Positions 1 to 64,000 of a stretch of 64,000 nucleotides of DNA are shown here, one piece after another. The translations under genes and the position numbers were made by a program. A model generated the notes under the pieces. That model ran no database searches and had not been told where the DNA came from. It worked only from the letters and a program-made list of their open reading frames with translations. Origin of the DNA: Myxococcota bacterium (GTDB lineage: Bacteria; Myxococcota_A; UBA796; CAJQPC01); contig DASCPX010000059.1 of assembly GCA_036012755.1 (NCBI GenBank), forward strand, positions 64,001 through 128,000, given 5' to 3'. Every line of letters begins with the position of its first letter. The stretch's first letter is position 1.

Positions 1-237
1 TTGGAGGACTGGGGCGTGGGCTGGGAGGCCGCCGGCTACGACGACGAGGACGACTTCCTCGGCTCATGCTCGACCTGGGCCTGGGAGATGCAGGTGCTCG
101 AGGACGACGCCGTCGAGCGAGGCGAGGCCACCGGCGGAGAGGTTGCCGCGATCTGCGCCGAGCGTCGCGCGTTGTTCGAGTCGGAAGACGCGACCTGCCA
201 GACCTACACGGACCTGGAGTGGGGGGCCCCGTGGTGA
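1..237 (+). CDS. Hypothetical acidic, Cys-containing protein (5' partial)
   Basis: Open frame from the window edge with GC-biased codon usage; its TGA overlaps the ATG of the next gene (TGATG at 235-239). Confidence 0.6.
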   Translation: MEDWGVGWEAAGYDDEDDFLGSCSTWAWEMQVLEDDAVERGEATGGEVAAICAERRALFESEDATCQTYTDLEWGAPW

Positions 238-1724
238 TGCTCGTCTTGCTGGGCTGCGGGACCCCTGAGGTCGAGGGGGACTTCGTCTTCCTCCGCGACG
301 CCATCTTCGTCGACGGCGAGGTCGTCCCCACCAGCTGGAGCCCAGGCCAGCAGCTCGAGCACGAGGGCCGCGTGGCGACGGCACCCCACCGCGCCGAGTG
401 CATCACGCTGTTCGGCGTGGGGCTCGGCGACGTCTCGCGGGAGGTGGCGATGGGGCTCCCCGCACCCGACACCGCCCTGGCGTTTTCACCAGACGGCTCC
501 TTGCTCGCCGTGGGCTCCTACCGGGGCGAGGTGCTCGTGCTGGACGGCTGGACCGGCGAGGTCGTCGCGGACAAGCAGCTCTCCGAGACCATGGTGAAGT
601 TCGTCGCCTGGAGCGCCGACGGCCAGACCCTCTACGCCGCGGAGCAGTCCCCCGACGCCTTCGTGCACGCCTTCGATCCCAGGACCCTGGAGGTGCGCTG
701 GAGCTTCCGCGTCGCCGACGAGGTCGAGAGCTCTCCGCTCCCACCCGCAGAGGAGAAGTACGGGGTCTACGATCTCCCGGCGGCCTTTGGCATGGCGGCG
801 CTGCATGACGGCGGCCTCGTGATGACCGCGATGCACGGCTGGAACACCCCCGAGGGGCGTCGCAACGCCTCCAGGGTGCTGCGTCTCGACGCTGACGGGA
901 AGCTCGTCGACGCCTGGCCGGAAGCGGGGGTCGCCGACGCCACCTTCAAGCACCCCCGGGTGGACCTCGAGGGGGACCGCATCGTCTTCGCCGTCCATCG
1001 CACGGCGAGCGGAGAAGCCCCGACGGACCTGCCCATCGGCGGAATCCAGGTGCTGTCGCTCTCTGGGCTGGAGCCCGTGGTCTCGGTCATCGCCCCGGCG
1101 CTGGAGCCCTGGTACGACACGCCCTTCGTCTGGGAGGCCCTGGATGTCGACGGCGACGCGGTCTTCATGGGTTTTGGTGACGGGCGCGTCCTGCTCTTCG
1201 GCCAGGACGGCACCGAGCGGCTCGCGCTGACCCCGGGCACGCCGATCCTCTCTGGCGAGGTCCCCATCGCGGCGAGCGTCGGCTACGGCCAGTTCGCCGG
1301 GGACTTGCTGATCTTCCAGACGAGCACGACCCTGATCCCCTGGGGCGCCGCCTCGCCGGAGCTGCGGCCTCCGAGCACCCACCCCCGCGAGAACGCGCTG
1401 TGGGTCCACGACCTCGACGGCGAGCTATCCTGGACCTGGACCGGCGAGCAGGAGCTGGCGGGCCTCACGGTCCTTGGCGACACCCTCGTCGCGGGCGCCG
1501 GCCCCCGGAGCTCGGACAGCCGGGCGGATCTCTACGGGGCGCTGATCTTCGAGCTCTCCGGCGAGGGCTCGGGAGACGAGCGCCTCCGCGCCTTCTGCCC
1601 CACAGAGGGCCCCGCCTTCTTCCGGCAGACCCTCACAGAGGACGGACGCGTCGCGGTGACCGAGTTCCCCTACGCCGATGAAGGCGGCCAACACGGCACC
1701 TATCGGGTGACCGTGCTCCGCTGA
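237..1724 (+). CDS. WD40/beta-propeller lipoprotein
   Basis: Start MLVLLGC (lipobox) coupled to the upstream stop; WD40-like blades LAFSPDGSLLAVG and VAWSADGQTLYAA. Confidence 0.8.
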   Translation: MLVLLGCGTPEVEGDFVFLRDAIFVDGEVVPTSWSPGQQLEHEGRVATAPHRAECITLFGVGLGDVSREVAMGLPAPDTALAFSPDGSLLAVGSYRGEVLVLDGWTGEVVADKQLSETMVKFVAWSADGQTLYAAEQSPDAFVHAFDPRTLEVRWSFRVADEVESSPLPPAEEKYGVYDLPAAFGMAALHDGGLVMTAMHGWNTPEGRRNASRVLRLDADGKLVDAWPEAGVADATFKHPRVDLEGDRIVFAVHRTASGEAPTDLPIGGIQVLSLSGLEPVVSVIAPALEPWYDTPFVWEALDVDGDAVFMGFGDGRVLLFGQDGTERLALTPGTPILSGEVPIAASVGYGQFAGDLLIFQTSTTLIPWGAASPELRPPSTHPRENALWVHDLDGELSWTWTGEQELAGLTVLGDTLVAGAGPRSSDSRADLYGALIFELSGEGSGDERLRAFCPTEGPAFFRQTLTEDGRVAVTEFPYADEGGQHGTYRVTVLR

Positions 1725-3452
1725 GTGCTGGCCCTCCTGCTGGCCTGTGCCGCCGAGCGTATCGAGCCCGAGGTGCGGGTCGACCTTGGCGGCGTCGAGG
1801 TGGTCGGGAGGGACATCGAGCGCGTCGAGGTGGTCGATCCCCAGGGCGTGCCCCTCGCCGCCCAGCGGGCCCCAGCGGCGCTGGAGCAGATGCGGGTCAG
1901 CGTCCCGTGGCAGGAGGGCGGGACCCACGAGGTGATCGTCCGAGACGAGGCCGGGACGCACTCGATCGAAGTCGAACTCCCTCACGAGCGGCCCGTCTAC
2001 ACCATCGAGGTCCAGGCCCCGCTCGGCCAGGCCCAGGTCGAGGTCGGCGACGGCGAGGTCATCAGCGTGCCGCTGATCGGCGGGCGCCCGGCAGAGGTCG
2101 GCGTCTTCGCCCGAGCCTGGGAAGAGGTCGTCATCGAGACCCGCTTCGGTGGCGAGGACCCCGAGACCCACGACCTGCGACCGGGGGAGCGAGCGGTGTT
2201 GGTGCGAGCCCTGACCGAGGAGGTCGAGGTCGTCGTGGGAGAGGTCGGCTTCGTCCTGGAGCCGACGCACAGCTCGGTGGAAGACGCCGCCGCGCTGCTC
2301 CACGTCGAAGAGGTCGTCTTCCCAGCAGAACCCAGCGGTCACGCGGATCCGGCGAGGGTCCGCGACCGGGTGGCGCTGCCCTCTCACTGGTGGCGCTCGG
2401 TGCTGAGGTCTACGGGCCTGGGTTTCCGGCCTCGGGACGAGTTCGCCGTCTACGCCTGGCAGGCGGTCCACCTGCGAAACGACGGCGAGGACGCCATCAA
2501 CGTCGTGCTCGAGGCCCGCGTCGTGGACGAAGAGGGCGACTACGCACCGGCCTTCAGGCCTCGCATGAGGGCGGGGGACGATGGCAGCGGGCGAGTCCGG
2601 GCGCTGATGCGGGTGCCCCCGGGCTCCAGCGCCGTCGGCACACTCCCGCTCTACGTCGACGAGGATCTGCTGGGCATGGACGAGGTGCGCTCCAAGAGCT
2701 GGACCGCCGAGATCGCCGTCATCCCCCTGGGCGCGAGCGAGGCCGTCACGGTCCACCGGCGACCGATCCACGCCTCTCGAGGCTCCTCGACCGCCTCGCT
2801 GGGCCTGCTCGCCGCGCTGGTGGCCGCCGTGCTCGGCACCGGCCTGCTGGTCACCCGCGGACGCCGATGGCTCCAGGACTTCCAGACCTCCGAGCTCATG
2901 ACCATCGCGCTCTTCGGGGCGCTCTCGTTCCTGGTGGGCGCCGCTGGACGCTTGCTCAGCACCGGAGTGGCCACGCTGCTGGGGCCTTTTTCGCCCTTCC
3001 TCACCGGCCTCGTCGACGACGCCTTCCGCTACACGCTCATCGCCACGCTCCTGGTGTTGCTGCCGCGGGTCGGGGTGGCCTCTCTGGCCGTGATCGTGAG
3101 CTGGATGCTGTCGGGGCTGATGCTCGGCACCTTCCAGGTGACGGACCTGTTGTTCGTCGGCGGTCGGGTCTTCTGGCTCGAGGGCTTCCTGTGGCTGGCT
3201 GGCATCACCCGCCAGAGCGGCTGGCTGGACGAGGTCCCTTGGAGGCGATGGCTGCGCCTGAGCTTCGGGCTCGGGCTGGCCTCTGCCTTCACCAGCGCCA
3301 CCGGCGTGGTGCTGATGGTGACGCTGTATCGGCTCTTCCTGGCGGACTGGTTCGTCATCGCGCTGGTCTCCGGCCCCGGCTTCCTCTACGTGGTCCTCGC
3401 CTGCCTGATCGCCGTGCCCTTCGCGGACTCCCTGCGGAGGATCCAGCGGTGA
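1725..3452 (+). CDS. Lipoprotein with large extracytoplasmic domain fused to a C-terminal ECF S-component-like membrane domain
   Basis: MLALLLAC start; about 350 aa soluble region, then about 7 hydrophobic helices beginning FQTSELMTIALFGAL (S-component-like); lies directly upstream of ecfA and ecfT. Confidence 0.65.
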   Translation: MLALLLACAAERIEPEVRVDLGGVEVVGRDIERVEVVDPQGVPLAAQRAPAALEQMRVSVPWQEGGTHEVIVRDEAGTHSIEVELPHERPVYTIEVQAPLGQAQVEVGDGEVISVPLIGGRPAEVGVFARAWEEVVIETRFGGEDPETHDLRPGERAVLVRALTEEVEVVVGEVGFVLEPTHSSVEDAAALLHVEEVVFPAEPSGHADPARVRDRVALPSHWWRSVLRSTGLGFRPRDEFAVYAWQAVHLRNDGEDAINVVLEARVVDEEGDYAPAFRPRMRAGDDGSGRVRALMRVPPGSSAVGTLPLYVDEDLLGMDEVRSKSWTAEIAVIPLGASEAVTVHRRPIHASRGSSTASLGLLAALVAAVLGTGLLVTRGRRWLQDFQTSELMTIALFGALSFLVGAAGRLLSTGVATLLGPFSPFLTGLVDDAFRYTLIATLLVLLPRVGVASLAVIVSWMLSGLMLGTFQVTDLLFVGGRVFWLEGFLWLAGITRQSGWLDEVPWRRWLRLSFGLGLASAFTSATGVVLMVTLYRLFLADWFVIALVSGPGFLYVVLACLIAVPFADSLRRIQR

Positions 3453-4714
3453 TCGAGCTCGCCGGCGCCGGCTACCGCTACCCATCGGGTCCCCTGGGCA
3501 TCGAGGACGTCGATCTGCAGGTCGCCGCCGGGGAGATCGTGCTGTTGACCGGGCCGACGGGCTGCGGCAAGAGCACCCTGTTGCGCCTGGCCGCCGGGCT
3601 CCTTCAGCGCCACGGGCAGGGCGAGGTCCAGGGCGAGGTCCTCGTCGATGGCCGCGACCCCGCGGGGCTGTCGCCCTCCGAGCGCGTGCGGCTGCTGGGC
3701 TTCGTCGCCCAGGAGCCCGGGGATCAGCTCGTCGCGGGCACCGTCGGGGACGAGCTCGCCTTCGCGATGGAGTCGGCCGGCTTCGGAGCCGAGGCCATGG
3801 GCCAGCAGCTGCCGGAGCTGTTGCGGACCATCGGCCTGCACATCGGGCTGGAGCGCTCCACCGCGGCGCTCTCCGGTGGCCAGACCCAGCGGCTGGTCGT
3901 GGGCGCCACCCTGGCCGCTGGCGCCAGGGCGCTGTTGCTCGACGAGCCCATCGCACAGCTGGACCCGGAGGGCGCCCAGGCGCTGCTCGGACGCCTGCGG
4001 GCGCTGGCCGACTCGGGACTCGCGGTGCTCTTGGTCGAGCACCGCATCGACACTGTGCTGCCCTTCGTGGACCGGGTGGCGACCATGGCAGCCGGTCGGG
4101 TGGTGTCAGCAGAGGAGGCGGCGATCTACCAGGCGCCGCCTCGGTCCTCGGCTCGCCTGCCCGTGACCGAGCCAGGGGAGCTCTTGTTCTCTGCGAGGGA
4201 CCTGTGCCACGACTACGACGGCATCGAGGCCCTGCGTGGCGTGGACTTCGAGCTGCGCGCCAACGAGCGCGTCGCCCTGGTGGGGCCCAACGGGGCCGGC
4301 AAGAGCACGCTGTTGTCGAAGCTCCCGGGGCTGATGGTGCCCCAGGATCCCGACCTGGCGCTGTTCTGCGGCACCGTCCGCAGGGAGCTGGCCTATGGGC
4401 CGCGGGAGAGGGGGAGTGAGCTCGGCGTCGTCGAGGACACCGCCGAGAAGCTGGGCCTCTCGGAGCTGCTGGATCGGGCGCCCCAGGCGCTCTCGCGCGG
4501 ACAGCGGCTTCGCTGCGCGGTGGCCGCAGCGCTCACCTGCGAGCCCAGGGTGCTGCTGCTCGACGAGCCGACCAGCGGACAGGACCAGGTCCAGGTCGAG
4601 CACATGATGTCCGCCCTCGGAGACGTGACGCTGGTCTTCGCGACCCACGACCTCGATCTGGCCAGGCGGCACGCGACCCGGACGGTGCGGCTGGTCGACG
4701 GGCGGGTGGCCTGA
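3449..4714 (+). CDS. ecfA: ECF transporter ATPase with two fused ABC domains
   Basis: Two Walker A motifs (GPTGCGKST, GPNGAGKST), signatures LSGGQ and LSRGQ, Walker B LLLDEP twice; GTG start overlaps the previous stop. Confidence 0.9.
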   Translation: MIELAGAGYRYPSGPLGIEDVDLQVAAGEIVLLTGPTGCGKSTLLRLAAGLLQRHGQGEVQGEVLVDGRDPAGLSPSERVRLLGFVAQEPGDQLVAGTVGDELAFAMESAGFGAEAMGQQLPELLRTIGLHIGLERSTAALSGGQTQRLVVGATLAAGARALLLDEPIAQLDPEGAQALLGRLRALADSGLAVLLVEHRIDTVLPFVDRVATMAAGRVVSAEEAAIYQAPPRSSARLPVTEPGELLFSARDLCHDYDGIEALRGVDFELRANERVALVGPNGAGKSTLLSKLPGLMVPQDPDLALFCGTVRRELAYGPRERGSELGVVEDTAEKLGLSELLDRAPQALSRGQRLRCAVAAALTCEPRVLLLDEPTSGQDQVQVEHMMSALGDVTLVFATHDLDLARRHATRTVRLVDGRVA

Positions 4715-5514
4715 TGGACCCGCGGACCCGCATCGTGCTGATCCTCTGCGCTGGAGTGGCGGCGATCTCGCTGGAGAGCCCCCAGGCCCTGAGCGCGCTG
4801 ACGCTTGTGTGCGCGCTGTCGCTGGTGGCGCTGAGGGTGTCCTGGTCCTGGTGGCGCCGGGGTCTCCTCCTCGTCGTAGCCCTGCTGTGGGGGACGGCGC
4901 TGTCCCAGGGCCTCTTCTACTCGGAGCAGCCAAGGGTGGCGCTTGTCCACCTGGGCCCCCTGGTGCTCTGGCGAGAGGGGGTGACCTGGGGCCTGGCCCA
5001 GTCACTCCGCTTCATCGCCGTGGCGCTGGCTGGCATCGCGCTGGCGGTCTCTACCCCCCCGGATCGACTCTTCGCCGCCCTCCAGCGCATGCGCGTGCCC
5101 TTCGGGCTGGCCCTGATGGCCTCTACGGCGCTGCGGCTGTTGCCGCGAATCGCCAGCGAGGTCCTCACCGTTCGCAAGGCACGAGCGGCCAGGGGACGCC
5201 CGGTCTGGAAGCGCTCGCCGTGGGCGTGGCTGGTCCTCGAGGTCTCCTTGATGCGGCCGGTGGTTGCCCGCTCCTGGAGGCGAGCCCAAGTGCTGGCAGA
5301 GGCCCTCGACTCCCGGGGATTCGACCCCGTCGCCCCCCGCGCGGTGCGCAAACCCCTCCGCTTCGGTGTCTTGGACTACATGCTGCTGCTGTCGGGTCCT
5401 GGCATCGCGCTGGCGGTCGCGGGCTCGCGCGTCGCCTACCTTCTGTATACGAGCGAGACCCTGTACATCCAAGCGCTGCGGCCGCTATACGGCTTTGTCC
5501 GCGCATACCTGTGA
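4714..5514 (+). CDS. ecfT: ECF transporter transmembrane T component (CbiQ/EcfT family)
   Basis: Start MDPRTRI; hydrophobic helices; conserved X-R-X motifs ARAARG and ALDSRGF. Confidence 0.9.
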   Translation: MDPRTRIVLILCAGVAAISLESPQALSALTLVCALSLVALRVSWSWWRRGLLLVVALLWGTALSQGLFYSEQPRVALVHLGPLVLWREGVTWGLAQSLRFIAVALAGIALAVSTPPDRLFAALQRMRVPFGLALMASTALRLLPRIASEVLTVRKARAARGRPVWKRSPWAWLVLEVSLMRPVVARSWRRAQVLAEALDSRGFDPVAPRAVRKPLRFGVLDYMLLLSGPGIALAVAGSRVAYLLYTSETLYIQALRPLYGFVRAYL

Positions 5515-5523
5515 GGTTCTAGA

Positions 5524-5960
5524 GTGCTGCTTCTCATCGCCCTGGCCCAAGGCGCCGACAAGGCCGAGTACGACAGGGAATACGGGACCCGTACCCTGAA
5601 CCCGAGCGAACTCGCGGCGGTGAACCGCTGCCTCGTCGCCTGAGGGGACCACCCCTTCGCCGAGTTGGCCTCCGAGGAGGTCCGCGTCATCGAGACCAAC
5701 GTCCGCGTGATGGGCTTCGGCGGCACGGAGCCCCGCGACGAGCTCCAGACCGATCTCACGACCAGCTCGTGCTGATCGGGCCGGCGATCTCCGCGGTCAC
5801 GCGGACGACCTACGAGCTCCAGAACCCAAACGGCTGGTACTGCTTCCACACGACGACCACGGTGCTCGGGCAGAACCGCATCAACCTCGCCTGCGGTGCG
5901 CAGCTCGCGAACTCGCGTGACGGGGTGGCGGTCTCGGGGGTCTCGGCGAGGGCGAGGCTG
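5524..5960 (+). pseudogene. Disrupted secreted Cys-containing hypothetical protein
   Basis: GTG 5524 gives MLLLIALAQGA...NRCLVA, then in-frame TGA at 5641-5643 with coding-like sequence continuing (GDHPF...); frameshift near 5755 into QLVLIGP...NPNGWYCF. 3' end approximate. Confidence 0.6.
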
Positions 5961-6060
5961 GCCAACAACAGGGTCACGGACCCACCATACGTTCGGGAGG
6001 GCCGGCTTCATGCAGTCCCGCGATCATGCTGTCTGCGTGACGCTCGGATAGTGCGAAGAG

Positions 6061-7566
6061 GTGAACGATCCGCCCCAACAAGACGACGCACTGCTGCGCC
6101 TCGGGACGTGGCAGCTGGCGCTGGCGGAGGGCGCGCCCGGGCAGCTCTTGAGGCTGGATACGGACGCGGCGTGGATCACGATCCCCAAGTTCGGCGCTGT
6201 CCTCTTGACCACAGCGCACGGACCCGAGCGGCTGGTCGAGCTCGCCACGGAGTTTCGCCAGCGGGCCACGAAGAAGGCCACGCTGGTGGTGCTCGGCGGC
6301 GGTTTGGACGTTCGCGAGCAGCTCGAGACGAACCCCCCCCTGCCCGAGCAACTCCCAGCTGGCTTCTCCGTTGGCCGCCCGATGGGAGTCGACGTGATGC
6401 ACGTCGATCACTGGGGCCGGAGGTGGCCGGGGGCCGTCGGAGAGCTCGCGCTCCTCGACCCCCGCGAGCCAGAGGTCCCCCCCGGCCAGTTCCAGGCAGC
6501 CGCGGACGAGGCCCTGCGGCAGGCCCGCGCCTTCTCTCGCTGGCAGAGCGTGATGCAGGGCCGAAAGCCCTGGGGGACCTGGCTGCTGTGCGCCGCGATC
6601 GCAGCGGTCTTCCTCATCGAGCTGGCCTCGGGAGGCACCGACAGCCTGCCGGTCCTCGTGCGCAGCGGCGGGCTCACCTCGGACGTGCTCTTCAGGGGCG
6701 AGCTCTGGCAGCTGGCGTCTGCCTCCTTCGTCCATGGAGGCTGGCTGCACATCGGCTTCGCCGTCTTCGTGCTGTGGATGCTCGGGGGCTTCCTCGAGCG
6801 CCTCATCGGCACGCCGCGCTTTTTGGTCCTCTACTTTCTCTCTGCGCTGGGTGGGAGCCTCCTCGCCATGCCGACCGCCCTGGCGGGGGCGACGGTCGTG
6901 GGTTCCTCGACGGCCCTCTGGGGCATCCTCGTCGCCCACTTCGTGCTCTCCCGTCGACCGCGCGGGCTGTTGCCCCCGGCGCTCTTGCCCCAGGCTCGGC
7001 GAGTCGCCACCATCAACCTCCTGCTCAACGCTGCGGTCTCCTTCCTTCCTGGTGTCTCCCTGCTCGGTCACCTGGGCGGGGGCCTCGTCGGCTTCATGCT
7101 CTTCATGCCCGGGATCCTCCAGTGGGGTCTGTCGGCGAAGGTCGAGACGCCGCTGTCGAAGCGCATCTTTCGTGGCCTCGCCGCCGGATTGACGGGCTTG
7201 TTCCTGAGCGCCCAGGTGGTGGCGCTCTCCAGCGGCACACCCTGGGTCGTAGAAGGTGAACCGACCCTCGAGGAGCGCGAGCTCGTGTCCGGACTGGTCG
7301 TGGAGATCCCCGACTACCTCGAGCAGGATGGCCAGAAGCACGGGCGCGTGCCTCGCGATCCGGCCTCTGTGAAGGCCGTCGAGCACCGCCCGAAGGACCC
7401 CGATCGCTTTGTCGAGAGTTGGGCGCGCCTGCATCCCGAGGACACGATCCTGTGGGTCGACGACCGCCTTGTCACGGTCCGCATCGAACAGGTCGAAGGG
7501 ATGGACGTCCCCTGGGTGGGCGCCCTGGAGAGGCAGCTCTCGGCCCACGCCCGGCCAGAGGAATGA
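6061..7566 (+). CDS. Rhomboid family intramembrane serine protease with N- and C-terminal extensions
   Basis: ELWQLASASFVHGGWLHI (WR/HxxxxH region), VGSSTA (catalytic Ser), GHLGG (catalytic His). Confidence 0.85.
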   Translation: MNDPPQQDDALLRLGTWQLALAEGAPGQLLRLDTDAAWITIPKFGAVLLTTAHGPERLVELATEFRQRATKKATLVVLGGGLDVREQLETNPPLPEQLPAGFSVGRPMGVDVMHVDHWGRRWPGAVGELALLDPREPEVPPGQFQAAADEALRQARAFSRWQSVMQGRKPWGTWLLCAAIAAVFLIELASGGTDSLPVLVRSGGLTSDVLFRGELWQLASASFVHGGWLHIGFAVFVLWMLGGFLERLIGTPRFLVLYFLSALGGSLLAMPTALAGATVVGSSTALWGILVAHFVLSRRPRGLLPPALLPQARRVATINLLLNAAVSFLPGVSLLGHLGGGLVGFMLFMPGILQWGLSAKVETPLSKRIFRGLAAGLTGLFLSAQVVALSSGTPWVVEGEPTLEERELVSGLVVEIPDYLEQDGQKHGRVPRDPASVKAVEHRPKDPDRFVESWARLHPEDTILWVDDRLVTVRIEQVEGMDVPWVGALERQLSAHARPEE

Positions 7567-7604
7567 GCAGAGACATCATCTGAACCTGTGGTATCCAAAA
7601 CCGG

Positions 7605-9245
7605 ATGCCCGAACATGGTCTGGACCGTAAGACGCACGAGTCCGCAGCGGGCCTCTTCAAGGCCTTCGACAAGCTGCTGCGGGCGATCCGCCTGTACGAG
7701 GGGGAGGGCCCGCTGGTGGACCGGCTGGTCGAAGAGGTCGCCACCAGGGCGAAGGACACCGTGGTGGGAGAGCTGACCCTGCGCGTGACCCCGGTGGGGC
7801 TCGTGCTCGATGGCAAACCCCTCATCTCCGGAGACGACAAGGTCCCTTCCTACCTCTTCGAGCTCTTCTGCGATGGCGCGCGCGAGCTGACGCTCATCGA
7901 GGGCATCGACGGCCCCCAGATTCACAAGCTCGCCGAGGTCTTCACCGCGCAGTTCGCGGACGAGGAAGAGGATCGGGTCACGCTGTTGTGGAAGGCCGAT
8001 CTCACCCACATCCGGTACTTCGCCACCGACACGCTGGAGGTGGGCGAGTACGTCGACGAAGAGACCCAGTCCCAGCTCGCATCCGGACGCCAGGTCCGCG
8101 GACTCTCCGGCACTGGCGATGGGGACGAGGTCGTGCTCTCCAGCGACGATCTGCGCATCCTGCGGACGAACGAGGCGCTCCTCTGGGTGCGCGACGCTCG
8201 GACGCCCATGACCGCTCCCGAGAAGCTCGAGGACGCGATCGCGATGGTGCGAAAGTCCTTCGAGACACCCTCGGACCACCGCCGCTTCCTCGCGATGACC
8301 ATTCGCTTCGGCGTCGACGAACCCGGCGTGGCCAGTCCGCTCGCGCTCGGACACTACGACGCGCTGCTGATGTCGCGGGACCACGAGGGACTCGCGGCGA
8401 CGCTGGAGGGACTCGCCGCGCTGATGCCCCGGGCCGGCACGCCTGGGAAGACCCTGCGGGCAGCGCTCTTCGAGCCACGCCGGCTCGCCGGGATCGCCCC
8501 GATCGTCGAGCACCACCCAGGCACCACGCTCTCGGCCCTGAGTGCCCTCTGCGGAGAGGAACTCGCCCCGCTCGTGGGTCTGCTGAACCACCTGCGCCCA
8601 GGCAAGCCGCAGCAGCTCCTGCAGAGCATGCTGGAAGAAGGCGGCGTCGATCTCTCTGCCTTCTACACCCGAGGCCTGGACGATCCGGACATCGAGGTGG
8701 TGGTGGCCGCGGTGAAGTCGCTCGCCCGGACCGGCACGCCCCAGGCCTATGGCGAGATCGCGAAGGCCCTCGCCCACACGCTGACGCCCGTCCGCCAGGC
8801 TGCCCTGCAGGCCCTCGTCGGCAACTACGTCGAGAGCGCGAGGCTGTCCCTGGGGCGCGCCCTCCGTGATCCGGTACGAGAGAATCGCTTCCTCGCCCTG
8901 GACGTCCTCGAGCACTCCGGCGAGACCCGGGCGGCCGGGCTGATCCTGGGCGCCATGCAGGACAGCGGGTTCTCGAGCCGAGACGACGAGGAGCAGGGAG
9001 CCTTCTACAAGGCGCTGGCCTCCTTCGAGGACCCGCGCACCGTGAGCTTCTTCGCCAGGGTGCTGATGTCCAGCAACATCACCCGCAGCGAAGGCCTGGA
9101 GAGGCGCCAGATCCAGGCGGCCCAGGCGCTGGCGCGCATCAAGACCGACGAGTCCCGCGCGGCCCTGGCCAAGAGCCGAGGACGCTGGCGCCTCTCTCCG
9201 CGCGTTCGCAGCGCCGTGGACGACGCCACCCGTGAGTCGACGTGA
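7605..9245 (+). CDS. HEAT-repeat protein
   Basis: C-terminal HEAT-like repeats (LDDPDIEVVVAAVKSLA, VRQAALQAL, LRDPVRENRFLALDVL). Confidence 0.75.
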   Translation: MPEHGLDRKTHESAAGLFKAFDKLLRAIRLYEGEGPLVDRLVEEVATRAKDTVVGELTLRVTPVGLVLDGKPLISGDDKVPSYLFELFCDGARELTLIEGIDGPQIHKLAEVFTAQFADEEEDRVTLLWKADLTHIRYFATDTLEVGEYVDEETQSQLASGRQVRGLSGTGDGDEVVLSSDDLRILRTNEALLWVRDARTPMTAPEKLEDAIAMVRKSFETPSDHRRFLAMTIRFGVDEPGVASPLALGHYDALLMSRDHEGLAATLEGLAALMPRAGTPGKTLRAALFEPRRLAGIAPIVEHHPGTTLSALSALCGEELAPLVGLLNHLRPGKPQQLLQSMLEEGGVDLSAFYTRGLDDPDIEVVVAAVKSLARTGTPQAYGEIAKALAHTLTPVRQAALQALVGNYVESARLSLGRALRDPVRENRFLALDVLEHSGETRAAGLILGAMQDSGFSSRDDEEQGAFYKALASFEDPRTVSFFARVLMSSNITRSEGLERRQIQAAQALARIKTDESRAALAKSRGRWRLSPRVRSAVDDATREST

Positions 9246-10621
9246 ACGAGGCTCGCCGCCAGCGCCTCCAGGAGGCGGGTTGCCAGGTCCTGCTCCTGCT
9301 CCAGGGCCTGACCCGCGCCGTGGTTCTCTACGAGCCGAACAACGCGACGGTCACGCGGCTCGTCGACATGCTCGAGGCCGCGCTCGCCGAGTTCCTCGGA
9401 TCCGCTACCGAGCTGCGCCTCCAGCTGCGAACGGACGAGTTCTTCGCCAACGGCAAGCTCCTGAAGCTCGACCCCAACAACTACGAGCGCTTCTCCGAGC
9501 TCGGGGCCACTCTCAACAAGTACGACGCGGGGGAGATCCGCTTCGAGAAGGGGGTCACCCGGGCGCACATCGAGAAGTTCGTCGACGAGCTCGCAGCCGC
9601 CCAGCGCAGCTCGGATGGCACGCTGGAGCGGCGCTATGGCCGCATCGGGCTCGCCACCTTCAAGGGTCGCTCGATGGCGAGCTTCCGCATGGAGCCGGAC
9701 AAGCTGGCGGTCTGGCTCTACAGCGGCTTCCTCGACATCGTCGAGCGTCTCTACGCGGCCCAGGGCGACGGCGAGGCCCCGTCGCTGCTGCCGGTCCGGC
9801 GGATCCTGCAGCTCATCATCGACAACATGCGCCGCCACGGCGCGATCTACCAGCTGCTCACCAACGTCCGGGACCACAGCCAGCCCATCGACTATGTCCG
9901 CCTCCGGGTCGGCATCTGCATCGACACCCTCGGCCTGGGCATCTGGCTCGGTCTCGACAACAACCAGCTCATGATCATCGGACTGGCCGCCATCACCGGG
10001 GGGCTTTCGGAGGCGGCGGAGCCCGAAGCGCGGCTGCGCCCGCTGTTTCGATACGCTGGCCTCGCCGAGACCGCCATGCCCCTGGTCGTCACGGTGCACG
10101 ACGCCGCCTCCTCCCGCCTCGGCAATCCTGCCGGGACGCCGGGTCGGCTCCTGGCTGTCGTCGAGACCTTCCACGAGGCTGTCAGCTACCCGCGGGCTGG
10201 CGAGGAGATGCGCTCGGAGTCCGCGGTCATCGCGGACCTCGTCGCGGGCCGGATCGAGAACGTCCACCTCGGAGCAGCGCGCATCTTCGGTGTGTACAAG
10301 GGTCGCTATCCGCTGGGCACCGCGCTCCGCCTCGACGACGGGCGGCTGGCGATCGTCTACAGCCACGGAGTGAGCGAGGGCGGCAAGTCCAAGCCGCAGG
10401 TCGGCATCGTGGACAACGGGTGCCTGATCGAACGCATCGACCTCGCCAGCTCCAAGCTGAAGATCGCCAGCGTGGCACACGCTGGCTCACTGCCCCTGGT
10501 CCTCGATCCCGACCGTGGACGAGTCAGCTCAGGGCAGGTCGGGGTCGATGTCGGGAGGGCGGCCTCGGGCGGTCCGGACGACGAACCCGACAATGGCGAC
10601 CATGCCCCACCCGAGCCCTAG
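9242..10621 (+). CDS. Degenerate HD-GYP-like signalling protein
   Basis: C-terminal GRYPLGTALRLDDGRLAIV resembles the tail of HD-GYP proteins, and RLLAVVETFHEA resembles RIxAVADxFDA; canonical HD residues are absent; GTGA overlap with the HEAT gene. Confidence 0.6.
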   Translation: MNEARRQRLQEAGCQVLLLLQGLTRAVVLYEPNNATVTRLVDMLEAALAEFLGSATELRLQLRTDEFFANGKLLKLDPNNYERFSELGATLNKYDAGEIRFEKGVTRAHIEKFVDELAAAQRSSDGTLERRYGRIGLATFKGRSMASFRMEPDKLAVWLYSGFLDIVERLYAAQGDGEAPSLLPVRRILQLIIDNMRRHGAIYQLLTNVRDHSQPIDYVRLRVGICIDTLGLGIWLGLDNNQLMIIGLAAITGGLSEAAEPEARLRPLFRYAGLAETAMPLVVTVHDAASSRLGNPAGTPGRLLAVVETFHEAVSYPRAGEEMRSESAVIADLVAGRIENVHLGAARIFGVYKGRYPLGTALRLDDGRLAIVYSHGVSEGGKSKPQVGIVDNGCLIERIDLASSKLKIASVAHAGSLPLVLDPDRGRVSSGQVGVDVGRAASGGPDDEPDNGDHAPPEP

Positions 10622-11026
10622 GACGACCCCCAGGTCCACGAGGCCTCGCCATGGCTGAGCCAGCATGCCGATCGCGAGGACGAGTCCGGCGATGCCCCCG
10701 ACCAGGGCCCAGTTGGCGATGATGCGCTTTCGAGATGCGTGGATGAGGCCCATGCAGAAGAGGGGAGCGAACAGCAGGTGGAGTGGCCGCGGGTTCTCGA
10801 AGAGATGGATGGCCCGGCGCACGACGCGGGGTGAGAAGCGGGTCTGGAATCCGCGGTAGCCCTCGGCGTAGCCCATGAAGAGGACCCAGCTGACGGCGAA
10901 GGCCCACTGTCCGGCACTCCAGGGCATCTCGATGGCCGCGCAGGCAAGCGGGACCAGCGCCGTGAGCGCCTGCGCGAGGAGCAGGAAGATCCCACCTATT
11001 CCCCAGGCCCAGGCCAGCCAACGCAT
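10529..11026 (-). CDS. Hypothetical membrane protein
   Basis: 165 aa with 4-5 hydrophobic segments and motif MGYAEGYRGFQTRFSPRVV. Confidence 0.75.
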   Translation of the reverse strand: MRWLAWAWGIGGIFLLLAQALTALVPLACAAIEMPWSAGQWAFAVSWVLFMGYAEGYRGFQTRFSPRVVRRAIHLFENPRPLHLLFAPLFCMGLIHASRKRIIANWALVGGIAGLVLAIGMLAQPWRGLVDLGVVLGLGWGMVAIVGFVVRTARGRPPDIDPDLP

Positions 11027-11094
11027 CAGGCGCCTCTAATCCGCAGGGAGGGCGAACTCAACGGCAGTTATGCTGGCGATCCGGAGAACGAACC

Positions 11095-12249
11095 ATGCTG
11101 CTGTCGGTCCTGCTCACCGCAGAGGCCTCGTACTTCGTCGGACTCGGCGAGGAGATCACGATGCCGACCAACGGCACCTTCCACCGGAGCGCACCACGGG
11201 GGGACGATGGCTGGTGGTTCTTCATCGGGGCGGGTGGCTCCTACGTCGCCTTCGAGGCGGACAAGGACCACGGCTACGACGACAGGGAGCGTCTGGACGT
11301 CGCGGAGCGGGACGACCTCGTGGATCGGGCGATCACCAAGTGCCCGGACGGGACCTGGTTCATCGCCGGCTCCGGCAACTTAGATGACTTCAACGACTCG
11401 GTCTGGGTCTTCAAGGCGGACGCGGAGCTGAACAAGACCAACGAAGACACCGTCGCCGAGAGCTCGAGCGAGCGGCAGCACAACGACATGGCCCTGGTCT
11501 GCAGCTCTGTCTTCAGCGGGGTGTCCTTCCTCTCCAACAGCGGAGGGTCGGACCTCTTCGAGGTCGACAGCGAGGGCAGCATCATCGAACAGCACCACCT
11601 GTCTGACACCCCAGGCATGATGGGTGGCTCCATGATCGCGCTGGAGGACACTGGAGAGCTGGTCCTGATCGGTCGAGGCGTGGAGATGATGAGCAGCGAG
11701 ATCGAGATCGGGGTCTACGACGAGGAGCTGCAGAGGATCTCGTCGAAGTCGGTCGAGCTCATGGCAGGTCGGACTGAGCGAGTCTGGTGGCCCCAGTCGA
11801 TCCTGAAGGTCGGCGACATCTTCCTCCTCGCGTACATGGCGCGGATCGAGGCCAACGGCGACTTCCCCGCGGACGAGGGTGAGGTGTGGCTCGCGGTGCT
11901 CGACTCGAACTTCGACTTCGTGGAGAGCATCCAGGTCACCGACCTGGCTGGATCTGGTGCCGGTGCCATGCGGCCGGGCCTCTCACGGCGCGGAGAGACA
12001 CTCACGGTGAGCTACGACGTCCAGGTGAGCCCACGCCTGCGCGAGGTCACCCTCGACCTCACCGGCGCGCACGTGCCCGGAGACTCGGGCGATCCCCAGG
12101 ACTACGGCGACGAGACCGGGGATGGCTCGGACGACTCCGGCGAGGACGGCGGCGGCGGGGGGATCTGCGGCTGCACCACTGGCGGTCTCGGGGGGACCGG
12201 CCTGGCCCTCGGCGCGACGCTGCTCCTCTGGGCTCGCCGCCAGCGTTGA
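11095..12249 (+). CDS. Secreted beta-rich protein with MYXO-CTERM-like C-terminal anchor
   Basis: GGAG upstream; short leader MLLSVLLTAEA; acidic/Gly linker, then CGC-TTGG, a hydrophobic helix and RRQR. Confidence 0.75.
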   Translation: MLLSVLLTAEASYFVGLGEEITMPTNGTFHRSAPRGDDGWWFFIGAGGSYVAFEADKDHGYDDRERLDVAERDDLVDRAITKCPDGTWFIAGSGNLDDFNDSVWVFKADAELNKTNEDTVAESSSERQHNDMALVCSSVFSGVSFLSNSGGSDLFEVDSEGSIIEQHHLSDTPGMMGGSMIALEDTGELVLIGRGVEMMSSEIEIGVYDEELQRISSKSVELMAGRTERVWWPQSILKVGDIFLLAYMARIEANGDFPADEGEVWLAVLDSNFDFVESIQVTDLAGSGAGAMRPGLSRRGETLTVSYDVQVSPRLREVTLDLTGAHVPGDSGDPQDYGDETGDGSDDSGEDGGGGGICGCTTGGLGGTGLALGATLLLWARRQR

Positions 12250-13694
12250 CCCCGCACAGAGTCCGGATCCTCGCCCGCAAGTTCGGGCTCAGGGAGCGCC
12301 TGCCAGAGGCCTGCGAGGCCGAGGCGGACTCCTTGTCGGTCGACCTCGGCGGACTCGAGGATCTGTCGCACCTGCCCTTCGTCACGATCGACGAGCCGCA
12401 CAGCAAGGACCTCGACCAGGCGCTCTACGTCGAGTCTCGAGAGCCCGGCTGGGTCGCCTGGTATGCCATCGCGGACGCTGCCTTCTTCGTCCATCCGGAC
12501 TCGGCGCTGTTTGCGGAGGCCCTCCGCCGGGGCGCCACCTACTACCTCCCCGGGCTCATGGTTCCGATGCTGCCTCGCCGCCTCTGCGAGGACCTCGTCT
12601 CCATCAACCCGCAGGTGGAACGGCGCGCGCTGGTCTTTCGGATGGAGGTCGCTGCGGACGGCACGGCCACCGCGACCCGCGTCTGCAGGGCACACGTGCG
12701 CTCGAGAGCCAAGCTCCACTACGACGGCGTCCAGGCTTTCCTGGACGGCCGCAGCGAGTCCGGCTGCGCCGAGGCCGAGGACTCCTTGCGCAGCCTGGTC
12801 GACTTCGGGGAGGCGCGCCTGGCCCACGCCGAAGGGCGTGACGTCGTGCACTTCCATCGGCGCGAGTTGGAGCTCTGTGTTGGGGGCCAGCACCTCCACG
12901 TCTTCGCCCGAGAGGACCCGCGCAACGACGTCGAGCGGTACAACGAGCAGCTCAGCTTGCTGGCAAACATCGAGGGCGCTCGCCTGCTGGCGACCGCGCA
13001 CGACGCCTGGGTCCAGCCGGTCTTTCGGACCCACGACCCGCCGGCGCCGGAGCGGCTGATGACGCTGAGACGACAGCTTGGGATCATCACGGCGGCCCGG
13101 CCCGACCTCGCCTGGGACCGGGGAGAGAGCCTCGCGGCGTACATCCGCCGGCTGCCTGACGAGCCCATGTCGCAGGTCATCTCCCGGCAGGTGATGCGAG
13201 CGGGCGGAAGGAGTGGTTTCTCGGCCGAGCCCGGCGTTCACCATGGAGTGGGCGCCGACGTGTACGCGCGCTTCACGGCGCCGATGCGCGAGGTGGTGGG
13301 CGTCTTCGTTCACAAGGAGATGTGGGAGCTCCTCGCTGGCGGCGGCCGGGTCGACCCCGAGGTGCAGGCGGCGGTGATCCGTGCCGCGAGCAGAGCCAAG
13401 TCCCTCCAGCGGCGTCTCGACGGGGCCTGTGAGCGTATTGCGCTCGACCGGCTCTTCGAGACCCGGAGCCACTTCGAGGCCATCGTCATGGGCCTGGGAA
13501 AGGGCAGGCTCCACCTCCAGCTCCTCGACCCTCCGCTCGACGTCAAGCTCTACCTCCGCGATCTCCCGGGTGCCCGCGCCGCTGGGATCCGTTTGCGGCG
13601 CGACGGCGAGGAGATCTGCCGCCTCGGTGACGTCGTGACGGTCTGTGTCCAGGGACTGGACGAGCGAAGGAACCGATGGGTCCTTGGGCTCTGA
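12246..13694 (+). CDS. RNB-domain exoribonuclease (RNase II/R family)
   Basis: FVTIDEPHSKDLDQA, AIADAA, RRGATYYLP..VPMLP, YARFTAPMR; TTG start overlaps the previous stop. Confidence 0.9.
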   Translation: MTPHRVRILARKFGLRERLPEACEAEADSLSVDLGGLEDLSHLPFVTIDEPHSKDLDQALYVESREPGWVAWYAIADAAFFVHPDSALFAEALRRGATYYLPGLMVPMLPRRLCEDLVSINPQVERRALVFRMEVAADGTATATRVCRAHVRSRAKLHYDGVQAFLDGRSESGCAEAEDSLRSLVDFGEARLAHAEGRDVVHFHRRELELCVGGQHLHVFAREDPRNDVERYNEQLSLLANIEGARLLATAHDAWVQPVFRTHDPPAPERLMTLRRQLGIITAARPDLAWDRGESLAAYIRRLPDEPMSQVISRQVMRAGGRSGFSAEPGVHHGVGADVYARFTAPMREVVGVFVHKEMWELLAGGGRVDPEVQAAVIRAASRAKSLQRRLDGACERIALDRLFETRSHFEAIVMGLGKGRLHLQLLDPPLDVKLYLRDLPGARAAGIRLRRDGEEICRLGDVVTVCVQGLDERRNRWVLGL

Positions 13695-14386
13695 TCCTGT
13701 CCTGCGGCTCCGAGCCGCCGTGGAGAGAGGCCCTCGACGCGCCCCCGGCTGAGGCGCTGGCGGCCTGCCGCATGCTCGAGGGCAACGCCGCCGAAGAGTG
13801 CGCCTTCGGGGTGCTGAAGACCAACGACCTCGTGGACGAGGTCGCCTGCGAGGCGCTGGCCGAGGGACCCTACCGGAACGAGTGCCGGTTCATGGTGGCG
13901 GAGGAGCTCGCAGAGGCCGGCTCCCACAACGCGGCGGCCCGGAAGTGTCGCCAGACCGGCCCGTTCGAGCGCAGCTGCCTCCAGCACGGTTGGTTCCGGG
14001 CAGCGGACCAGGCGCTCCTGGTCTCGGGACCCCAGGGGTCGAACCCGGAGGTCGAGGAGATCATCTCCACCGCCGTGGCGGCTTATGGCGCGGGCCTCGG
14101 CGATCCGGAGGGCGTCGTCTGGGCCGCATACTGGTGGGCGTGGTGGGAGGGCAGGCCCCAGGTCGTGCTCGCCGCGTGCCCGGACGAGCGCTGCCGTGCG
14201 GCCAGCCTGACCGCTGCCGCGCGCTATGGATGGATCGCCGGCTGCGAGGGCGACGCCACGGCGAAGTGCGCCGAGGAGGCGGACTGCCTGGCGGCGGTCG
14301 CGCTCGGCAAGGAGCTCGCCTGCCAGGGCATGGAGCGGCCAGGCACTCCGGTCTTCCGCCGGGACGGCGTCAGAAACGAACGCTGA
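13676..14386 (+). CDS. Cys-rich lipoprotein
   Basis: MGPWALILSC lipobox; repeated C-x(n)-C helical spacing. Confidence 0.65.
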   Translation: MGPWALILSCGSEPPWREALDAPPAEALAACRMLEGNAAEECAFGVLKTNDLVDEVACEALAEGPYRNECRFMVAEELAEAGSHNAAARKCRQTGPFERSCLQHGWFRAADQALLVSGPQGSNPEVEEIISTAVAAYGAGLGDPEGVVWAAYWWAWWEGRPQVVLAACPDERCRAASLTAAARYGWIAGCEGDATAKCAEEADCLAAVALGKELACQGMERPGTPVFRRDGVRNER

Positions 14387-14933
14387 GCGCCAGGGACCCG
14401 GGCGTCAGGATCGGGCGGATCTCGATGCGCCGTCCGCGTTGCTCGAGGCCCGCGTTGTAGGAGTCGGCGAGCTCGTGGAGCTCCGTGATTCGCCACCACG
14501 CCAGCGGATCGTTGAGGCGCTTCTTGCCCTGGAAGAACCACACGAAGCCCATGGGCAGCGAGATCACTGCGCTGGCCATGAACCCCAGCCCGGCGGCGGA
14601 CAGGGCGAGGAACTGCGCGCTCCCGGTGGTCATCCCGATGAGCCCGCTGCCGTAGGCCAGGTAGAAGCCACCGACCAGGCCCACGCCGCCGTAGACCCAC
14701 ATCATGATGCTGGCTGTCTTGTGGAGCCGGTAGCTCTTCTTGTAGCGCTCGGCCGTGTGCCAGTCGCCGATCCGATGGGCGAACTCTCCCGGGGTGACGG
14801 GACGCATCTGGCTGTCGAGGATCTGGGTGCCGCCCATGTCGTCGGTCTCCACGACCACGCCTCGATAGGGCAGGGCGTCGGCGGCGTGCGCTTCTCCGAA
14901 GAAGAAGGCAAAGAGCAACAGCAGGTGGGTCAT
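14370..14933 (-). CDS. Hypothetical exported membrane protein
   Basis: Signal MTHLLLLFAFFFGEAHA, two TM helices, C-terminal ...LALSVRF. Confidence 0.7.
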   Translation of the reverse strand: MTHLLLLFAFFFGEAHAADALPYRGVVVETDDMGGTQILDSQMRPVTPGEFAHRIGDWHTAERYKKSYRLHKTASIMMWVYGGVGLVGGFYLAYGSGLIGMTTGSAQFLALSAAGLGFMASAVISLPMGFVWFFQGKKRLNDPLAWWRITELHELADSYNAGLEQRGRRIEIRPILTPGSLALSVRF

Positions 14934-15058
14934 TCGGTCTCCGTCCGGGCGATCGCGCTGTCTCGGGTGTACCAGGAGGTCGGTTCGTCGAGGTTCCGGC
15001 GCCCCACCGCGCACACCGGGTCCGCGGCCAATGTCGAGCCGAGCAGTGCAAGCAGCAT
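14930..15058 (-). pseudogene. 42-codon remnant or miniprotein with short signal peptide
   Basis: MLLALLGSTLA-ADPVC...; stop overlaps the ATG of the next gene (ATGA), consistent with an internally deleted gene that kept both ends. Confidence 0.4.
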
Positions 15059-15105
15059 GGGCGGAGCGTAGCAGCCGCTTTCGTCAGCAGTGTAGGCTCG
15101 CTGGG

Positions 15106-15993
15106 ATGTACGTCGTCTTGCTGCTGTCCTGCACCGAGCCTGGGGACCTCGACTACACCCTCCCACCCGAGGAGGAGGACGACTCCAGCGTCGCCGAGTC
15201 GGCCCCCCCGGACAGCGATGACCTTGGAGATCCATGCGCCTACGAGGCCGGCGTCCAGAAGGGCACGGTGGAGAGCGCCGAGCTCGGCGAGATCTCCGGG
15301 CTCGCCCCGATGCAGGACTACGTCTGGGTCCACAACGACAGCGACAACGAAGGGCTGATGTACGCGATGGAGGTGGATGGGAGCCATGTGGGCACGGCCT
15401 GGATCGAAGACTACCTCTTGATCGACCCAGAGGACTCCGCTCGAGGCGACGGCAAGCTCTACCTGGGCGACATCGGCGACAACGGGGAGAACCGCGAGTT
15501 CATCCGCGTCTTCCGCTTCCCTGAGCCGGAACCCGACTTCGCGGTCGGCCAGCTCGAGTCCTTCCACATCACCTACCCCGACGGCCCCCACGACGCGGAG
15601 GCGATGGCCGTGGACAAGGACGGCTCGCTCTTCATCATCACCAAGTCTGCCAGCGGTGACAGCGGCATCTACAAGCTCGCGGCCCCGCTCACAGACGGCG
15701 AGCTGGAGAAGGTCGGCAGCCTCACCGTCGGATCGGGCGATCTGCCAGGCGGAACCGGGGTGACCTCGGCAGACGCAGACGACACGCGGGTCGTGCTGAG
15801 GACATACACCCACCTCTTTCTCTGGCCGCGTCTGGGCCGCACGTTGGACGAAGCCATCTCCACGCCGCCCGCCTGCAGCATCGACATCGAGTCCGAGCCA
15901 CAGGGCGAGGCCGTCGCGCTCAACAAGGCCGGCTTCTTGACGGTCAGCGAGGGCGAGAACCAGCCGATCTGGTTCTACAAGAAGAGCGACTAG
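15106..15993 (+). CDS. Beta-propeller lipoprotein (SdiA-regulated/phytase-like)
   Basis: MYVVLLLSC lipobox; EISGL, WVHNDS, DPED, LYLGDIGDN, DAEAM, PQGEAV motifs. Confidence 0.75.
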   Translation: MYVVLLLSCTEPGDLDYTLPPEEEDDSSVAESAPPDSDDLGDPCAYEAGVQKGTVESAELGEISGLAPMQDYVWVHNDSDNEGLMYAMEVDGSHVGTAWIEDYLLIDPEDSARGDGKLYLGDIGDNGENREFIRVFRFPEPEPDFAVGQLESFHITYPDGPHDAEAMAVDKDGSLFIITKSASGDSGIYKLAAPLTDGELEKVGSLTVGSGDLPGGTGVTSADADDTRVVLRTYTHLFLWPRLGRTLDEAISTPPACSIDIESEPQGEAVALNKAGFLTVSEGENQPIWFYKKSD

Positions 15994-15995
15994 TA

Positions 15996-16960
15996 CTATT
16001 CCTCTGCGAGGACGCGGCGGACCTCGTCGAAGGAGGTCAGCCCGGCCAGGGCTCGCTGGAGGCCTGCGTGCCTCATCGGGACGAAGCCCGAGCGCCGCGC
16101 GGCCTCGATGAGATCCTGGTCGTCGGCGCCGTCGCGCAGGATCTCGCGGATGTTCTCTCGGGCGCCATCATCTCGTAGACACCCACGCGTCCGCGGTAGC
16201 CGGTGCCCATGCAGTCGTCACAGCCGACCGGGCCCTTGTGGATGGCGCTCTCCAACTGCTCGGGGCTGAGCCCGTACTCCTTTTGGGCCGAGGCCGGAAT
16301 CGGTGTGGAGATCGAACACTTGGAGCAGAGCCGCCGCAGTAGCCGCTGGGCGACGATGAGCTTCACGCAGCTGGCGAGGAGGTAGGGCTCGATCTCCATG
16401 TCGAGCAGGCGATTGAAGGTCGGGATGACCCCGTTGGTGTGCAGCGTGCTGAGCAGCAGGTGGCCAGTCATCGAGGCCTTGATGGCGATCTTGCTGACCT
16501 CCTTGTCTCGCATCTCGCCGACGAGGACCACGTCCGGGTCCTGGCGGAGGATGGCTCGGAGCCCCGAAGCGAAGGTGGTGCCGTGTTGCTTGATCGGGAC
16601 GTGGTTGACGCCCTCGATCGTGGACTCGACCGGGTCCTCGACCGTCACGATATTGATGTCCGGCTCGTTGATGAAGTTGACCATGGCGTGCAGCGTCGTG
16701 GTCTTGCCCGAGCCGGTCGGCCCCGTCACGAGGATCAGCCCCTGGGACAGGCGCGTCTTCCTGCTGATCTCGGCGAACTGCTCCCTGGAGAAGCCGAACT
16801 GGCCGATGTCGGCGAGGTGCGCCTCCTTCTTGAGCAGGCGTACGACGCACTTCTCTCCGTAGCTGGTCGGGAGCGTAGAGACGCGGAAGTGGCAGGTCTC
16901 GCGCTTGTAGGAGACAGCGAGGTGACCGTCCTGGGGCCGCCGGCGCTCTGAGATGTCCAT
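15996..16960 (-). pseudogene. GspE/PilB-family secretion ATPase, 5'-truncated and frameshifted
   Basis: Starts mid-domain at MDISERRRPQDG; has GPTGSGKTTT, EDPVE, LRQDPD..GEMRD, TGHL.LSTLH and tetracysteine motifs. The natural C-terminus (ENIREIL...GLTSFDEVRRVLAEE*, stop 15996) is in another frame after about 16160. Confidence 0.85.
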
Positions 16961-16971
16961 TCGTCTCGTGC

Positions 16972-18240
16972 GTGGGCCCGAGGGGGCTCATCGTGGTTCT
17001 TGACCTCGCCGGTGTCGACCGCGCCGAGGCCAGGCGGCTCTCCCAGCGCTACGAGCTGAAGGCGAACGAGACATACTCCAAGCTCGTGGGGGACGAGGTC
17101 GTGCTCGTGGACAGCGGTGAGATCATCGTCTGCGACGATCGCCACCTCGAGGGCGTCTTCGAAAAGGACCAGGCCTTCAACGCCTTCCGCGGCCAGGGCG
17201 TGGAGGCGCCCGGGTACAGGATCCTCGCGGCGACGGATGCGACCATACGCGTCTTCTCGCGGAGCGACTTCGACGAGCTCGTCGAGGCGCGCCCCGTCGG
17301 AGCGGGCGGGGAGAGACGGCAGAGGGCCATCGAGGCACGCGTGCGCGCCGAGACCGAGCACTTCAGGCGCCTCCGGGCTTCGGCAGACTTCATCTTCCAG
17401 GACCACGAGGCGCTGCTGAGCGAGCGACGGCCCTACATCGTGCGGGTGCGCTCCCAGGTGTGGCCCGTGTCGCAACAGACCTTTCAACCGGCCCCCAATC
17501 TCTGGGGAGTCAGCCAGTCCTACTTTGTCCTCCAGCACCTGGTCGACATCGGTCCAGAGGAGACCGGGGCCCGCTTCTCCTTCCGCCAGGCAGCCATCTG
17601 GCAGGCCGTCGTGCACTGGCGCTGGTGGTTGCCGCTGGTGCCCCCCGTCCTCGGGTTGCAGCTCCACGCCGCGTGGGAGGACAGCGTGATGGCGCTCCAG
17701 ATCAGCCGCGAGCTGGGGAACTACCCGACTCGGCTCGGGCAGGTGCTGATGGTCGACGGCGGTCGCCGTCACATCGTGCTGGTGGATGGCGAGATCATCT
17801 TCTCCGGCCCCAACCTGCAGTTCGGAAGGCCCGCCGAGCCACCGGAGTCGAGCCGGACCCGGAGATCGCTGCGGTCGATGATCCCCGAGTTCCCGATCCC
17901 GACCTTCGCCTGGCACCAGGAGCCCATGCTCGGCCCGGCGGGCACGCTCATGCGCGCGTGGCACGCTCATGCGCGCGTGGCGAGGCCTGGATCGAACCCT
18001 CAGGAGATCTTTCGGAGGACACCCGAAGCGAGGCTCTTCCGACGAGACCCCATGACCGGACCCTGGGCCAGGAGGATCCTCGTCAACCTCTTGGCGTTGC
18101 GGTCGTTCATCGGCAGGGCGGAGAGCGCGAACCGGACCTCGTCGGCGTCGAGCTCTGCGCGCTCACCGGCGAGCCAGACCTGCAGGACCCGCAACATCGA
18201 CGAGTGCGGTGCGGCGGACAGGACCCCGACGAGGAGCTGA
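16972..18240 (+). CDS. Hypothetical protein, possible N-terminal cNMP-binding-like fold; C-terminus probably frameshifted
   Basis: Coding-like composition; VVLVDSGEI...ILAATDATIRVFSRSDFDEL resembles a cNMP-binding domain. A 19-bp duplication at 17941 shifts the frame; removing it gives a stop at 18055. Confidence 0.5.
   Translation: MGPRGLIVVLDLAGVDRAEARRLSQRYELKANETYSKLVGDEVVLVDSGEIIVCDDRHLEGVFEKDQAFNAFRGQGVEAPGYRILAATDATIRVFSRSDFDELVEARPVGAGGERRQRAIEARVRAETEHFRRLRASADFIFQDHEALLSERRPYIVRVRSQVWPVSQQTFQPAPNLWGVSQSYFVLQHLVDIGPEETGARFSFRQAAIWQAVVHWRWWLPLVPPVLGLQLHAAWEDSVMALQISRELGNYPTRLGQVLMVDGGRRHIVLVDGEIIFSGPNLQFGRPAEPPESSRTRRSLRSMIPEFPIPTFAWHQEPMLGPAGTLMRAWHAHARVARPGSNPQEIFRRTPEARLFRRDPMTGPWARRILVNLLALRSFIGRAESANRTSSASSSARSPASQTCRTRNIDECGAADRTPTRS
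17941..17981. repeat. 19-bp tandem duplication GGCACGCTCATGCGCGCGT x2
   Basis: Exact copies at 17941-17959 and 17960-17978, followed by GGC. Confidence 0.95.
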
Positions 18241-18663
18241 TCCGCCATGCCGAGGTCTTCGCGTGTCACCGCGGTCAGCACCGAGCGCGTCGTCTCCTTC
18301 GCGAAGTCCCCGCCATCACGCCGCTGGCGCCGACGCTCGTGGATGCGGTAGGTCCGCAGCCACCCTGCGACAGTGGTCCTGTTGCCGCACTTGCCTGTCA
18401 GCGGCAGGAGCTTCGCGCGCGCGAGGTCATTAGGGGCGGAGCTGTAGAACGGTCGTCAGGAACTCCTTCGAGAGCGCTGCTGGGCGGTGGATGCCCCAGA
18501 CGTCGTCGCGAACTCCTGCCAACACGGCGAGCGGGGAGACCGTCCTCACCAGTTCCCTCCAATCTTCGCCCTTCTCGCGCCTGGCGATGCTGATCTTGAC
18601 CTCGTGGCTTGGAAGATCCGTCTGCTCCAGCACGCGGCGACTTCGAGGGATTGCGACCGTCAT
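18000..18663 (-). pseudogene. Frameshifted hypothetical gene
   Basis: AGGAGG RBS before ATG 18663; the first frame stops at 18430 while a neighbouring frame is open from about 18455 to 18000 (NDLARAKLL...AKRLTRILL). Confidence 0.45.
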
Positions 18664-18744
18664 GGATGGCCCTCCTGCGGTCCATTGTCAGCCGTGGATC
18701 CCCGGGGACGTCCTTTCACGAGAGTGAAGTGAAAGCCTACTCCG

Positions 18745-18781
18745 GTTCAGAGTTGACTGAACATTGTGAACGGCGTAATAA
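18745..18781 (+). promoter_or_regulatory. Inverted-repeat operator GTTCAG-N6-CTGAAC overlapping a sigma70-like promoter (TTGACT-N17-TAATAA)
   Basis: Palindrome at 18745-18762; TTGACT at 18753-18758 and TAATAA at 18776-18781; locally AT-rich; directly upstream of a GbsR/MarR-type gene. Confidence 0.6.
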
Positions 18782-18788
18782 ATTCATA

Positions 18789-19092
18789 ATAAACGGGAAT
18801 GAACGCCACTTCATCGAGCGCGTGGGACTCTTCTACGAAGGGGTCGGGTGCCCCAGGATGGCGGGGCGCGGTCTGCACGATCCGCGAGGGCTGCTGGTCC
18901 AACGTGCTCGAGTTCAAGCTGCGCAACAACACCGCCTTCCTCCAGATCGCGGAGGAGGGCCTCGATATACTCGCGGACGCCGAGCCGAACCGGCGCGTCC
19001 GGCTGGAGGAGGTCCACGACCTCTACTCCTTCTTCGACGAGGAACTCCCCGCCCTCATGGCTCGTTGGCGGGCACGAAAGGAGAAGGCATGA
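18789..19092 (+). pseudogene. GbsR/MarR-family transcriptional regulator with central HTH deleted
   Basis: N-terminus ERHFIERVGLFYEGVGCPRMAGR joins out of frame (about 18870) to C-terminus TIREGCW...RLEEVHDLYSFFDEELPALMARW; the winged-helix core is missing and ATA sits at the expected start. Confidence 0.75.
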
Positions 19093-19805
19093 TCCTGGCG
19101 CTCATCGGCGTGGTCCTCGCGGACGACACCGAGGACATCATTCGACTGCTCGACGCGACTGACGACCTCGCCCGCGGCGAGTCTTCGGTGGCGACGCTCA
19201 CGATGGAGGTCAAGACCGCTCGCTACGAGCGCAGCGTGACCATGAAGGCGTGGTCCAAGGGCACCGAGAAGTCCCTCATCGTCATCGAGTCCCCCGCCAA
19301 GGAGAAGGGCGTGGCGACGCTCAAGGTGGATGACGACATCTGGAACTACCTGCCCAAGGTCGACCGCACGATGAAGATCCCCGCCGCGATGATGGGCGGC
19401 GCGTGGATGGGCTCCCACATCACGAACGACGACATCGTGAAGGGCTCGCGAATGTCCGAGGACTACACGGCGAAGCTCCTGGAGCGCCCAGAGGACGGCG
19501 CCGACCGCTACGTCATCGAGCTCGTGCCGAACCCGGACGCGCCGGTGGTCTGGGGCAAGGTCGTGGTGACCGTCGGCGGCGACGAGCTGCCCGTGTCCAC
19601 CGAGTTCTTCGACGAGAAGGGCAACATCGTGCGCACGATGCTCTACCAGGACGTGCGCACCCTGGACGGGCGCACGATGCCCACGACCTTCATGGTGGTC
19701 CCCGCCGACCACCCCGACGAGTACACGAAGATCCGCTACGACGACATCGACTTCGACGTGGACCTGCCGGAGCAGACCTTCACGCTGCAGGCGCTGAAGC
19801 AGTGA
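19089..19805 (+). CDS. Outer-membrane lipoprotein-sorting protein (LolA-like)
   Basis: SPAKEKGVATLK, IWNYLPKVDR..KI, WMGSHITNDD motifs; short leader MILALIGVVLA. Confidence 0.85.
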   Translation: MILALIGVVLADDTEDIIRLLDATDDLARGESSVATLTMEVKTARYERSVTMKAWSKGTEKSLIVIESPAKEKGVATLKVDDDIWNYLPKVDRTMKIPAAMMGGAWMGSHITNDDIVKGSRMSEDYTAKLLERPEDGADRYVIELVPNPDAPVVWGKVVVTVGGDELPVSTEFFDEKGNIVRTMLYQDVRTLDGRTMPTTFMVVPADHPDEYTKIRYDDIDFDVDLPEQTFTLQALKQ

Positions 19806-21019
19806 GGTTCCTCCTTGCAATGGCCTGGCGCAATCTCTGGCGTCAGTCCCGCCGCAGCATGCTCACAGCGGTCGCGATGGGTCTCGCGGTGGCCCTCTGC
19901 CTCGCTTCGGTGGCCCTGACCGAGGGGATCTACGCGACCATGGGCGACGCGCTCGTCACCCAGAGCCTCGGGCACGTGCAGCTCCACCACGCCGAGTACC
20001 CCACGACGAAGCAGCCCTGGCTCACCATCGAGGACGAGGGCCTCGTCGACCGGATCTCGGGACTGGAGGAGGTCGAGGGGGTCACAGCCCGACTCTATGG
20101 GCAGGCCCTGCTCGGAAACGAAGAGGACAGCTCCGGGGCCATCCTCGTCGGCATCGAGCCTGGCCGCGAGCTCGACATCTTCCCCCTCGACGACAAGGTG
20201 GTCGAGGGACGCTTCCTGGCCGAGGACGCCGCCTTGGAGGTCGTGCTCGGCGAGGGGCTCGCTGACGACCTCGACGTCGGGGTGGGTGACCAGGTGGTGA
20301 TCATCACCCAGGCCACCGACGGCTCCCTCGGCAACGCGGCGCTGGAGATCGTGGGAGTGGTCCGGAGCGGCCGGACCACCATGGATCGCTCGGGAGCCTG
20401 GCTTCACCTCTGGGACCTCCAGGGGGTGCTGGCGCTGGAGGGCCAGGTGCACGAGATCCTGGTGATCGGCCCGGATCCCGAGGAGTCCGGAGCGCTGCTC
20501 GCTGACATCGAGGACCTTGGGACCGGCGATCTGCTCGTCCGCACCTGGCAGGCCGCGAGCCCGTCGACCGCCCAGATGATGGCCATGCAGGACGTCTCGA
20601 CGATGATCTTCCTAGGCATCATCTTCGGCGTCGCGGCGCTGGGTGTGCTCAACACGATGCTGATGGCGGTCTTCGAGCGCACACGCGAGCTCGGCTTGAT
20701 GAAGGCGTTGGGGCTGACACCCCTGCGCATGGTGGCACTGGTCCTGACCGAGTCGGCGCTGTTGGCGCTGTTGTCCTGCGTCTTCGGAGGCGCGCTCGGC
20801 GGGCTGCTCGACTGGTACCTGGTGACAGAGGGCCTCGACTTCGGCGCCGGCTTCGACGGCATGGGGGTCACCTTCGATCCCGTCATCAAGGGCAGGGTCA
20901 CCCTCCTCGGCATCGCCCAGGTGCTCTCGAGCCTCTTCGTCATCTGCGTGCTCGCCTCGGTGTGGCCCGCGGTCCGGGCGGCGCGCCTGCGCCCGGTCGA
21001 GTCCATGAGGAGCATCTGA
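19802..21019 (+). CDS. ABC transporter permease (FtsX/LolC-E/MacB family)
   Basis: AWRNLWRQSRRS, NTMLMAVFERTRELG.MKALG, PAVRAARLRPVE. Confidence 0.9.
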   Translation: MRFLLAMAWRNLWRQSRRSMLTAVAMGLAVALCLASVALTEGIYATMGDALVTQSLGHVQLHHAEYPTTKQPWLTIEDEGLVDRISGLEEVEGVTARLYGQALLGNEEDSSGAILVGIEPGRELDIFPLDDKVVEGRFLAEDAALEVVLGEGLADDLDVGVGDQVVIITQATDGSLGNAALEIVGVVRSGRTTMDRSGAWLHLWDLQGVLALEGQVHEILVIGPDPEESGALLADIEDLGTGDLLVRTWQAASPSTAQMMAMQDVSTMIFLGIIFGVAALGVLNTMLMAVFERTRELGLMKALGLTPLRMVALVLTESALLALLSCVFGGALGGLLDWYLVTEGLDFGAGFDGMGVTFDPVIKGRVTLLGIAQVLSSLFVICVLASVWPAVRAARLRPVESMRSI

Positions 21020-22236
21020 TGTTGCTGAAGCTCGCAGCCCGCAACCTCATCCGCCACCGGCGGCGCACGGGGATCACGGTCTTCGCCATCGCCGGCGGCC
21101 TGGCCCTGATGGTCCTGTCGATCACGGTCGGCAACGGCGTCTACGTCGAGATGCTCGACCAGGGCATCACGAAGCAGGCAGGCCACGTCGTGGTCCAGGC
21201 GATCGGCTTCCAGGACGAGCGGGAGCGCCACCAGGTGGTCGAGAACGCCCCCGACATCGAAGCCGCCCTCCTGGAGGCCGCCCCCGACGGCAAGGTGCTC
21301 TCCCGCACCTGGCTCCGCGGGCTCTTGACCTCGACGACCAACGCGGTCGGAGCGGCGGTGGCCGGGGTCCAGCCCTCCGCCGAGATCGATGTGACGGACT
21401 GGGACGAGAAGCTGGTCGAGGGGGAGTGGCTCGCCGACGACGACGAGCGCGGCATCGTGCTGGGTGCCGGACTCGCCCAGAGCCTCGGGGTGGAGCTCGG
21501 CGACAAGGTCGTCTTGATGGTGCAGGGGGACGACGAGGTCGACTCGCGCCTGTTCCGGGTACGCGGGGTGCTCTCGACAGGCTCCGCCGACATCGACGGC
21601 TTCCTCGCCATGGCCCACATCGACGCGACGCGAGAGCTCCTGCCCGGCATCGAGCCGGCCCACCAGGTCAGCCTCCACCTCGAAGAGGACACCAGCCTGC
21701 AGCTCGCCGGGGTGCTCCAGGTCCCGGACGGCAGCGAGGTGCTCACCTGGAAGGAGGCCCTGCCAGAGCTTGTCGAGTACATCCGGATCGACCGGAAATC
21801 CAACGACGTCTTCATGATCATCATCGGGCTGATCGTCACCATCGGCGTGCTGAACACGGTCTTGATGTCCGTCCTGGAGCGCGTGCGCGAGTTCGGCGTG
21901 ATGCTGGCGGTGGGCATGACGCCCGGGCGGCTCTTCACCCTGGTCGTGACCGAGGGCTTGCTGCTGGGGCTCGTCGGCATGGCGCTCGGTGTGCTCGGTG
22001 GCGCGGCGCTGTCCTACCCCCTGGTCACGAGCGGTCTCGACTACACGGGCATGATGGGTGGGGACAACATCGACGTCAGCGGGGTGACCGTCAGCATGGT
22101 CATCTACGGCGTCTACGACTGGCTGCGCGTCGCCCACTACGCCCTCGGGGCCGTCCTGCTGACCCTGTCGTCCACCCTGTACCCCGCCATCAAGGCCTCC
22201 CGGCTCCAGCCGGTCGACGCCATGCGGCACATCTGA
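21019..22236 (+). CDS. ABC transporter permease (FtsX/LolC-E/MacB family), second copy
   Basis: AARNLIRHRRRT, NTVLMSVLERVREFG, PAIKASRLQPVDAMR. Confidence 0.9.
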   Translation: MLLKLAARNLIRHRRRTGITVFAIAGGLALMVLSITVGNGVYVEMLDQGITKQAGHVVVQAIGFQDERERHQVVENAPDIEAALLEAAPDGKVLSRTWLRGLLTSTTNAVGAAVAGVQPSAEIDVTDWDEKLVEGEWLADDDERGIVLGAGLAQSLGVELGDKVVLMVQGDDEVDSRLFRVRGVLSTGSADIDGFLAMAHIDATRELLPGIEPAHQVSLHLEEDTSLQLAGVLQVPDGSEVLTWKEALPELVEYIRIDRKSNDVFMIIIGLIVTIGVLNTVLMSVLERVREFGVMLAVGMTPGRLFTLVVTEGLLLGLVGMALGVLGGAALSYPLVTSGLDYTGMMGGDNIDVSGVTVSMVIYGVYDWLRVAHYALGAVLLTLSSTLYPAIKASRLQPVDAMRHI

Positions 22237-22244
22237 GAGGAAGC

Positions 22245-22928
22245 ATGTCGATTGTCTCGGTGCGCGGAGCGACGCGCGACTACACCCAGGGCGAGCACAC
22301 CGTCCACGCCCTCCGTGGCGTCGATCTGGACGTGGAGAGCGGCGAGTTCACCGTCTTGATGGGCCCCTCGGGCAGCGGCAAGACGACGCTCTTGAACCTC
22401 ATCGGGGGGCTCGACGAGCCCAGCGGCGGCACCATCCAGGTCGAGGGCAAGGACCTCGCGGCGATGACCGGCGGCGAGCGCAGTCGGCTGAGGCTCAAGC
22501 GCCTGGGCTTCGTCTTCCAGGCCTACAACCTCATCCCGGTGCTGTCCGCCTTCGAGAACGTCGAGTTCGTGCTGGAGATGGCGGGCATGCCCGCCGCCGA
22601 GCGACGAGAGCGCGTAATGGAGACCCTGGCGAGCGTGGGACTGGCCGGGATGGAGCACCGTCGGCCGGACCAGCTCTCCGGTGGGCAGCAACAGCGCGTC
22701 GCGGTAGCCCGGGCCATCGCGAGCAAGCCCGCGCTGGTGCTCGCGGACGAGCCCACGGCGAACCTCGACAGCAAGACCGGCACGGAGCTCGTCGAGCTCA
22801 TGCGCGAGCTGAACGAGGAGCAAGGCGTCACCTTCGTCTTCGCGACCCACGACCCCAAGGTGATGGAGCGCGCCAAGCGCATCGTGCGCCTGGTCGATGG
22901 CAGCGTAGAGAGCGACGAGATCAAGTGA
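22245..22928 (+). CDS. ABC transporter ATP-binding protein (LolD/MacB-like)
   Basis: GPSGSGKTT, LSGGQQQRVAVARA, LADEPTANLD. Confidence 0.92.
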   Translation: MSIVSVRGATRDYTQGEHTVHALRGVDLDVESGEFTVLMGPSGSGKTTLLNLIGGLDEPSGGTIQVEGKDLAAMTGGERSRLRLKRLGFVFQAYNLIPVLSAFENVEFVLEMAGMPAAERRERVMETLASVGLAGMEHRRPDQLSGGQQQRVAVARAIASKPALVLADEPTANLDSKTGTELVELMRELNEEQGVTFVFATHDPKVMERAKRIVRLVDGSVESDEIK

Positions 22929-23938
22929 TCTGGCTCTGCGGGCTGGCCCTCGGGGCAGACCTCGACGCAGGCGCGGACGTGAAGGTCTTCGCGGTCGGAG
23001 TGGTCCTTCCGGAGCCGCTGGATCCCTTCTCTTCGAGCGTCCTGGATGTCCGCGGCAAGCTGGACGCCGAGGTGGGGCCGCTGGACGGCGAGCTCCACGG
23101 GACCGCCGGCGCCGGCGCTGCCGACCTGCCCCTCGGCGTGGGACTCGGCGAGGACGAGCTGGTCGACCTGTCGTGGTCTGGCGACTACGCCCGGGCCCGG
23201 ATCGACCGGGCCTCTGTGCGCTACCGGCGAGACCATCTCGATGTGCGCGTGGGTCGACAGCCCGTCAGCTTCGGCACGGGCTACATCTTCCGCCCCATGG
23301 ACCTCGTCGCGGCCTTCTCGGGGACAGAGGTCGACCAGGAGTACAAGCCTGGCGTCGACGCGGCCCGGGTGGATGCCTACGCCGGGGTGTCCAACACGAT
23401 GTCCCTGGTGCTGGCCTACGACCGGCGCGCCCTGGTCTACGGCCAGACCACCCTGAGGGGCTGGGACGTGGGCGCGATGGGCGCTGCGCTCGACGGCTGG
23501 CGACTCGCCGGCCTGGTCACCTCCGGCGCCGTCGGACCGGTCGGGGTGCGCGCGGAGGCCACCGTCGACGCGGACCAGGAGGTGCGCGCGGCCCTGGGGC
23601 TGGATGTGCGCTTCGGGCGCGGCTACCTCGCGGCGGAGGGCTACTTCCAGACCGAGCCTCCCGACAACTACTGGCTGACCGGACGGAGCTACGCCGCGGT
23701 CTCGGGGTCCTTCGAGATCGTCCCGCTCTGGAACGCGTCTGTTGCGGTCATCGCCAACGTGGAGGAGCCCTCTGCGCTGTTGGTGCCCGGGATCTCCTGG
23801 TCCGTCGCCGACAACGCCGAGCTCACCGGGAGCGGCTTCATCGGCCTCGGCGAGCGCCCCGACGACTTCTTCGTGCCCCAGTCCGAGTTCGGCACGCTCC
23901 CGGCCGCCGGGGTGCTCGCCATGAAGGCCTGGTTCTGA
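22925..23938 (+). CDS. Outer-membrane beta-barrel protein
   Basis: Alternating beta-strand pattern, VGRQPVSFG and EYKPGVDA motifs, terminal aromatic residue (KAWF). Confidence 0.7.
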   Translation: MIWLCGLALGADLDAGADVKVFAVGVVLPEPLDPFSSSVLDVRGKLDAEVGPLDGELHGTAGAGAADLPLGVGLGEDELVDLSWSGDYARARIDRASVRYRRDHLDVRVGRQPVSFGTGYIFRPMDLVAAFSGTEVDQEYKPGVDAARVDAYAGVSNTMSLVLAYDRRALVYGQTTLRGWDVGAMGAALDGWRLAGLVTSGAVGPVGVRAEATVDADQEVRAALGLDVRFGRGYLAAEGYFQTEPPDNYWLTGRSYAAVSGSFEIVPLWNASVAVIANVEEPSALLVPGISWSVADNAELTGSGFIGLGERPDDFFVPQSEFGTLPAAGVLAMKAWF

Positions 23939-24020
23939 GGGATCAGCGGCTCCCGACTCCGAGCTGGCTTTCGATTTCGAGGTTGCCGATCTGAGTGCCA
24001 GGGCGGATGATCACGCCGCC

Positions 24021-25997
24021 ATGCTACTCGCGCTCCTCACCCTCGCCTGCCGCAACAAGGACCCCCTCGACACCGGAGGCGTCATCGACAGCTCGCCGCC
24101 CGAGGCCGTCGACGCGGACGCCGACAACTACGACGCGGACGAAGACTGCGACGACCACAACGACACGGTCTACCCGGGCGCCGAAGAGGTCCCCTACGAC
24201 GGCCTCGACAACGACTGCGACCCGGAGACCCCCGACGATGACCTCGACGGCGACGGCTTCGGCGAGGCCGAGGACTGCGACGACACCGACGCGGCGGTGA
24301 ACCCGGATGCGACGGAGGCGTGCAACGGCCTCGACGACGACTGCGACGGCGAGGTCGACGACGCGGCGGGCGACCTCTGGTACTCCGACGCCGACGAGGA
24401 CGGCTACGGCGACCCGGACACCGAGACCCGGAGCTGCGACGGCGAGACAGGCCAGGTGGCCGATGGCACGGACTGCGACGACACCGACGCCAGCTCCTTC
24501 CCAGGCGGTGAGGAGGTCTGCGACGAAGCAGACAACAACTGTGACGGCACGGTCGACGAGGGGGTGCAGACCACTTTCTACGTCGACGTGGACGGTGACG
24601 GCGAGGGCAGCACCGACGGCACGGCCGAGGCCTGTGACACTCCGACGGGCTACGCCGACAACGCTGACGACTGCGACGACGGCGACGCGTCGATCTCGAC
24701 TCATGCCACCGAGCTCTGCGACGGGGTCGACAACGACTGCGACGGGGACATCGACGAGGACGACGCCGCCGACGCCACCACCTGGTACGAAGACGGCGAC
24801 AGCGACAGCTACGGCAACCCGGACAGCACGACCGACAGCTGCGAGCAGCCCAGCGGGTACGTCGACAACGACGACGACTGCGACGACACCGACGCCGATC
24901 TCAACCCGGAGACGACCTGGTACCTGGACGCCGACGGAGACGGCTACGGTCGCAGCGACATCACCTTGGAGAGCTGCGAGCAGCCCAAGAACTACGTCGA
25001 CGACGACACCGACTGCGACGACACCTCAGAGGACGTCTCCCCGGAGGGGACCGAGATCTGCAACTCGGGGGTCGACGACGACTGCAACGGCGTGGCCGAC
25101 GACGACGACAGCGGCGTGACCGACCCCGAGACCTGGTACGCGGACAGCGACAGCGACGGCTACGGCGACTCCAGCTCCACCGACGAGGCCTGCGAGCAGC
25201 CCAGCGGGTACGTCGAGGACGACACCGACTGCGACGACACGGCGGACGACGTGAACCCTGGCGCCGACGAGGAGTGCGACGCCACCGATCACGACTGCGA
25301 CGGGGACGACGGGCTGGAGACCTGCGAGGACTGCAACGCCATCCTCACGGCGGACTCGACCTCCACCGACGGGGTCTACACCATCGACCTCGACGGCACG
25401 GGGACCTCGGGCTTCGAGGTCTACTGCGACATGACCCTCGACGGGGGCGGCTGGACGCTGTGGTGGTGGTACGAGGGCGGTGCCGGCATGAGCGCCGTCA
25501 CCGACGTGCTCGGAGAAGAGGAGCTCTGGGACTGCGACCCCTCCAGCGACACGAGCTGCTTCTCGACCCTGCCGGTGTCCAGCCCCTCGGAGCTGATGGT
25601 CACGAACCAGGCCGGGAACTGGGCCGTGTGGGAGTTCGACTCCGGCAACGACACTTCCAACAACATCCTCGGCGCCTTCACGAGCCAGACCACGGTGACG
25701 CGCTCGACCTCGTCGGCTTGCGGTGACGCCTGGAATCCGGTGGCCCAGGACGGCACGATGACGGACGACCCCTACACCTGCGACGAGAACAACAACTCCG
25801 ATCCCGGCTGCGACTGCTTCTGGTACGACAGCTACAGCGGGGTCTACAGCTTCTACCTCGACGACGACACGGGCTGGGCCGAGACCGCCTTCGGGGCCGG
25901 CTACGACAACTCCGGAACCCTGGGAGTGGACAGCCTCGAGACGAGCTATCGGTACCACTCGACGACCAGCTACGACCTCTGGATGTACTGGCGCTGA
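24021..25997 (+). CDS. Lipoprotein with many MopE-like (putative metal-binding) Cys/Asp repeats and a C-terminal fibrinogen-like domain
   Basis: MLLALLTLAC; repeats DCDD..x..PGA.E.C.G.D.DCDG and WY.D.D.DGYG; C-terminal DGVYTID...VYCDMTLDGGGWTL. Confidence 0.85.
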   Translation: MLLALLTLACRNKDPLDTGGVIDSSPPEAVDADADNYDADEDCDDHNDTVYPGAEEVPYDGLDNDCDPETPDDDLDGDGFGEAEDCDDTDAAVNPDATEACNGLDDDCDGEVDDAAGDLWYSDADEDGYGDPDTETRSCDGETGQVADGTDCDDTDASSFPGGEEVCDEADNNCDGTVDEGVQTTFYVDVDGDGEGSTDGTAEACDTPTGYADNADDCDDGDASISTHATELCDGVDNDCDGDIDEDDAADATTWYEDGDSDSYGNPDSTTDSCEQPSGYVDNDDDCDDTDADLNPETTWYLDADGDGYGRSDITLESCEQPKNYVDDDTDCDDTSEDVSPEGTEICNSGVDDDCNGVADDDDSGVTDPETWYADSDSDGYGDSSSTDEACEQPSGYVEDDTDCDDTADDVNPGADEECDATDHDCDGDDGLETCEDCNAILTADSTSTDGVYTIDLDGTGTSGFEVYCDMTLDGGGWTLWWWYEGGAGMSAVTDVLGEEELWDCDPSSDTSCFSTLPVSSPSELMVTNQAGNWAVWEFDSGNDTSNNILGAFTSQTTVTRSTSSACGDAWNPVAQDGTMTDDPYTCDENNNSDPGCDCFWYDSYSGVYSFYLDDDTGWAETAFGAGYDNSGTLGVDSLETSYRYHSTTSYDLWMYWR

Positions 25998-26009
25998 CCG
26001 GGACGGACC

Positions 26010-26468
26010 GTGCTCTTGATGCTGCTGGCCTGCGAAGCTGGCGATGACACGGGGAGCGACCCTTGCGCTCCGGGCGGAGAGCCGACACTGCGGATCGGCG
26101 TCGGCGAGGTCACCTTCGAGGAGGTGCCAGACGGCGACGTGGAGCTCATCCACGGGCCGCAGGGGGGCTACCACGTCGTGTTGGCGCTCGAGGCCACGCA
26201 CTTCGACCAGGACGAGCAGCTCCTGGGCGTGCTCAGCGGAACCGTCGGTGGCGAGGAACTCGCCCACACGGAGCCCTTCGTGACCCTGCGCTGCAACCCG
26301 ACGGCGGAGGCGCAGCAGGTCTGGAACCTCTTCCTGATCATCGACGAGGATCTGGGGCCAGAGGACGTGCACGGAAGCACCATGGAGGTGCTGGCCTCGC
26401 TCTCGGGCGCATCGACGAGCGCTGAGGCCGAGGCTGAGATCCTTGTGAACTACCCAGATCTGGAGTGA
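26010..26468 (+). CDS. Hypothetical lipoprotein
   Basis: MLLMLLAC; motif LIHGPQGGYHV. Confidence 0.75.
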   Translation: MLLMLLACEAGDDTGSDPCAPGGEPTLRIGVGEVTFEEVPDGDVELIHGPQGGYHVVLALEATHFDQDEQLLGVLSGTVGGEELAHTEPFVTLRCNPTAEAQQVWNLFLIIDEDLGPEDVHGSTMEVLASLSGASTSAEAEAEILVNYPDLE

Positions 26469-26522
26469 ATCCGGTACCCTTGGCGGGCACGGCCCGAGGA
26501 TGGGGATTCGCGGGAGGGCCAC

Positions 26523-26918
26523 TTGGTCCGATCGAACTGGAGCCTGGGTGACACGGTCCGCCGCTGCGGGCCGCTGACGCTGCACGAGGCCACCCGATCG
26601 GGTCGGCTCGCTGGTCACGCCTGGCGCTGCCGCGGACCCAAGAAGCTGCGGGAGCTCTTCATGAGCCGCAGCAGTGTCCTCGGCGAGGCAGCCGTTGCGG
26701 GGCTCCGCGTCTCCACGAAGGTGAGCACGACGAACAAGGGCTCCCCCTTCCGGATCGACGCGCTCCCCGCCGGAGCTCCAGCCCTCGTCTGCCTGGAGGA
26801 TGTCCGCTTCGATGACGAGGACATCCGGGAGATCCTGGGGCGAGCGGCGCTGACCCTCCGCGATCTCCACGACGTCGGGAGGGCGCCCCGTAGTCGCCGA
26901 GACCCCACTGGCCGGTGA
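26523..26918 (+). pseudogene. Possible degenerate Ser/Thr kinase N-terminal remnant
   Basis: ILGRAALTLRDLHDVG resembles kinase helix E, but the frame loses coding character where HRD would follow. Confidence 0.3.
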
Positions 26919-27026
26919 CTTCGGTACCCCAGGGGTCGCGAACGACTGCAACTGACACCAGCCCGGATCACAGGCTGGTGGATGCGCCCATGGTGATCGT
27001 GCTCCGTACACACACGCGGAGGTGCG

Positions 27027-27639
27027 ATGAGCGCGCGCGAACAGCTGGTCGAACACACGACCCGAGGTGGGGTCCCCCACCTGCGCTTCGCCGATATGGA
27101 GGTCCCGAAGCTGGGACCCGTGGTCGAAGAGGACATCCCCCACTTCGCGAAGATCCTGGGAGAAGACGAGGCCCGCCAGCGGCTCGCCGCGTCGCTGGCG
27201 CGCCAGGCCGCCTTCGCTGGTCGCTTCCACCTGGACGACACCACGGCCCGCACCCTGTTGCGTGTCGTGAAGCCCACCGGACGAAGGTCACGACCTCGTG
27301 CTGGTGATCACCGATGGCTACCCCCGCAGCTCCCGCGTCCGCTTCTTCGCCAAGCCGACCCGCTTCTCCAGCACCAACGACAGCGGAGAGCAGACCGGAG
27401 AGAGCCTCAAGAGCGGGAGGGTCTCCCTGTGGCAGACCCAGGAGGACGAGACCCGCGACGTCGCGAGGGCCCTCGAGGCGCTCGAGGATCCCTCGCGTAC
27501 GGTGCTCGGCATCGGCATCGGGGTCGACGCGCCCGTCGACGAGTTCTTCGAGCACGCTCACGCATACGCGGACCACGAGGCCTTCGCGGAGGGCTTCCCG
27601 GCCCTGTTGGAGAGCGCCCTGTCCGAGCTCTTCCTCTAG
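27027..27639 (+). pseudogene. vWA-domain (CobT/NorD-like) protein with large internal deletion
   Basis: GGAGG RBS and ATG 27027, about 85 codons, then a frame change near 27285 to LVLVITDGYP...VLGIGIG (vWA C-terminal half); the MIDAS DxSxS motif is missing. Confidence 0.6.
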
Positions 27640-27664
27640 TCCGAGCTCTTCCTCTAGTCCGAGC
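27621..27664. repeat. 18-bp tandem duplication GTCCGAGCTCTTCCTCTA x2 plus 8-bp partial copy
   Basis: Exact copies at 27621-27638 and 27639-27656, duplicating the gene 3' end and stop codon. Confidence 0.95.
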
Positions 27665-27864
27665 GCGATCGAGAAGTGCGCGTCCGACGGACGGTGCGCG
27701 AGGGGGTGTCACCCGCGTCGAGCAGTCCGTTGTCGTTGAGGACCACCACCAGCGAGTAGCCGACAAGGGCTATGCCAGGGCTGAGGGCCCCGGATCGCCA
27801 TCCTCGGCGGACAAGCTGTCGATCGTGTGCAGATCGGCCCTCGGTATCCGACAGGCTGACAGGG

Positions 27865-28401
27865 CTACCAGATGGTCTTCGGCGCCTGCACGGTGGGGAG
27901 GAGACGCTCGATGTGTGCGATGACGGCGCGAGGGCTCGTCGCCCGGTGGATCGGTCGGGCGTAGCGCTCGTCGAGCTTGGTGCCGGCGAGCTTGGCTGCC
28001 CAGCCCACCCCCTGGTCGAGGGCCACGATGGGCTTGCCGTACTGCCAGGCCAGGGCGATCTCGGACAGCGTGCCCGAGGCGCCGGCTACGGCCACGACCA
28101 CATCTCCTGCAGCCACCACCAGCGCGTTGCGGGCGAAGTTCAAGCCGGTCGGAACGACGATGTCGCAGAAGGAGTTCGCGGTCGAGCCGTCCAGGTTCGG
28201 CAGGATGCCGAGGGTGGCTCCCTCTGTGTAGGCCTCTGAGGCGTGGGCGCCCCGACAGACGGCCTCCATCACACCCTCGCGCCCTCCGCAGACGATGCGC
28301 CAGCCGGCGTCGATCAAGAGCTGGCCGAGCTCCTCTGCGGGTTCGAGGATGGCCGGGTCGGTGAAGGCGCTTCCGATGACGGCGATCTGGGGACGACGCA
28401 T
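27865..28401 (-). CDS. TIGR00725 family (LOG/SLOG-like) protein
   Basis: IAVIG, VCGGREGVMEA, LGILP, TGLNFARN, GASGTLSEIALA. Confidence 0.88.
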   Translation of the reverse strand: MRRPQIAVIGSAFTDPAILEPAEELGQLLIDAGWRIVCGGREGVMEAVCRGAHASEAYTEGATLGILPNLDGSTANSFCDIVVPTGLNFARNALVVAAGDVVVAVAGASGTLSEIALAWQYGKPIVALDQGVGWAAKLAGTKLDERYARPIHRATSPRAVIAHIERLLPTVQAPKTIW

Positions 28402-28443
28402 GGCCTTCGCTAACGCGCTCCGTAGTGGGCGTCGGAGGCAGTC

Positions 28444-28719
28444 ATGACGTCCACACTCGACGAGCTCTTGCCCGAAGGCTGGGCGACCGCGTTGGCGCAG
28501 TACGGCTACCGCAGCCCGGCCGACTTCGTCTCGACCGTCCAGCTCGAGGGTGGCGCCGAGTCCCTGGCGACGCTGTTGGGCTGCGAGGTGGAGGAGATCG
28601 AGCGCCTGGCTGGCTCGCTGGCGACGAGCCTGACGACTCCGCTCGAGCCCGTGGATCACCCTCTGGGCTGCCTCTTCGAAGACGAAGACGAAGCCGAGGA
28701 GGTGGACGATGCGACTTGA
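28444..28719 (+). CDS. Small acidic protein resembling the N-terminal prodomain of the adjacent peptidase
   Basis: GGAGG RBS; 91 aa; overlaps the peptidase start; shares helical pattern and terminal HPLGC / FVLGA motif with the peptidase N-terminus. Confidence 0.7.
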   Translation: MTSTLDELLPEGWATALAQYGYRSPADFVSTVQLEGGAESLATLLGCEVEEIERLAGSLATSLTTPLEPVDHPLGCLFEDEDEAEEVDDAT

Positions 28720-30253
28720 ACGCACCACCCCCCTGCGCGAGAGCGCCATCGTCCGATCCGGGCTGCCGGGTCGAGCGCTGAACCGAATCGAGCGGGACCA
28801 CGGGGCCCGGACCGTCGGAGAGCTGCTCCAGCTCATCCTGAACGCGGACATCGACGCCGACTTCCAGGCGGCCTTCGGGCTCTCGAACGAGGCTGTCCGC
28901 ACGCTGGCAGGCGACCTCCTCGGAGCTCTCCCGCGCGAGCACGCCAGCGCGATCCAGGCACCGGCCGACTTCGTCCTCGGGGCGGAGCTCGAGGACGGGG
29001 GACCGCCGGCCTTGTCGGCTCCACCACGCAGGCAGATCCTGCCCGATCGGTGCTCCATGGTCGAGGACCTCCTGCCGGTCGCGGACCAGGGCCGACGTGG
29101 ATCCTGCGTCTCCCAGGCCGCCACGGCGGTCAACGAGTTCTACCAAGGAGGCAAGCGCAGGCTCAGCTCGCAGTACCTCTACGCCCGCTGCAAGGAGGAC
29201 GACGGCTACCCCGGTCCGGGTACCTACCCGCGCGTCGCCGCGAAGCTCCTGCGCGAGGAAGGCCAGTGCACCGAGCGCACCTTGCCCTACAACCCGAACC
29301 AGATCCCCGGCAACGAAGGTCAGGGCCCCGTGCCGTTGAAGGCCCGGCTCGAGGCCTCCCTCTACAAGTGCCACCTGCCCTACGCCATCGACTCCACGGA
29401 CGTGGATTTCATCCAGCGCCTGCTGGTCGGGCTGGAGGTCGGCGGAGAGCGCCTCCCGCCCAGACCGATCTTCTTCGCGGTCCAGACCTTCCGCGGGCTG
29501 ATGGGCGGCGAGACCGCGCGCACCGGCCGCGTCCTGATGCCTCTCCCGGGGGCGCGCCCCTGCGGGGGTCACGCGATGGTCTACGCCGGCTACTGCGTCG
29601 GAGACGACCCAGGCGGTGGTCGCTTCATCGTCCGGAATTCGTGGGGGGCGGGTTGGGCCCACGAGAATCCAGATGGTCCAGGCTACTGCTGGCTCCCCTT
29701 CGCCTATGCCCGGCAGCACAGCCGCGGGGCCGCCTACGCGCTGTTCACGAAGAAAGAAGCTGCCCTCATCGAGCGGAGCTCTCTGCCCGACCACGGAGAC
29801 AAGGCGGCAGGCGGTCCTCGCCGCCGCTGGGCAGGACTCGCCGTCGTCGCGGCTCTCGCAGGAGCCGTGGCGGTCGCGATCCACGCACCCGAAGCCCTGA
29901 GGCCCGAGCCCGACCAGCAGCGCTCCGGCTGCTACTCGTACTGGGCAGAGGACAATGTCCTCCAGAAGCGAGTCATGCCCGCGGAGACCCTGTGGGGTCT
30001 GAGTCAGTGGTTCGGCGTGGGTTCAGAGGAGCTCGCGGACTGGAATGACCTCGACCCGGAGGCGCGCATCGTTCGGGATCAGCACCTCGAGGTCCGCCTG
30101 GACGCGGAACCCTACTTCTACGTGGTGCAGCCCGGGGACACGCTCAGCGAGATCCAGGCGTCCCGAGGAATCGACAACCCTTGGAAGGTCAAGGGCCTCA
30201 ACTGCATGACCGACGGGACCGTCTACGCCGGAGAGACGCTGATGCTGCTGTGA
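28709..30253 (+). CDS. Papain-family (C1) cysteine peptidase with TM helix and two C-terminal LysM domains
   Basis: DQGRRGSC (Gln, Cys), GGHAM (His), VRNSWG (Asn); TM WAGLAVVAALAGAVAVAI; LysM-like VMPAETLWGLS..FGV and YVVQPGDTLSEI. Confidence 0.88.
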   Translation: MRLERTTPLRESAIVRSGLPGRALNRIERDHGARTVGELLQLILNADIDADFQAAFGLSNEAVRTLAGDLLGALPREHASAIQAPADFVLGAELEDGGPPALSAPPRRQILPDRCSMVEDLLPVADQGRRGSCVSQAATAVNEFYQGGKRRLSSQYLYARCKEDDGYPGPGTYPRVAAKLLREEGQCTERTLPYNPNQIPGNEGQGPVPLKARLEASLYKCHLPYAIDSTDVDFIQRLLVGLEVGGERLPPRPIFFAVQTFRGLMGGETARTGRVLMPLPGARPCGGHAMVYAGYCVGDDPGGGRFIVRNSWGAGWAHENPDGPGYCWLPFAYARQHSRGAAYALFTKKEAALIERSSLPDHGDKAAGGPRRRWAGLAVVAALAGAVAVAIHAPEALRPEPDQQRSGCYSYWAEDNVLQKRVMPAETLWGLSQWFGVGSEELADWNDLDPEARIVRDQHLEVRLDAEPYFYVVQPGDTLSEIQASRGIDNPWKVKGLNCMTDGTVYAGETLMLL

Positions 30254-31130
30254 GCAACAGCAGCAAGGATCCGCCTGCCCCTCCGCCGCAGCCCTCGCAG
30301 CTCTCTCCGCCGGGGCCGTCGGTGTCACCCCCGTCGCAGAAACCGTCGTCCTCGGCGTCATGGAGGTCGGGCTTTCCGTCGCAGTCGCTGTCCTCGCGGC
30401 AGGACTCCTCGCCGTCCAAGAGGCCGTCGTCGTCGGTGTCGCGGTCGCGCGGGTCCGAGCCCAGCACCAGCTCCTCCGAGCGGGACAGGCCGTCGATGTC
30501 GAAGTCCACGGCGAAGGCATCCGACCAGGATCCGTCGAGCTCGTGGAGACCATCGAGATCGCTGCCGCTCCCGAGATCGGAGGTCAGCCGCTCCATCTCC
30601 GGGTCGTCGCCGGTCACGGGGAGCACGCAGAACACCCACTGGTCGTCGACGCCCTCGAAGTGTCCGTAGAGGTCGGCGACGGGAAAGGCCAGGTCGATGA
30701 AGTAGTCGGTGTCGCCGCGAAAGGTGGTCTCGGCCTCGACCGTGCGCCAGGCGTCGCTGTAGGTCTCGGCCACCTCGAGGGAGACGTCCGCGCCCTCGGT
30801 GTCCTCGTCTGCGAGGAGGAACGCCGCGCTGCCGTCTGAGCTCGCCGCGAGCACCGCCTCCACGTCCGCCGTGTCCGCGTTCAGCTCGAAGGCCAGGCCT
30901 CAGGCGCCCTCGGCGGCGGTGGGATCCTCGTTCAGCCGCACCCGCCACCAGAGCGTCGTGCCGTCAGAGGCCCACTGCAGCATCGAGTCGTCCACGCTGC
31001 CGACGAGGTCGAGGGCCCGGTCGCCGTCCTGGTCCTCGAAGGTGTCGGTCATGCCCTCTTCGTCGAGGGTGACCGGCACCCAGTCGCTGTCCGCTGGCCA
31101 GGCCAGGGCCGCGCTGACTAGAGCAAGCAT
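30198..31130 (-). pseudogene. Secreted acidic protein with MYXO-CTERM-like tail, interrupted by one in-frame TGA
   Basis: MLALVSAALA-WP leader; EGA-TGA(30900-30902)-GLAFELNAD continues in the same frame to DTDDDGLLDGEE and a GCGG-hydrophobic-RRRR tail. Confidence 0.7.
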
Positions 31131-32058
31131 TCCTCGAAGGGCTCCTCGCCGTCGAGGCTCACGTAGAAGCACTCGTCACAGCTCTCGTCTGCGTCGTAGT
31201 CGACCAGCGCGTGGCGCTTGCCCTGGAACTGGGCCTCGCCGGTGTAGGGCGACTCGGCGTCGCAGTCCGGCTCGACGTGGAGCTGCCCGAAGTGACAGTA
31301 GCTGCCGATGTACACGCTGTAGGCGTTGGCGTCGAGATCCGCGAAGCCCTCCCACTCGACGTAGTCGATGACGTAGTCCCCGTCGCGGTCCTCGTAGGTG
31401 TAGTCGACCTGGCGGTAGCCCAGGAACTCGGACAGATCCAGGGGTGGCGTGCCTTTGAACCAGCGCATCTCCTCGAGATCCTGGGAGACGCTGTAGTCCA
31501 CTCCATCCGTCACATAGAGCGCCAGGTCCCCGTTCGCGGTGTACTCCAGGCTGTGGCTGCCCGCGTCGCCTTCGAAGGAGCCGTAGACCTCGAAGTTCGA
31601 GTAGGACACGGTCAGCGGGTCCGAGCTGGCGTCCACGAACAGGGTGCCCCCCCACTCGACGCCGGTCTTGTCCGTGCAGCCGCCGACGAGCTCCGCGGTC
31701 TCGTCTCCGTAGGTGACCACGGGACAGTCGTAGAGGTGGCCGTGGGTCTCCGCGAGGTCGATGAGGTAGCTGTGCCAGTGCAGCTCGCCGAGGCCGCTCA
31801 TGTAGAGCGCGATCGGCATCGCCTTGGACATGCCCATCGGGTAGTCGACGTCCTCTCCACAGTCGAGGTAGGGCACGTCTGTGTCAGCGTCGGCGTCGGT
31901 GTCGGCGTCTGAGTCAGCGTCCGTGTCGGCGTCGGAGTCAGCGTCGGAGTCGGCGTCGGTGTCGCTGTCGCTGTCGCTGTCGGCGTCAGCCTCGAGCCCG
32001 CTGTCGACCGGGTACTCGCCGACCGGCTTTTGCTCCAGACAAGCCAGCAGCAGCAGGC

Positions 32059-32062
<4 letters not shown>
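31118..32062 (-). CDS. Lipoprotein with (DA/DS/DT)n low-complexity linker
   Basis: MSLLLLAC; DADSDSDSDTDADSD tract; ATGA overlap with the upstream gene. Confidence 0.8.
31876..31990 (-). repeat. 6-bp-period coding repeat encoding an Asp-X dipeptide tract
   Basis: GTCGGC/GTCGCT/GTCAGC units on the + strand. Confidence 0.85.
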
Positions 32063-33460
<1,398 letters not shown>

Positions 33461-33476
33461 CGGCCGGACGCCCGGT

Positions 33477-34172
33477 CTACTCGCAGAAGTCCCCGAGCGA
33501 GGCGCCGTCCACCGACCAGGCGCTGCAGCCGTCGCAGGGGCCGTCGAAGTCGAAGGCCACCACGCGCTCGCCTTCGAGCTGGAGGAGGCCGCGCACAGGC
33601 TCGGACTCGCAGTCGGCGAGGTCGATGGTCCAGGTGCCTTCGACCTCCAGGGGGCCGAGCTCCGGGGTGGCCAGGGTGCCGCTGACGAGGACCTCGTCCC
33701 GGTCGTAGCGGCTGAGGATGGTCCAGGAAAGATCGACCTGGACCGGATCGGCGCAGTCTCCCCAGCCCTCGCCACCCAGGAGCGAGCCGCAGAGGGTGGC
33801 GGCCATCTCGATCGTGGCGAACTCCTCGTCGACGAGGTGCTCCAAGGCGCCGTCCATGCGGAAGGCTTGCCCCTGGTCGATGACGGCGAGGCGGCGGACC
33901 TCCATCCAGGCCATCGAGGGGTCTTCATAGCGATCGACGTTGCCGAGGTGCTCTCCGCCCGGGCATGCGCCCCAGACCTCGCGCAGCCCGTCACCGTCCT
34001 CGAAGGCCTCGACCGGGCAGGCGGGCTGGTCGACGCGACGGGTCACCCCATCGAGCAGTGCCAGAGCCGCGTCGGGGCGGGACAGCTCCAGGACCTTGGC
34101 CACAGCAGCCTCGTCGAGGGCAGGAGCGCTCTCGATCGGGACGCCGGGGGCACAGGCAAGCAGGAGGAGCAT
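33477..34172 (-). CDS. Hypothetical lipoprotein
   Basis: MLLLLAC; Cys pattern (CP..C, C..EP..G, FDG..CDGC) similar to the 31118-32062 lipoprotein. Confidence 0.7.
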   Translation of the reverse strand: MLLLLACAPGVPIESAPALDEAAVAKVLELSRPDAALALLDGVTRRVDQPACPVEAFEDGDGLREVWGACPGGEHLGNVDRYEDPSMAWMEVRRLAVIDQGQAFRMDGALEHLVDEEFATIEMAATLCGSLLGGEGWGDCADPVQVDLSWTILSRYDRDEVLVSGTLATPELGPLEVEGTWTIDLADCESEPVRGLLQLEGERVVAFDFDGPCDGCSAWSVDGASLGDFCE

Positions 34173-34182
34173 TCGTCTCAGT

Positions 34183-35895
34183 CTACAGGATGCCGTACTC
34201 GGGTCCGTCCCCACCTTCGGGCGGGACCCACTGGATGATCTGGTAGGGGTCGCGGATGTCGCAGGTCTTGCAGTGGACGCAGTTGCTGAAGTCGACCTGC
34301 AGCTCCTTCCGACCGGCCTCTTCGTTGTCGACCATGTTGTAGACCTGGGCCGGACAGAAGCGCTCGCATGGGTTGCCGTACTCCTCTACGCACTTCGTCG
34401 CACAGACCTCTGGGTCGGTGATCTTGAGGTGGCAGGGCTGGTGCTCGTCGTGCTTCGTGCCGGAGAGGAACACGTCGGTCAGCTTGTCGACGACGTAGCT
34501 CCCGTCGTACTCGATGTCCCCGTACTTCCCTGCTGCTGGCTGCACGGGCAGCGCCGCCCCGCCCAGCTTCTTCATGCCCTCGTGGTCGGGGCTGACGCCC
34601 TGGATGGAGCCGGCGCCGAAGACCTTGCTCCAGAGGAACTTCATGCTCCCGCCGATCATCCCGCTGTTGTGGAAGCCGGCGTGGAAGTTCTTTGTGGGCT
34701 CCATCTCCACGCGGATCCAGCTCGCGTCGATGGCGGCCTTGAACTTCGACATCGCCTCGTCGCTGTTGTCGCCTGAGACCATCGCGGCGAAGGCGGTCTC
34801 GGCGGCCAGCATGCCGCTCTTCATGGAGAGGTGGATGCCCTTGATGCGGGCCGCGTTGAGGAAGCTGGCGCTGTCCCCGACGATGAGCGCGCCTGGGGCG
34901 TAGAGCTTGGGCATGCAGCCCCAGCCACCGACCGTGACGGTCTTGGCGCCGTACTTGACGACCTTGCCCTCTCCGAGGATGTCCTTGATCTTCGGGTGCA
35001 GCTTCAGCTTCTGGAGCTCGTACTGCATGTCGAGACCGGGGTCCGCCGCGTCGGTGGAAGCCAGCAGCCCGATGCAGGCCCGGTCGCCGCCCAAGCTGTA
35101 GATGAAGCCGCCGCCGAATGGGCCGCTGCCGAAGGCGTCCTGCAGCGGGTACAGGGAGGTCAGGTAGACGAAGCCCTCCGTGATCGTGCCTTCCGGGAAC
35201 TCGAGGACCTCCTTGCAGCCGGTCTCGTAGGCCATCTGGTTGCGACCGTCCTGGAGCCCGTACTTGTCCATCAGGATGCGGGCGAGGTGACCGCGTGGAC
35301 CCTCTCCGATGATGGTCACGGGAGACTCGAGGTCCATGCCCGGCTCGAAGTTGTCCTTCGGCTCGCCGTCGGGGCCGACCCCCTTGTCGCCCGTACGGAC
35401 TCCGGCGACCTTGCCCTCCTCGTCGTAGAGCAGATCGACCCCGGCGAAGCCCGGGAAGATCATGACGCCCATCTCCTCGGCTTTGTCGGCGAGCCACTTC
35501 TGGAACTTGGCGATCGAGACGATCGGCTTGCCCTCGTCGTGGAACTCGGCGGGCATGAAGGGGAGCTGGAAGCCGCCGGTGGCGCTGGTGAGCGCCAGCA
35601 TTGCCTCGCGCTCGACATAGCGCTCGAGCGGGAAGGAGTCGTCCTCCTTCCAATCGGGGCAGAGCTCGTCGAGTGCGCGGGGGTCCAACACGGCGCCGGA
35701 GATGGCGTGGCTGCCGATCTCGCTGCCCTTCTCGATGAGGCCGATCATCGGCTCTTCGAACTGCTCGTCTTCCGGTGCGGTCTCGTTGTGCTTCTCGATG
35801 AGGCCCATCAGGTGCAGAGCCCCAGCCAGACATGCCGGGCCGCCGCCGACGAAGATGACATCGACGGGCATGGACTCGCGTTCGATCTCCGACAT
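34183..35895 (-). CDS. Electron transfer flavoprotein-quinone oxidoreductase
   Basis: FAD-binding VGGGPA, EKGSEIGSHAISGA, RIKGIHLSMKSG; C-terminal 4Fe-4S motifs RFCPAQVY and NCVHCKTC. Confidence 0.95.
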   Translation of the reverse strand: MSEIERESMPVDVIFVGGGPACLAGALHLMGLIEKHNETAPEDEQFEEPMIGLIEKGSEIGSHAISGAVLDPRALDELCPDWKEDDSFPLERYVEREAMLALTSATGGFQLPFMPAEFHDEGKPIVSIAKFQKWLADKAEEMGVMIFPGFAGVDLLYDEEGKVAGVRTGDKGVGPDGEPKDNFEPGMDLESPVTIIGEGPRGHLARILMDKYGLQDGRNQMAYETGCKEVLEFPEGTITEGFVYLTSLYPLQDAFGSGPFGGGFIYSLGGDRACIGLLASTDAADPGLDMQYELQKLKLHPKIKDILGEGKVVKYGAKTVTVGGWGCMPKLYAPGALIVGDSASFLNAARIKGIHLSMKSGMLAAETAFAAMVSGDNSDEAMSKFKAAIDASWIRVEMEPTKNFHAGFHNSGMIGGSMKFLWSKVFGAGSIQGVSPDHEGMKKLGGAALPVQPAAGKYGDIEYDGSYVVDKLTDVFLSGTKHDEHQPCHLKITDPEVCATKCVEEYGNPCERFCPAQVYNMVDNEEAGRKELQVDFSNCVHCKTCDIRDPYQIIQWVPPEGGDGPEYGIL

Positions 35896-35966
35896 CAGCT
35901 CACTCCATTTGGCGGGCGGCTTAACCCGTTGGAAATCGTTAGGTGGCGCTCCTCGTAGAGGTACCC

Positions 35967-36539
35967 GTGCCCCGCAAATACACCATCTTCGCCCTTGTCA
36001 GCGTCGTGGTCGTCACCCTCGATCAGCTGACGAAGTGGTGGGTCCGCACCCACCTGGAGCTTTGGCGCGACAGCGTCGACGTGATCCCGGGCTTCTTCGA
36101 GCTGGTCCATTACCAGAACACGGGCGCCGCCTTCGGGGTGATGCAGGACGACCCGGACGCGATGACCAAGTTCGCGGTCTTCACCCTGGTCGCGCTGACC
36201 ATCATGCTGGTGATGGTCTGGCGCCTGCCGAAGGAGGAGTCCTTCGTCGCCGGCATCATGGGGCTCATCATGGGCGGGGCCGTCGGCAACGCCATCGACC
36301 GGGCTGTCTTCGCCGCCGTCACCGACTTCCTGCGCTTCTACACCGACGCCGAGGCAGCCAGCGTCTGGCTCCGCGAGAACTTCGGCAGCGCGGAGTGGCC
36401 GAGCTTCAACATCGCCGACTCGGCCATCGTGGTCGGCATCATCGTCTTCTTCGTCCAGCAGATCGTGATGGGCCGAAGAGAGAAGGACGCGGACCTCGAC
36501 GACGAGGAGCTGCCCAGCCTCGAGGACGTCCCCGAGTGA
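35967..36539 (+). CDS. lspA: Signal peptidase II, copy 1
   Basis: LDQLTK, NTGAAFG, GNAIDR, VTDF, FNIAD; GAGG before GTG. Confidence 0.93.
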   Translation: MPRKYTIFALVSVVVVTLDQLTKWWVRTHLELWRDSVDVIPGFFELVHYQNTGAAFGVMQDDPDAMTKFAVFTLVALTIMLVMVWRLPKEESFVAGIMGLIMGGAVGNAIDRAVFAAVTDFLRFYTDAEAASVWLRENFGSAEWPSFNIADSAIVVGIIVFFVQQIVMGRREKDADLDDEELPSLEDVPE

Positions 36540-36549
36540 GGCCGACACC

Positions 36550-37071
36550 GTGAGGACCCGCGTGTTCGTTGGCCTCGCTGCCGTGTCGGTGGTCCTGGAC
36601 CAGTTGACCAAGATCCTCGTCCGCCAGCAGATCCTGCTGGGCGAGCGCGGCCAGACCGTCATCCAGGGTCTCTTCGACATCGTGCACGTGGAGAACTCCG
36701 GCGCCGCCTTTGGCCTGCTCGCCGGCTACGACTGGGCGATCTGGGTCTTCGTTCCCTTCACGCTGATCGCCGTCATCGTGCTGATCTCGTTGCTGCGGGA
36801 GTGCAACCCGGCGGCCCGCTTCATGCCTGCCGCGCTCGGGCTCATCCTCGGCGGGGCGCTCGGCAACTTCGTCGACCGGGTCTGGAGGCAGTCGGTGACG
36901 GACTTCCTCAGGATCTACCAGGACACCGGCCCACTCTACGACTGGCTCGTCGCCAGCTTCGGCACAGCGGAGTACCCCAGCTTCAACGTCGCCGACATGA
37001 GCATCTGCGTGGGCGTGGCGATGTTCGTCGTCCACGAGCTGACCTGGGGCAGGAGGAAGCGAAAAGACTGA
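36550..37071 (+). CDS. lspA: Signal peptidase II, copy 2
   Basis: LDQLTK, NSGAAFG, GNFVDR, VTDF, FNVAD. Confidence 0.93.
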   Translation: MRTRVFVGLAAVSVVLDQLTKILVRQQILLGERGQTVIQGLFDIVHVENSGAAFGLLAGYDWAIWVFVPFTLIAVIVLISLLRECNPAARFMPAALGLILGGALGNFVDRVWRQSVTDFLRIYQDTGPLYDWLVASFGTAEYPSFNVADMSICVGVAMFVVHELTWGRRKRKD

Positions 37072-37841
37072 TGCACCCCGTCCTCTTCCACATCGGTGAC
37101 TTCGCCGTTCACAGCTACGGCGTGCTCATCGCGCTGGGCACGGTGCTCGCCGTGGCGATCGGTACTCGCTGGTCGAAGGCGGAGGGCTTCCCGAAGGACA
37201 CCTTCACCGATCTCGGCTTCTGGTCGATCGCCGCGGCGGTCGTCGGAGCTCGCCTGGAGTACCTCCGCACGAACTGGCACCAGTTCGACGACGCCGGGAT
37301 CGGCGCGATGCTCAACGTGCGCGACGGGGGCCTGGTCTTCTACGGCGGGCTGGTCGGCACGCTCATCGCCTTCGGGGTCATCACCTGGCGCCGCAAGCTG
37401 AACCCGCTCAAGCTCCTCGACATCCTCGCCCCGCTGGTGCCCTTCGGCATCATGTTCGGGCGCACGGGCTGCCTCATGTCCGGCTGCTGCTACGGCAAGC
37501 CCACATCCGCCGCCTGGGCAGTGACCTTCACCCACGAGCTGAGCGTCGCCCCGAAGGGCATCCCGCTCCACCCGACGCAGGTCTACGAGGTGATCTACGG
37601 CTTGGGGCTCTTCGGCCTGTTGTACTGGCTCAAGGGCCGGAAGAAGTTCGATGGCCAGCTGATGCTGACGCTGTTGACCGTCTACCCGCTGTTGCGCTCG
37701 GTCAACGAGCTCTTCCGAGGGGACCCGGGCCGCGGGTGGGCCATCGAGGGGCTGCTGTCGAACGCGCAGGCCATCAGCATCGGGGTCGCGATCGTCGCGG
37801 CCATCGGCTGGGTGGTCCTGCTCCGTCGCGAGAAGGCCTGA
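37071..37841 (+). CDS. lgt: Prolipoprotein diacylglyceryl transferase, copy 1
   Basis: MHPVLF, HSYG, GARL, GGLVFYGG, GRTGC..GCCYG, HPTQVYE, ELFRGD. Confidence 0.93.
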   Translation: MHPVLFHIGDFAVHSYGVLIALGTVLAVAIGTRWSKAEGFPKDTFTDLGFWSIAAAVVGARLEYLRTNWHQFDDAGIGAMLNVRDGGLVFYGGLVGTLIAFGVITWRRKLNPLKLLDILAPLVPFGIMFGRTGCLMSGCCYGKPTSAAWAVTFTHELSVAPKGIPLHPTQVYEVIYGLGLFGLLYWLKGRKKFDGQLMLTLLTVYPLLRSVNELFRGDPGRGWAIEGLLSNAQAISIGVAIVAAIGWVVLLRREKA

Positions 37842-37853
37842 GTAGGCGCGGCG

Positions 37854-38645
37854 ATGCATCCGGTGCTCTTCGAACTCGGACCCTTGACGCTCCACAGCTA
37901 CGGCGCTGGGGTAGGCACCGCCCTGTTGTTGGGTATGTGGACCGCTTCGAAGCTGACGGAGGGCGACCCGCGCTGGGCAAAGGACTTCTTCTGGTTCGCG
38001 GCGCTGTTGACGGTGCCGTTGGCCCTGCTCGGAGCGCGGCTGGAGTACGTGCGCCAGCACTGGAGCGAGGGCTTCGGAGAGGACCTTGCGTCCATCTTCA
38101 TGATCACGGACGGTGGCGTGGTGTTCCACGGCGGGCTCGTCGGCGGGGCGATCGGCCTGGCGCTGGCCGTCTGGCTCAAGAAGGCCCCGCTGCTCCCGAC
38201 CCTGGACGCTGCCGCAGTGACTGTCGGCTACGGGCTCGTCTTCGCGCGGCTCGGATGCTTCGGGGCCGGCTGCTGCTACGGCGACGCCACCGACCTGCCC
38301 TGGGGAGTCGTCTTCTCCCACCCCGACTCGATCGCCCCGGGAGACCTGGCCCGCCACCCGACCCAGCTCTATGCGGCGATCTTCGGCGCCATCCTCGGGC
38401 CGGTGCTGACCTTGAAGTTCCTCCGGAGGCGCTTCGACGGACAGGTCGCGGTCACGCTCGGCGTGCTCTACCCGGTCTTCCGCATCGTCAACGAGATCCT
38501 CCGCGGTGACGGCGAGCGCGGGTGGCTCATCGAGGGGGTGCTCACACCGGCCCAGGGCTTCTCCTTGGCGGCGGTGGCGCTGTCGCTGACGGCGGGGTTC
38601 GTGCTGGCACGTCGAGCCAGCTCGTCCAGCCCGAGCCCGGGATGA
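37854..38645 (+). CDS. lgt: Prolipoprotein diacylglyceryl transferase, copy 2
   Basis: MHPVLF, HSYG, GGVVFHGG, ARLGC..GCCYG, HPTQLYA, EILRGD. Confidence 0.9.
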   Translation: MHPVLFELGPLTLHSYGAGVGTALLLGMWTASKLTEGDPRWAKDFFWFAALLTVPLALLGARLEYVRQHWSEGFGEDLASIFMITDGGVVFHGGLVGGAIGLALAVWLKKAPLLPTLDAAAVTVGYGLVFARLGCFGAGCCYGDATDLPWGVVFSHPDSIAPGDLARHPTQLYAAIFGAILGPVLTLKFLRRRFDGQVAVTLGVLYPVFRIVNEILRGDGERGWLIEGVLTPAQGFSLAAVALSLTAGFVLARRASSSSPSPG

Positions 38646-40740
38646 GCTGACGCCAGCGCAGGTCGAGGCCGTCGCTGGCTATCTGGACGCTGCCCTGGTC
38701 GGTCCGCAGGACACGACTGTGGCGCAGGGCCCCCAGCGTGGCAGCGTGTGGGTGGCCGAAGCGGCTCCAGCGGCCGCAGGAGATCACCGAGAGCGCGGGA
38801 TCGAGGACCTCGACGAGTTCTCCGCTGGAGGAGGTGCGGCTCCCGTGGTGGGCGACCTTCAGCACGTCGACCTCTCGGACGAGGCCGACGAGGACCGCCT
38901 CTGCGTCGCGCTCGATGTCCCCGGTGAAGAGCAGGCGGCGCCGACCCCAGGAGAGCTCCATGACCAGTGAGCTCTCGTTGGCGTCATCGAGATGATCGAG
39001 GATGAACCCCGGGCTCGGATGGAGCACCCGCCAGCCCGGCAGCGTGGGGTGAGCGGGACCGAGGACGGCGACGCCGCGTGCCCGAGCGCCCTCTACGAGC
39101 GCGGCGTAGTCGTCCTCGCCCTCCAGCGGAACGCGCGGAAGGCGCAGTGCGTCGACCTCCAGCTCTTCCAGGACCGGGACGAGACCGCCGTAGTGATCCG
39201 GGTGAGGGTGGCTGAGGACGACCTCGTCGAGGTGCACGACGCCTCGGCGTCGAAGCCAGCGCAAGAGTCGATCTCCGGGAGGACCCCCGTCGACGAGCAG
39301 GACGTCCGCGCCCTCGATCAGCGCGGCGTCGCCTTGACCGATCGCAGGGAAGGTGACACGCAGCTCCGTGGGGATCGGTCTGAGCGACAGCGCGAGCAGA
39401 GCCAGCCCGAGGCTCGCGAGGCGATCTCGAAGCAACAGCGCCAAGAGCAGCGCGAGAGCGCCCAGACTCCCCACGGCAGGGACGAGCACGGGGCCCTCGA
39501 CGAGGGCCAGCCATGACAGGGTGAGGTCCCAGGCCGTGTCGGCGAAGGCCATCGGGAGCAGGTTGCCCCGCGACGCCAGGAGCGAGCCGGGCAGTGCCAC
39601 CCAGCCGACCAGCGGCACGGCCACGAGGTTCGCGAGCGGGGCGGCGAGGGGGAGCTGCTGGAAGGTCCAGGCGGTCATCGGCAGGGTGCCGAGGGTCGCT
39701 CCGAGAGTGGCTCCGACGCTGCGCACCCCCCAGCGGAGCAGGCGAGGTGAGTCCGGGGGCAGGTAGCGCTCGAGTCGCGGACTCACCGTCAGGATGCCGA
39801 GGACCGCGCCAAAGGACAGCCCGAAGCCGAGACCGCGGACCGCGCCTGGGTCGCCGATGGCCACCAGCGCGGCTGCGATGCCGAGGAGGTTCCAGGGCCG
39901 AACCCCGCGTCCCGAGGCGGAGCCGACCAGGGCGCCAGCCACCATCCAGGTCGCTCTCCGGGCAGACACCGGCCAGCCGACGAAGTGGGCGAAGGCCCAG
40001 GCGACGCCGAGCCCGACGAAGACCGGCACCAGGCGCACCAGCCGGTCGTGGTGGAGGAGCGCGAGGGGTCTGACGAACAGGGTCGCGAGCCCCGCGGCCA
40101 GGGCTGCCAGCAGGCCCACGTGGAGCCCGCTGATCGCCAGCAGGTGGATGGTGCCGGTGCGCTGCAGCAGGGCAACGTCCTCCTCCCGCACCAGGCTCCG
40201 GTCACCGAAGGCCAGAGCCTGGAGCAGGCCCTCGTGCTCAGCGGCCGGGAAGGGCCGCGCACGCGGCGGGGCGTCGCTGGTCCAGTCCGTCGCCAGCAGG
40301 CGGTTGCGGAGACCGGCCGTGCGAGCGCGCAGGACCGGATCCGGTTCGCCGGGGAGGTGCAGCTCCCAGTCCGGACGGAGGCGCCCGAAGGCGGCCAGGG
40401 TGCTCCCGGCGGGGGGCGCAGGGTCCGGAAGCCAGACCTCGATGGGGCCGTCTTCGGTCCGCAAGGAGGCCCGGTGCCCCCCGCTGTCGTAGACCACGCC
40501 GGTGACCGAGGTGTAGGCCTCTGCGCGCGGTCGGGCACCGTCATGCAGGCCAGGTGCGGCCGAGCCGACCAGGAGCGCGGCGCTCCAGGCCGCCAGGGGC
40601 GCCACCCGCCTGCCGAAAAGAGCGCAGACGCCCAGCGCACCGACTCCGAGGAGCAGGGTTGAGACCTCGGGTTGCCAGTGTGGCCAGAGCCAGACACCGA
40701 CGACCACGAGAGCTCCCGGGACAAGGCAGGGGTCGCGCAT
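38542..40740 (-). CDS. comEC: ComEC/Rec2 DNA uptake protein
   Basis: HLLAISGLHVG, GFGLSF, GQGDA, SHPHPDHYGG, LFTGD, KVAHHGS, FGHPH. Confidence 0.93.
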   Translation of the reverse strand: MRDPCLVPGALVVVGVWLWPHWQPEVSTLLLGVGALGVCALFGRRVAPLAAWSAALLVGSAAPGLHDGARPRAEAYTSVTGVVYDSGGHRASLRTEDGPIEVWLPDPAPPAGSTLAAFGRLRPDWELHLPGEPDPVLRARTAGLRNRLLATDWTSDAPPRARPFPAAEHEGLLQALAFGDRSLVREEDVALLQRTGTIHLLAISGLHVGLLAALAAGLATLFVRPLALLHHDRLVRLVPVFVGLGVAWAFAHFVGWPVSARRATWMVAGALVGSASGRGVRPWNLLGIAAALVAIGDPGAVRGLGFGLSFGAVLGILTVSPRLERYLPPDSPRLLRWGVRSVGATLGATLGTLPMTAWTFQQLPLAAPLANLVAVPLVGWVALPGSLLASRGNLLPMAFADTAWDLTLSWLALVEGPVLVPAVGSLGALALLLALLLRDRLASLGLALLALSLRPIPTELRVTFPAIGQGDAALIEGADVLLVDGGPPGDRLLRWLRRRGVVHLDEVVLSHPHPDHYGGLVPVLEELEVDALRLPRVPLEGEDDYAALVEGARARGVAVLGPAHPTLPGWRVLHPSPGFILDHLDDANESSLVMELSWGRRRLLFTGDIERDAEAVLVGLVREVDVLKVAHHGSRTSSSGELVEVLDPALSVISCGRWSRFGHPHAATLGALRHSRVLRTDQGSVQIASDGLDLRWRQLIPGSGWTSWLDVPARTPPSATAPPPPRRSPGPV

Positions 40741-40818
40741 GGCTGCGCCGCGTCGCAAGCGGCGTGCCGGACTCCTCGGGGTCCTGGCTCGCCGGAAAAC
40801 CCAGGTTCGTCCGTCCCC

Positions 40819-40838
40819 AGGGTGTCAGAGGGTGTCAA
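40819..40838 (-). promoter_or_regulatory. 10-bp direct repeat TTGACACCCT/CTGACACCCT upstream of comEC, containing a perfect TTGACA
   Basis: AGGGTGTCAG AGGGTGTCAA on the + strand in the divergent intergenic region. Confidence 0.4.
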
Positions 40839-40877
40839 CCCTCCCCTGTCGGATTCCCGGGGCGTACCGTACCCCCC

Positions 40878-41573
40878 ATGTTCGAGTTCTTCTTGTGGCT
40901 GCCGGAGCCCTCCCTGCTGGCGCCCTCGCTCGCCGATCCCAGGGCTCCGATCTCCCAGGTCACGACTCGCTTCGGTGACGATCGCCTCGACGCCACGTTG
41001 GGCATCGACGCGCCGCTGGTCCAGGTCCACGCCGTGCAGCTCCACCTCGTCGCAGCGGGGTGGATGTCCTTTCGCCAGGACGGGCCGTTGACATACGCGC
41101 TGTTGACCTTCGACGGCACCTTCGGAGTCCCCGTGCAGGTCGAGTACGAGCGCTGGCGCTTCGAGGGTGGCTGGCAGCACCAGAGCGCCCACCTCGCCGA
41201 CGGCACGCGCATGACCGGCGAGCGGCACATCCCGATCAGCTACTCGCGAGAGGTCCTCTGGACCCGGGTCGCCGCGGAGCTCGGCCCGGTGACTCCCTGG
41301 CTCGGGGGCAGCTTCCTCGCGCGGTCTACGCCGGCTCTTTCTCCCTGGGCGGTCCAGGCAGGAGCGCAAGCCCAGTGGCGCTTCCTCTTCGCCTCGGTTG
41401 ACCTGCAGCTGCGAGCCGAGGACCCCGATCTCGCAGTCGGCGCCTGGCTCGGCGTGCAGCACGACCAGCGCGTCAATTTCGGCCTCTACGGGTACCGGGG
41501 CCCCGACCGTCGCGGCCAGTTCCTCGGCGAGGACGACACCTGGGTGGGGCTCAGGCTCGCGCTTCGGCCCTGA
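40878..41573 (+). CDS. DUF1207-like outer-membrane beta-barrel protein
   Basis: LADPRAP, HQSAHLADG, YSRE, RGQF motifs; beta-strand alternation. Confidence 0.65.
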   Translation: MFEFFLWLPEPSLLAPSLADPRAPISQVTTRFGDDRLDATLGIDAPLVQVHAVQLHLVAAGWMSFRQDGPLTYALLTFDGTFGVPVQVEYERWRFEGGWQHQSAHLADGTRMTGERHIPISYSREVLWTRVAAELGPVTPWLGGSFLARSTPALSPWAVQAGAQAQWRFLFASVDLQLRAEDPDLAVGAWLGVQHDQRVNFGLYGYRGPDRRGQFLGEDDTWVGLRLALRP

Positions 41574-41612
41574 GCGCAACGACGAGTGCCCCCGCGAGAT
41601 AGTCCGGTTCCG

Positions 41613-42782
41613 ATGCGTCTGAACCCCGTCATGTCCCAGCTGCACACCTACCCGCAGATCGCCCTCGACCGGAAGAAGGAAGAGGTCCTGGCGCGCGGTC
41701 AGGCCCTCTACGACTTCGGCACCGGCGATCCGATCGAGCCCACTCCGGAGCCGATCCGACAGGCGATCAAGGACGCCGTGCCGGTGATCTCGCAGTACCC
41801 GAAGGTCCAGGGGCCGCGAGCCCTGCGCGAGGCCATCGCCAGCTACCTGGGCCGTCGCTTCGATGTCGGCGTCGACCCGGAGACACAGGTGTTGCCTACC
41901 TCGGGCAGCAAGGAAGCGGTCTTCCACCTGCCCTTCCTCGTCATCGATCCACAGGTCGAGGACAGGCTCGTGGTCTTCCCCGATCCCGGCTACCCGGCCT
42001 ATGACCGCGGCGCGCTGTTCGCTGGCGGTGAGCCCCGGATGCACCGGCTGGAGGGGGGCTGGCGGCAAGCACCCTGGGAGGTCCCGCCAGAGGTGCTCGC
42101 CCGCACCCGGCTGATGTGGGTCAACTCCCCCCACAACCCCAGCGGCGGCTTCATGACCCGCGACGAGCTGCGCAGGACACACGAGGTCTGCCAGGAGCAC
42201 GGCATCCTCCTGGCCTCCGACGAGTGCTACGCGGATGTCTACTCCGGGCATGCGCCGCCGAGCCTGCTCGAGGTCGCCCGCGAGGACATCCTCGTCTTCC
42301 ACTCCCTGTCCAAGCGCTCCGGCATGACCGGCTACCGCTCCGGCTTCATCGCTGGGGATCCGAAGTGGATCGCGGCCTACCGCCGCTTCCGCATCAACCC
42401 CGGACTGGTCCCCCAGGACACGGTCAACGCAGGCGCCACGGTCGCCTGGGCCGATGACACCCACGCCACCGAGCGCCGTGACCTCTTGCGCCGCAAGAAG
42501 GCCCTGTTCCGCGAGTTCTTCGACAGCGTCGACCTCGGCGTCACGGCCTCGCAGGCGACCTTCTACTTCTGGCTGCGCTGTCCGGAGGGTGTGGACGACG
42601 AGGCCTACGCCCTGCGGCTGCTCGAGGCGGGCATCGTCGTGAGTCCGGGCTCCTACTTCGGGCTGTCCGGAGCGGGCAGGGGTTACATCCGCGTTGCCAT
42701 GGTGCCCCCCATGGAGCGCTGCCGCGAGGCCATCACCGTGTGGCGCCGGGTCCACGAGGAGGAAGGTTGGCTCCAGACCTGA
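41613..42782 (+). CDS. dapC: PLP-dependent class I aminotransferase, probably succinyldiaminopimelate transaminase
   Basis: GSKEAVF, NSPHNPSG, SDECY, HSLSKRSGMTGYRSG; adjacent to dapD. Confidence 0.85.
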   Translation: MRLNPVMSQLHTYPQIALDRKKEEVLARGQALYDFGTGDPIEPTPEPIRQAIKDAVPVISQYPKVQGPRALREAIASYLGRRFDVGVDPETQVLPTSGSKEAVFHLPFLVIDPQVEDRLVVFPDPGYPAYDRGALFAGGEPRMHRLEGGWRQAPWEVPPEVLARTRLMWVNSPHNPSGGFMTRDELRRTHEVCQEHGILLASDECYADVYSGHAPPSLLEVAREDILVFHSLSKRSGMTGYRSGFIAGDPKWIAAYRRFRINPGLVPQDTVNAGATVAWADDTHATERRDLLRRKKALFREFFDSVDLGVTASQATFYFWLRCPEGVDDEAYALRLLEAGIVVSPGSYFGLSGAGRGYIRVAMVPPMERCREAITVWRRVHEEEGWLQT

Positions 42783-43579
42783 AATCCCGCATCGAGGCCG
42801 CCTTCCGTCGCGAGCTGGACGACGAGGCCGGCTGGGCTGCCACTCGAGAGGCCGTCGCGGCCCTCGATCGTGGCGAGCTGCGAGTGGCAGAGAAGCAAGG
42901 AGACACCTGGGTCGTCCACCAGTGGCTGAAGCAAGCTGTGTTGCTCTGGTTCCGCTACTCCCAGATGGAGGTCCACGAGCTTTCGCCCTTCACCTTCCAC
43001 GACAAGGTGCCGATCAAGTCCGACCTCGCCGCCCAGGGCGTCCGCGTCGTGCCCCCGGGGGTCATTCGCTACGGCGCCCACTGCGAGCGCGGCGTCGTCG
43101 TGATGCCCGGCTACGTCAACATCGGCGCCCGGGTCGGGGCCGGCAGCATGGTCGACACCTGGGCCACCGTGGGCAGCTGCGCCCAGATCGGCGCCGGCGT
43201 CCACCTCTCCGGCGGTGTCGGCATCGGCGGGGTGCTCGAGCCCCTCGGCGCCCGCCCCGTCGTCATCGAGGACGGGGCCTTCATCGGCAGCCGCTGCATC
43301 GTCGTCGAGGGCGTCCACATCGAAGCGGAGGCGGTGCTCGGAGCCAACGTCGTGCTCACCGCCTCGACCCCCATCGTCGACGTGCGAGGCCCGGTCGAGG
43401 TCGTCGAGAAGGGCCGGGTGCCAGCGCGCTCGGTGGTCATTCCCGGGACCCGCCCCAAGCGCTTCCCAGCCGGCGAGTACGGCACCCCCTGCGCCCTGAT
43501 CATCGGCCAGCGCAAGGAGTCGACGGATCGCAAGACCTCGCTGAACCAGGTCCTCCGAGAGTTCGCCGTCGCCGTCTGA
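42767..43579 (+). CDS. dapD: Tetrahydrodipicolinate N-succinyltransferase
   Basis: LDRGELRVAE, WLKQAVLL.F, DTWATVGSCAQIG, HLSGGVGIGGVLEP. Confidence 0.95.
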   Translation: MAPDLKSRIEAAFRRELDDEAGWAATREAVAALDRGELRVAEKQGDTWVVHQWLKQAVLLWFRYSQMEVHELSPFTFHDKVPIKSDLAAQGVRVVPPGVIRYGAHCERGVVVMPGYVNIGARVGAGSMVDTWATVGSCAQIGAGVHLSGGVGIGGVLEPLGARPVVIEDGAFIGSRCIVVEGVHIEAEAVLGANVVLTASTPIVDVRGPVEVVEKGRVPARSVVIPGTRPKRFPAGEYGTPCALIIGQRKESTDRKTSLNQVLREFAVAV

Positions 43580-43594
43580 GGCTAGACTTCGAGG

Positions 43595-45040
43595 GTGAAG
43601 CCCCGCTTCGTCCTCGCCGGCATCCTGGTCGTGCTCGCCGCCGTGATGCAGATCGGCGCCTTGCCGCTGTTGGACGAGGAGTCCTACCTGGACATGGCCA
43701 GGCAGCTGGACTTCAGCCGGCCCTACGACTGGTGGCGTCCCTGGCAGCCCTGGGGCCACGAGCAGCCTGACGACGCCTACCTCTTCGCCCATCCCCCCGG
43801 CCACCTGTGGTGGATCGCGGCCGTAGGCGGGACCTCTCTCGCTGCGCGCCTGTTCGCTGTCCTGCCCTTCGCCGCGCTGCTCGGCTTCTCGGCGGGCGCC
43901 CTCTCCGAGCGCTATGGGGGCTGGATGGGGGTCCTGCTCTTCGCCACGAGCCCCATCCTCTGGCTGTCGCTGCAGGCCGGCATGCTCCCGGATCTCCCGG
44001 TGGCTGCCCTGGGCACTGCCGCTGTCGCTGCCTGGGTCTGGCGCAAGCCTGTCTGGGCCGGGCTGGCCCTCGCCGCAGCGGCCTCGTGGAAGTACCCGGC
44101 GCTCGTGCTGGTCCTGGTCTTCGCCATCGACGGCTGGCGCGATCGACGCGCCCTCCTTCGGCTCCTCGGCGCCTTCGCCCTGCCCTGGCTTGGGCTGCAG
44201 CTCTACCTCGCGTTCCAGTACGGCGAGCCCCACCTCTGGCATGTGCTCTCCACCGCCCCCGAGATCGGGCGCGGGCCCATCGGCGGACGGGCCCTCGGCA
44301 CGCTCTTCCGCCTGGGGCTGGCCTGCCCCCCGGCCTGGTTGGGCCCCGTCACCGTCGCGTCCCTCCTCGGAGGTGGCCTTGCCCTGGTGCCGGAGGCCGA
44401 CGGTCGATGGATCCTGGTCGTGCTCGGCGTCCTCGGCGCTGCGCTGTTGCTGAGGGTCCTCGAGGGTCTGCTCCGGCCTCGCCGGGCTCCCGAGCGTCTG
44501 CTCGCGATCTGGGTCCTGCTCGTGCTCGCCTCTGTGGTCCTCGGCCACAACTACGCAGGCGGACGCTACCTGCTCCCGGCGGTCCTGCCGCTGGCGCTGC
44601 TGGTGGGCGCTCGCCTCCCTCGACCGGCCGCGATCCTCGCGCTGCCCTTTGGAGCCCTGGCGCTGTCGATGGTGCTGGCCGAGCGGGCTCATGCGCAGGC
44701 ATCTGGCGAGATCGCCGAGATGGTCTCGCACCACGCACCGGCTCGTTTCACGGGGGAGTGGACCTTCCGCCACGCCATGACCGAAGACGGCCACACCTTC
44801 TGGAGCCCCGGAGAGCCGCTGTCGTCCGGGGACGTGCTCATCGTGCCGACCCACTCCAGCCCCGCCCCGATCCCCGAGGGCCTGGTCCCCATCGACGAGG
44901 TCCACAGCACCACCGCGGGCAGCTTCCGCCTAGTCGATCTCGAGGTCGGCATCGGCTACCACGCCGAGACCCTCGGCCCCCTGCCGCTGGGCTTCGGGGA
45001 GGGACCCCGAGAGAGCGCGAGGGTGTACCGCGCGCCATGA
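43595..45040 (+). CDS. GT-C (PMT/ArnT-like) membrane glycosyltransferase
   Basis: DEESY acidic loop after the first TM, HPPG, polytopic helices, RYLLP. Confidence 0.7.
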   Translation: MKPRFVLAGILVVLAAVMQIGALPLLDEESYLDMARQLDFSRPYDWWRPWQPWGHEQPDDAYLFAHPPGHLWWIAAVGGTSLAARLFAVLPFAALLGFSAGALSERYGGWMGVLLFATSPILWLSLQAGMLPDLPVAALGTAAVAAWVWRKPVWAGLALAAAASWKYPALVLVLVFAIDGWRDRRALLRLLGAFALPWLGLQLYLAFQYGEPHLWHVLSTAPEIGRGPIGGRALGTLFRLGLACPPAWLGPVTVASLLGGGLALVPEADGRWILVVLGVLGAALLLRVLEGLLRPRRAPERLLAIWVLLVLASVVLGHNYAGGRYLLPAVLPLALLVGARLPRPAAILALPFGALALSMVLAERAHAQASGEIAEMVSHHAPARFTGEWTFRHAMTEDGHTFWSPGEPLSSGDVLIVPTHSSPAPIPEGLVPIDEVHSTTAGSFRLVDLEVGIGYHAETLGPLPLGFGEGPRESARVYRAP

Positions 45041-45846
45041 GGATGCCGAGCTTCGAGGCGCTGTTGCTCCGGGACGCGCTCGTTCGCGAGGAGGTCTGGG
45101 ATCGCTACCGGCGGGACCTGTCCTGGTTTCCGCCCGTGACGCTCGCGCTGATCGCGGCCTGTCTGCTGCTCCATGTCGCCGCCGTCCAGCTCTCCGCCGA
45201 CCTGGGCCTGCTCATGGCAGCGACCGGAACCCTGCCCCGAGACGTGCTCTTCGTGCTCGGGGGACGCCACGTCGACGAGGTCGCCGCGGAGCCATGGCGG
45301 CTGGCGTCCTGCCTCTTCGTGCACGGAGGGCCCCTGCACCTGGGGCTGAACGTGCTCGCGCTCTACGGGCTCGGGCGGCTCTGCGAGGCCCTCTACGGTC
45401 CAGCACGCTTCCTGTTCCTGTTCCTGGTCAGCGGCCTGGCGGGCTCGGTCCTGTCCTGGGCGGGCGGCGTGTCGATGTCGGTGGGCGCCTCCTCTGCGGT
45501 CTTCGGGTTGCTCGGCGCCGGCGTGGTCTTCGGCCTCGTCCAAGGTCGACACCTGCCCTCGAACCTGCGCCGGGTCTTCGGACGCCGGCTGATCCCGTGG
45601 GTTGTACTGAACCTCGTCATCGGGCTGGCTCCCTTCCTGCGCATCGACAACCTCGGCCATCTCGGGGGCCTGCTCGGCGGCATGGTGGTGGCGGTGGTCC
45701 TCGGCGACCGCGTCATTCCCTGGGGAAGGCGGTTCTCTGGGGCTGGCTGGGCGATGCTGGCCTTCAGCGTCCCCGTGCTGGCCTGGGCAGCCTTCGAAGT
45801 GGGGCACGCGTACTTCGCTCTGTTGGGGTACGCAGACCCCACATGA
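45037..45846 (+). CDS. Rhomboid family intramembrane serine protease
   Basis: EPWRL..LFVHGG.LHL..N, VGASSA, IDNLGHLGG. Confidence 0.9.
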   Translation: MRMPSFEALLLRDALVREEVWDRYRRDLSWFPPVTLALIAACLLLHVAAVQLSADLGLLMAATGTLPRDVLFVLGGRHVDEVAAEPWRLASCLFVHGGPLHLGLNVLALYGLGRLCEALYGPARFLFLFLVSGLAGSVLSWAGGVSMSVGASSAVFGLLGAGVVFGLVQGRHLPSNLRRVFGRRLIPWVVLNLVIGLAPFLRIDNLGHLGGLLGGMVVAVVLGDRVIPWGRRFSGAGWAMLAFSVPVLAWAAFEVGHAYFALLGYADPT

Positions 45847-45879
45847 CCCACGACAGCGCGGAGTTGCCCGGTTTTCGGT

Positions 45880-45895
45880 CGGCACGGCGCTTGCT
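45880..45895 (+). promoter_or_regulatory. Sigma-54 (-24/-12) promoter
   Basis: CGGCACGGCGCTTGCT matches TGGCACG-N4-TTGCW with exact GG-N10-GC spacing, about 40 bp upstream of an RBS and ATG. Confidence 0.7.
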
Positions 45896-45920
45896 TTGCT
45901 TTGCTTTGCTTTGCTTTGCT
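45891..45920. repeat. Pentanucleotide microsatellite (TTGCT)x6
   Basis: Six perfect copies; unusually AT-rich for this sequence. Confidence 0.97.
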
Positions 45921-45936
45921 GGACACGGAGATCGTC

Positions 45937-46230
45937 ATGCCCGACAAGCAACGTCGAGTCAGCGGACCGCTGGGCCGCACCTTCAATCGCATCCTCGGGA
46001 AAGCGGACAACGCCGCCGACACCGCAGACATGGCCTTCAACCGCGACCTGCTGAAGCGCTACCTCGACAGCGATCTCCAGCTCGCAGAGGGCGAGTGGTG
46101 GCGAGGCAAGAAGCTCAACGGCGTCGCCGACGCGCTGATGGAGACCCTCGACAAGGACGGGGACGGCAGCGTCTCCTGGGGAACTCGAGGGGGGCTGATA
46201 GAACCTCGCTTGGAGGTTCCCGATGCCTGA
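45937..46230 (+). CDS. Small EF-hand-containing protein, possibly truncated
   Basis: GGAG RBS; LDKDGDGSVSW EF-hand loop lacking the position-12 Glu in this frame. Confidence 0.55.
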   Translation: MPDKQRRVSGPLGRTFNRILGKADNAADTADMAFNRDLLKRYLDSDLQLAEGEWWRGKKLNGVADALMETLDKDGDGSVSWGTRGGLIEPRLEVPDA

Positions 46231-46690
46231 ACTCACGCACATCGACGCAGAGGGCAACGCTCGTATGGTCGAGGTCGGCGGCAAGCAGGTCACCGATCGC
46301 GAAGCCACCGCAGAGGGCTGGATCACCCTCGGAGAGGAGGCGGCCAGCGCCATCGCCGAGCGCCGGATCGCCAAGGGCGACGTGCTCGCGATCGCCCAGC
46401 TCGCGGGCATCCAGGCTGCCAAGCGCACCTCCGATCTGGTGCCCCTGTGTCACCCGATCCCGCTCACTGGAGTGAAGCTCACCTTGGAGCAGGCGGGCAC
46501 CCGGGTCCATGTCCGCGCGCGGGTGCGCTGCAGTTGGAGGACGGGGGTCGAGATGGAGGCGCTCACCGCTGTGAGCGCTGCGTTGTTGACCGTCTACGAC
46601 ATGGTCAAGGCCGTGGACAAGGGCCCCGTGATCGGACCGATCCAGCTCCTCGAGAAGTCCGGCGGAGACAGCGGGCGCTGGGCCCGCTGA
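46223..46690 (+). CDS. moaC: Cyclic pyranopterin monophosphate synthase
   Basis: LTHID..G.ARMVEVG.K, KGDVL, PLCHP, TGVEMEAL, YDMVKAVD, EKSGG. Confidence 0.96.
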   Translation: MPELTHIDAEGNARMVEVGGKQVTDREATAEGWITLGEEAASAIAERRIAKGDVLAIAQLAGIQAAKRTSDLVPLCHPIPLTGVKLTLEQAGTRVHVRARVRCSWRTGVEMEALTAVSAALLTVYDMVKAVDKGPVIGPIQLLEKSGGDSGRWAR

Positions 46691-46691
46691 G

Positions 46692-47831
46692 TCAGCGGTC
46701 GGCCTTCCAGTTGCGGCGCTGGTCGCTGGAGTAGACGACCTCGACCTCCGCCAGCTCCGAGGTGTGGACGTCACCCTCGTTGCGGAAGCCGCTGGCGTCC
46801 AGGAGCGCCTTCAGGCTGCCCTCGTCGGCCTCGGCCTCGGTGGGCGGCTCGGGGGCGTGCCTCATCTCGAGGGCGGCGAGCAGGTTGTCGTCGCTCCGCC
46901 GAGCCTGATCCGCGAGGTTGTGGAGCACGCTCTCCCACCAGGTCACGCCGGCCTGGCGCGGCGGGTTGCGGAAGTGCTCGGCGTCGATGCGGTAGAGCCA
47001 GCTGGGCTTTCGAGCCACACACGAGGCGGTGCGAGGCCCCGGCTCGACCAGGGCGTTGCATCCGAACTGGCCACCGGCCGCGAGGGTCACGAGTCGCTTT
47101 GCGCCGCCGCGGACATGGCGGAGCACGTCCACCGCGCCGGTCCCGATCAGGTACATCGCGTCCCCTTGCTCCCCCTCCAGGAAGATGACCTCCCCCTCGT
47201 CGACCGACTTGGAGGTGAACGAGGCTGTGAGCGCCAGCACCGCCTCCGGAGGGGCGTGCGCGATCCCGGGCTGCCTCCTCAAGAGCGGCGCGAGCGGGGG
47301 ACAGTCGCCTCCGGACCCGCCCGGTACGAGCTTGCGCCAGGCCTTCACGAGCGCCGAAAGCTCCTGCCTGCTCGGGGCGACCGTGTCGTGTCGCGCTGCC
47401 TTGGCGATCGCGGCGCTGGCCTCTCGCACCCGGCGCACCACCGACAGGGTCGCCACCTTCACGAGGGCCTCGTAGACCGAGCTGCGGGTCTCGCGCAGGG
47501 CGCGGATCTGGTGGGCTGGCAGCGTCGCGATCAGGCTGTCCTCTCTCGCGATCACGTCGGCCGAGTGCACTGCGCCGTGGAAGAAGGCACCCTCCTCGCC
47601 GAGGATGGCCCCCTGGGACAGTGTCTTCAGCTGGTGGTCGCCTACCTGGAGGTAAAAGCCGCCGCTGAGGACGACACCCAGCTCGTGGGCGGCCTGGCCG
47701 CGTGGCCAGAGGACCTGGTCGGCGGCCACCCGCAGCGGATGCCACAGAGGCGCGCAGCGGATCAGGTCCTCCATCGAGGCGGTCTTCATGAGGCCCAGCC
47801 CCGCCAGTTGCTCGTGCGCGATCGTGCCCAT
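46692..47831 (-). CDS. Protein with two cyclic-nucleotide-binding domains
   Basis: GAILGEEGAF...HSADVIA and IFLEGEQGDAMYLI..G...GGQFG...PRTASCVA. Confidence 0.85.
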   Translation of the reverse strand: MGTIAHEQLAGLGLMKTASMEDLIRCAPLWHPLRVAADQVLWPRGQAAHELGVVLSGGFYLQVGDHQLKTLSQGAILGEEGAFFHGAVHSADVIAREDSLIATLPAHQIRALRETRSSVYEALVKVATLSVVRRVREASAAIAKAARHDTVAPSRQELSALVKAWRKLVPGGSGGDCPPLAPLLRRQPGIAHAPPEAVLALTASFTSKSVDEGEVIFLEGEQGDAMYLIGTGAVDVLRHVRGGAKRLVTLAAGGQFGCNALVEPGPRTASCVARKPSWLYRIDAEHFRNPPRQAGVTWWESVLHNLADQARRSDDNLLAALEMRHAPEPPTEAEADEGSLKALLDASGFRNEGDVHTSELAEVEVVYSSDQRRNWKADR

Positions 47832-47882
47832 CAGCCCGAGTATAGGGGCGTGGTAGCGTCCACTGGTCACGGCCTGAGATCG

Positions 47883-50800
47883 ATGGAGACCAGCAGCACG
47901 ATCAGGACGGTCAGCAGCTACTTGTCCGCGTTTCACCTGGAGCGGCTCGCGGCGCGTCGCGAGCGCCCGGCCGTGGAGGGCTTCCACGGCGCGGTGCTGC
48001 TCGTGGACGTCATCGGATTCACGCAGATCACCCAGCGCTTCTCCGAGGCGGGGGCTCGCGGTGCCGAGCAACTGTCGGAGATCTTGAACCTCTCCTTCGG
48101 CTCGATCATCGACGCCATCGATCGACACGGCGGGGACATCCTCACCTTCGCGGGAGACGCCGTGCTGGCGGTCTGGCCGGCCCAGGGAGCCCACCTCGAA
48201 GAGGTCGTGATGCTCGCCGTCCAGGCTGGACTCGAGATCCACGACATCCCGACCCATCCCGATCAGCCGCTGAAGCTGCGCGCCTCTGTTGGGGCTGGCA
48301 AGCTCAACGCCTTCGAGGTCGGCGGGCTCGACGAACGCTGGATGCTCGTCACGGCCGGCGACCCGGTCGACCAGGTCGCAGAGGCCGACAAGCTCTGCCA
48401 GGCCGGCGAGGTGATGCTCTCGACCAGCGCCTGGTCCTTCGTCTCCGATCGCTGCAAGGGCGAGCTGCGCCGCAGCGCCGTGGCGCTCAAGTCCATCGAG
48501 TATCCGGTCGAGGCCCCCGGAACCCTCGACCGACCCGAGCCCACCATCGACATCGAGCCCTACATGCCCGAAGTCGTCCATCGCCGCATCGGCGCCGGAC
48601 AAGCCGAGTTCCTGGCCGAGTTCCGCAACCTGACGGTGCTCTTCATCACGCTGTCTGATCTCGACCCGCGCTCGGCGGAGGCGCTGGACAAGCTGCACGC
48701 CGCGTCCCGCGTCCTGCAGGAGGAGCTCGATCGCACGCAGGGTGCGGTCTACCAGTTCCTCAGCGACGACAAGGGCACGACCCTGCTGGCGGCCTACGGC
48801 CTCCCCGGCATGTCCCACGAAGACGACGCCCTGCGCGGCACCATCGCGGCCGTGGCGATCCGAGAAGGACTCACCGGGGTCGGTCTGCGCTCCTCGATCG
48901 GGGTGGCCACGGGTCGCCTCTTCTGCGGCTCGTACGGCAACGACACCCGCCGGCAGTACGCCATCGTCGGCACCACCATCAACCTCTCCGCCCGCCTGAT
49001 GCAGGCCTGTGTCGGGGACGGTCTCCTCTGCGACGAGAAGACCCGCCAGGCGGTCGGTGAACGCGGCGAGTTCGAGGCCCTGGACCCCGTGAAGGCCAAG
49101 GGCATCGACGCGCCGGTCTCTGTCTTCCGCCCCACGGCGCTCAAAGCCAGACGGCACGGCAGCAGCGCCGAGCTCATCGGCCGCGCCGCCGAGCGGGCCG
49201 TGTTCACCGAACGCCTCGGTTGCCTCGGCGAGGGAGTCGGCGGAGTCGTCGTCATCGAGGGAGAGGCAGGGATCGGCAAGAGCCAGCTCTTGCGCTGGGT
49301 TGCCGACGCCGCGACATCCAGAGGTGTCCGCGTAGCCGAGGGTGCCGGAGACTCGATCGAGACGACCACCGGATACCTGATGTGGCGCCAGGTCCTGGAT
49401 GATCTGGTCGGAAGCGATCGGGGCAACATCGACGCCTTGTTCGCCGAAGACCAGCGCATGCAGCAGTGGGCTCCGCTGCTCGAGGACGTGGCCCCGCTGG
49501 GTTTCGAGCCCAACGAGGTCACCGGAGCGATGAGCGGCCCCGCTCGGGCGCAGGCCCTGGCCGAGATCCTCGTCCAGATCGTCAGGCACGCCGCTTCGGA
49601 GCAGCCGCTGCTCCTGGCCGTGGAGGATGGGCACTGGCTCGACTCCGCGAGCTGGGCCACCCTGGGCGAGGTCGCGGCGAAGGTGGACGAGGTCCTCGTC
49701 GTCGTCTCGACCCGGCCCATCCCCGAGCCTGTGCCCTCCGAGTACGACGCGCTGCGCGGACACGAGAGCGCCGATGTCCTCGTCATGGAGACCCTCTCCC
49801 CCGACGAGGCCGAGGCGCTGGTCTGCGCCAAGCTCGGGGTGGACGAACTGCCCGACGCCGTCGCGCGGGTCCTCCGCGAGCAGGCCGAGGGGCACCCGCT
49901 CTACAGCGAGGAGCTCGCCTGGAACCTCGTGGAGACGGGCGCTCTCCACATCGAGGACCGCAGAGCCCGACTGGCCATCCCGGAGTCAGCGCTCTCGGCG
50001 ATGGCCTTCCCCCAAGGCATCGAGGGGGTCATCACCTCCAGGATCGACCGACTGCCCCAGGAGACCCAGCTGCTCCTGAAGGTCGCGAGCGTCATCGGCC
50101 GCATCTTCTCTTTCGACGTCCTTCAGGCCATCGCGCCGCTGGAGACGGAGTCCGAGCGCCTGGAGCAGCAGGCGACACAGCTGGTCGAGGCCGATCTCAC
50201 CCTGCCGGAGCGTCCGAAGCCGGACCTCGCCTGGATCTTCAAGCACGCCTTGATCCAGGACACCGCCTACAACCTGCTCGTCTTCAAGCAGCGCCACCTC
50301 CTCCACAGGTCGGTGGCCGAGTGGTACGAGGAGACCTTCAGCGCGAACCTCGCGGCCTACTACCCGGTGCTCGCCTACCACTTCACCCTCGCCGAGGTGC
50401 CGGACAAGACGCGCCAGTACCTCGACCTGGCGGGGACCCGGGCCCTGCGAACCGGGGCCTCGGCAGAGGCTGTGAGCTTCTTCCGCCGAGCCCTCGCCCT
50501 CGAAGGAGGGCAAGCGGACACGCGGACCACGCTGCGCCAGACGCGCTGGTGGCGGTCGCTCGGGCTCGCCTACTACGCCCTGGGTCAGAAGGCCGACGCA
50601 CGGGACGCCATGCTCCGCACGATGGCGCTGTCGGGCTATCCGATGGCCACGAGCACCTTCGGGCTCTTGCTCCAGCTGCCCTGGCAGTACGTCCTGCAGG
50701 CGATCTACCTGATCTCGCCCAAGGCCCTGCTCGGCAAGACAGAGGACGAGCGGGAGATCGCGTCGTTGGCGGCCGACGCTGCCCAGTCCGTCTCGACGAC

Positions 50801-51890
50801 CTACTACTTCGACAAGGAGAACCTGCCCTTCTTCGTCGCCGGGGTGATGTGCGCCGCCCATTGCGCCCGCGCCGGAGCCTCTCGGGAGTCCGCCTCGGGC
50901 CTGTCCTATGTCGGCGTGCTCGCGGGCCTGTTCCAGATCGACAGGCTCACCGAGGCCTACTTCCGGCGCAGCCTCGAGGCCGCCAACGAGGTCGGTGATC
51001 CCTGGGCTGTCGCCCGACACTGGGAGAACAAGGCCCACCAGCGGGCGGGCGTCGGGATCTGGCTGGACGAGGAACTCGACGACGCCATCCGCTTCTTCGA
51101 GCTCACCGGCGACCGCCACGACCTCGAGATCTCGACCACCATGAAGGCCCTGATCACCAGCTACCGGGGCCGCTACGCAGAGTCCAAGAGCCTCTACCAG
51201 CGAGTCCTGGCCTCTGCGAAGGGCCACAGCGTCCAGCACACGATCTGGGGCACCTACAAGCCCGGAGAGCTGATGCTCTTCGAGGCGGGCCGCCACGACG
51301 AGGCGCTGCCGCTGATGGAAGAGACCCTGGAGCTCTTGAAGCTCGAGCCGGAGGAGCCCACCGAGATCGCCCTCATGCTGGACATCGGCACCATCCAGCA
51401 CCGCAAGGGAGACCCGCGAGCCTCGGACACCGTCCACGACGCCATGCAGCGCCTCAAGGACGCGCCGCCGAACATCCACGGCATGCTGCCTGCGTTCACC
51501 TTTGGCTGCGGCGTCCAGCTCGACATCTGGGAGGAGGCCCTGGCCGCCGGCGGCGACGTGGCGAAGGCCCGGGACCGCGCCTACTTCGCCAACAAGCAGA
51601 TGGCGATCTTCGCCTTCCTGTTCCCGATGGCGCGAGCGCGCAAGTGGATCATGCAGGCCCGCGCCGCGCTGCTCGACGGCAAGACAGACAAGGCCCGGAA
51701 GCTGCTGGAGAAGGCCAGGGCTCGAGGCGAGGAGCACGACATGCCGCTGGATGTCGGCCTGGCCAACCAGTACCTGGGCCTCTGCGAGCCCGGGGGCAGC
51801 GAGGCACGAGAGAACCTCCTCCGCGACGCGGGAGCGGTGTTCGCCAGCATCGGCGCCAGCCAATACGAGGGCCGCTGCGAAGAGGGGTAG
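47883..51890 (+). CDS. Tandem class III adenylate/guanylate cyclase + STAND-type AAA ATPase + TPR-like helical domain
   Basis: LLVDVIGFT, FAGDA, DDKG, NLSARLM; P-loop GEAGIGKS, VEDGHWLD, EGHPL, ASVIG, FKHALIQD.AY. Confidence 0.9.
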   Translation: METSSTIRTVSSYLSAFHLERLAARRERPAVEGFHGAVLLVDVIGFTQITQRFSEAGARGAEQLSEILNLSFGSIIDAIDRHGGDILTFAGDAVLAVWPAQGAHLEEVVMLAVQAGLEIHDIPTHPDQPLKLRASVGAGKLNAFEVGGLDERWMLVTAGDPVDQVAEADKLCQAGEVMLSTSAWSFVSDRCKGELRRSAVALKSIEYPVEAPGTLDRPEPTIDIEPYMPEVVHRRIGAGQAEFLAEFRNLTVLFITLSDLDPRSAEALDKLHAASRVLQEELDRTQGAVYQFLSDDKGTTLLAAYGLPGMSHEDDALRGTIAAVAIREGLTGVGLRSSIGVATGRLFCGSYGNDTRRQYAIVGTTINLSARLMQACVGDGLLCDEKTRQAVGERGEFEALDPVKAKGIDAPVSVFRPTALKARRHGSSAELIGRAAERAVFTERLGCLGEGVGGVVVIEGEAGIGKSQLLRWVADAATSRGVRVAEGAGDSIETTTGYLMWRQVLDDLVGSDRGNIDALFAEDQRMQQWAPLLEDVAPLGFEPNEVTGAMSGPARAQALAEILVQIVRHAASEQPLLLAVEDGHWLDSASWATLGEVAAKVDEVLVVVSTRPIPEPVPSEYDALRGHESADVLVMETLSPDEAEALVCAKLGVDELPDAVARVLREQAEGHPLYSEELAWNLVETGALHIEDRRARLAIPESALSAMAFPQGIEGVITSRIDRLPQETQLLLKVASVIGRIFSFDVLQAIAPLETESERLEQQATQLVEADLTLPERPKPDLAWIFKHALIQDTAYNLLVFKQRHLLHRSVAEWYEETFSANLAAYYPVLAYHFTLAEVPDKTRQYLDLAGTRALRTGASAEAVSFFRRALALEGGQADTRTTLRQTRWWRSLGLAYYALGQKADARDAMLRTMALSGYPMATSTFGLLLQLPWQYVLQAIYLISPKALLGKTEDEREIASLAADAAQSVSTTYYFDKENLPFFVAGVMCAAHCARAGASRESASGLSYVGVLAGLFQIDRLTEAYFRRSLEAANEVGDPWAVARHWENKAHQRAGVGIWLDEELDDAIRFFELTGDRHDLEISTTMKALITSYRGRYAESKSLYQRVLASAKGHSVQHTIWGTYKPGELMLFEAGRHDEALPLMEETLELLKLEPEEPTEIALMLDIGTIQHRKGDPRASDTVHDAMQRLKDAPPNIHGMLPAFTFGCGVQLDIWEEALAAGGDVAKARDRAYFANKQMAIFAFLFPMARARKWIMQARAALLDGKTDKARKLLEKARARGEEHDMPLDVGLANQYLGLCEPGGSEARENLLRDAGAVFASIGASQYEGRCEEG

Positions 51891-51892
51891 TC

Positions 51893-52939
51893 GTGATCGG
51901 CATCCTTGGCGCGACCGGACACACCGGCGTCAAACTCGCGCGGGTCTTCCAGCGCCTCGGTCAGCCGATGCTGCTCGGCGGCCGCGACGCTGACAAGCTC
52001 GACCGGCTCTCCAGCCAGGTGGCGCCTGCCGGCAAGCAGCTCTGCGAGATCCGGGACAAGCGCGCGCTGCGGCGCTTCTTCGAGCAATGCGACCTGGTCG
52101 TGAACTGTGTCGGGCCCTACACGACGCTGGGCTGGGAGGCATGCCAGGTCGCCCTGGAGACCGAGACCTCGCTCTTCGATCTCACGGGGGAGCAGGGCTT
52201 CCAGCGTCGCTGCATCGAAAAGCTCGACGACGGCTGCAAGGAGCTCGGCGTCGTGATCGCCAACGCCATGGGGCTGGAGGTCGTGGTCGCCGACTGCGCG
52301 GCGGAGCTGCTCTTGCGCCGGCACCCGGAGGCCCGAGTCGTCCACGTCGTGAACCATGTCCGAGACTTCGCCAGCAGCGGCGGCTCACGCCAGAGCCTCG
52401 CCCAGGTCTTTGGCCAGTCCTCCGTTGCCTGGCGTGACGGTGGCATCAGGGACGGTCAGCGGGTCGCCGGTCGACTCCGCCGCGCCAGGGTCGGCTCGCT
52501 CGGGGCGAGGTGGATGGCCTGGGGGCCAGGAGTCGAGATCCTCTGCGTCGCCCAGAAGGCCGAGCTCGACCGGGTCGAGGTCTGGTTCGAGATGCCGGCG
52601 CCGGTGGCTGCGTCTTCCTGGCTCAACTCGCGCGCGATGAGCGCCTCTGCTGGACTGCTCCAGAAGGCGGCCGCCCTGTGGACACGGCCGATCGGCGTAT
52701 CGAAGCCTGGTCCCTGGCTGATCCAGGTCTCCGTCGAGTCCGAGCAGGAGCTGGGCGCCATCGAGGTGCGCGGTGTTGGGCCCTACGAGATCACGGCCGA
52801 GATCACGGCCTGGTGCGCCCGCGAGTTCCTCCAGCGCGGGCCGGTCTCCGAGGTCGGGGGGGTCCTGCCGCCGGCTGCGGTGGTGGACGCCGAGCGCTTC
52901 TTCGAGGCGCACCCGCAGCTCGAGGTGATGGAGACATGA
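51893..52939 (+). CDS. Saccharopine dehydrogenase-like NAD(P)-binding oxidoreductase
   Basis: GATGHTG, GRDADKL, VNCVGPY, DLTGEQ. Confidence 0.85.
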   Translation: MIGILGATGHTGVKLARVFQRLGQPMLLGGRDADKLDRLSSQVAPAGKQLCEIRDKRALRRFFEQCDLVVNCVGPYTTLGWEACQVALETETSLFDLTGEQGFQRRCIEKLDDGCKELGVVIANAMGLEVVVADCAAELLLRRHPEARVVHVVNHVRDFASSGGSRQSLAQVFGQSSVAWRDGGIRDGQRVAGRLRRARVGSLGARWMAWGPGVEILCVAQKAELDRVEVWFEMPAPVAASSWLNSRAMSASAGLLQKAAALWTRPIGVSKPGPWLIQVSVESEQELGAIEVRGVGPYEITAEITAWCAREFLQRGPVSEVGGVLPPAAVVDAERFFEAHPQLEVMET

Positions 52940-54486
52940 GCCTCCCGCGTGTCGTGGTCATCGGCTCCGGCATCGGGGGCTCGGCGGTGACGCTGGCGCT
53001 CGCGCACGCCGGCCTGCCGGTGACCCTCGTCGAGAAGAACCCCCTGATCGGCGGCTCCTGCAGCTTCTACGAGAAAGAAGGCTGGCAGCTGGATGTGGGC
53101 ACCCACCTCTTCAGCCGCGGTGACGAGGGTCCTCTCGGTGACCTGCTCCGGAGGGTCGGAGCCCCCGGCGCGATCCAGTTCCGCCGCACCCGCGACATCG
53201 CGGAGCTGCGCGTCGCGACGCAGACCAGCGCCCTCGACCCGATCCCGGTGCCGGCCTCGGCTGCGCGCTTGCCTGCCTTCGCCTGGCGGGTCTGTCGCGC
53301 GATGCGACTGGGGCCCCTCGAGGCCGCGCGTGCGGCCTGCCTGTTCAGCGTGATCCTGGCGATGTCGGACGAGGACATCAGGGCCTGGGACCAGCGCACG
53401 GTCGAGGACTTCCTGGAGCCCTTCGGCCTTCATGACGCCGTCTGCGGGCTCTTCGGCTTCCTGCTCGGGCTCTACTTCGTCGTGCCCTACTGGGAGGCCA
53501 GCGCCGGCGAGGCCATCTGGTGCTTCCAGAAGATGGTCCGCGCGAACCAGCTCAGCTACCCCGTCGGGGGCTCCTTCGCCGTGCCCGGGACCTTCTGCAG
53601 CCTCGGACAACAGCGCGGGGCCGTCCTGCGGACCGGAGCCGGGGTGTCACGGGTGCTCCTGGGCGATGGCGCGGTCCGCGGGGTGGAGCTCTCCACCGGC
53701 GAGGTGCTGCCCGCGGACGTGGTGGTGTCGACCTCGTCGCTGCGCACGACGGTCCTGCACCTCGTCGGCGCCGAGCACTTCCCAGAGGCCTACGCCCGCA
53801 GAGCCCGGGCCATCCGCGGCTCCTCCATCGCGGTCCAGGTGAAGATCGCCCTGCGCCGGAAGCTGGTCTCGGCCGGAGCGCTGGTCGGTGGGGTCGGCAA
53901 GGTCGACGACATCTTCACCCTGGACGCCGAGCGCCTGAAGGGTCTCTACGAGGACGTCGCCGAGGGACGAGTGCCCGAGTGCGTGCCCTTCTACGCGCCG
54001 ATTCCCACCAACTTCGACCCTTCGCTGGGCCCCGGCCAGCTCATCACGGCCTGCGCGGTAGCGCCTACGACGGACATCCAGCTGAAGGACCCGGCGGAGA
54101 TGTGGGAGGCCGCACTGATGAACGCGCTGCGAAGGGTCATCCCTGGCCTCGACGCGCACACTGTCTTCTGCGACCGCTTCTCGACCCGCTGGATCGAGAG
54201 CTGGGTCGGCAAGGAGTTCGGCCCGGCCATCTCCACCGCACAGATTCCCGGGCAGGTGGGGGAGCTACGGCCCAGCGTGGAGACGCCGATCGGTGGGCTC
54301 TACATCGCGGGGTGCGGAGCCGGCGCTCGTGGCGTGGGGACGGAGCTCGCGGCCGCCAGCGGCATGGAGACGGCGGATGCCATCCTGGCTCGCGAAGGCC
54401 GACAGACGTGGCGGCGCCGTGCTCCTCGCTCGGAGCGGCTGCTGAGTCGAGGCGCCGCGCTCTGGGGAAAGCTGGCCACTCCGTAG
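52936..54486 (+). CDS. Phytoene desaturase-family FAD-dependent oxidoreductase
   Basis: VIGSGIGG, EKN..IGG, DVGTH, YPVGG, TPIGGLYIAG. Confidence 0.85.
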   Translation: MSLPRVVVIGSGIGGSAVTLALAHAGLPVTLVEKNPLIGGSCSFYEKEGWQLDVGTHLFSRGDEGPLGDLLRRVGAPGAIQFRRTRDIAELRVATQTSALDPIPVPASAARLPAFAWRVCRAMRLGPLEAARAACLFSVILAMSDEDIRAWDQRTVEDFLEPFGLHDAVCGLFGFLLGLYFVVPYWEASAGEAIWCFQKMVRANQLSYPVGGSFAVPGTFCSLGQQRGAVLRTGAGVSRVLLGDGAVRGVELSTGEVLPADVVVSTSSLRTTVLHLVGAEHFPEAYARRARAIRGSSIAVQVKIALRRKLVSAGALVGGVGKVDDIFTLDAERLKGLYEDVAEGRVPECVPFYAPIPTNFDPSLGPGQLITACAVAPTTDIQLKDPAEMWEAALMNALRRVIPGLDAHTVFCDRFSTRWIESWVGKEFGPAISTAQIPGQVGELRPSVETPIGGLYIAGCGAGARGVGTELAAASGMETADAILAREGRQTWRRRAPRSERLLSRGAALWGKLATP

Positions 54487-54510
54487 GTCCTCCCAACTCG
54501 AGGAGTCGCC

Positions 54511-55149
54511 ATGAACCCGTTCTGCGAGGCGGCCCGACACTGGATCGGGCCCGCCGGCCACGCCAACGACCTCGACCCTTTGCAGGGTCTGCGCTGGAAC
54601 CACCTGCGTGATCGAAGGGTCGACCTCCGCGAGTACCCCCCCTACACGGGGGGCTCCCCGGTCCCGTTGTCGGTCTCCACGATCCATGCGCTGGCCGAGG
54701 CGGACCTCGAGCCGGACGAAGTGTGCGCAGTGGGCCACGTCCTCGCGGAGCTGGTCGAAGAGCAGGACCTCCGAGTGGTGCTGCAGATGGCTCGGACGTA
54801 CGGACGCCCCGAGCCAGATGACCTCGAGCTGATAGGCACCGCCGAGCTCGACAGCCTCCCTGCCCTCGGCGTGATCTCCGTGGGTGATCACCGGTGGCGG
54901 CTGGAGTTGGACGACGACGTCTCCTGTGCCGGGCCCCACTGGAGCGATGCCTTGCTCACCTTCGAGACGCCGAGCCGAACCTGGACCGCCGAGCTCACCC
55001 CGGAATCGCCGCGCGTCCGGCTGGAGATCGACCTCCACGAGGTCGAGGCCGTGACGCTGGCGCTCTACCGAACCCGCTCGATGAGACCGGACTGGACCGA
55101 CCTGGTGGGGGCGCTCACGGTGCCGAGACGTCTCCTGCTCCGGCGCTGA
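54511..55149 (+). CDS. Hypothetical protein
   Basis: GAGGAG RBS; 212 aa; coding-like composition. Confidence 0.65.
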   Translation: MNPFCEAARHWIGPAGHANDLDPLQGLRWNHLRDRRVDLREYPPYTGGSPVPLSVSTIHALAEADLEPDEVCAVGHVLAELVEEQDLRVVLQMARTYGRPEPDDLELIGTAELDSLPALGVISVGDHRWRLELDDDVSCAGPHWSDALLTFETPSRTWTAELTPESPRVRLEIDLHEVEAVTLALYRTRSMRPDWTDLVGALTVPRRLLLRR

Positions 55150-55238
55150 CACCTGGCTGACAGTTCCGAGACCGGCCCCCCACGACCGGCGACCAGAACC
55201 TCAGGGGCGCGCTCCCGCGCCCCGGAAGGGAGGTCGTC

Positions 55239-56039
55239 ATGGACCTGGACAAGCTCTACGCCCCCACCTTGAGATGGGTCAACACCAACCCGGCGGACAT
55301 CGCCAGCATGCCCGACGAGCTCTTTCGGGAGCTCCTACGCGTCGCGTCTCGACAGGCCTGCAAGCGTGTCCACTACTTCGCTCGCGAGCGCGGTCGCCGC
55401 TTCGACGCCGTGTCGCCTCGGGCCTTCATCGAGGAGCTCGGCGTGGTCGACCGCTGGGTCACCTCGGCCCTGCTCGCCGACCGGGGACAGCGTGGCTGGC
55501 GTTGTTTCCGCTGCAAGAGCTGGATCAAGAAGTCCAAGCGCTGCGACTGTGGCTGGAACAAGCCCGCTCCTGGCGCCCAGTGGCTGGAGAAGGTCCTCCA
55601 CGGCGTCGAGGACGGCCAGGCTTTCGCTCGGAACGTCCACCGTCGGGTCGGCCAGGATCACGACGACGCGCTGCGTCGCGGGCCCTTCGAGGTGGCGATG
55701 CAGCACGCGAACGCCGCGGCTTCGAGCCTCGGCCTCGAGCGGGTCGAGACCCCAGAGGGAAACCGGGTCTTCGACTCCAGCCGCGAGGGGCTCCCCCGGG
55801 AGCTGACCGCTGCCGAGGTCGACTTCGTCCGGAGTCAGGTCGACAAGGCGGCGCTGTCGTGCCTCAAGCGGGCCGAACGCAGCATGGCGCTCCTGCAGCA
55901 CTTCCTGGAGCTCGACCACCTCCTCATCCCGCTCCGCGCCGTTGCTTCTCTCGACGTGGAGCTCTTCCAGACCCAGCTCTCGGCCGTGGAGCTCGAGGAC
56001 ATGGTCCAGAGCCTGCGCTCGCTCCTGCTGAAGGGCTGA
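55239..56039 (+). CDS. Hypothetical protein with a Zn-ribbon-like motif
   Basis: GGGAGG RBS; WRCFRC-x9-CDCG. Confidence 0.7.
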   Translation: MDLDKLYAPTLRWVNTNPADIASMPDELFRELLRVASRQACKRVHYFARERGRRFDAVSPRAFIEELGVVDRWVTSALLADRGQRGWRCFRCKSWIKKSKRCDCGWNKPAPGAQWLEKVLHGVEDGQAFARNVHRRVGQDHDDALRRGPFEVAMQHANAAASSLGLERVETPEGNRVFDSSREGLPRELTAAEVDFVRSQVDKAALSCLKRAERSMALLQHFLELDHLLIPLRAVASLDVELFQTQLSAVELEDMVQSLRSLLLKG

Positions 56040-56086
56040 GCGCTCGCCACCGACGAAGTCTGCGGCGACGACTGAGTCAAGACGCG

Positions 56087-56116
56087 AAAACCCCCGACCG
56101 GCGAGCCGATCGGGGG
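56087..56116 (-). terminator. Intrinsic terminator
   Basis: GC-rich hairpin (CCCCCGA.CGGC / GCCG.TCGGGGG) followed by TTTT on the minus strand, between convergent genes. Confidence 0.7.
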
Positions 56117-56134
56117 CGAACAGCGCCGGGAGTC

Positions 56135-57136
56135 CTAAGGCGCTTCGTACTTCTCGAAGCGCCACGCGCCCTCGAGCAGCGAGGCGTTGCCGTGGGTGTC
56201 GAGGAGGTAGTCATCGTCGAGTGCGTCGACCACGTCGTTCTCGACGAACTCCAGGCCTGCGACGCACCAGCCGGTGTTCTGGGCGTGCCAGTCGTTGCCG
56301 ACCGTGCAGGGGTTCAGGTCGCCGAACTCCGGTCCGCTGTTGTTCCACTCGGCCCAGAAGTACGGAATCGCCGTGTTGGCCTGCGCGGCGATCTCCGGGC
56401 GGGTGCCCTGGAGGCCCTGGAAGCTCATGCCCTGGTCCGAGCTGGCCGCTACGAAGCCGTCGATGTAGACGTCGACGGTGCCGGAGAGGTCCAGGCCGAC
56501 TCGCACCATGCGGCCCCAGCCGTTGGTGTCGAGCTCGGCAGAGAAGGACTCGCCCCAGTCGTCGGTGGCTTCTACGAAGAGGGACTCACCGTCGCCGCCG
56601 AGCCAGATGATCACTTCGGTGCCACCGCCGCGAGCGTAGAAGGCCTCGATGCCCGCGCTGCGGTGGGTGGGCACCAGCGCCATCTCGAAGCGCAGGTTGC
56701 GCCCGTCGCCGAACTGGCTCGGCTGAAGCACGTTCTCGCGGTCGAGACCGACCATCATCAGGCCGGCTGGCTCTGCCGGCAGGACCGGGACCTTCATGGT
56801 GCCGGAGGTGACCTCGCCGGCGGAGGCGACGATCTGGATGGTCTCTCCGGGCTGGACGAGAGCCACCGACTCGGTGATCTCGACCTCGACGTGACGGCTG
56901 AAGGCGTCGAGCTCCTGGTTGTCGTAGAGCTCTTCGAACTCGGTGCCGTCGCGAGCACGGCCGCTCACGACGATCGAGAGGGCAGCGGTGTCAGCGTCAC
57001 CGTTGACCTCGCCGCACTCGATCCAGGCCGACTGGCCGCTGGTGTAGCTCTCCGGTGGCCAGCATTGGATGACGGGCAAGTTGTTGATATCGTTGTCCTT
57101 GCAGGACGTGCACGCGGCAAGCACCAAGACGAGCAT
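56135..57136 (-). CDS. Lipoprotein, possible LamG-like C-terminal domain
   Basis: MLVLVLAAC; G.VDVYIDG and LLEGAWRFE resemble LamG strands. Confidence 0.6.
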   Translation of the reverse strand: MLVLVLAACTSCKDNDINNLPVIQCWPPESYTSGQSAWIECGEVNGDADTAALSIVVSGRARDGTEFEELYDNQELDAFSRHVEVEITESVALVQPGETIQIVASAGEVTSGTMKVPVLPAEPAGLMMVGLDRENVLQPSQFGDGRNLRFEMALVPTHRSAGIEAFYARGGGTEVIIWLGGDGESLFVEATDDWGESFSAELDTNGWGRMVRVGLDLSGTVDVYIDGFVAASSDQGMSFQGLQGTRPEIAAQANTAIPYFWAEWNNSGPEFGDLNPCTVGNDWHAQNTGWCVAGLEFVENDVVDALDDDYLLDTHGNASLLEGAWRFEKYEAP

Positions 57137-57188
57137 GGGTCTGTCTCCGGGTAGGGGTTTTCGCTGGCTGTAGGGACATACGGAGCGT

Positions 57189-57479
57189 TCAGGTCCAGAC
57201 GCCCATCAGCGCGTAGACGAAGACACTGGCAAGGTCCTCGTCGGCGATGGGCCAGGTCGTGATGACCGTGTTCTCTCGCCCGATGAGGAGCTGGGAGCCG
57301 AAGATGCGGTACTGGATCCAGCGCTCGCTGCGCCTGTTCTTCCTCGCGATTCGGTCCCCGAGCCTGCGCGGGATACGCACCCCCTCCCTCCAGGCTCGGC
57401 GAACCCTGTCGCGGCTGTGGATACCGAAGCGCTCTCGCGCACGATCGGCGGCGTGGTGGGTGACCCTGATCTTGTTCAT
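57189..57479 (-). CDS. Small basic protein with TxHAxxRxxER motif (DUF4258/BECR-fold-like)
   Basis: GGAGG RBS; IRVTHHAADRARERFG and TVITTW. Confidence 0.6.
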   Translation of the reverse strand: MNKIRVTHHAADRARERFGIHSRDRVRRAWREGVRIPRRLGDRIARKNRRSERWIQYRIFGSQLLIGRENTVITTWPIADEDLASVFVYALMGVWT

Positions 57480-57510
57480 GACGACCTCCGCTGTCAGCTA
57501 CGGAGCCCCC

Positions 57511-59142
57511 ATGCAGCCCATCACCGAAGTCGCCGCCCGCCTTGGCCTCTCCCAAGAGGACCTCGTCCTCTACGGAAGCCACAAAGCCAAGGTGAAGCTC
57601 TCGGTCCTCGATCGACCCAGAAGCGGCCCCCCCGCAAGGCTCGTGCTGGTGTCAGCCATCACGCCGACCCCTGCGGGCGAGGGCAAGACGACCACCAGCA
57701 TCGGCCTCGCACAGGCCCTCGACATGCTCGGGGAGAAGCCCTGTCTGGCCCTGCGAGAACCCAGCCTGGGCCCCTGCTTCGGCGTGAAGGGCGGAGGCAC
57801 CGGCGGTGGCCTGTGCAAGGTCGAGCCCCACGTCGACATCAACCTGCACTTCAACGGCGACTTCCACGCGATCACCTCCGCCCACAACCTCGTGGCCTCT
57901 GTGATCGACAACCACCTCCACTTCTGGACGAAGCTCCGCATCGACCCCCGCCACGTGGTCTGGCCGCGGGTGCTCGACCTCAACGACCGGGCCCTGCGCG
58001 GCGTGACACTCGGTCTGGGCGGTCCCACCCAGGGCATGCCTCGACAGTGCAGCTTCGACATCACCGCGGCCAGCGAGGTCATGGCGATCCTCTGCCTGGC
58101 GGAGTCGCGAGAGGACCTCCGGCGTCGCCTCGACAACGTGCTGGTCGCCTACCGCCCAAAAATGGGTCCGTTGTACTTGCGGGACCTCGGCATCACCGGC
58201 GCGCTGATGGCCCTGCTCAAGGACGCCATCGTGCCCAACCTCGTCCAGACGATCGAGGGCACACCGGCGCTGTTGCACGGCGGGCCCTTCGCGAACATCG
58301 CCCACGGCTGCAACTCGGTGCTCGCCACGCGCATGGCCTCGCAGCTGGCCGACTGGGTCATCACAGAGGCCGGCTTCGGCTTCGATCTCGGGGCCGAGAA
58401 GTTCTTCGACATCAAGTGTGCGGGCGCGGGGCTGAACCCCAACGCGGTCGTGCTGGTCGCCACGGTCCGAGCGCTGAAGATGCACGGCGGTGTTGGCCAG
58501 AAGGACCTGACGACGCCGGACCCGGAGGCAGTCCAGCGAGGACTCGCCAACCTCGACAAGCACATCGAGAACGTCCAGGCCTTCGGCAAGCCGCCGATCA
58601 TCTGCCTGAACCGCTTCGGGACCGACAGCGACGACGAGATCGCCACGGTGCGGGAGCGCTGCGCGGCGCTTGGCCTGCCCTTCGCCGAGTCCGACCACTT
58701 CATGCGCGGTGGCGAAGGCGCTCTGGAGCTCGCTCGCGTGGTGGTCCAGCACACTCCGGTGGAGCCCTCTCCCTTGAAGACGCTGTATGACTGGAGCGAG
58801 CCGATCCCGGCCAAGATCGCCAAGGTGGCGGCGACGATCTACGGCGCCCGGGACGTCGTGTACACGAAGCAGGCGGCTCGTGATCTCAGGCGCCTGCGCG
58901 CCCTCGGCTTCGAGGATCTGCCGGTCTGCATCGCCAAGACCCAGAGCTCCTTGTCGGACGACCCCAAGCTGCGCGGTCGCCCGCGGGACTTCGAGATCAC
59001 GGTGCGCGGGCTGCAGGTGAACTCGGGGGCCGGCTTCGTCGTCGTGCTCACCGGTGACCTGCTGCGCATGCCTGGCCTGCCCCGGCGACCCCAGGCGCTG
59101 GACGTGGACCTCGTCGATGGCGAGATCGTGGGCATCGGTTGA
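57511..59142 (+). CDS. fhs: Formate--tetrahydrofolate ligase
   Basis: TPTPAGEGKTT, LREPSLGP, HGGPFANIAHG, TEAGFG.DLGAEKF, CIAKTQ, MPGLP. Confidence 0.97.
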   Translation: MQPITEVAARLGLSQEDLVLYGSHKAKVKLSVLDRPRSGPPARLVLVSAITPTPAGEGKTTTSIGLAQALDMLGEKPCLALREPSLGPCFGVKGGGTGGGLCKVEPHVDINLHFNGDFHAITSAHNLVASVIDNHLHFWTKLRIDPRHVVWPRVLDLNDRALRGVTLGLGGPTQGMPRQCSFDITAASEVMAILCLAESREDLRRRLDNVLVAYRPKMGPLYLRDLGITGALMALLKDAIVPNLVQTIEGTPALLHGGPFANIAHGCNSVLATRMASQLADWVITEAGFGFDLGAEKFFDIKCAGAGLNPNAVVLVATVRALKMHGGVGQKDLTTPDPEAVQRGLANLDKHIENVQAFGKPPIICLNRFGTDSDDEIATVRERCAALGLPFAESDHFMRGGEGALELARVVVQHTPVEPSPLKTLYDWSEPIPAKIAKVAATIYGARDVVYTKQAARDLRRLRALGFEDLPVCIAKTQSSLSDDPKLRGRPRDFEITVRGLQVNSGAGFVVVLTGDLLRMPGLPRRPQALDVDLVDGEIVGIG

Positions 59143-59165
59143 AGTCCCAGAGATAGGGTCCACCC

Positions 59166-60644
59166 ATGGAGAAGAAGGGCGCCCGGCGGCACGAGCTCCT
59201 CGAGCGCCTCGAGGAGGCCGGCGGACTTCGGCCAGGCCTCGCCAGGGAGATCTCGGCCGAGACCGGCGTGCCGGAGGCCGACGTCTACGGGGTCGCCACC
59301 TTCTATGGGCTGATCGCGCGACCCGGGGCGCGGATCTGCCAGGGTCTGTCCTGCCGGCTGGCCAGGGCCGACACGCCAGAGGACATCGAGGCCGTGAGCT
59401 GCCTCGGCCAGTGTGACCGCGCCCCTGTCGCCCTGGATGGGGACATGGGCGTGCTCGGGGGCGAGCGCGGCGTGGTCCTGCCCGACGATCCGGACCTGCC
59501 GATCAACCTCGGGGGCGAGGACGACAGGAGCTTCGCGAGGCTAACGGCGGCCCGGGCGATGGGGAGGGACGCCTTCTTCGCCGAGCTGGAGGTCTCTGGG
59601 CTTCAGGGCCGCGGCGGCGCCGGCTTCCCGGCCTCGATCAAGTGGGACGCCGTCTTGCGGGAGGGCGCGGCGACGAAGCACGTCGTCGTCAACGCGGACG
59701 AGGGCGAGCCGGGGACCTTCAAGGACCGCGAGGTCATGCTGCGCCGACCCCATCGCCTCATCGAGGGCATGGCCATCGCCGCCTGGTTCGTCGGCGCAGA
59801 CACTGCCCATGTCTACATCCGCGGCGAGTTCCACCAGCCCCGTCTCCAGCTCGAGCGCGCCCTGGCCGAAGCGAAGCCGCGCCTCGGCTCGCTGGACGTG
59901 CGCGTCGTGACCGGGCACGGGGCCTACATCTGCGGCGAGGAGACCGCGCTCCTGGAGGCCATGGAGGGGCGCCGGGGCATGCCTCGGCTGAAGCCGCCGT
60001 ACCCGACCGAGGCGGGGCTCTTCGGCCTGCCGACGTTGATCAACAACGTCGAGACCCTGGCCTGCGTGCCCTCCATCGTCGAGCGAGGTGGCGCCTGGTT
60101 CCGCGAGCGTGGGCGGACGGAGCCGGGCACCAAGCTCTACTGCATCTCCGGCCACGTCCAGACCCCCGGCGTCTACGAGCTGCCCCTGGGCAGCACCATG
60201 AACGAGCTCGTCGCGGCCGCCGGCGGTCCGCTTGGGGCGCCCCGGGCCTTCTCACCAGGAGGCGCCTCCAGCGGCTTCCTGCCGATGTCGATGGCCGATG
60301 TGCCGCTCGACTTCAAGGGCCTGGTCGAGGTCGGCTCGATGCTCGGGAGCGCAGGCGCCGTCTTGCTGAACGACACGGTCGACATGGCTCGGGCGGCCAG
60401 GTGGCAGCAGGTCTTCTTCGAGGACGAGACCTGCGGCCAGTGTGCCCCCTGCCGCATCGGCTGCAGCCTCCAGCGCAGCGCCATCGACCGCTTCCTGGCG
60501 AGCCGGGATCCGGCCACCCTGGAGCACGTCGAAGAGGTCCACTGGGAGATGGAGGAGGGCAGCATCTGCGGCCTGGGCATGGTCGCGAGCCTGCCGCTGG
60601 TGAGCGCGATGAAGCACTTCCCGGAGGACTTCGGGTCGTCTTGA
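59166..60644 (+). CDS. NAD-linked formate dehydrogenase diaphorase subunit (NuoE-NuoF-like fusion)
   Basis: 2Fe-2S ligands CQGLSC and CLGQC; GRGGAGFP, NADEGEPGTFKDR, GAYICGEETAL, CGQCAPC...CGLG. Confidence 0.92.
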   Translation: MEKKGARRHELLERLEEAGGLRPGLAREISAETGVPEADVYGVATFYGLIARPGARICQGLSCRLARADTPEDIEAVSCLGQCDRAPVALDGDMGVLGGERGVVLPDDPDLPINLGGEDDRSFARLTAARAMGRDAFFAELEVSGLQGRGGAGFPASIKWDAVLREGAATKHVVVNADEGEPGTFKDREVMLRRPHRLIEGMAIAAWFVGADTAHVYIRGEFHQPRLQLERALAEAKPRLGSLDVRVVTGHGAYICGEETALLEAMEGRRGMPRLKPPYPTEAGLFGLPTLINNVETLACVPSIVERGGAWFRERGRTEPGTKLYCISGHVQTPGVYELPLGSTMNELVAAAGGPLGAPRAFSPGGASSGFLPMSMADVPLDFKGLVEVGSMLGSAGAVLLNDTVDMARAARWQQVFFEDETCGQCAPCRIGCSLQRSAIDRFLASRDPATLEHVEEVHWEMEEGSICGLGMVASLPLVSAMKHFPEDFGSS

Positions 60645-60671
60645 CCCGCGGGCCCTTCGTCCCAGACCGTC

Positions 60672-60740
60672 GAGATTCCCGGGGACGGAATCGACCAGGA
60701 CTGTGGCTCGTCCTGCTCGTCGTCCTTCCTGGGCGCCGGA
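60672..60740 (+). pseudogene. Scar of a MopE-repeat / CTERM-anchored gene between FDH subunits
   Basis: Intergenic DNA translates to EIPGDGIDQDC (MopE-like repeat), followed in another frame by LWLVLLVVLPGRR. Confidence 0.5.
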
Positions 60741-60772
60741 CAGGGGACCTGGGGCTGGTACGGTGAAGGACC

Positions 60773-63463
60773 ATGAAGCTCACCATCGACGGGACCGTGG
60801 TCGAGGCCGGCGAAGGCGAGACCGTGCTGACCTGCGCCGAGCGGCTTGGCATCGAGATCCCCACCCTCTGCAACGACCAGCGGCTCGAGCCCATGGGGGC
60901 CTGCCGCATGTGCCTCGTGGAGATCGAGGGACAGCGGCGGCTCCAGCCCAGCTGTGCCCTGTCCGCGAGCGAGGGCATGGTCGTCTCGACCGGCTCGGCC
61001 CGCGTCCAGCGTCACCGCCAGGTGCTCCTGTCGATGTACCTGGCCGACCACGAGCTCGACGAGGACGACCTTCCTCGGGAGCGGGGCACAGGCAACCGCC
61101 TGCGCGCTTTCGCCCTCCGACACGGGACGGGCCCCCGCCTCTCGACCCTCGACACACCGAGAGCCAGCCGGGCGGACGACAACCCATACGTGCACTTCGA
61201 CCCGGAAGCCTGCGTGCTCTGCAACCTCTGCGTGCGCTACTGCGACGAGGTCGAGGCCGTCAGCGCCATCACCCTGGCCGGACGGGGGGCGAACACCACC
61301 ATCGCGACCGCCGAGGGGGTCGGGCTGCTCGACACCAGCTGCGAGCTCTGCGGCGGCTGCATCGCGGTCTGCCCCACCGGCGCCATGACCGAGAAGCCCT
61401 CGCTCCAGAGCGACTGGCGGCAGGAGAGCAAGGTCCGCACTACCTGCGCCTACTGCGGGGTCGGCTGCCAGCTGGACCTGCACGTGCGCGAGGACCGGGT
61501 GGTGCGGGTGAGTCCGCCGGAGCCCGGGACCACGGTCAACGACGGCAACCTCTGCATCAAGGGCCGCTTCGCCACCGAGTTCATCCACCACCCGGACCGT
61601 CTCACCGTGCCCCTCGTGCGGGGTCGGGACGGCGAGCTCCACGAATCGACCTGGGAGGAGGCCCTGCGGGTCGCAGCCGAAGGCCTGCTCGGGGTGAAGG
61701 AGCGTAACGGCGCTGACAGCCTCGGGATCATCTCCAGCTCACGCTGCACGGGAGAGGAGAACTACCTCGCCCAGAAGCTCGCGCGCGCAGCATTCGGCAC
61801 GAACAATTGCCACCAGTGCGCGGCCACGTGACACGCCCCGACGGTCGCCGGTCTGGTGACGATGTTCGGCGCGGGGGCCATGACCAACTCCATCCCGGAG
61901 ATTCGTGACACAGAGCTGATGTTCGTCATCGGCTCCAACACGACGGAGGCCCACCCCGTCATCGCCATGGAGATGAAGCGGGCCGCCCGGGCCGGGGCGA
62001 GGCTGATCGTCGCCGATCCGCGGCGGATCTGGTTGGCCGAGATCGCCGATCTCCACCTGCAGCTGAAGCCCGGCACCGACGTGGCGCTGCTGACGGCGAT
62101 GGCCCACGTCATCATCCGGGAGGGGCTGCACGACGAGGCCTTCATCGCCGAGCACTGCGAAGGCTTCGAGCGTGTCGTCGAGGCCGTGGCCGAATGCACC
62201 CCCGAGTGGGCGAGCGGGATCACGAGCGTCCCGGCTGCCGACATCGAGACCGCCGCTCGCTGGTACGCGACCACGGATCGGGCAGGCATCTACTACACCC
62301 TCGGCGTCACCGAGCACACCCACGGGACCGACAACGTCTACGGCCTCGCCAACTTGGTGCTGATGACCGGCCACCTCGGCAAGCGCTCATGCGGCCTGAA
62401 CCCGCTGCGAGGCCAGAACAACGTGCAGGGCGCAAACGACGCCGGCGCCAGCCCGGTCTTCTACCCGGGCTACCAGCGCGTCAGCGACGCGGCGGCCCGC
62501 GAGAAGCTCGAGGCGGCCTGGGGCGTGTCGCTGCCGAGTGGCGCCGGGCTGAACCTCAACGTGATGATGAAGAAGCTGGGCACGGAGATCCACGGGCTCT
62601 ACGTCATCGGCGAGGACGTCGTGGTCTCCGAGCCCAACGCCGGACGCATCGAGGAGGGGCTCAACGCCCTCGAGTTCCTGGTGGTCCAGGACATCTTCCT
62701 CAACGAGACCGCCAGGTTCGCCGACGTCATCCTGCCCGCGGCTTGCTTCGCCGAGAAAGAGGGGGTCTTCACGAACTCGGACCGCCGGGTCCAGCGGGTG
62801 CGCAAGGCCGTCGAGCCCCCCGGAGAGGCCCGCCCCGACTGGCAGATCCTCTGCGAGCTCAGCACGACCGTCGGCTACCCGATGTCCTACTCCCACCCCC
62901 GCGAGATCTATGCGGAGATGGCCTCGCTGGCGCCGAAGTTCGCCGGCATCTCGCACGAGCGCATCGAGGCCGAGGGTGGGCTGCAGTGGCCCTGCGAGGC
63001 CCCTGACCAACCGGGCACGCCCACCCTCCATGGAGACGGCCCGATCCGCGGCCGCGGGCTCTTCCAGGCCATCGCCTATCGCCCCAGCGCGGAGCTCCCC
63101 GACGCCGAGTACGACCTGCTGTTGAGCACCGGACGCACGCTCTACCACTACAACTCGGCGACCCAGACCCGCCGTGGCGCTGGCTCCATGGCCAAGCAGC
63201 CCAGCAACTTCGTCGAGATGAACAAGCGTGACGCTCGGAAGCGGGGCCTGTCCGACGGCGAGGAGGTCCGGGTGACCAGCCGCCGCGGCGAGGTCACCGC
63301 CCGGGTCCTCTACAGCCCGCGCATGCGCCCTGGCTGCGTGTGGATGCCCCTGCACTTCCCGGAGGAGAACACGAACCGGCTCACGAACGACGCCGGTGAC
63401 GCGGTCACCCAGACCGCCGAGTACAAGGTCTGCGCGGTCAGGGTCGAGCCTGTCGCGAGCTGA
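60773..63463 (+). CDS. fdhF: Selenocysteine-containing Mo/W formate dehydrogenase alpha subunit (896 aa with UGA read as Sec)
   Basis: The two track ORFs are in one frame, separated by TGA 61829-61831 in NNCHQCAAT-U-HAPTVAGL, the Sec/Cys-His active-site position; also RGQNNVQG, CAYCGVGC, 2Fe-2S and ferredoxin motifs. Confidence 0.93.
61844..61860 (+). promoter_or_regulatory. Bacterial SECIS-like hairpin
   Basis: GTCGCC-GGTCT-GGTGAC stem-loop 12 nt after the UGA, with an apical GGUCU like the E. coli fdhF SECIS. Confidence 0.75.
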
Positions 63464-63515
63464 CGGATTGTCCGCGCAAATGACACGGCACGTGGTGGGT
63501 TTACGCTACTCGGAC

Positions 63516-63800
63516 TCAGCCGAGCCGGTCCCTCGCCTTGTCCGCCAGGGACGTCCAGCCCGCCTTCTCGGCGACGTCGAGGGCGCGTTCCCAGTCTTCT
63601 GTGGCCACAGCTACGTCCCATCGGGCCCGCAGCGCACGCCGGCGCCGCTCCAGCTCCCTCTCCCCGTGTCGCAGCAGGCCCCTGGCCAGCGCCGACGATG
63701 GCTGGGCCTCGAGCAGCTCCGCCGCTTGTTCGACGAGCTCCGACCAGGCTTGACGACGGAAGAGCTCCTGCAGTCTCGCCTCGTCGGACACCTCGGTCAT
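63516..63800 (-). CDS. Small helical hypothetical protein
   Basis: GAGG RBS; 94 aa; downstream of sdhB on the same strand. Confidence 0.6.
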   Translation of the reverse strand: MTEVSDEARLQELFRRQAWSELVEQAAELLEAQPSSALARGLLRHGERELERRRRALRARWDVAVATEDWERALDVAEKAGWTSLADKARDRLG

Positions 63801-63848
63801 GCGTTCCTCTATCTCGCGGGCGCCATCTGCCAGTGCTGCTCCGAGGAG

Positions 63849-64000
63849 CTACTTGCCCATCAGCTTCGCCACGACGAGGTCGCGGTTCATGCGGGCGATG
63901 TTGCCGAGGCTGATGCCCTTGGGGCACACCTCTGCGCACTCGCCGAAGTTGGTGCAGCCGCCGAAGCCCTCTGAGTCCATCTGGTCGACCATGTTCGCGG
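63849..64000 (-). CDS. sdhB: Succinate dehydrogenase/fumarate reductase Fe-S subunit (3' end only)
   Basis: Own translation: [39 protein letters not shown]...K*. Confidence 0.9.

Follow-up and report, generated by a model that had tools for sequence, protein, structure and literature searches.

The window analysed here, a 64,000-nucleotide stretch of the genome of a Myxococcota bacterium, contains ten genes that open with six to nine apolar residues directly followed by a lipobox Cys, together with a cluster in the order lspA-lspA-lgt-lgt (Table 1; genes are named by the position of their start codon). The initial annotation had described ten such leaders as devoid of a basic n-region, and each was recovered in the window sequence, six on the plus strand (237, 1725, 13676, 15106, 24021 and 26010) and four on the minus strand (32062, 32715, 34172 and 57136); the start codon is ATG in eight of them and GTG in two (1725 and 26010). 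None of the ten has Lys, Arg, Asp or Glu before the Cys, so that a positively charged n-region is absent, and the Cys is residue 7 to 10, short of the usual length of a Sec/signal peptidase II (SPase II) signal. The residue at lipobox position -1 is Ala, Gly or Ser in all ten, as expected of a lipobox. Leu at position -2 falls inside the PROSITE set. It occupies that position in nine of the ten leaders and lies outside the consensus [ASTVI] given elsewhere (PMC8048626).

Table 1. Putative lipoprotein genes and lipoprotein-processing genes in the window (the slash marks the bond before the lipobox Cys).
Feature	Coordinates	Strand	Leader or domain	Remarks
Putative lipoprotein gene	237..1724	+	MLVLLG/C, Cys residue 7	weak WD40/beta-propeller matches; frame open upstream
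Putative lipoprotein gene	1725..3452	+	(GTG)M-LALLLA/C, Cys residue 8	TGA adjoins GTG
Putative lipoprotein gene	13676..14386	+	MGPWALILS/C	stop 15 codons upstream; AAGGA at -9..-5
Putative lipoprotein gene	15106..15993	+	MYVVLLLS/C	TAGGCT at -13..-8; frame open upstream
Putative lipoprotein gene	24021..25997	+	MLLALLTLA/C	stop 32 codons upstream
Putative lipoprotein gene	26010..26468	+	(GTG)M-LLMLLA/C	TGA 4 codons upstream
Putative lipoprotein gene	31118..32062	-	MSLLLLA/C, then Asp-rich low-complexity tether	stop 10 codons upstream; GAAGG at -9..-5
Putative lipoprotein gene	32059..32715	-	MLILALLA/C	TATCCT at -13..-8; frame open upstream
Putative lipoprotein gene	33477..34172	-	MLLLLA/C	TAGACT at -13..-8; ETF-QO directly upstream; frame open upstream
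lspA copy 1 (signal peptidase II)	35943..36539	+	PF01252, E 3.1e-37	GN.IDR and FNIAD aligned to S. aureus LspA 6ryo
lspA copy 2	36550..37071	+	PF01252, E 3.4e-37	GNFVDR and FNVAD kept
lgt copy A	37071..37838	+	PF01790, E 2.2e-58, profile 1-239/240	ATG overlaps lspA2 stop by one base
lgt copy B	37854..38645	+	PF01790, E 9.3e-48, profile 1-236/240	
Putative lipoprotein gene	56135..57136	-	MLVLVLAA/C	stop 23 codons upstream; GGAG at -12..-9

Both lspA products contain the Peptidase_A8 domain (PF01252) and both Asp motifs, GN.(I/V)DR and FN(I/V)AD, whose Asp residues we take to be the catalytic pair of LspA, and both lgt products match PF01790 over nearly its full length, with copy A sharing 73% identity with its counterpart in genome G002 and copy B 60% with the second copy there. 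The genome as a whole encodes two lspA, two lgt, one lnt and two lolA genes, lnt and lolA lying outside the window. Among the putative lipoproteins, the product of gene 24021 has five MopE-type metal-binding repeats (PF11617, E 6.8e-41) and also a Fibrinogen_C match in searches with Pfam profiles. The product of gene 1725 is predicted to have an ectodomain of tandem beta-sandwiches and, C-terminal to it, a helical membrane domain (model pLDDT 89.7), and a fold search with this model returned generic tandem beta-sandwich matches only, with TM-scores of at most 0.20 normalised to the query.

Leaders of this kind are frequent throughout the genome. Of 697 lipobox open reading frames (ORFs), taken from a gene set made with a home-made GC3 filter rather than a gene caller and including one evident false ORF of ambiguous class in the window (29133, minus strand), 388 had no canonical start giving at least 12 residues before the Cys. 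Their leaders comprised 5 residues in 4 ORFs, 6 in 58, 7 in 135 (the commonest length), 8 in 86, 9 in 57, 10 in 27 and 11 in 21, placing the Cys at residue 6 to 12, and consisted of 46% Leu, 18% Ala and 0.7% charged residues (19 of 2,627, with Lys and Arg accounting for 11 of the 2,627). A hydrophobic h-region is thus present, spanning only 4-8 residues. The first 20 mature residues carried a mean net charge of -3.10 in the 388 proteins, compared with -2.13 in 76 with classical leaders only and -0.94 in interior 20-mers. Classical and Tat-type leaders are also present (about 76), indicating that the usual form of signal still works in this genome.

Because codons for Leu and Ala are rich in GC and frequent in this genome, CTG/CTC-rich DNA of 69% GC might yield Met-Leu-Leu...Ala-Cys strings by chance or codon bias, but this explanation is refuted by the controls: the pattern ATG(NTN)4GSNTGY occurred 50 times, compared with 1, 1 and 5 times when TGY was replaced by GAY, CGY and AGY, ATG(NTN)5GSNTGY occurred 48 times, compared with 3, 0 and 0, neither pattern occurred in reversed form, a leader of this type came after 4.1% of the start codons close to the beginning of an ORF (795 of 19,199) but after only 0.57% of interior ones (501 of 88,571), a sevenfold difference, and the patterns were fewer in relatives of equal or higher GC content, among them G003 with 72.7%, and numbered 12 or fewer in each of 257 genomes from other orders of the phylum. 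The motif is thus far more frequent genome-wide than chance would give.

The next question is whether the short starts are the real ones. Six of the window genes (1725, 13676, 24021, 26010, 32062 and 57136) have an in-frame upstream stop with no ATG, GTG or TTG after it, and their leaders therefore cannot be extended by a canonical start; the stops noted earlier directly before gene 1725 and four codons before gene 26010 are both there, each a TGA. The frames of the other four genes are open and contain alternative canonical starts at 66 (gene 237), 15031 and 15046 (gene 15106), 32805, a GTG (gene 32715), and 34214 (gene 34172). This situation recurs in 309 of the 697 lipobox ORFs and, together with a close homologue, P0002, called with a 16-residue Arg-containing leader, speaks for mis-called starts, in which case an upstream non-canonical codon, a frameshift or stop read-through would provide an ordinary n-region. 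However, GC3 in the four open frames was 0.56-0.70 upstream of the short start, a non-coding-like value, compared with 0.77-0.95 downstream; for example, it was 0.56-0.60 and 0.95, respectively, in gene 237, and 0.60 and 0.88 in gene 15106. Genome-wide, a stop adjoins the start in 17 ORFs and lies one codon before it in 15. The stops bounding the 388 leaders were TGA in 224 cases, TAG in 125 and TAA in 39. Reassignment of TAG, by which upstream stops could be bypassed, was considered and rejected, since TAG is an ordinary terminator of this genome, ending 1,564 of 5,392 ORFs, and 263 of the 388 leaders are bounded by TGA or TAA.

Initiation signals are also correctly spaced from the short starts. 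The hexamer TANNNT peaked at -12 (65 of 387 genes, compared with 0-19 at other offsets), was present at -12 or -13 in 84 of 388 genes and in 2 of 388 at control offsets, and stood at -13 in three of the four open-frame window genes (15106, 32715 and 34172). A Shine-Dalgarno (SD)-like motif preceded 18% of the TANNNT class, 51% of the remaining genes and 26% of interior control sites. TANNNT about 12 bp before the start is a mark of leaderless genes according to one report (PMC3160421), and the fixed distance of this -10-like hexamer and the scarcity of SD motifs predict that the genes of the class are leaderless. A peak of T-A-G-G at -12 to -9 had been considered as an SD sequence with an embedded stop and is better explained as the -10 hexamer of such genes.

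Orthologues point in the same direction. In those of the same genus the leader is short as well, and the bounding stops lie at differing places; for example, orthologues in G002 have uncharged leaders of 6-10 residues, each bounded by a stop whose position differs from that in the source genome. More distant orthologues have leaders of 12-22 residues of the M-R... type, and these align Cys to Cys with the short-leader proteins. The orthologue of gene 1725 in G002 (56.5% identity over 575 aa) has a stop three codons upstream. In the family of this gene, a lipobox lies within the first 40 residues of 68 of 75 database proteins, with the Cys at residue 13 or earlier in 44 (42 of them uncharged) and longer leaders with Lys or Arg in 22, and the lipobox Cys is invariant among 50 aligned homologues. 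The database labels of these homologues read Proteobacteria, Myxococcota, Pseudomonadota, Alphaproteobacteria bacterium and Cognaticolwellia sp. Gene 26010 has a homologue in G007 with 48.9% identity; orthologues of gene 32715 start with MKG(R/V)YLPL..AAC in G004 and G011 and with MRALLLLAALGC in G015; and for gene 34172, a stop precedes the aligned start of the G012 orthologue by six codons, and the orthologue in G003 opens with MTILPVLLLAC. Because the in-frame stops, GC3, orthologues and correctly spaced SD-like or -10-like signals agree, the short leaders are, as judged from these sequence data, true N-termini and a habit of the lineage. The earlier contention that they are not longer leaders mis-called is borne out, and mis-calling, already largely refuted, is highly improbable.

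A search of 301 genomes of the phylum confined the trait to the order of the source genome. Within the order, the preferred length is specific to the genus: M+4 in genus g6, M+5 in genus g4 and family f7, and both in genus g1. Limiting the strong form to g1 and g6, as counts of the M+4 pattern alone had implied, was overturned by M+5 counts of 46-91 in g4 and 14-41 in f7. Such a narrow, genus-specific length suggests that a component of the machinery limits how long the leader can be. In the source genome itself, the sequences show the habit to extend to most lipobox genes and to be inherited in orthologues.

The short leaders are found on proteins of types expected to be exported. For example, among six HlyD_D23 (RND adaptor) matches in the genome, three have short uncharged lipobox leaders, two have classical ones and one has no N-terminus shown, and an OmpA-domain lipoprotein starts with VILVLTLVSQLAC. 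Leaders of signal peptidase I (SPase I) type are equally short in OmpA-domain and OEP proteins (MLAVLLWIGVAEA/Q, MLQLLIGLAQA/Q and MLLLLSLAMA/D), and the signal of BamD is short and lacks a lipobox. Searches of the genome for MlaA (PF04333) and BamE (PF04355) gave no match.

Compared with canonical Sec/SPase II signals of the E. coli Lpp type, the leaders are alike in their N-terminal position, hydrophobic core, [AGS]-Cys and unstructured tether of acidic, Pro, Gly and Ser residues that follows the Cys, and the genome encodes Lgt, LspA, Lnt and LolA. They differ in having 6-9 residues before the Cys in the window rather than roughly 15-25, well under the textbook lower bound for bacterial export signals, in lacking any basic residue, and in their short Leu-rich core and preference for Leu at -2. 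The PROSITE rule PS51257 requires Lys or Arg and a Cys at about residue 15-35, and predictors that require Lys or Arg and a Cys at residue 15 or later must miss these leaders. In E. coli, mutants with an uncharged n-region and prl suppressors in secY, secA or secE show that export is possible with compensation or a relaxed translocon, and charge-less signals are exported slowly and compensated by longer cores; in the present lineage, by contrast, the charge-free form is the wild-type default, the cores are shorter, and SecY has no trait-linked change. Type IV pilin-like leaders (SPase III) also have fewer than ten residues, but there a short charged leader is cut off before a hydrophobic helix, whereas the leaders described here consist of the hydrophobic stretch, with the lipobox Cys at its end. 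One known protein reportedly passes through the membrane together with a Tat partner; that is a single protein, in contrast to the hundreds of unrelated proteins with no evident carrier partner here. Reported in 2007, it is a precedent for lipidation of a lipobox Cys without a textbook signal peptide (cited in PMC8048626). No description of lineage-wide ultrashort uncharged lipoprotein signals was found in the literature searched, which covered few subscription journals.

We infer export and lipidation of the short-leader proteins from their lipobox with its invariant Cys, from the kinds of protein involved and from the complete set of Lgt, LspA, Lnt and LolA. The leaders are probably (roughly 70%) Sec/SPase II signals on real genes, in which only a Leu-rich 4-8-residue core and an L-L-[AGS]-C lipobox remain. 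We propose that such a very hydrophobic N-terminus would still enter the Sec route, and that the strongly acidic early mature region may offset the absent basic n-region, so that the N-terminal flank would stay the more positive of the two and the hairpin would insert N-in/C-out. A core this short could hardly span the membrane with a charged anchor in the cytoplasm; an uncharged, probably still formylated N-terminus might let the leader sink as a whole into the bilayer and so bring the Cys to the Lgt and LspA sites that face the periplasm, which would explain why short is paired with uncharged. Lgt, LspA and Lnt would then act as usual. Compensation for lost n-region charge in E. coli takes the form of a longer hydrophobic core, not a shorter one, which counts against this proposal.

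Alternatively, the N-termini may be real without being cleaved Sec/SPase II signals, serving instead as an uncleaved membrane tag, or as substrates of a YidC-like or dedicated route; or lipidation may be limited to a subset of the proteins. Two defining features of the canonical signal do fail, the basic n-region being absent and the Cys lying at residue 6-12, and the equal shortness of SPase I substrates would place the change in general targeting rather than tie it to the lipoprotein enzymes. Nor was an adapted feature of Sec, Lgt or LspA found. The SecY block GIMPYISASII, presumably the plug region, and its surroundings are identical in 19 of 19 genomes. SecY as the adapted part had four trait-separating columns in the first grouping and five to six in the corrected one, and a comparable partition crossing the tree also gave six, which leaves no SecY signal. 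Duplication of lspA and lgt as a specialisation was likewise rejected, two lspA matches being present in the trait-free genomes G003, G004, G011, G016 and G020, and two lgt matches in the trait-free G020. The initial suggestion of altered Sec/SRP recognition or specialised Lgt/LspA therefore gains no support from the comparisons of SecY, lspA and lgt, since SecY has no trait-linked excess and the duplications are shared with trait-free relatives. A tag outside the SPase II pathway is nevertheless unlikely, because the Cys never varies and follows [AGS] in every case, the Cys of orthologues that have ordinary M-R...lipobox leaders aligns with it, large beta-rich ectodomains require a translocon, and the Lgt/LspA/Lnt/LolA set is complete.

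A broader version of the reduced Sec/SPase II signal, which we hold only tentatively and think somewhat doubtful, is that the export system of the order accepts a charge-free, Leu-rich N-terminus of 6-9 residues as the default for most exported proteins, lipoproteins and SPase I substrates alike, with a length fixed to within one residue and specific to the genus. If this were true, some targeting or processing part would have co-evolved as a molecular ruler, and this order would have the shortest natural Sec signals in proteome-wide use.

The observation itself is real, and the leaders are probably a variant form of Sec/SPase II signals. If they function as their sequences suggest, about seven uncharged residues would be the least that a bacterial signal for export and lipidation requires in nature, and the basic n-region, traditionally regarded as a defining element, would be dispensable for a whole proteome. 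The lineage would then offer a natural system for defining the minimal needs of SecYEG, SecA and SRP, and of Lgt and LspA, and could supply protein engineers with very short tags for secretion and lipidation; about 600 genes, or about one tenth of the genome, would be missed by rule-based lipoprotein annotation in this lineage and its relatives.

Our analyses showed that short leaders, in which a Met and a few apolar, uncharged residues end at the lipobox Cys, are real, heritable N-termini and the default form for the lipobox genes of the source genome (G000; 6.73 Mb in 250 contigs, 69% GC). All ten leaders listed in the initial annotation were found in the window (C59:64001-128000 of G000), six on the forward and four on the reverse strand, with ATG as the start codon in eight and GTG in two (genes 1725 and 26010, numbered by start position). 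As had been claimed, they have no basic n-region, none of the ten having a charged residue (K, R, D or E) ahead of the Cys; the lipobox carries A, G or S at position -1 in all ten and Leu at -2 in nine. A longer leader was ruled out for six of these genes, since neither ATG, GTG nor TTG occurs between the start and the nearest in-frame upstream stop. The stops reported at two of them were also found: the TGA of the preceding gene lies directly before the GTG of 1725 and, in the same frame, four codons before that of 26010, suggesting that both genes may be translationally coupled. The other four genes (237, 15106, 32715 and 34172) have an open frame upstream with alternative starts, and their in-frame GC3 was 0.56-0.70 upstream versus 0.77-0.95 downstream; genes of this genome have a GC3 of about 0.85-0.93.

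Positions of leaders, upstream signals and related genes in the source genome
Feature	Position	Strand	Observation
Gene 1725, leader	1725	+	nearest in-frame stop 0 codons upstream
Gene 1725, TGA and GTG	1722-1727	+	TGA of preceding gene adjoins start
Gene 1725	1725-3452	+	whole gene
Gene 13676, leader	13676	+	nearest in-frame stop 15 codons upstream
Gene 15106, TANNNT hexamer	-13 to -8 of start 15106		TAGGCT
Gene 24021, leader	24021	+	nearest in-frame stop 32 codons upstream
Gene 26010, leader	26010	+	nearest in-frame stop 4 codons upstream
Gene 26010, TGA and GTG	25995-26012	+	TGA of preceding gene, same frame
Evident false ORF	29133	-	ambiguous class
Gene 32062, leader	32062	-	nearest in-frame stop 10 codons upstream
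Gene 32062	31118-32062	-	long low-complexity Asp-Ser/Asp-Thr/Asp-Ala run after lipobox Cys
Gene 32715, TANNNT hexamer	-13 to -8 of start 32715		TATCCT
Gene 34172, TANNNT hexamer	-13 to -8 of start 34172		TAGACT
lspA, lspA, lgt, lgt	35943-38645	+	in a row
Gene 57136, leader	57136	-	nearest in-frame stop 23 codons upstream
SPase I-type signals (OmpA-domain, TolC-like OEP and BamD proteins)	C129:38469, C16:15438, C18:12904, C149:39926		10-15 uncharged residues; outside window

Stop-to-stop ORFs of at least 100 codons, with GC3 > 0.8 and GC3 > GC1 > GC2, were collected genome-wide; 5,392 passed this crude filter, which caught nine of the ten window genes and one evident false ORF, and 5,309 lay away from contig ends. 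A hydrophobic lipobox at most 120 codons from the upstream stop was present in 697. Even the earliest canonical start that follows this stop leaves under 12 residues ahead of the Cys in 388 of them (56%). The genome-wide distribution of Cys positions bore out the initial annotation, the leader lengths of these 388 ORFs, Met included, being 5 (4 ORFs), 6 (58), 7 (135), 8 (86), 9 (57), 10 (27) and 11 (21). Among the remaining 309 lipobox ORFs, 220 (the ambiguous class) additionally offer a canonical start codon that would leave 5-11 residues ahead of the Cys (ATG in 134), and 76 are candidates for the classical form only, several of which resemble Tat signals (an RR motif, for instance). Roughly 600 genes thus have the short form, and no more than 76 the textbook one. 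Twin-arginine-like leaders, such as MTRREMLAASLSGAFLVAC and MNRRRLLQGLSALPIVGC, are of normal length and charge, and Tat-type signals seem to have been spared the shortening.

Chance does not account for the motif, whose frequency was far above that of control codons: the patterns ATG(NTN)4GSNTGY (M+4) and ATG(NTN)5GSNTGY (M+5) occurred 50 and 48 times, versus 1, 1 and 5 and 3, 0 and 0 times, respectively, once GAY, CGY or AGY was substituted for TGY, and neither occurred when read backwards. In addition, such a leader followed 795 of 19,199 start codons near ORF beginnings versus 501 of 88,571 interior ones. Stop read-through as a way to a longer leader was rejected, because TAG is an ordinary terminator (ending 1,564 of the 5,392 ORFs) and the bounding stop is TGA or TAA in 263 of the 388 short-leader ORFs.

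Over the 30 bases that precede each of the 388 starts, T, A, G and G were enriched at -12 to -9. We first read this TAGG peak as an SD sequence, a reading dropped in favor of a -10 hexamer given a sharp excess of stops three codons upstream: an in-frame stop at exactly this distance precedes 82 of the 388 ORFs (63 being TAG) and 449 of 3,862 other ORFs, versus about 170 at neighboring distances. The hexamer TANNNT peaked at -12 (65 of 387), with 19 at -13, 8 at -14 and 0-10 at the rest of the scanned offsets. At -12/-13 the short-leader genes had it in 84 of 388 cases (2 at control offsets), the ambiguous genes, at their short start, in 26 of 220 (1 at control offsets) and the other ORFs in 256 of 3,860 (15 at control offsets). 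Across the genome the hexamer is often TAGNNT, so that an in-frame TAG often arises exactly three codons upstream. SD-like motifs were present in 18% of the TANNNT class, 51% of the remaining short-leader genes and 26% of interior controls. In high-GC bacteria, a TANNNT located some 12 bp upstream of the start codon has been described as the -10 box that marks leaderless genes (PMC3160421), a class also reported in PMC3898074, PMC4007540 and PMC12340547. The mRNA of TANNNT-class genes would begin at the start codon, making these genes putatively leaderless, and the sequence upstream would therefore be untranslatable.

Samples of 400 kb each from G007 (same family, genus g6), G003 (genus g2) and G185 (54% GC, from a different family within the phylum) were passed through the same ORF pipeline. 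Lipobox ORFs barred from a leader of at least 12 residues numbered 19 of 34 in G007, a figure possibly biased since its contigs were already known from the M+4 match list, 5 of 27 in G003 and 0 of 10 in G185. A tblastn search of the 388 proteins against these samples and 400 kb of G002 gave 77 pairs. The expectation that homologs would lack N-terminal extensions held within the genus, where the leader of orthologs is still short and uncharged and the nearby stops differ in place (for gene 1725, 0 codons upstream in G000 and 3 in G002, at 56.5% identity over 575 aa), but not among distant orthologs, which often begin M-R and have 12-22 residues. For example, MLLLILALTSC in G000 corresponds to MRWTSSSVVTCSLLVLGLALGGC in G003, and MLLFAIAC to MAIRLVLILLLSGC in G185; syntenic orthologs of window genes 32715 and 34172 showed the same pattern of short versus longer leaders. 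Gene 1725, which has no Pfam match, has 75 relatives in a public protein collection, with starts as called by other pipelines. A lipobox lies in the first 40 residues of 68; in 44 of these the Cys is at position 13 or earlier (42 uncharged), and the leaders of 22 are longer and contain K/R. Across 50 aligned relatives the Cys was invariant, and leader length ranged from 5 to 20 residues.

Counts of M+4/M+5 matches in 301 sampled genomes of the phylum showed genome-wide use of short leaders in this order only. Genus g1 had 50/48 (G000), 47/59 (G002) and 20/46 (G001, 73% complete); g4 had 8/91 (G005) and 5/59 (G012), with 73 (G307) and 46 (G308) when scanned for M+5 only; g2 had 1/27 (G003), g6 34/13 (G007), and g3, g5, g7, g8 and g9 0-4/0-10. 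In family f7 of the same order, counts were 10/41 (G288), 12/39 (G303), 11/35 (G219), 12/25 (G018) and 11/14 (G244); genus g24 of family f3 had 0-3/10-17, and none of the 257 genomes searched beyond the order exceeded 12/7. The preferred leader length is genus-specific, M+5 being far above M+4 in g4 and f7 (G005, G012, G288, G303), M+4 above M+5 in g6 (G007), and the two equal in g1. On a single-gene, midpoint-rooted tree of SecY the strong form is not monophyletic: g1 adjoins g4, and G007 belongs to the family's other clade.

The initial annotation had proposed specialized Lgt/LspA or altered Sec recognition. In the window, lgt A, which the GC3 filter did not catch, overlaps the stop of lspA2 by one base at its start, and both LspA copies keep the GN.(I/V)DR and FN(I/V)AD motifs when aligned to S. 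aureus LspA (6ryo). These duplications give no evidence of specialization, because they are shared with relatives that do not have the trait (two lspA matches in G003, G004, G011, G016 and G020; two lgt in G020) and Myxococcus xanthus is reported to have four lsp genes (PMC8048626). Similar pairs are also seen among relatives, whether or not these have the trait. Elsewhere in G000 we found one Lnt and two LolA matches. SecY was highly conserved throughout 19 genomes of the family, including the GIMPYISASII block, which we take to be the plug region; five columns separate genera with and without the trait, versus six for a comparable tree-crossing partition, so that SecY, the Sec component compared, shows no excess of trait-linked columns.

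Indirect evidence from protein content suggests that short-leader proteins are exported. Gene 24021 encodes five MopE metal-binding repeats; three of six HlyD_D23 adaptor matches have short uncharged lipobox leaders, one being MLLFLLMLAC with a stop five codons upstream, as does an OmpA-domain protein. Equally short SPase I-type leaders occur on OmpA-domain proteins (MLAVLLWIGVAEA and MLQLLIGLAQA, each before Q) and a TolC-like OEP protein (MLLLLSLAMA before D); shortening is therefore not special to lipoproteins. The model of gene 1725 (pLDDT 89.7) has a six-residue N-terminal helix, tandem beta-sandwich domains (predicted at about residues 16-352) and a C-terminal helical, multi-pass membrane domain (355-574); a predicted lipid anchor together with transmembrane helices in one protein is unusual. 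Net charge over mature residues 1-20 was -3.10 for short-leader proteins versus -2.13 for classical-only candidates (Mann-Whitney p 0.008) and -0.94 for interior 20-mers (p 2e-58). Acidic tethers are general in the 388 set, whose first 20 mature residues contain 933 D and 674 E versus 274 R and 129 K.

Judged from sequence, the short leaders are most likely Sec/SPase II signals in minimal form. Acidity at the mature start may keep the charge asymmetry otherwise supplied by a basic n-region, and the uncharged N-terminus may allow a core that is not long enough to cross the bilayer to sink into it, so that the Cys would reach the periplasm-facing Lgt/LspA sites. Leader length is tight and genus-specific, which hints that the machinery might include a ruler; no candidate was found in SecY, LspA or Lgt. 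We found no description of a proteome-wide form of such leaders in the literature searched, and the labeling rules in the SignalP 6.0 preprint set an n-region minimum of two residues. The short leaders share the lipobox and hydrophobic core of the lipoprotein signal peptide family but differ from it in n-region and length; they would work like members of this family, yet not be textbook ones.
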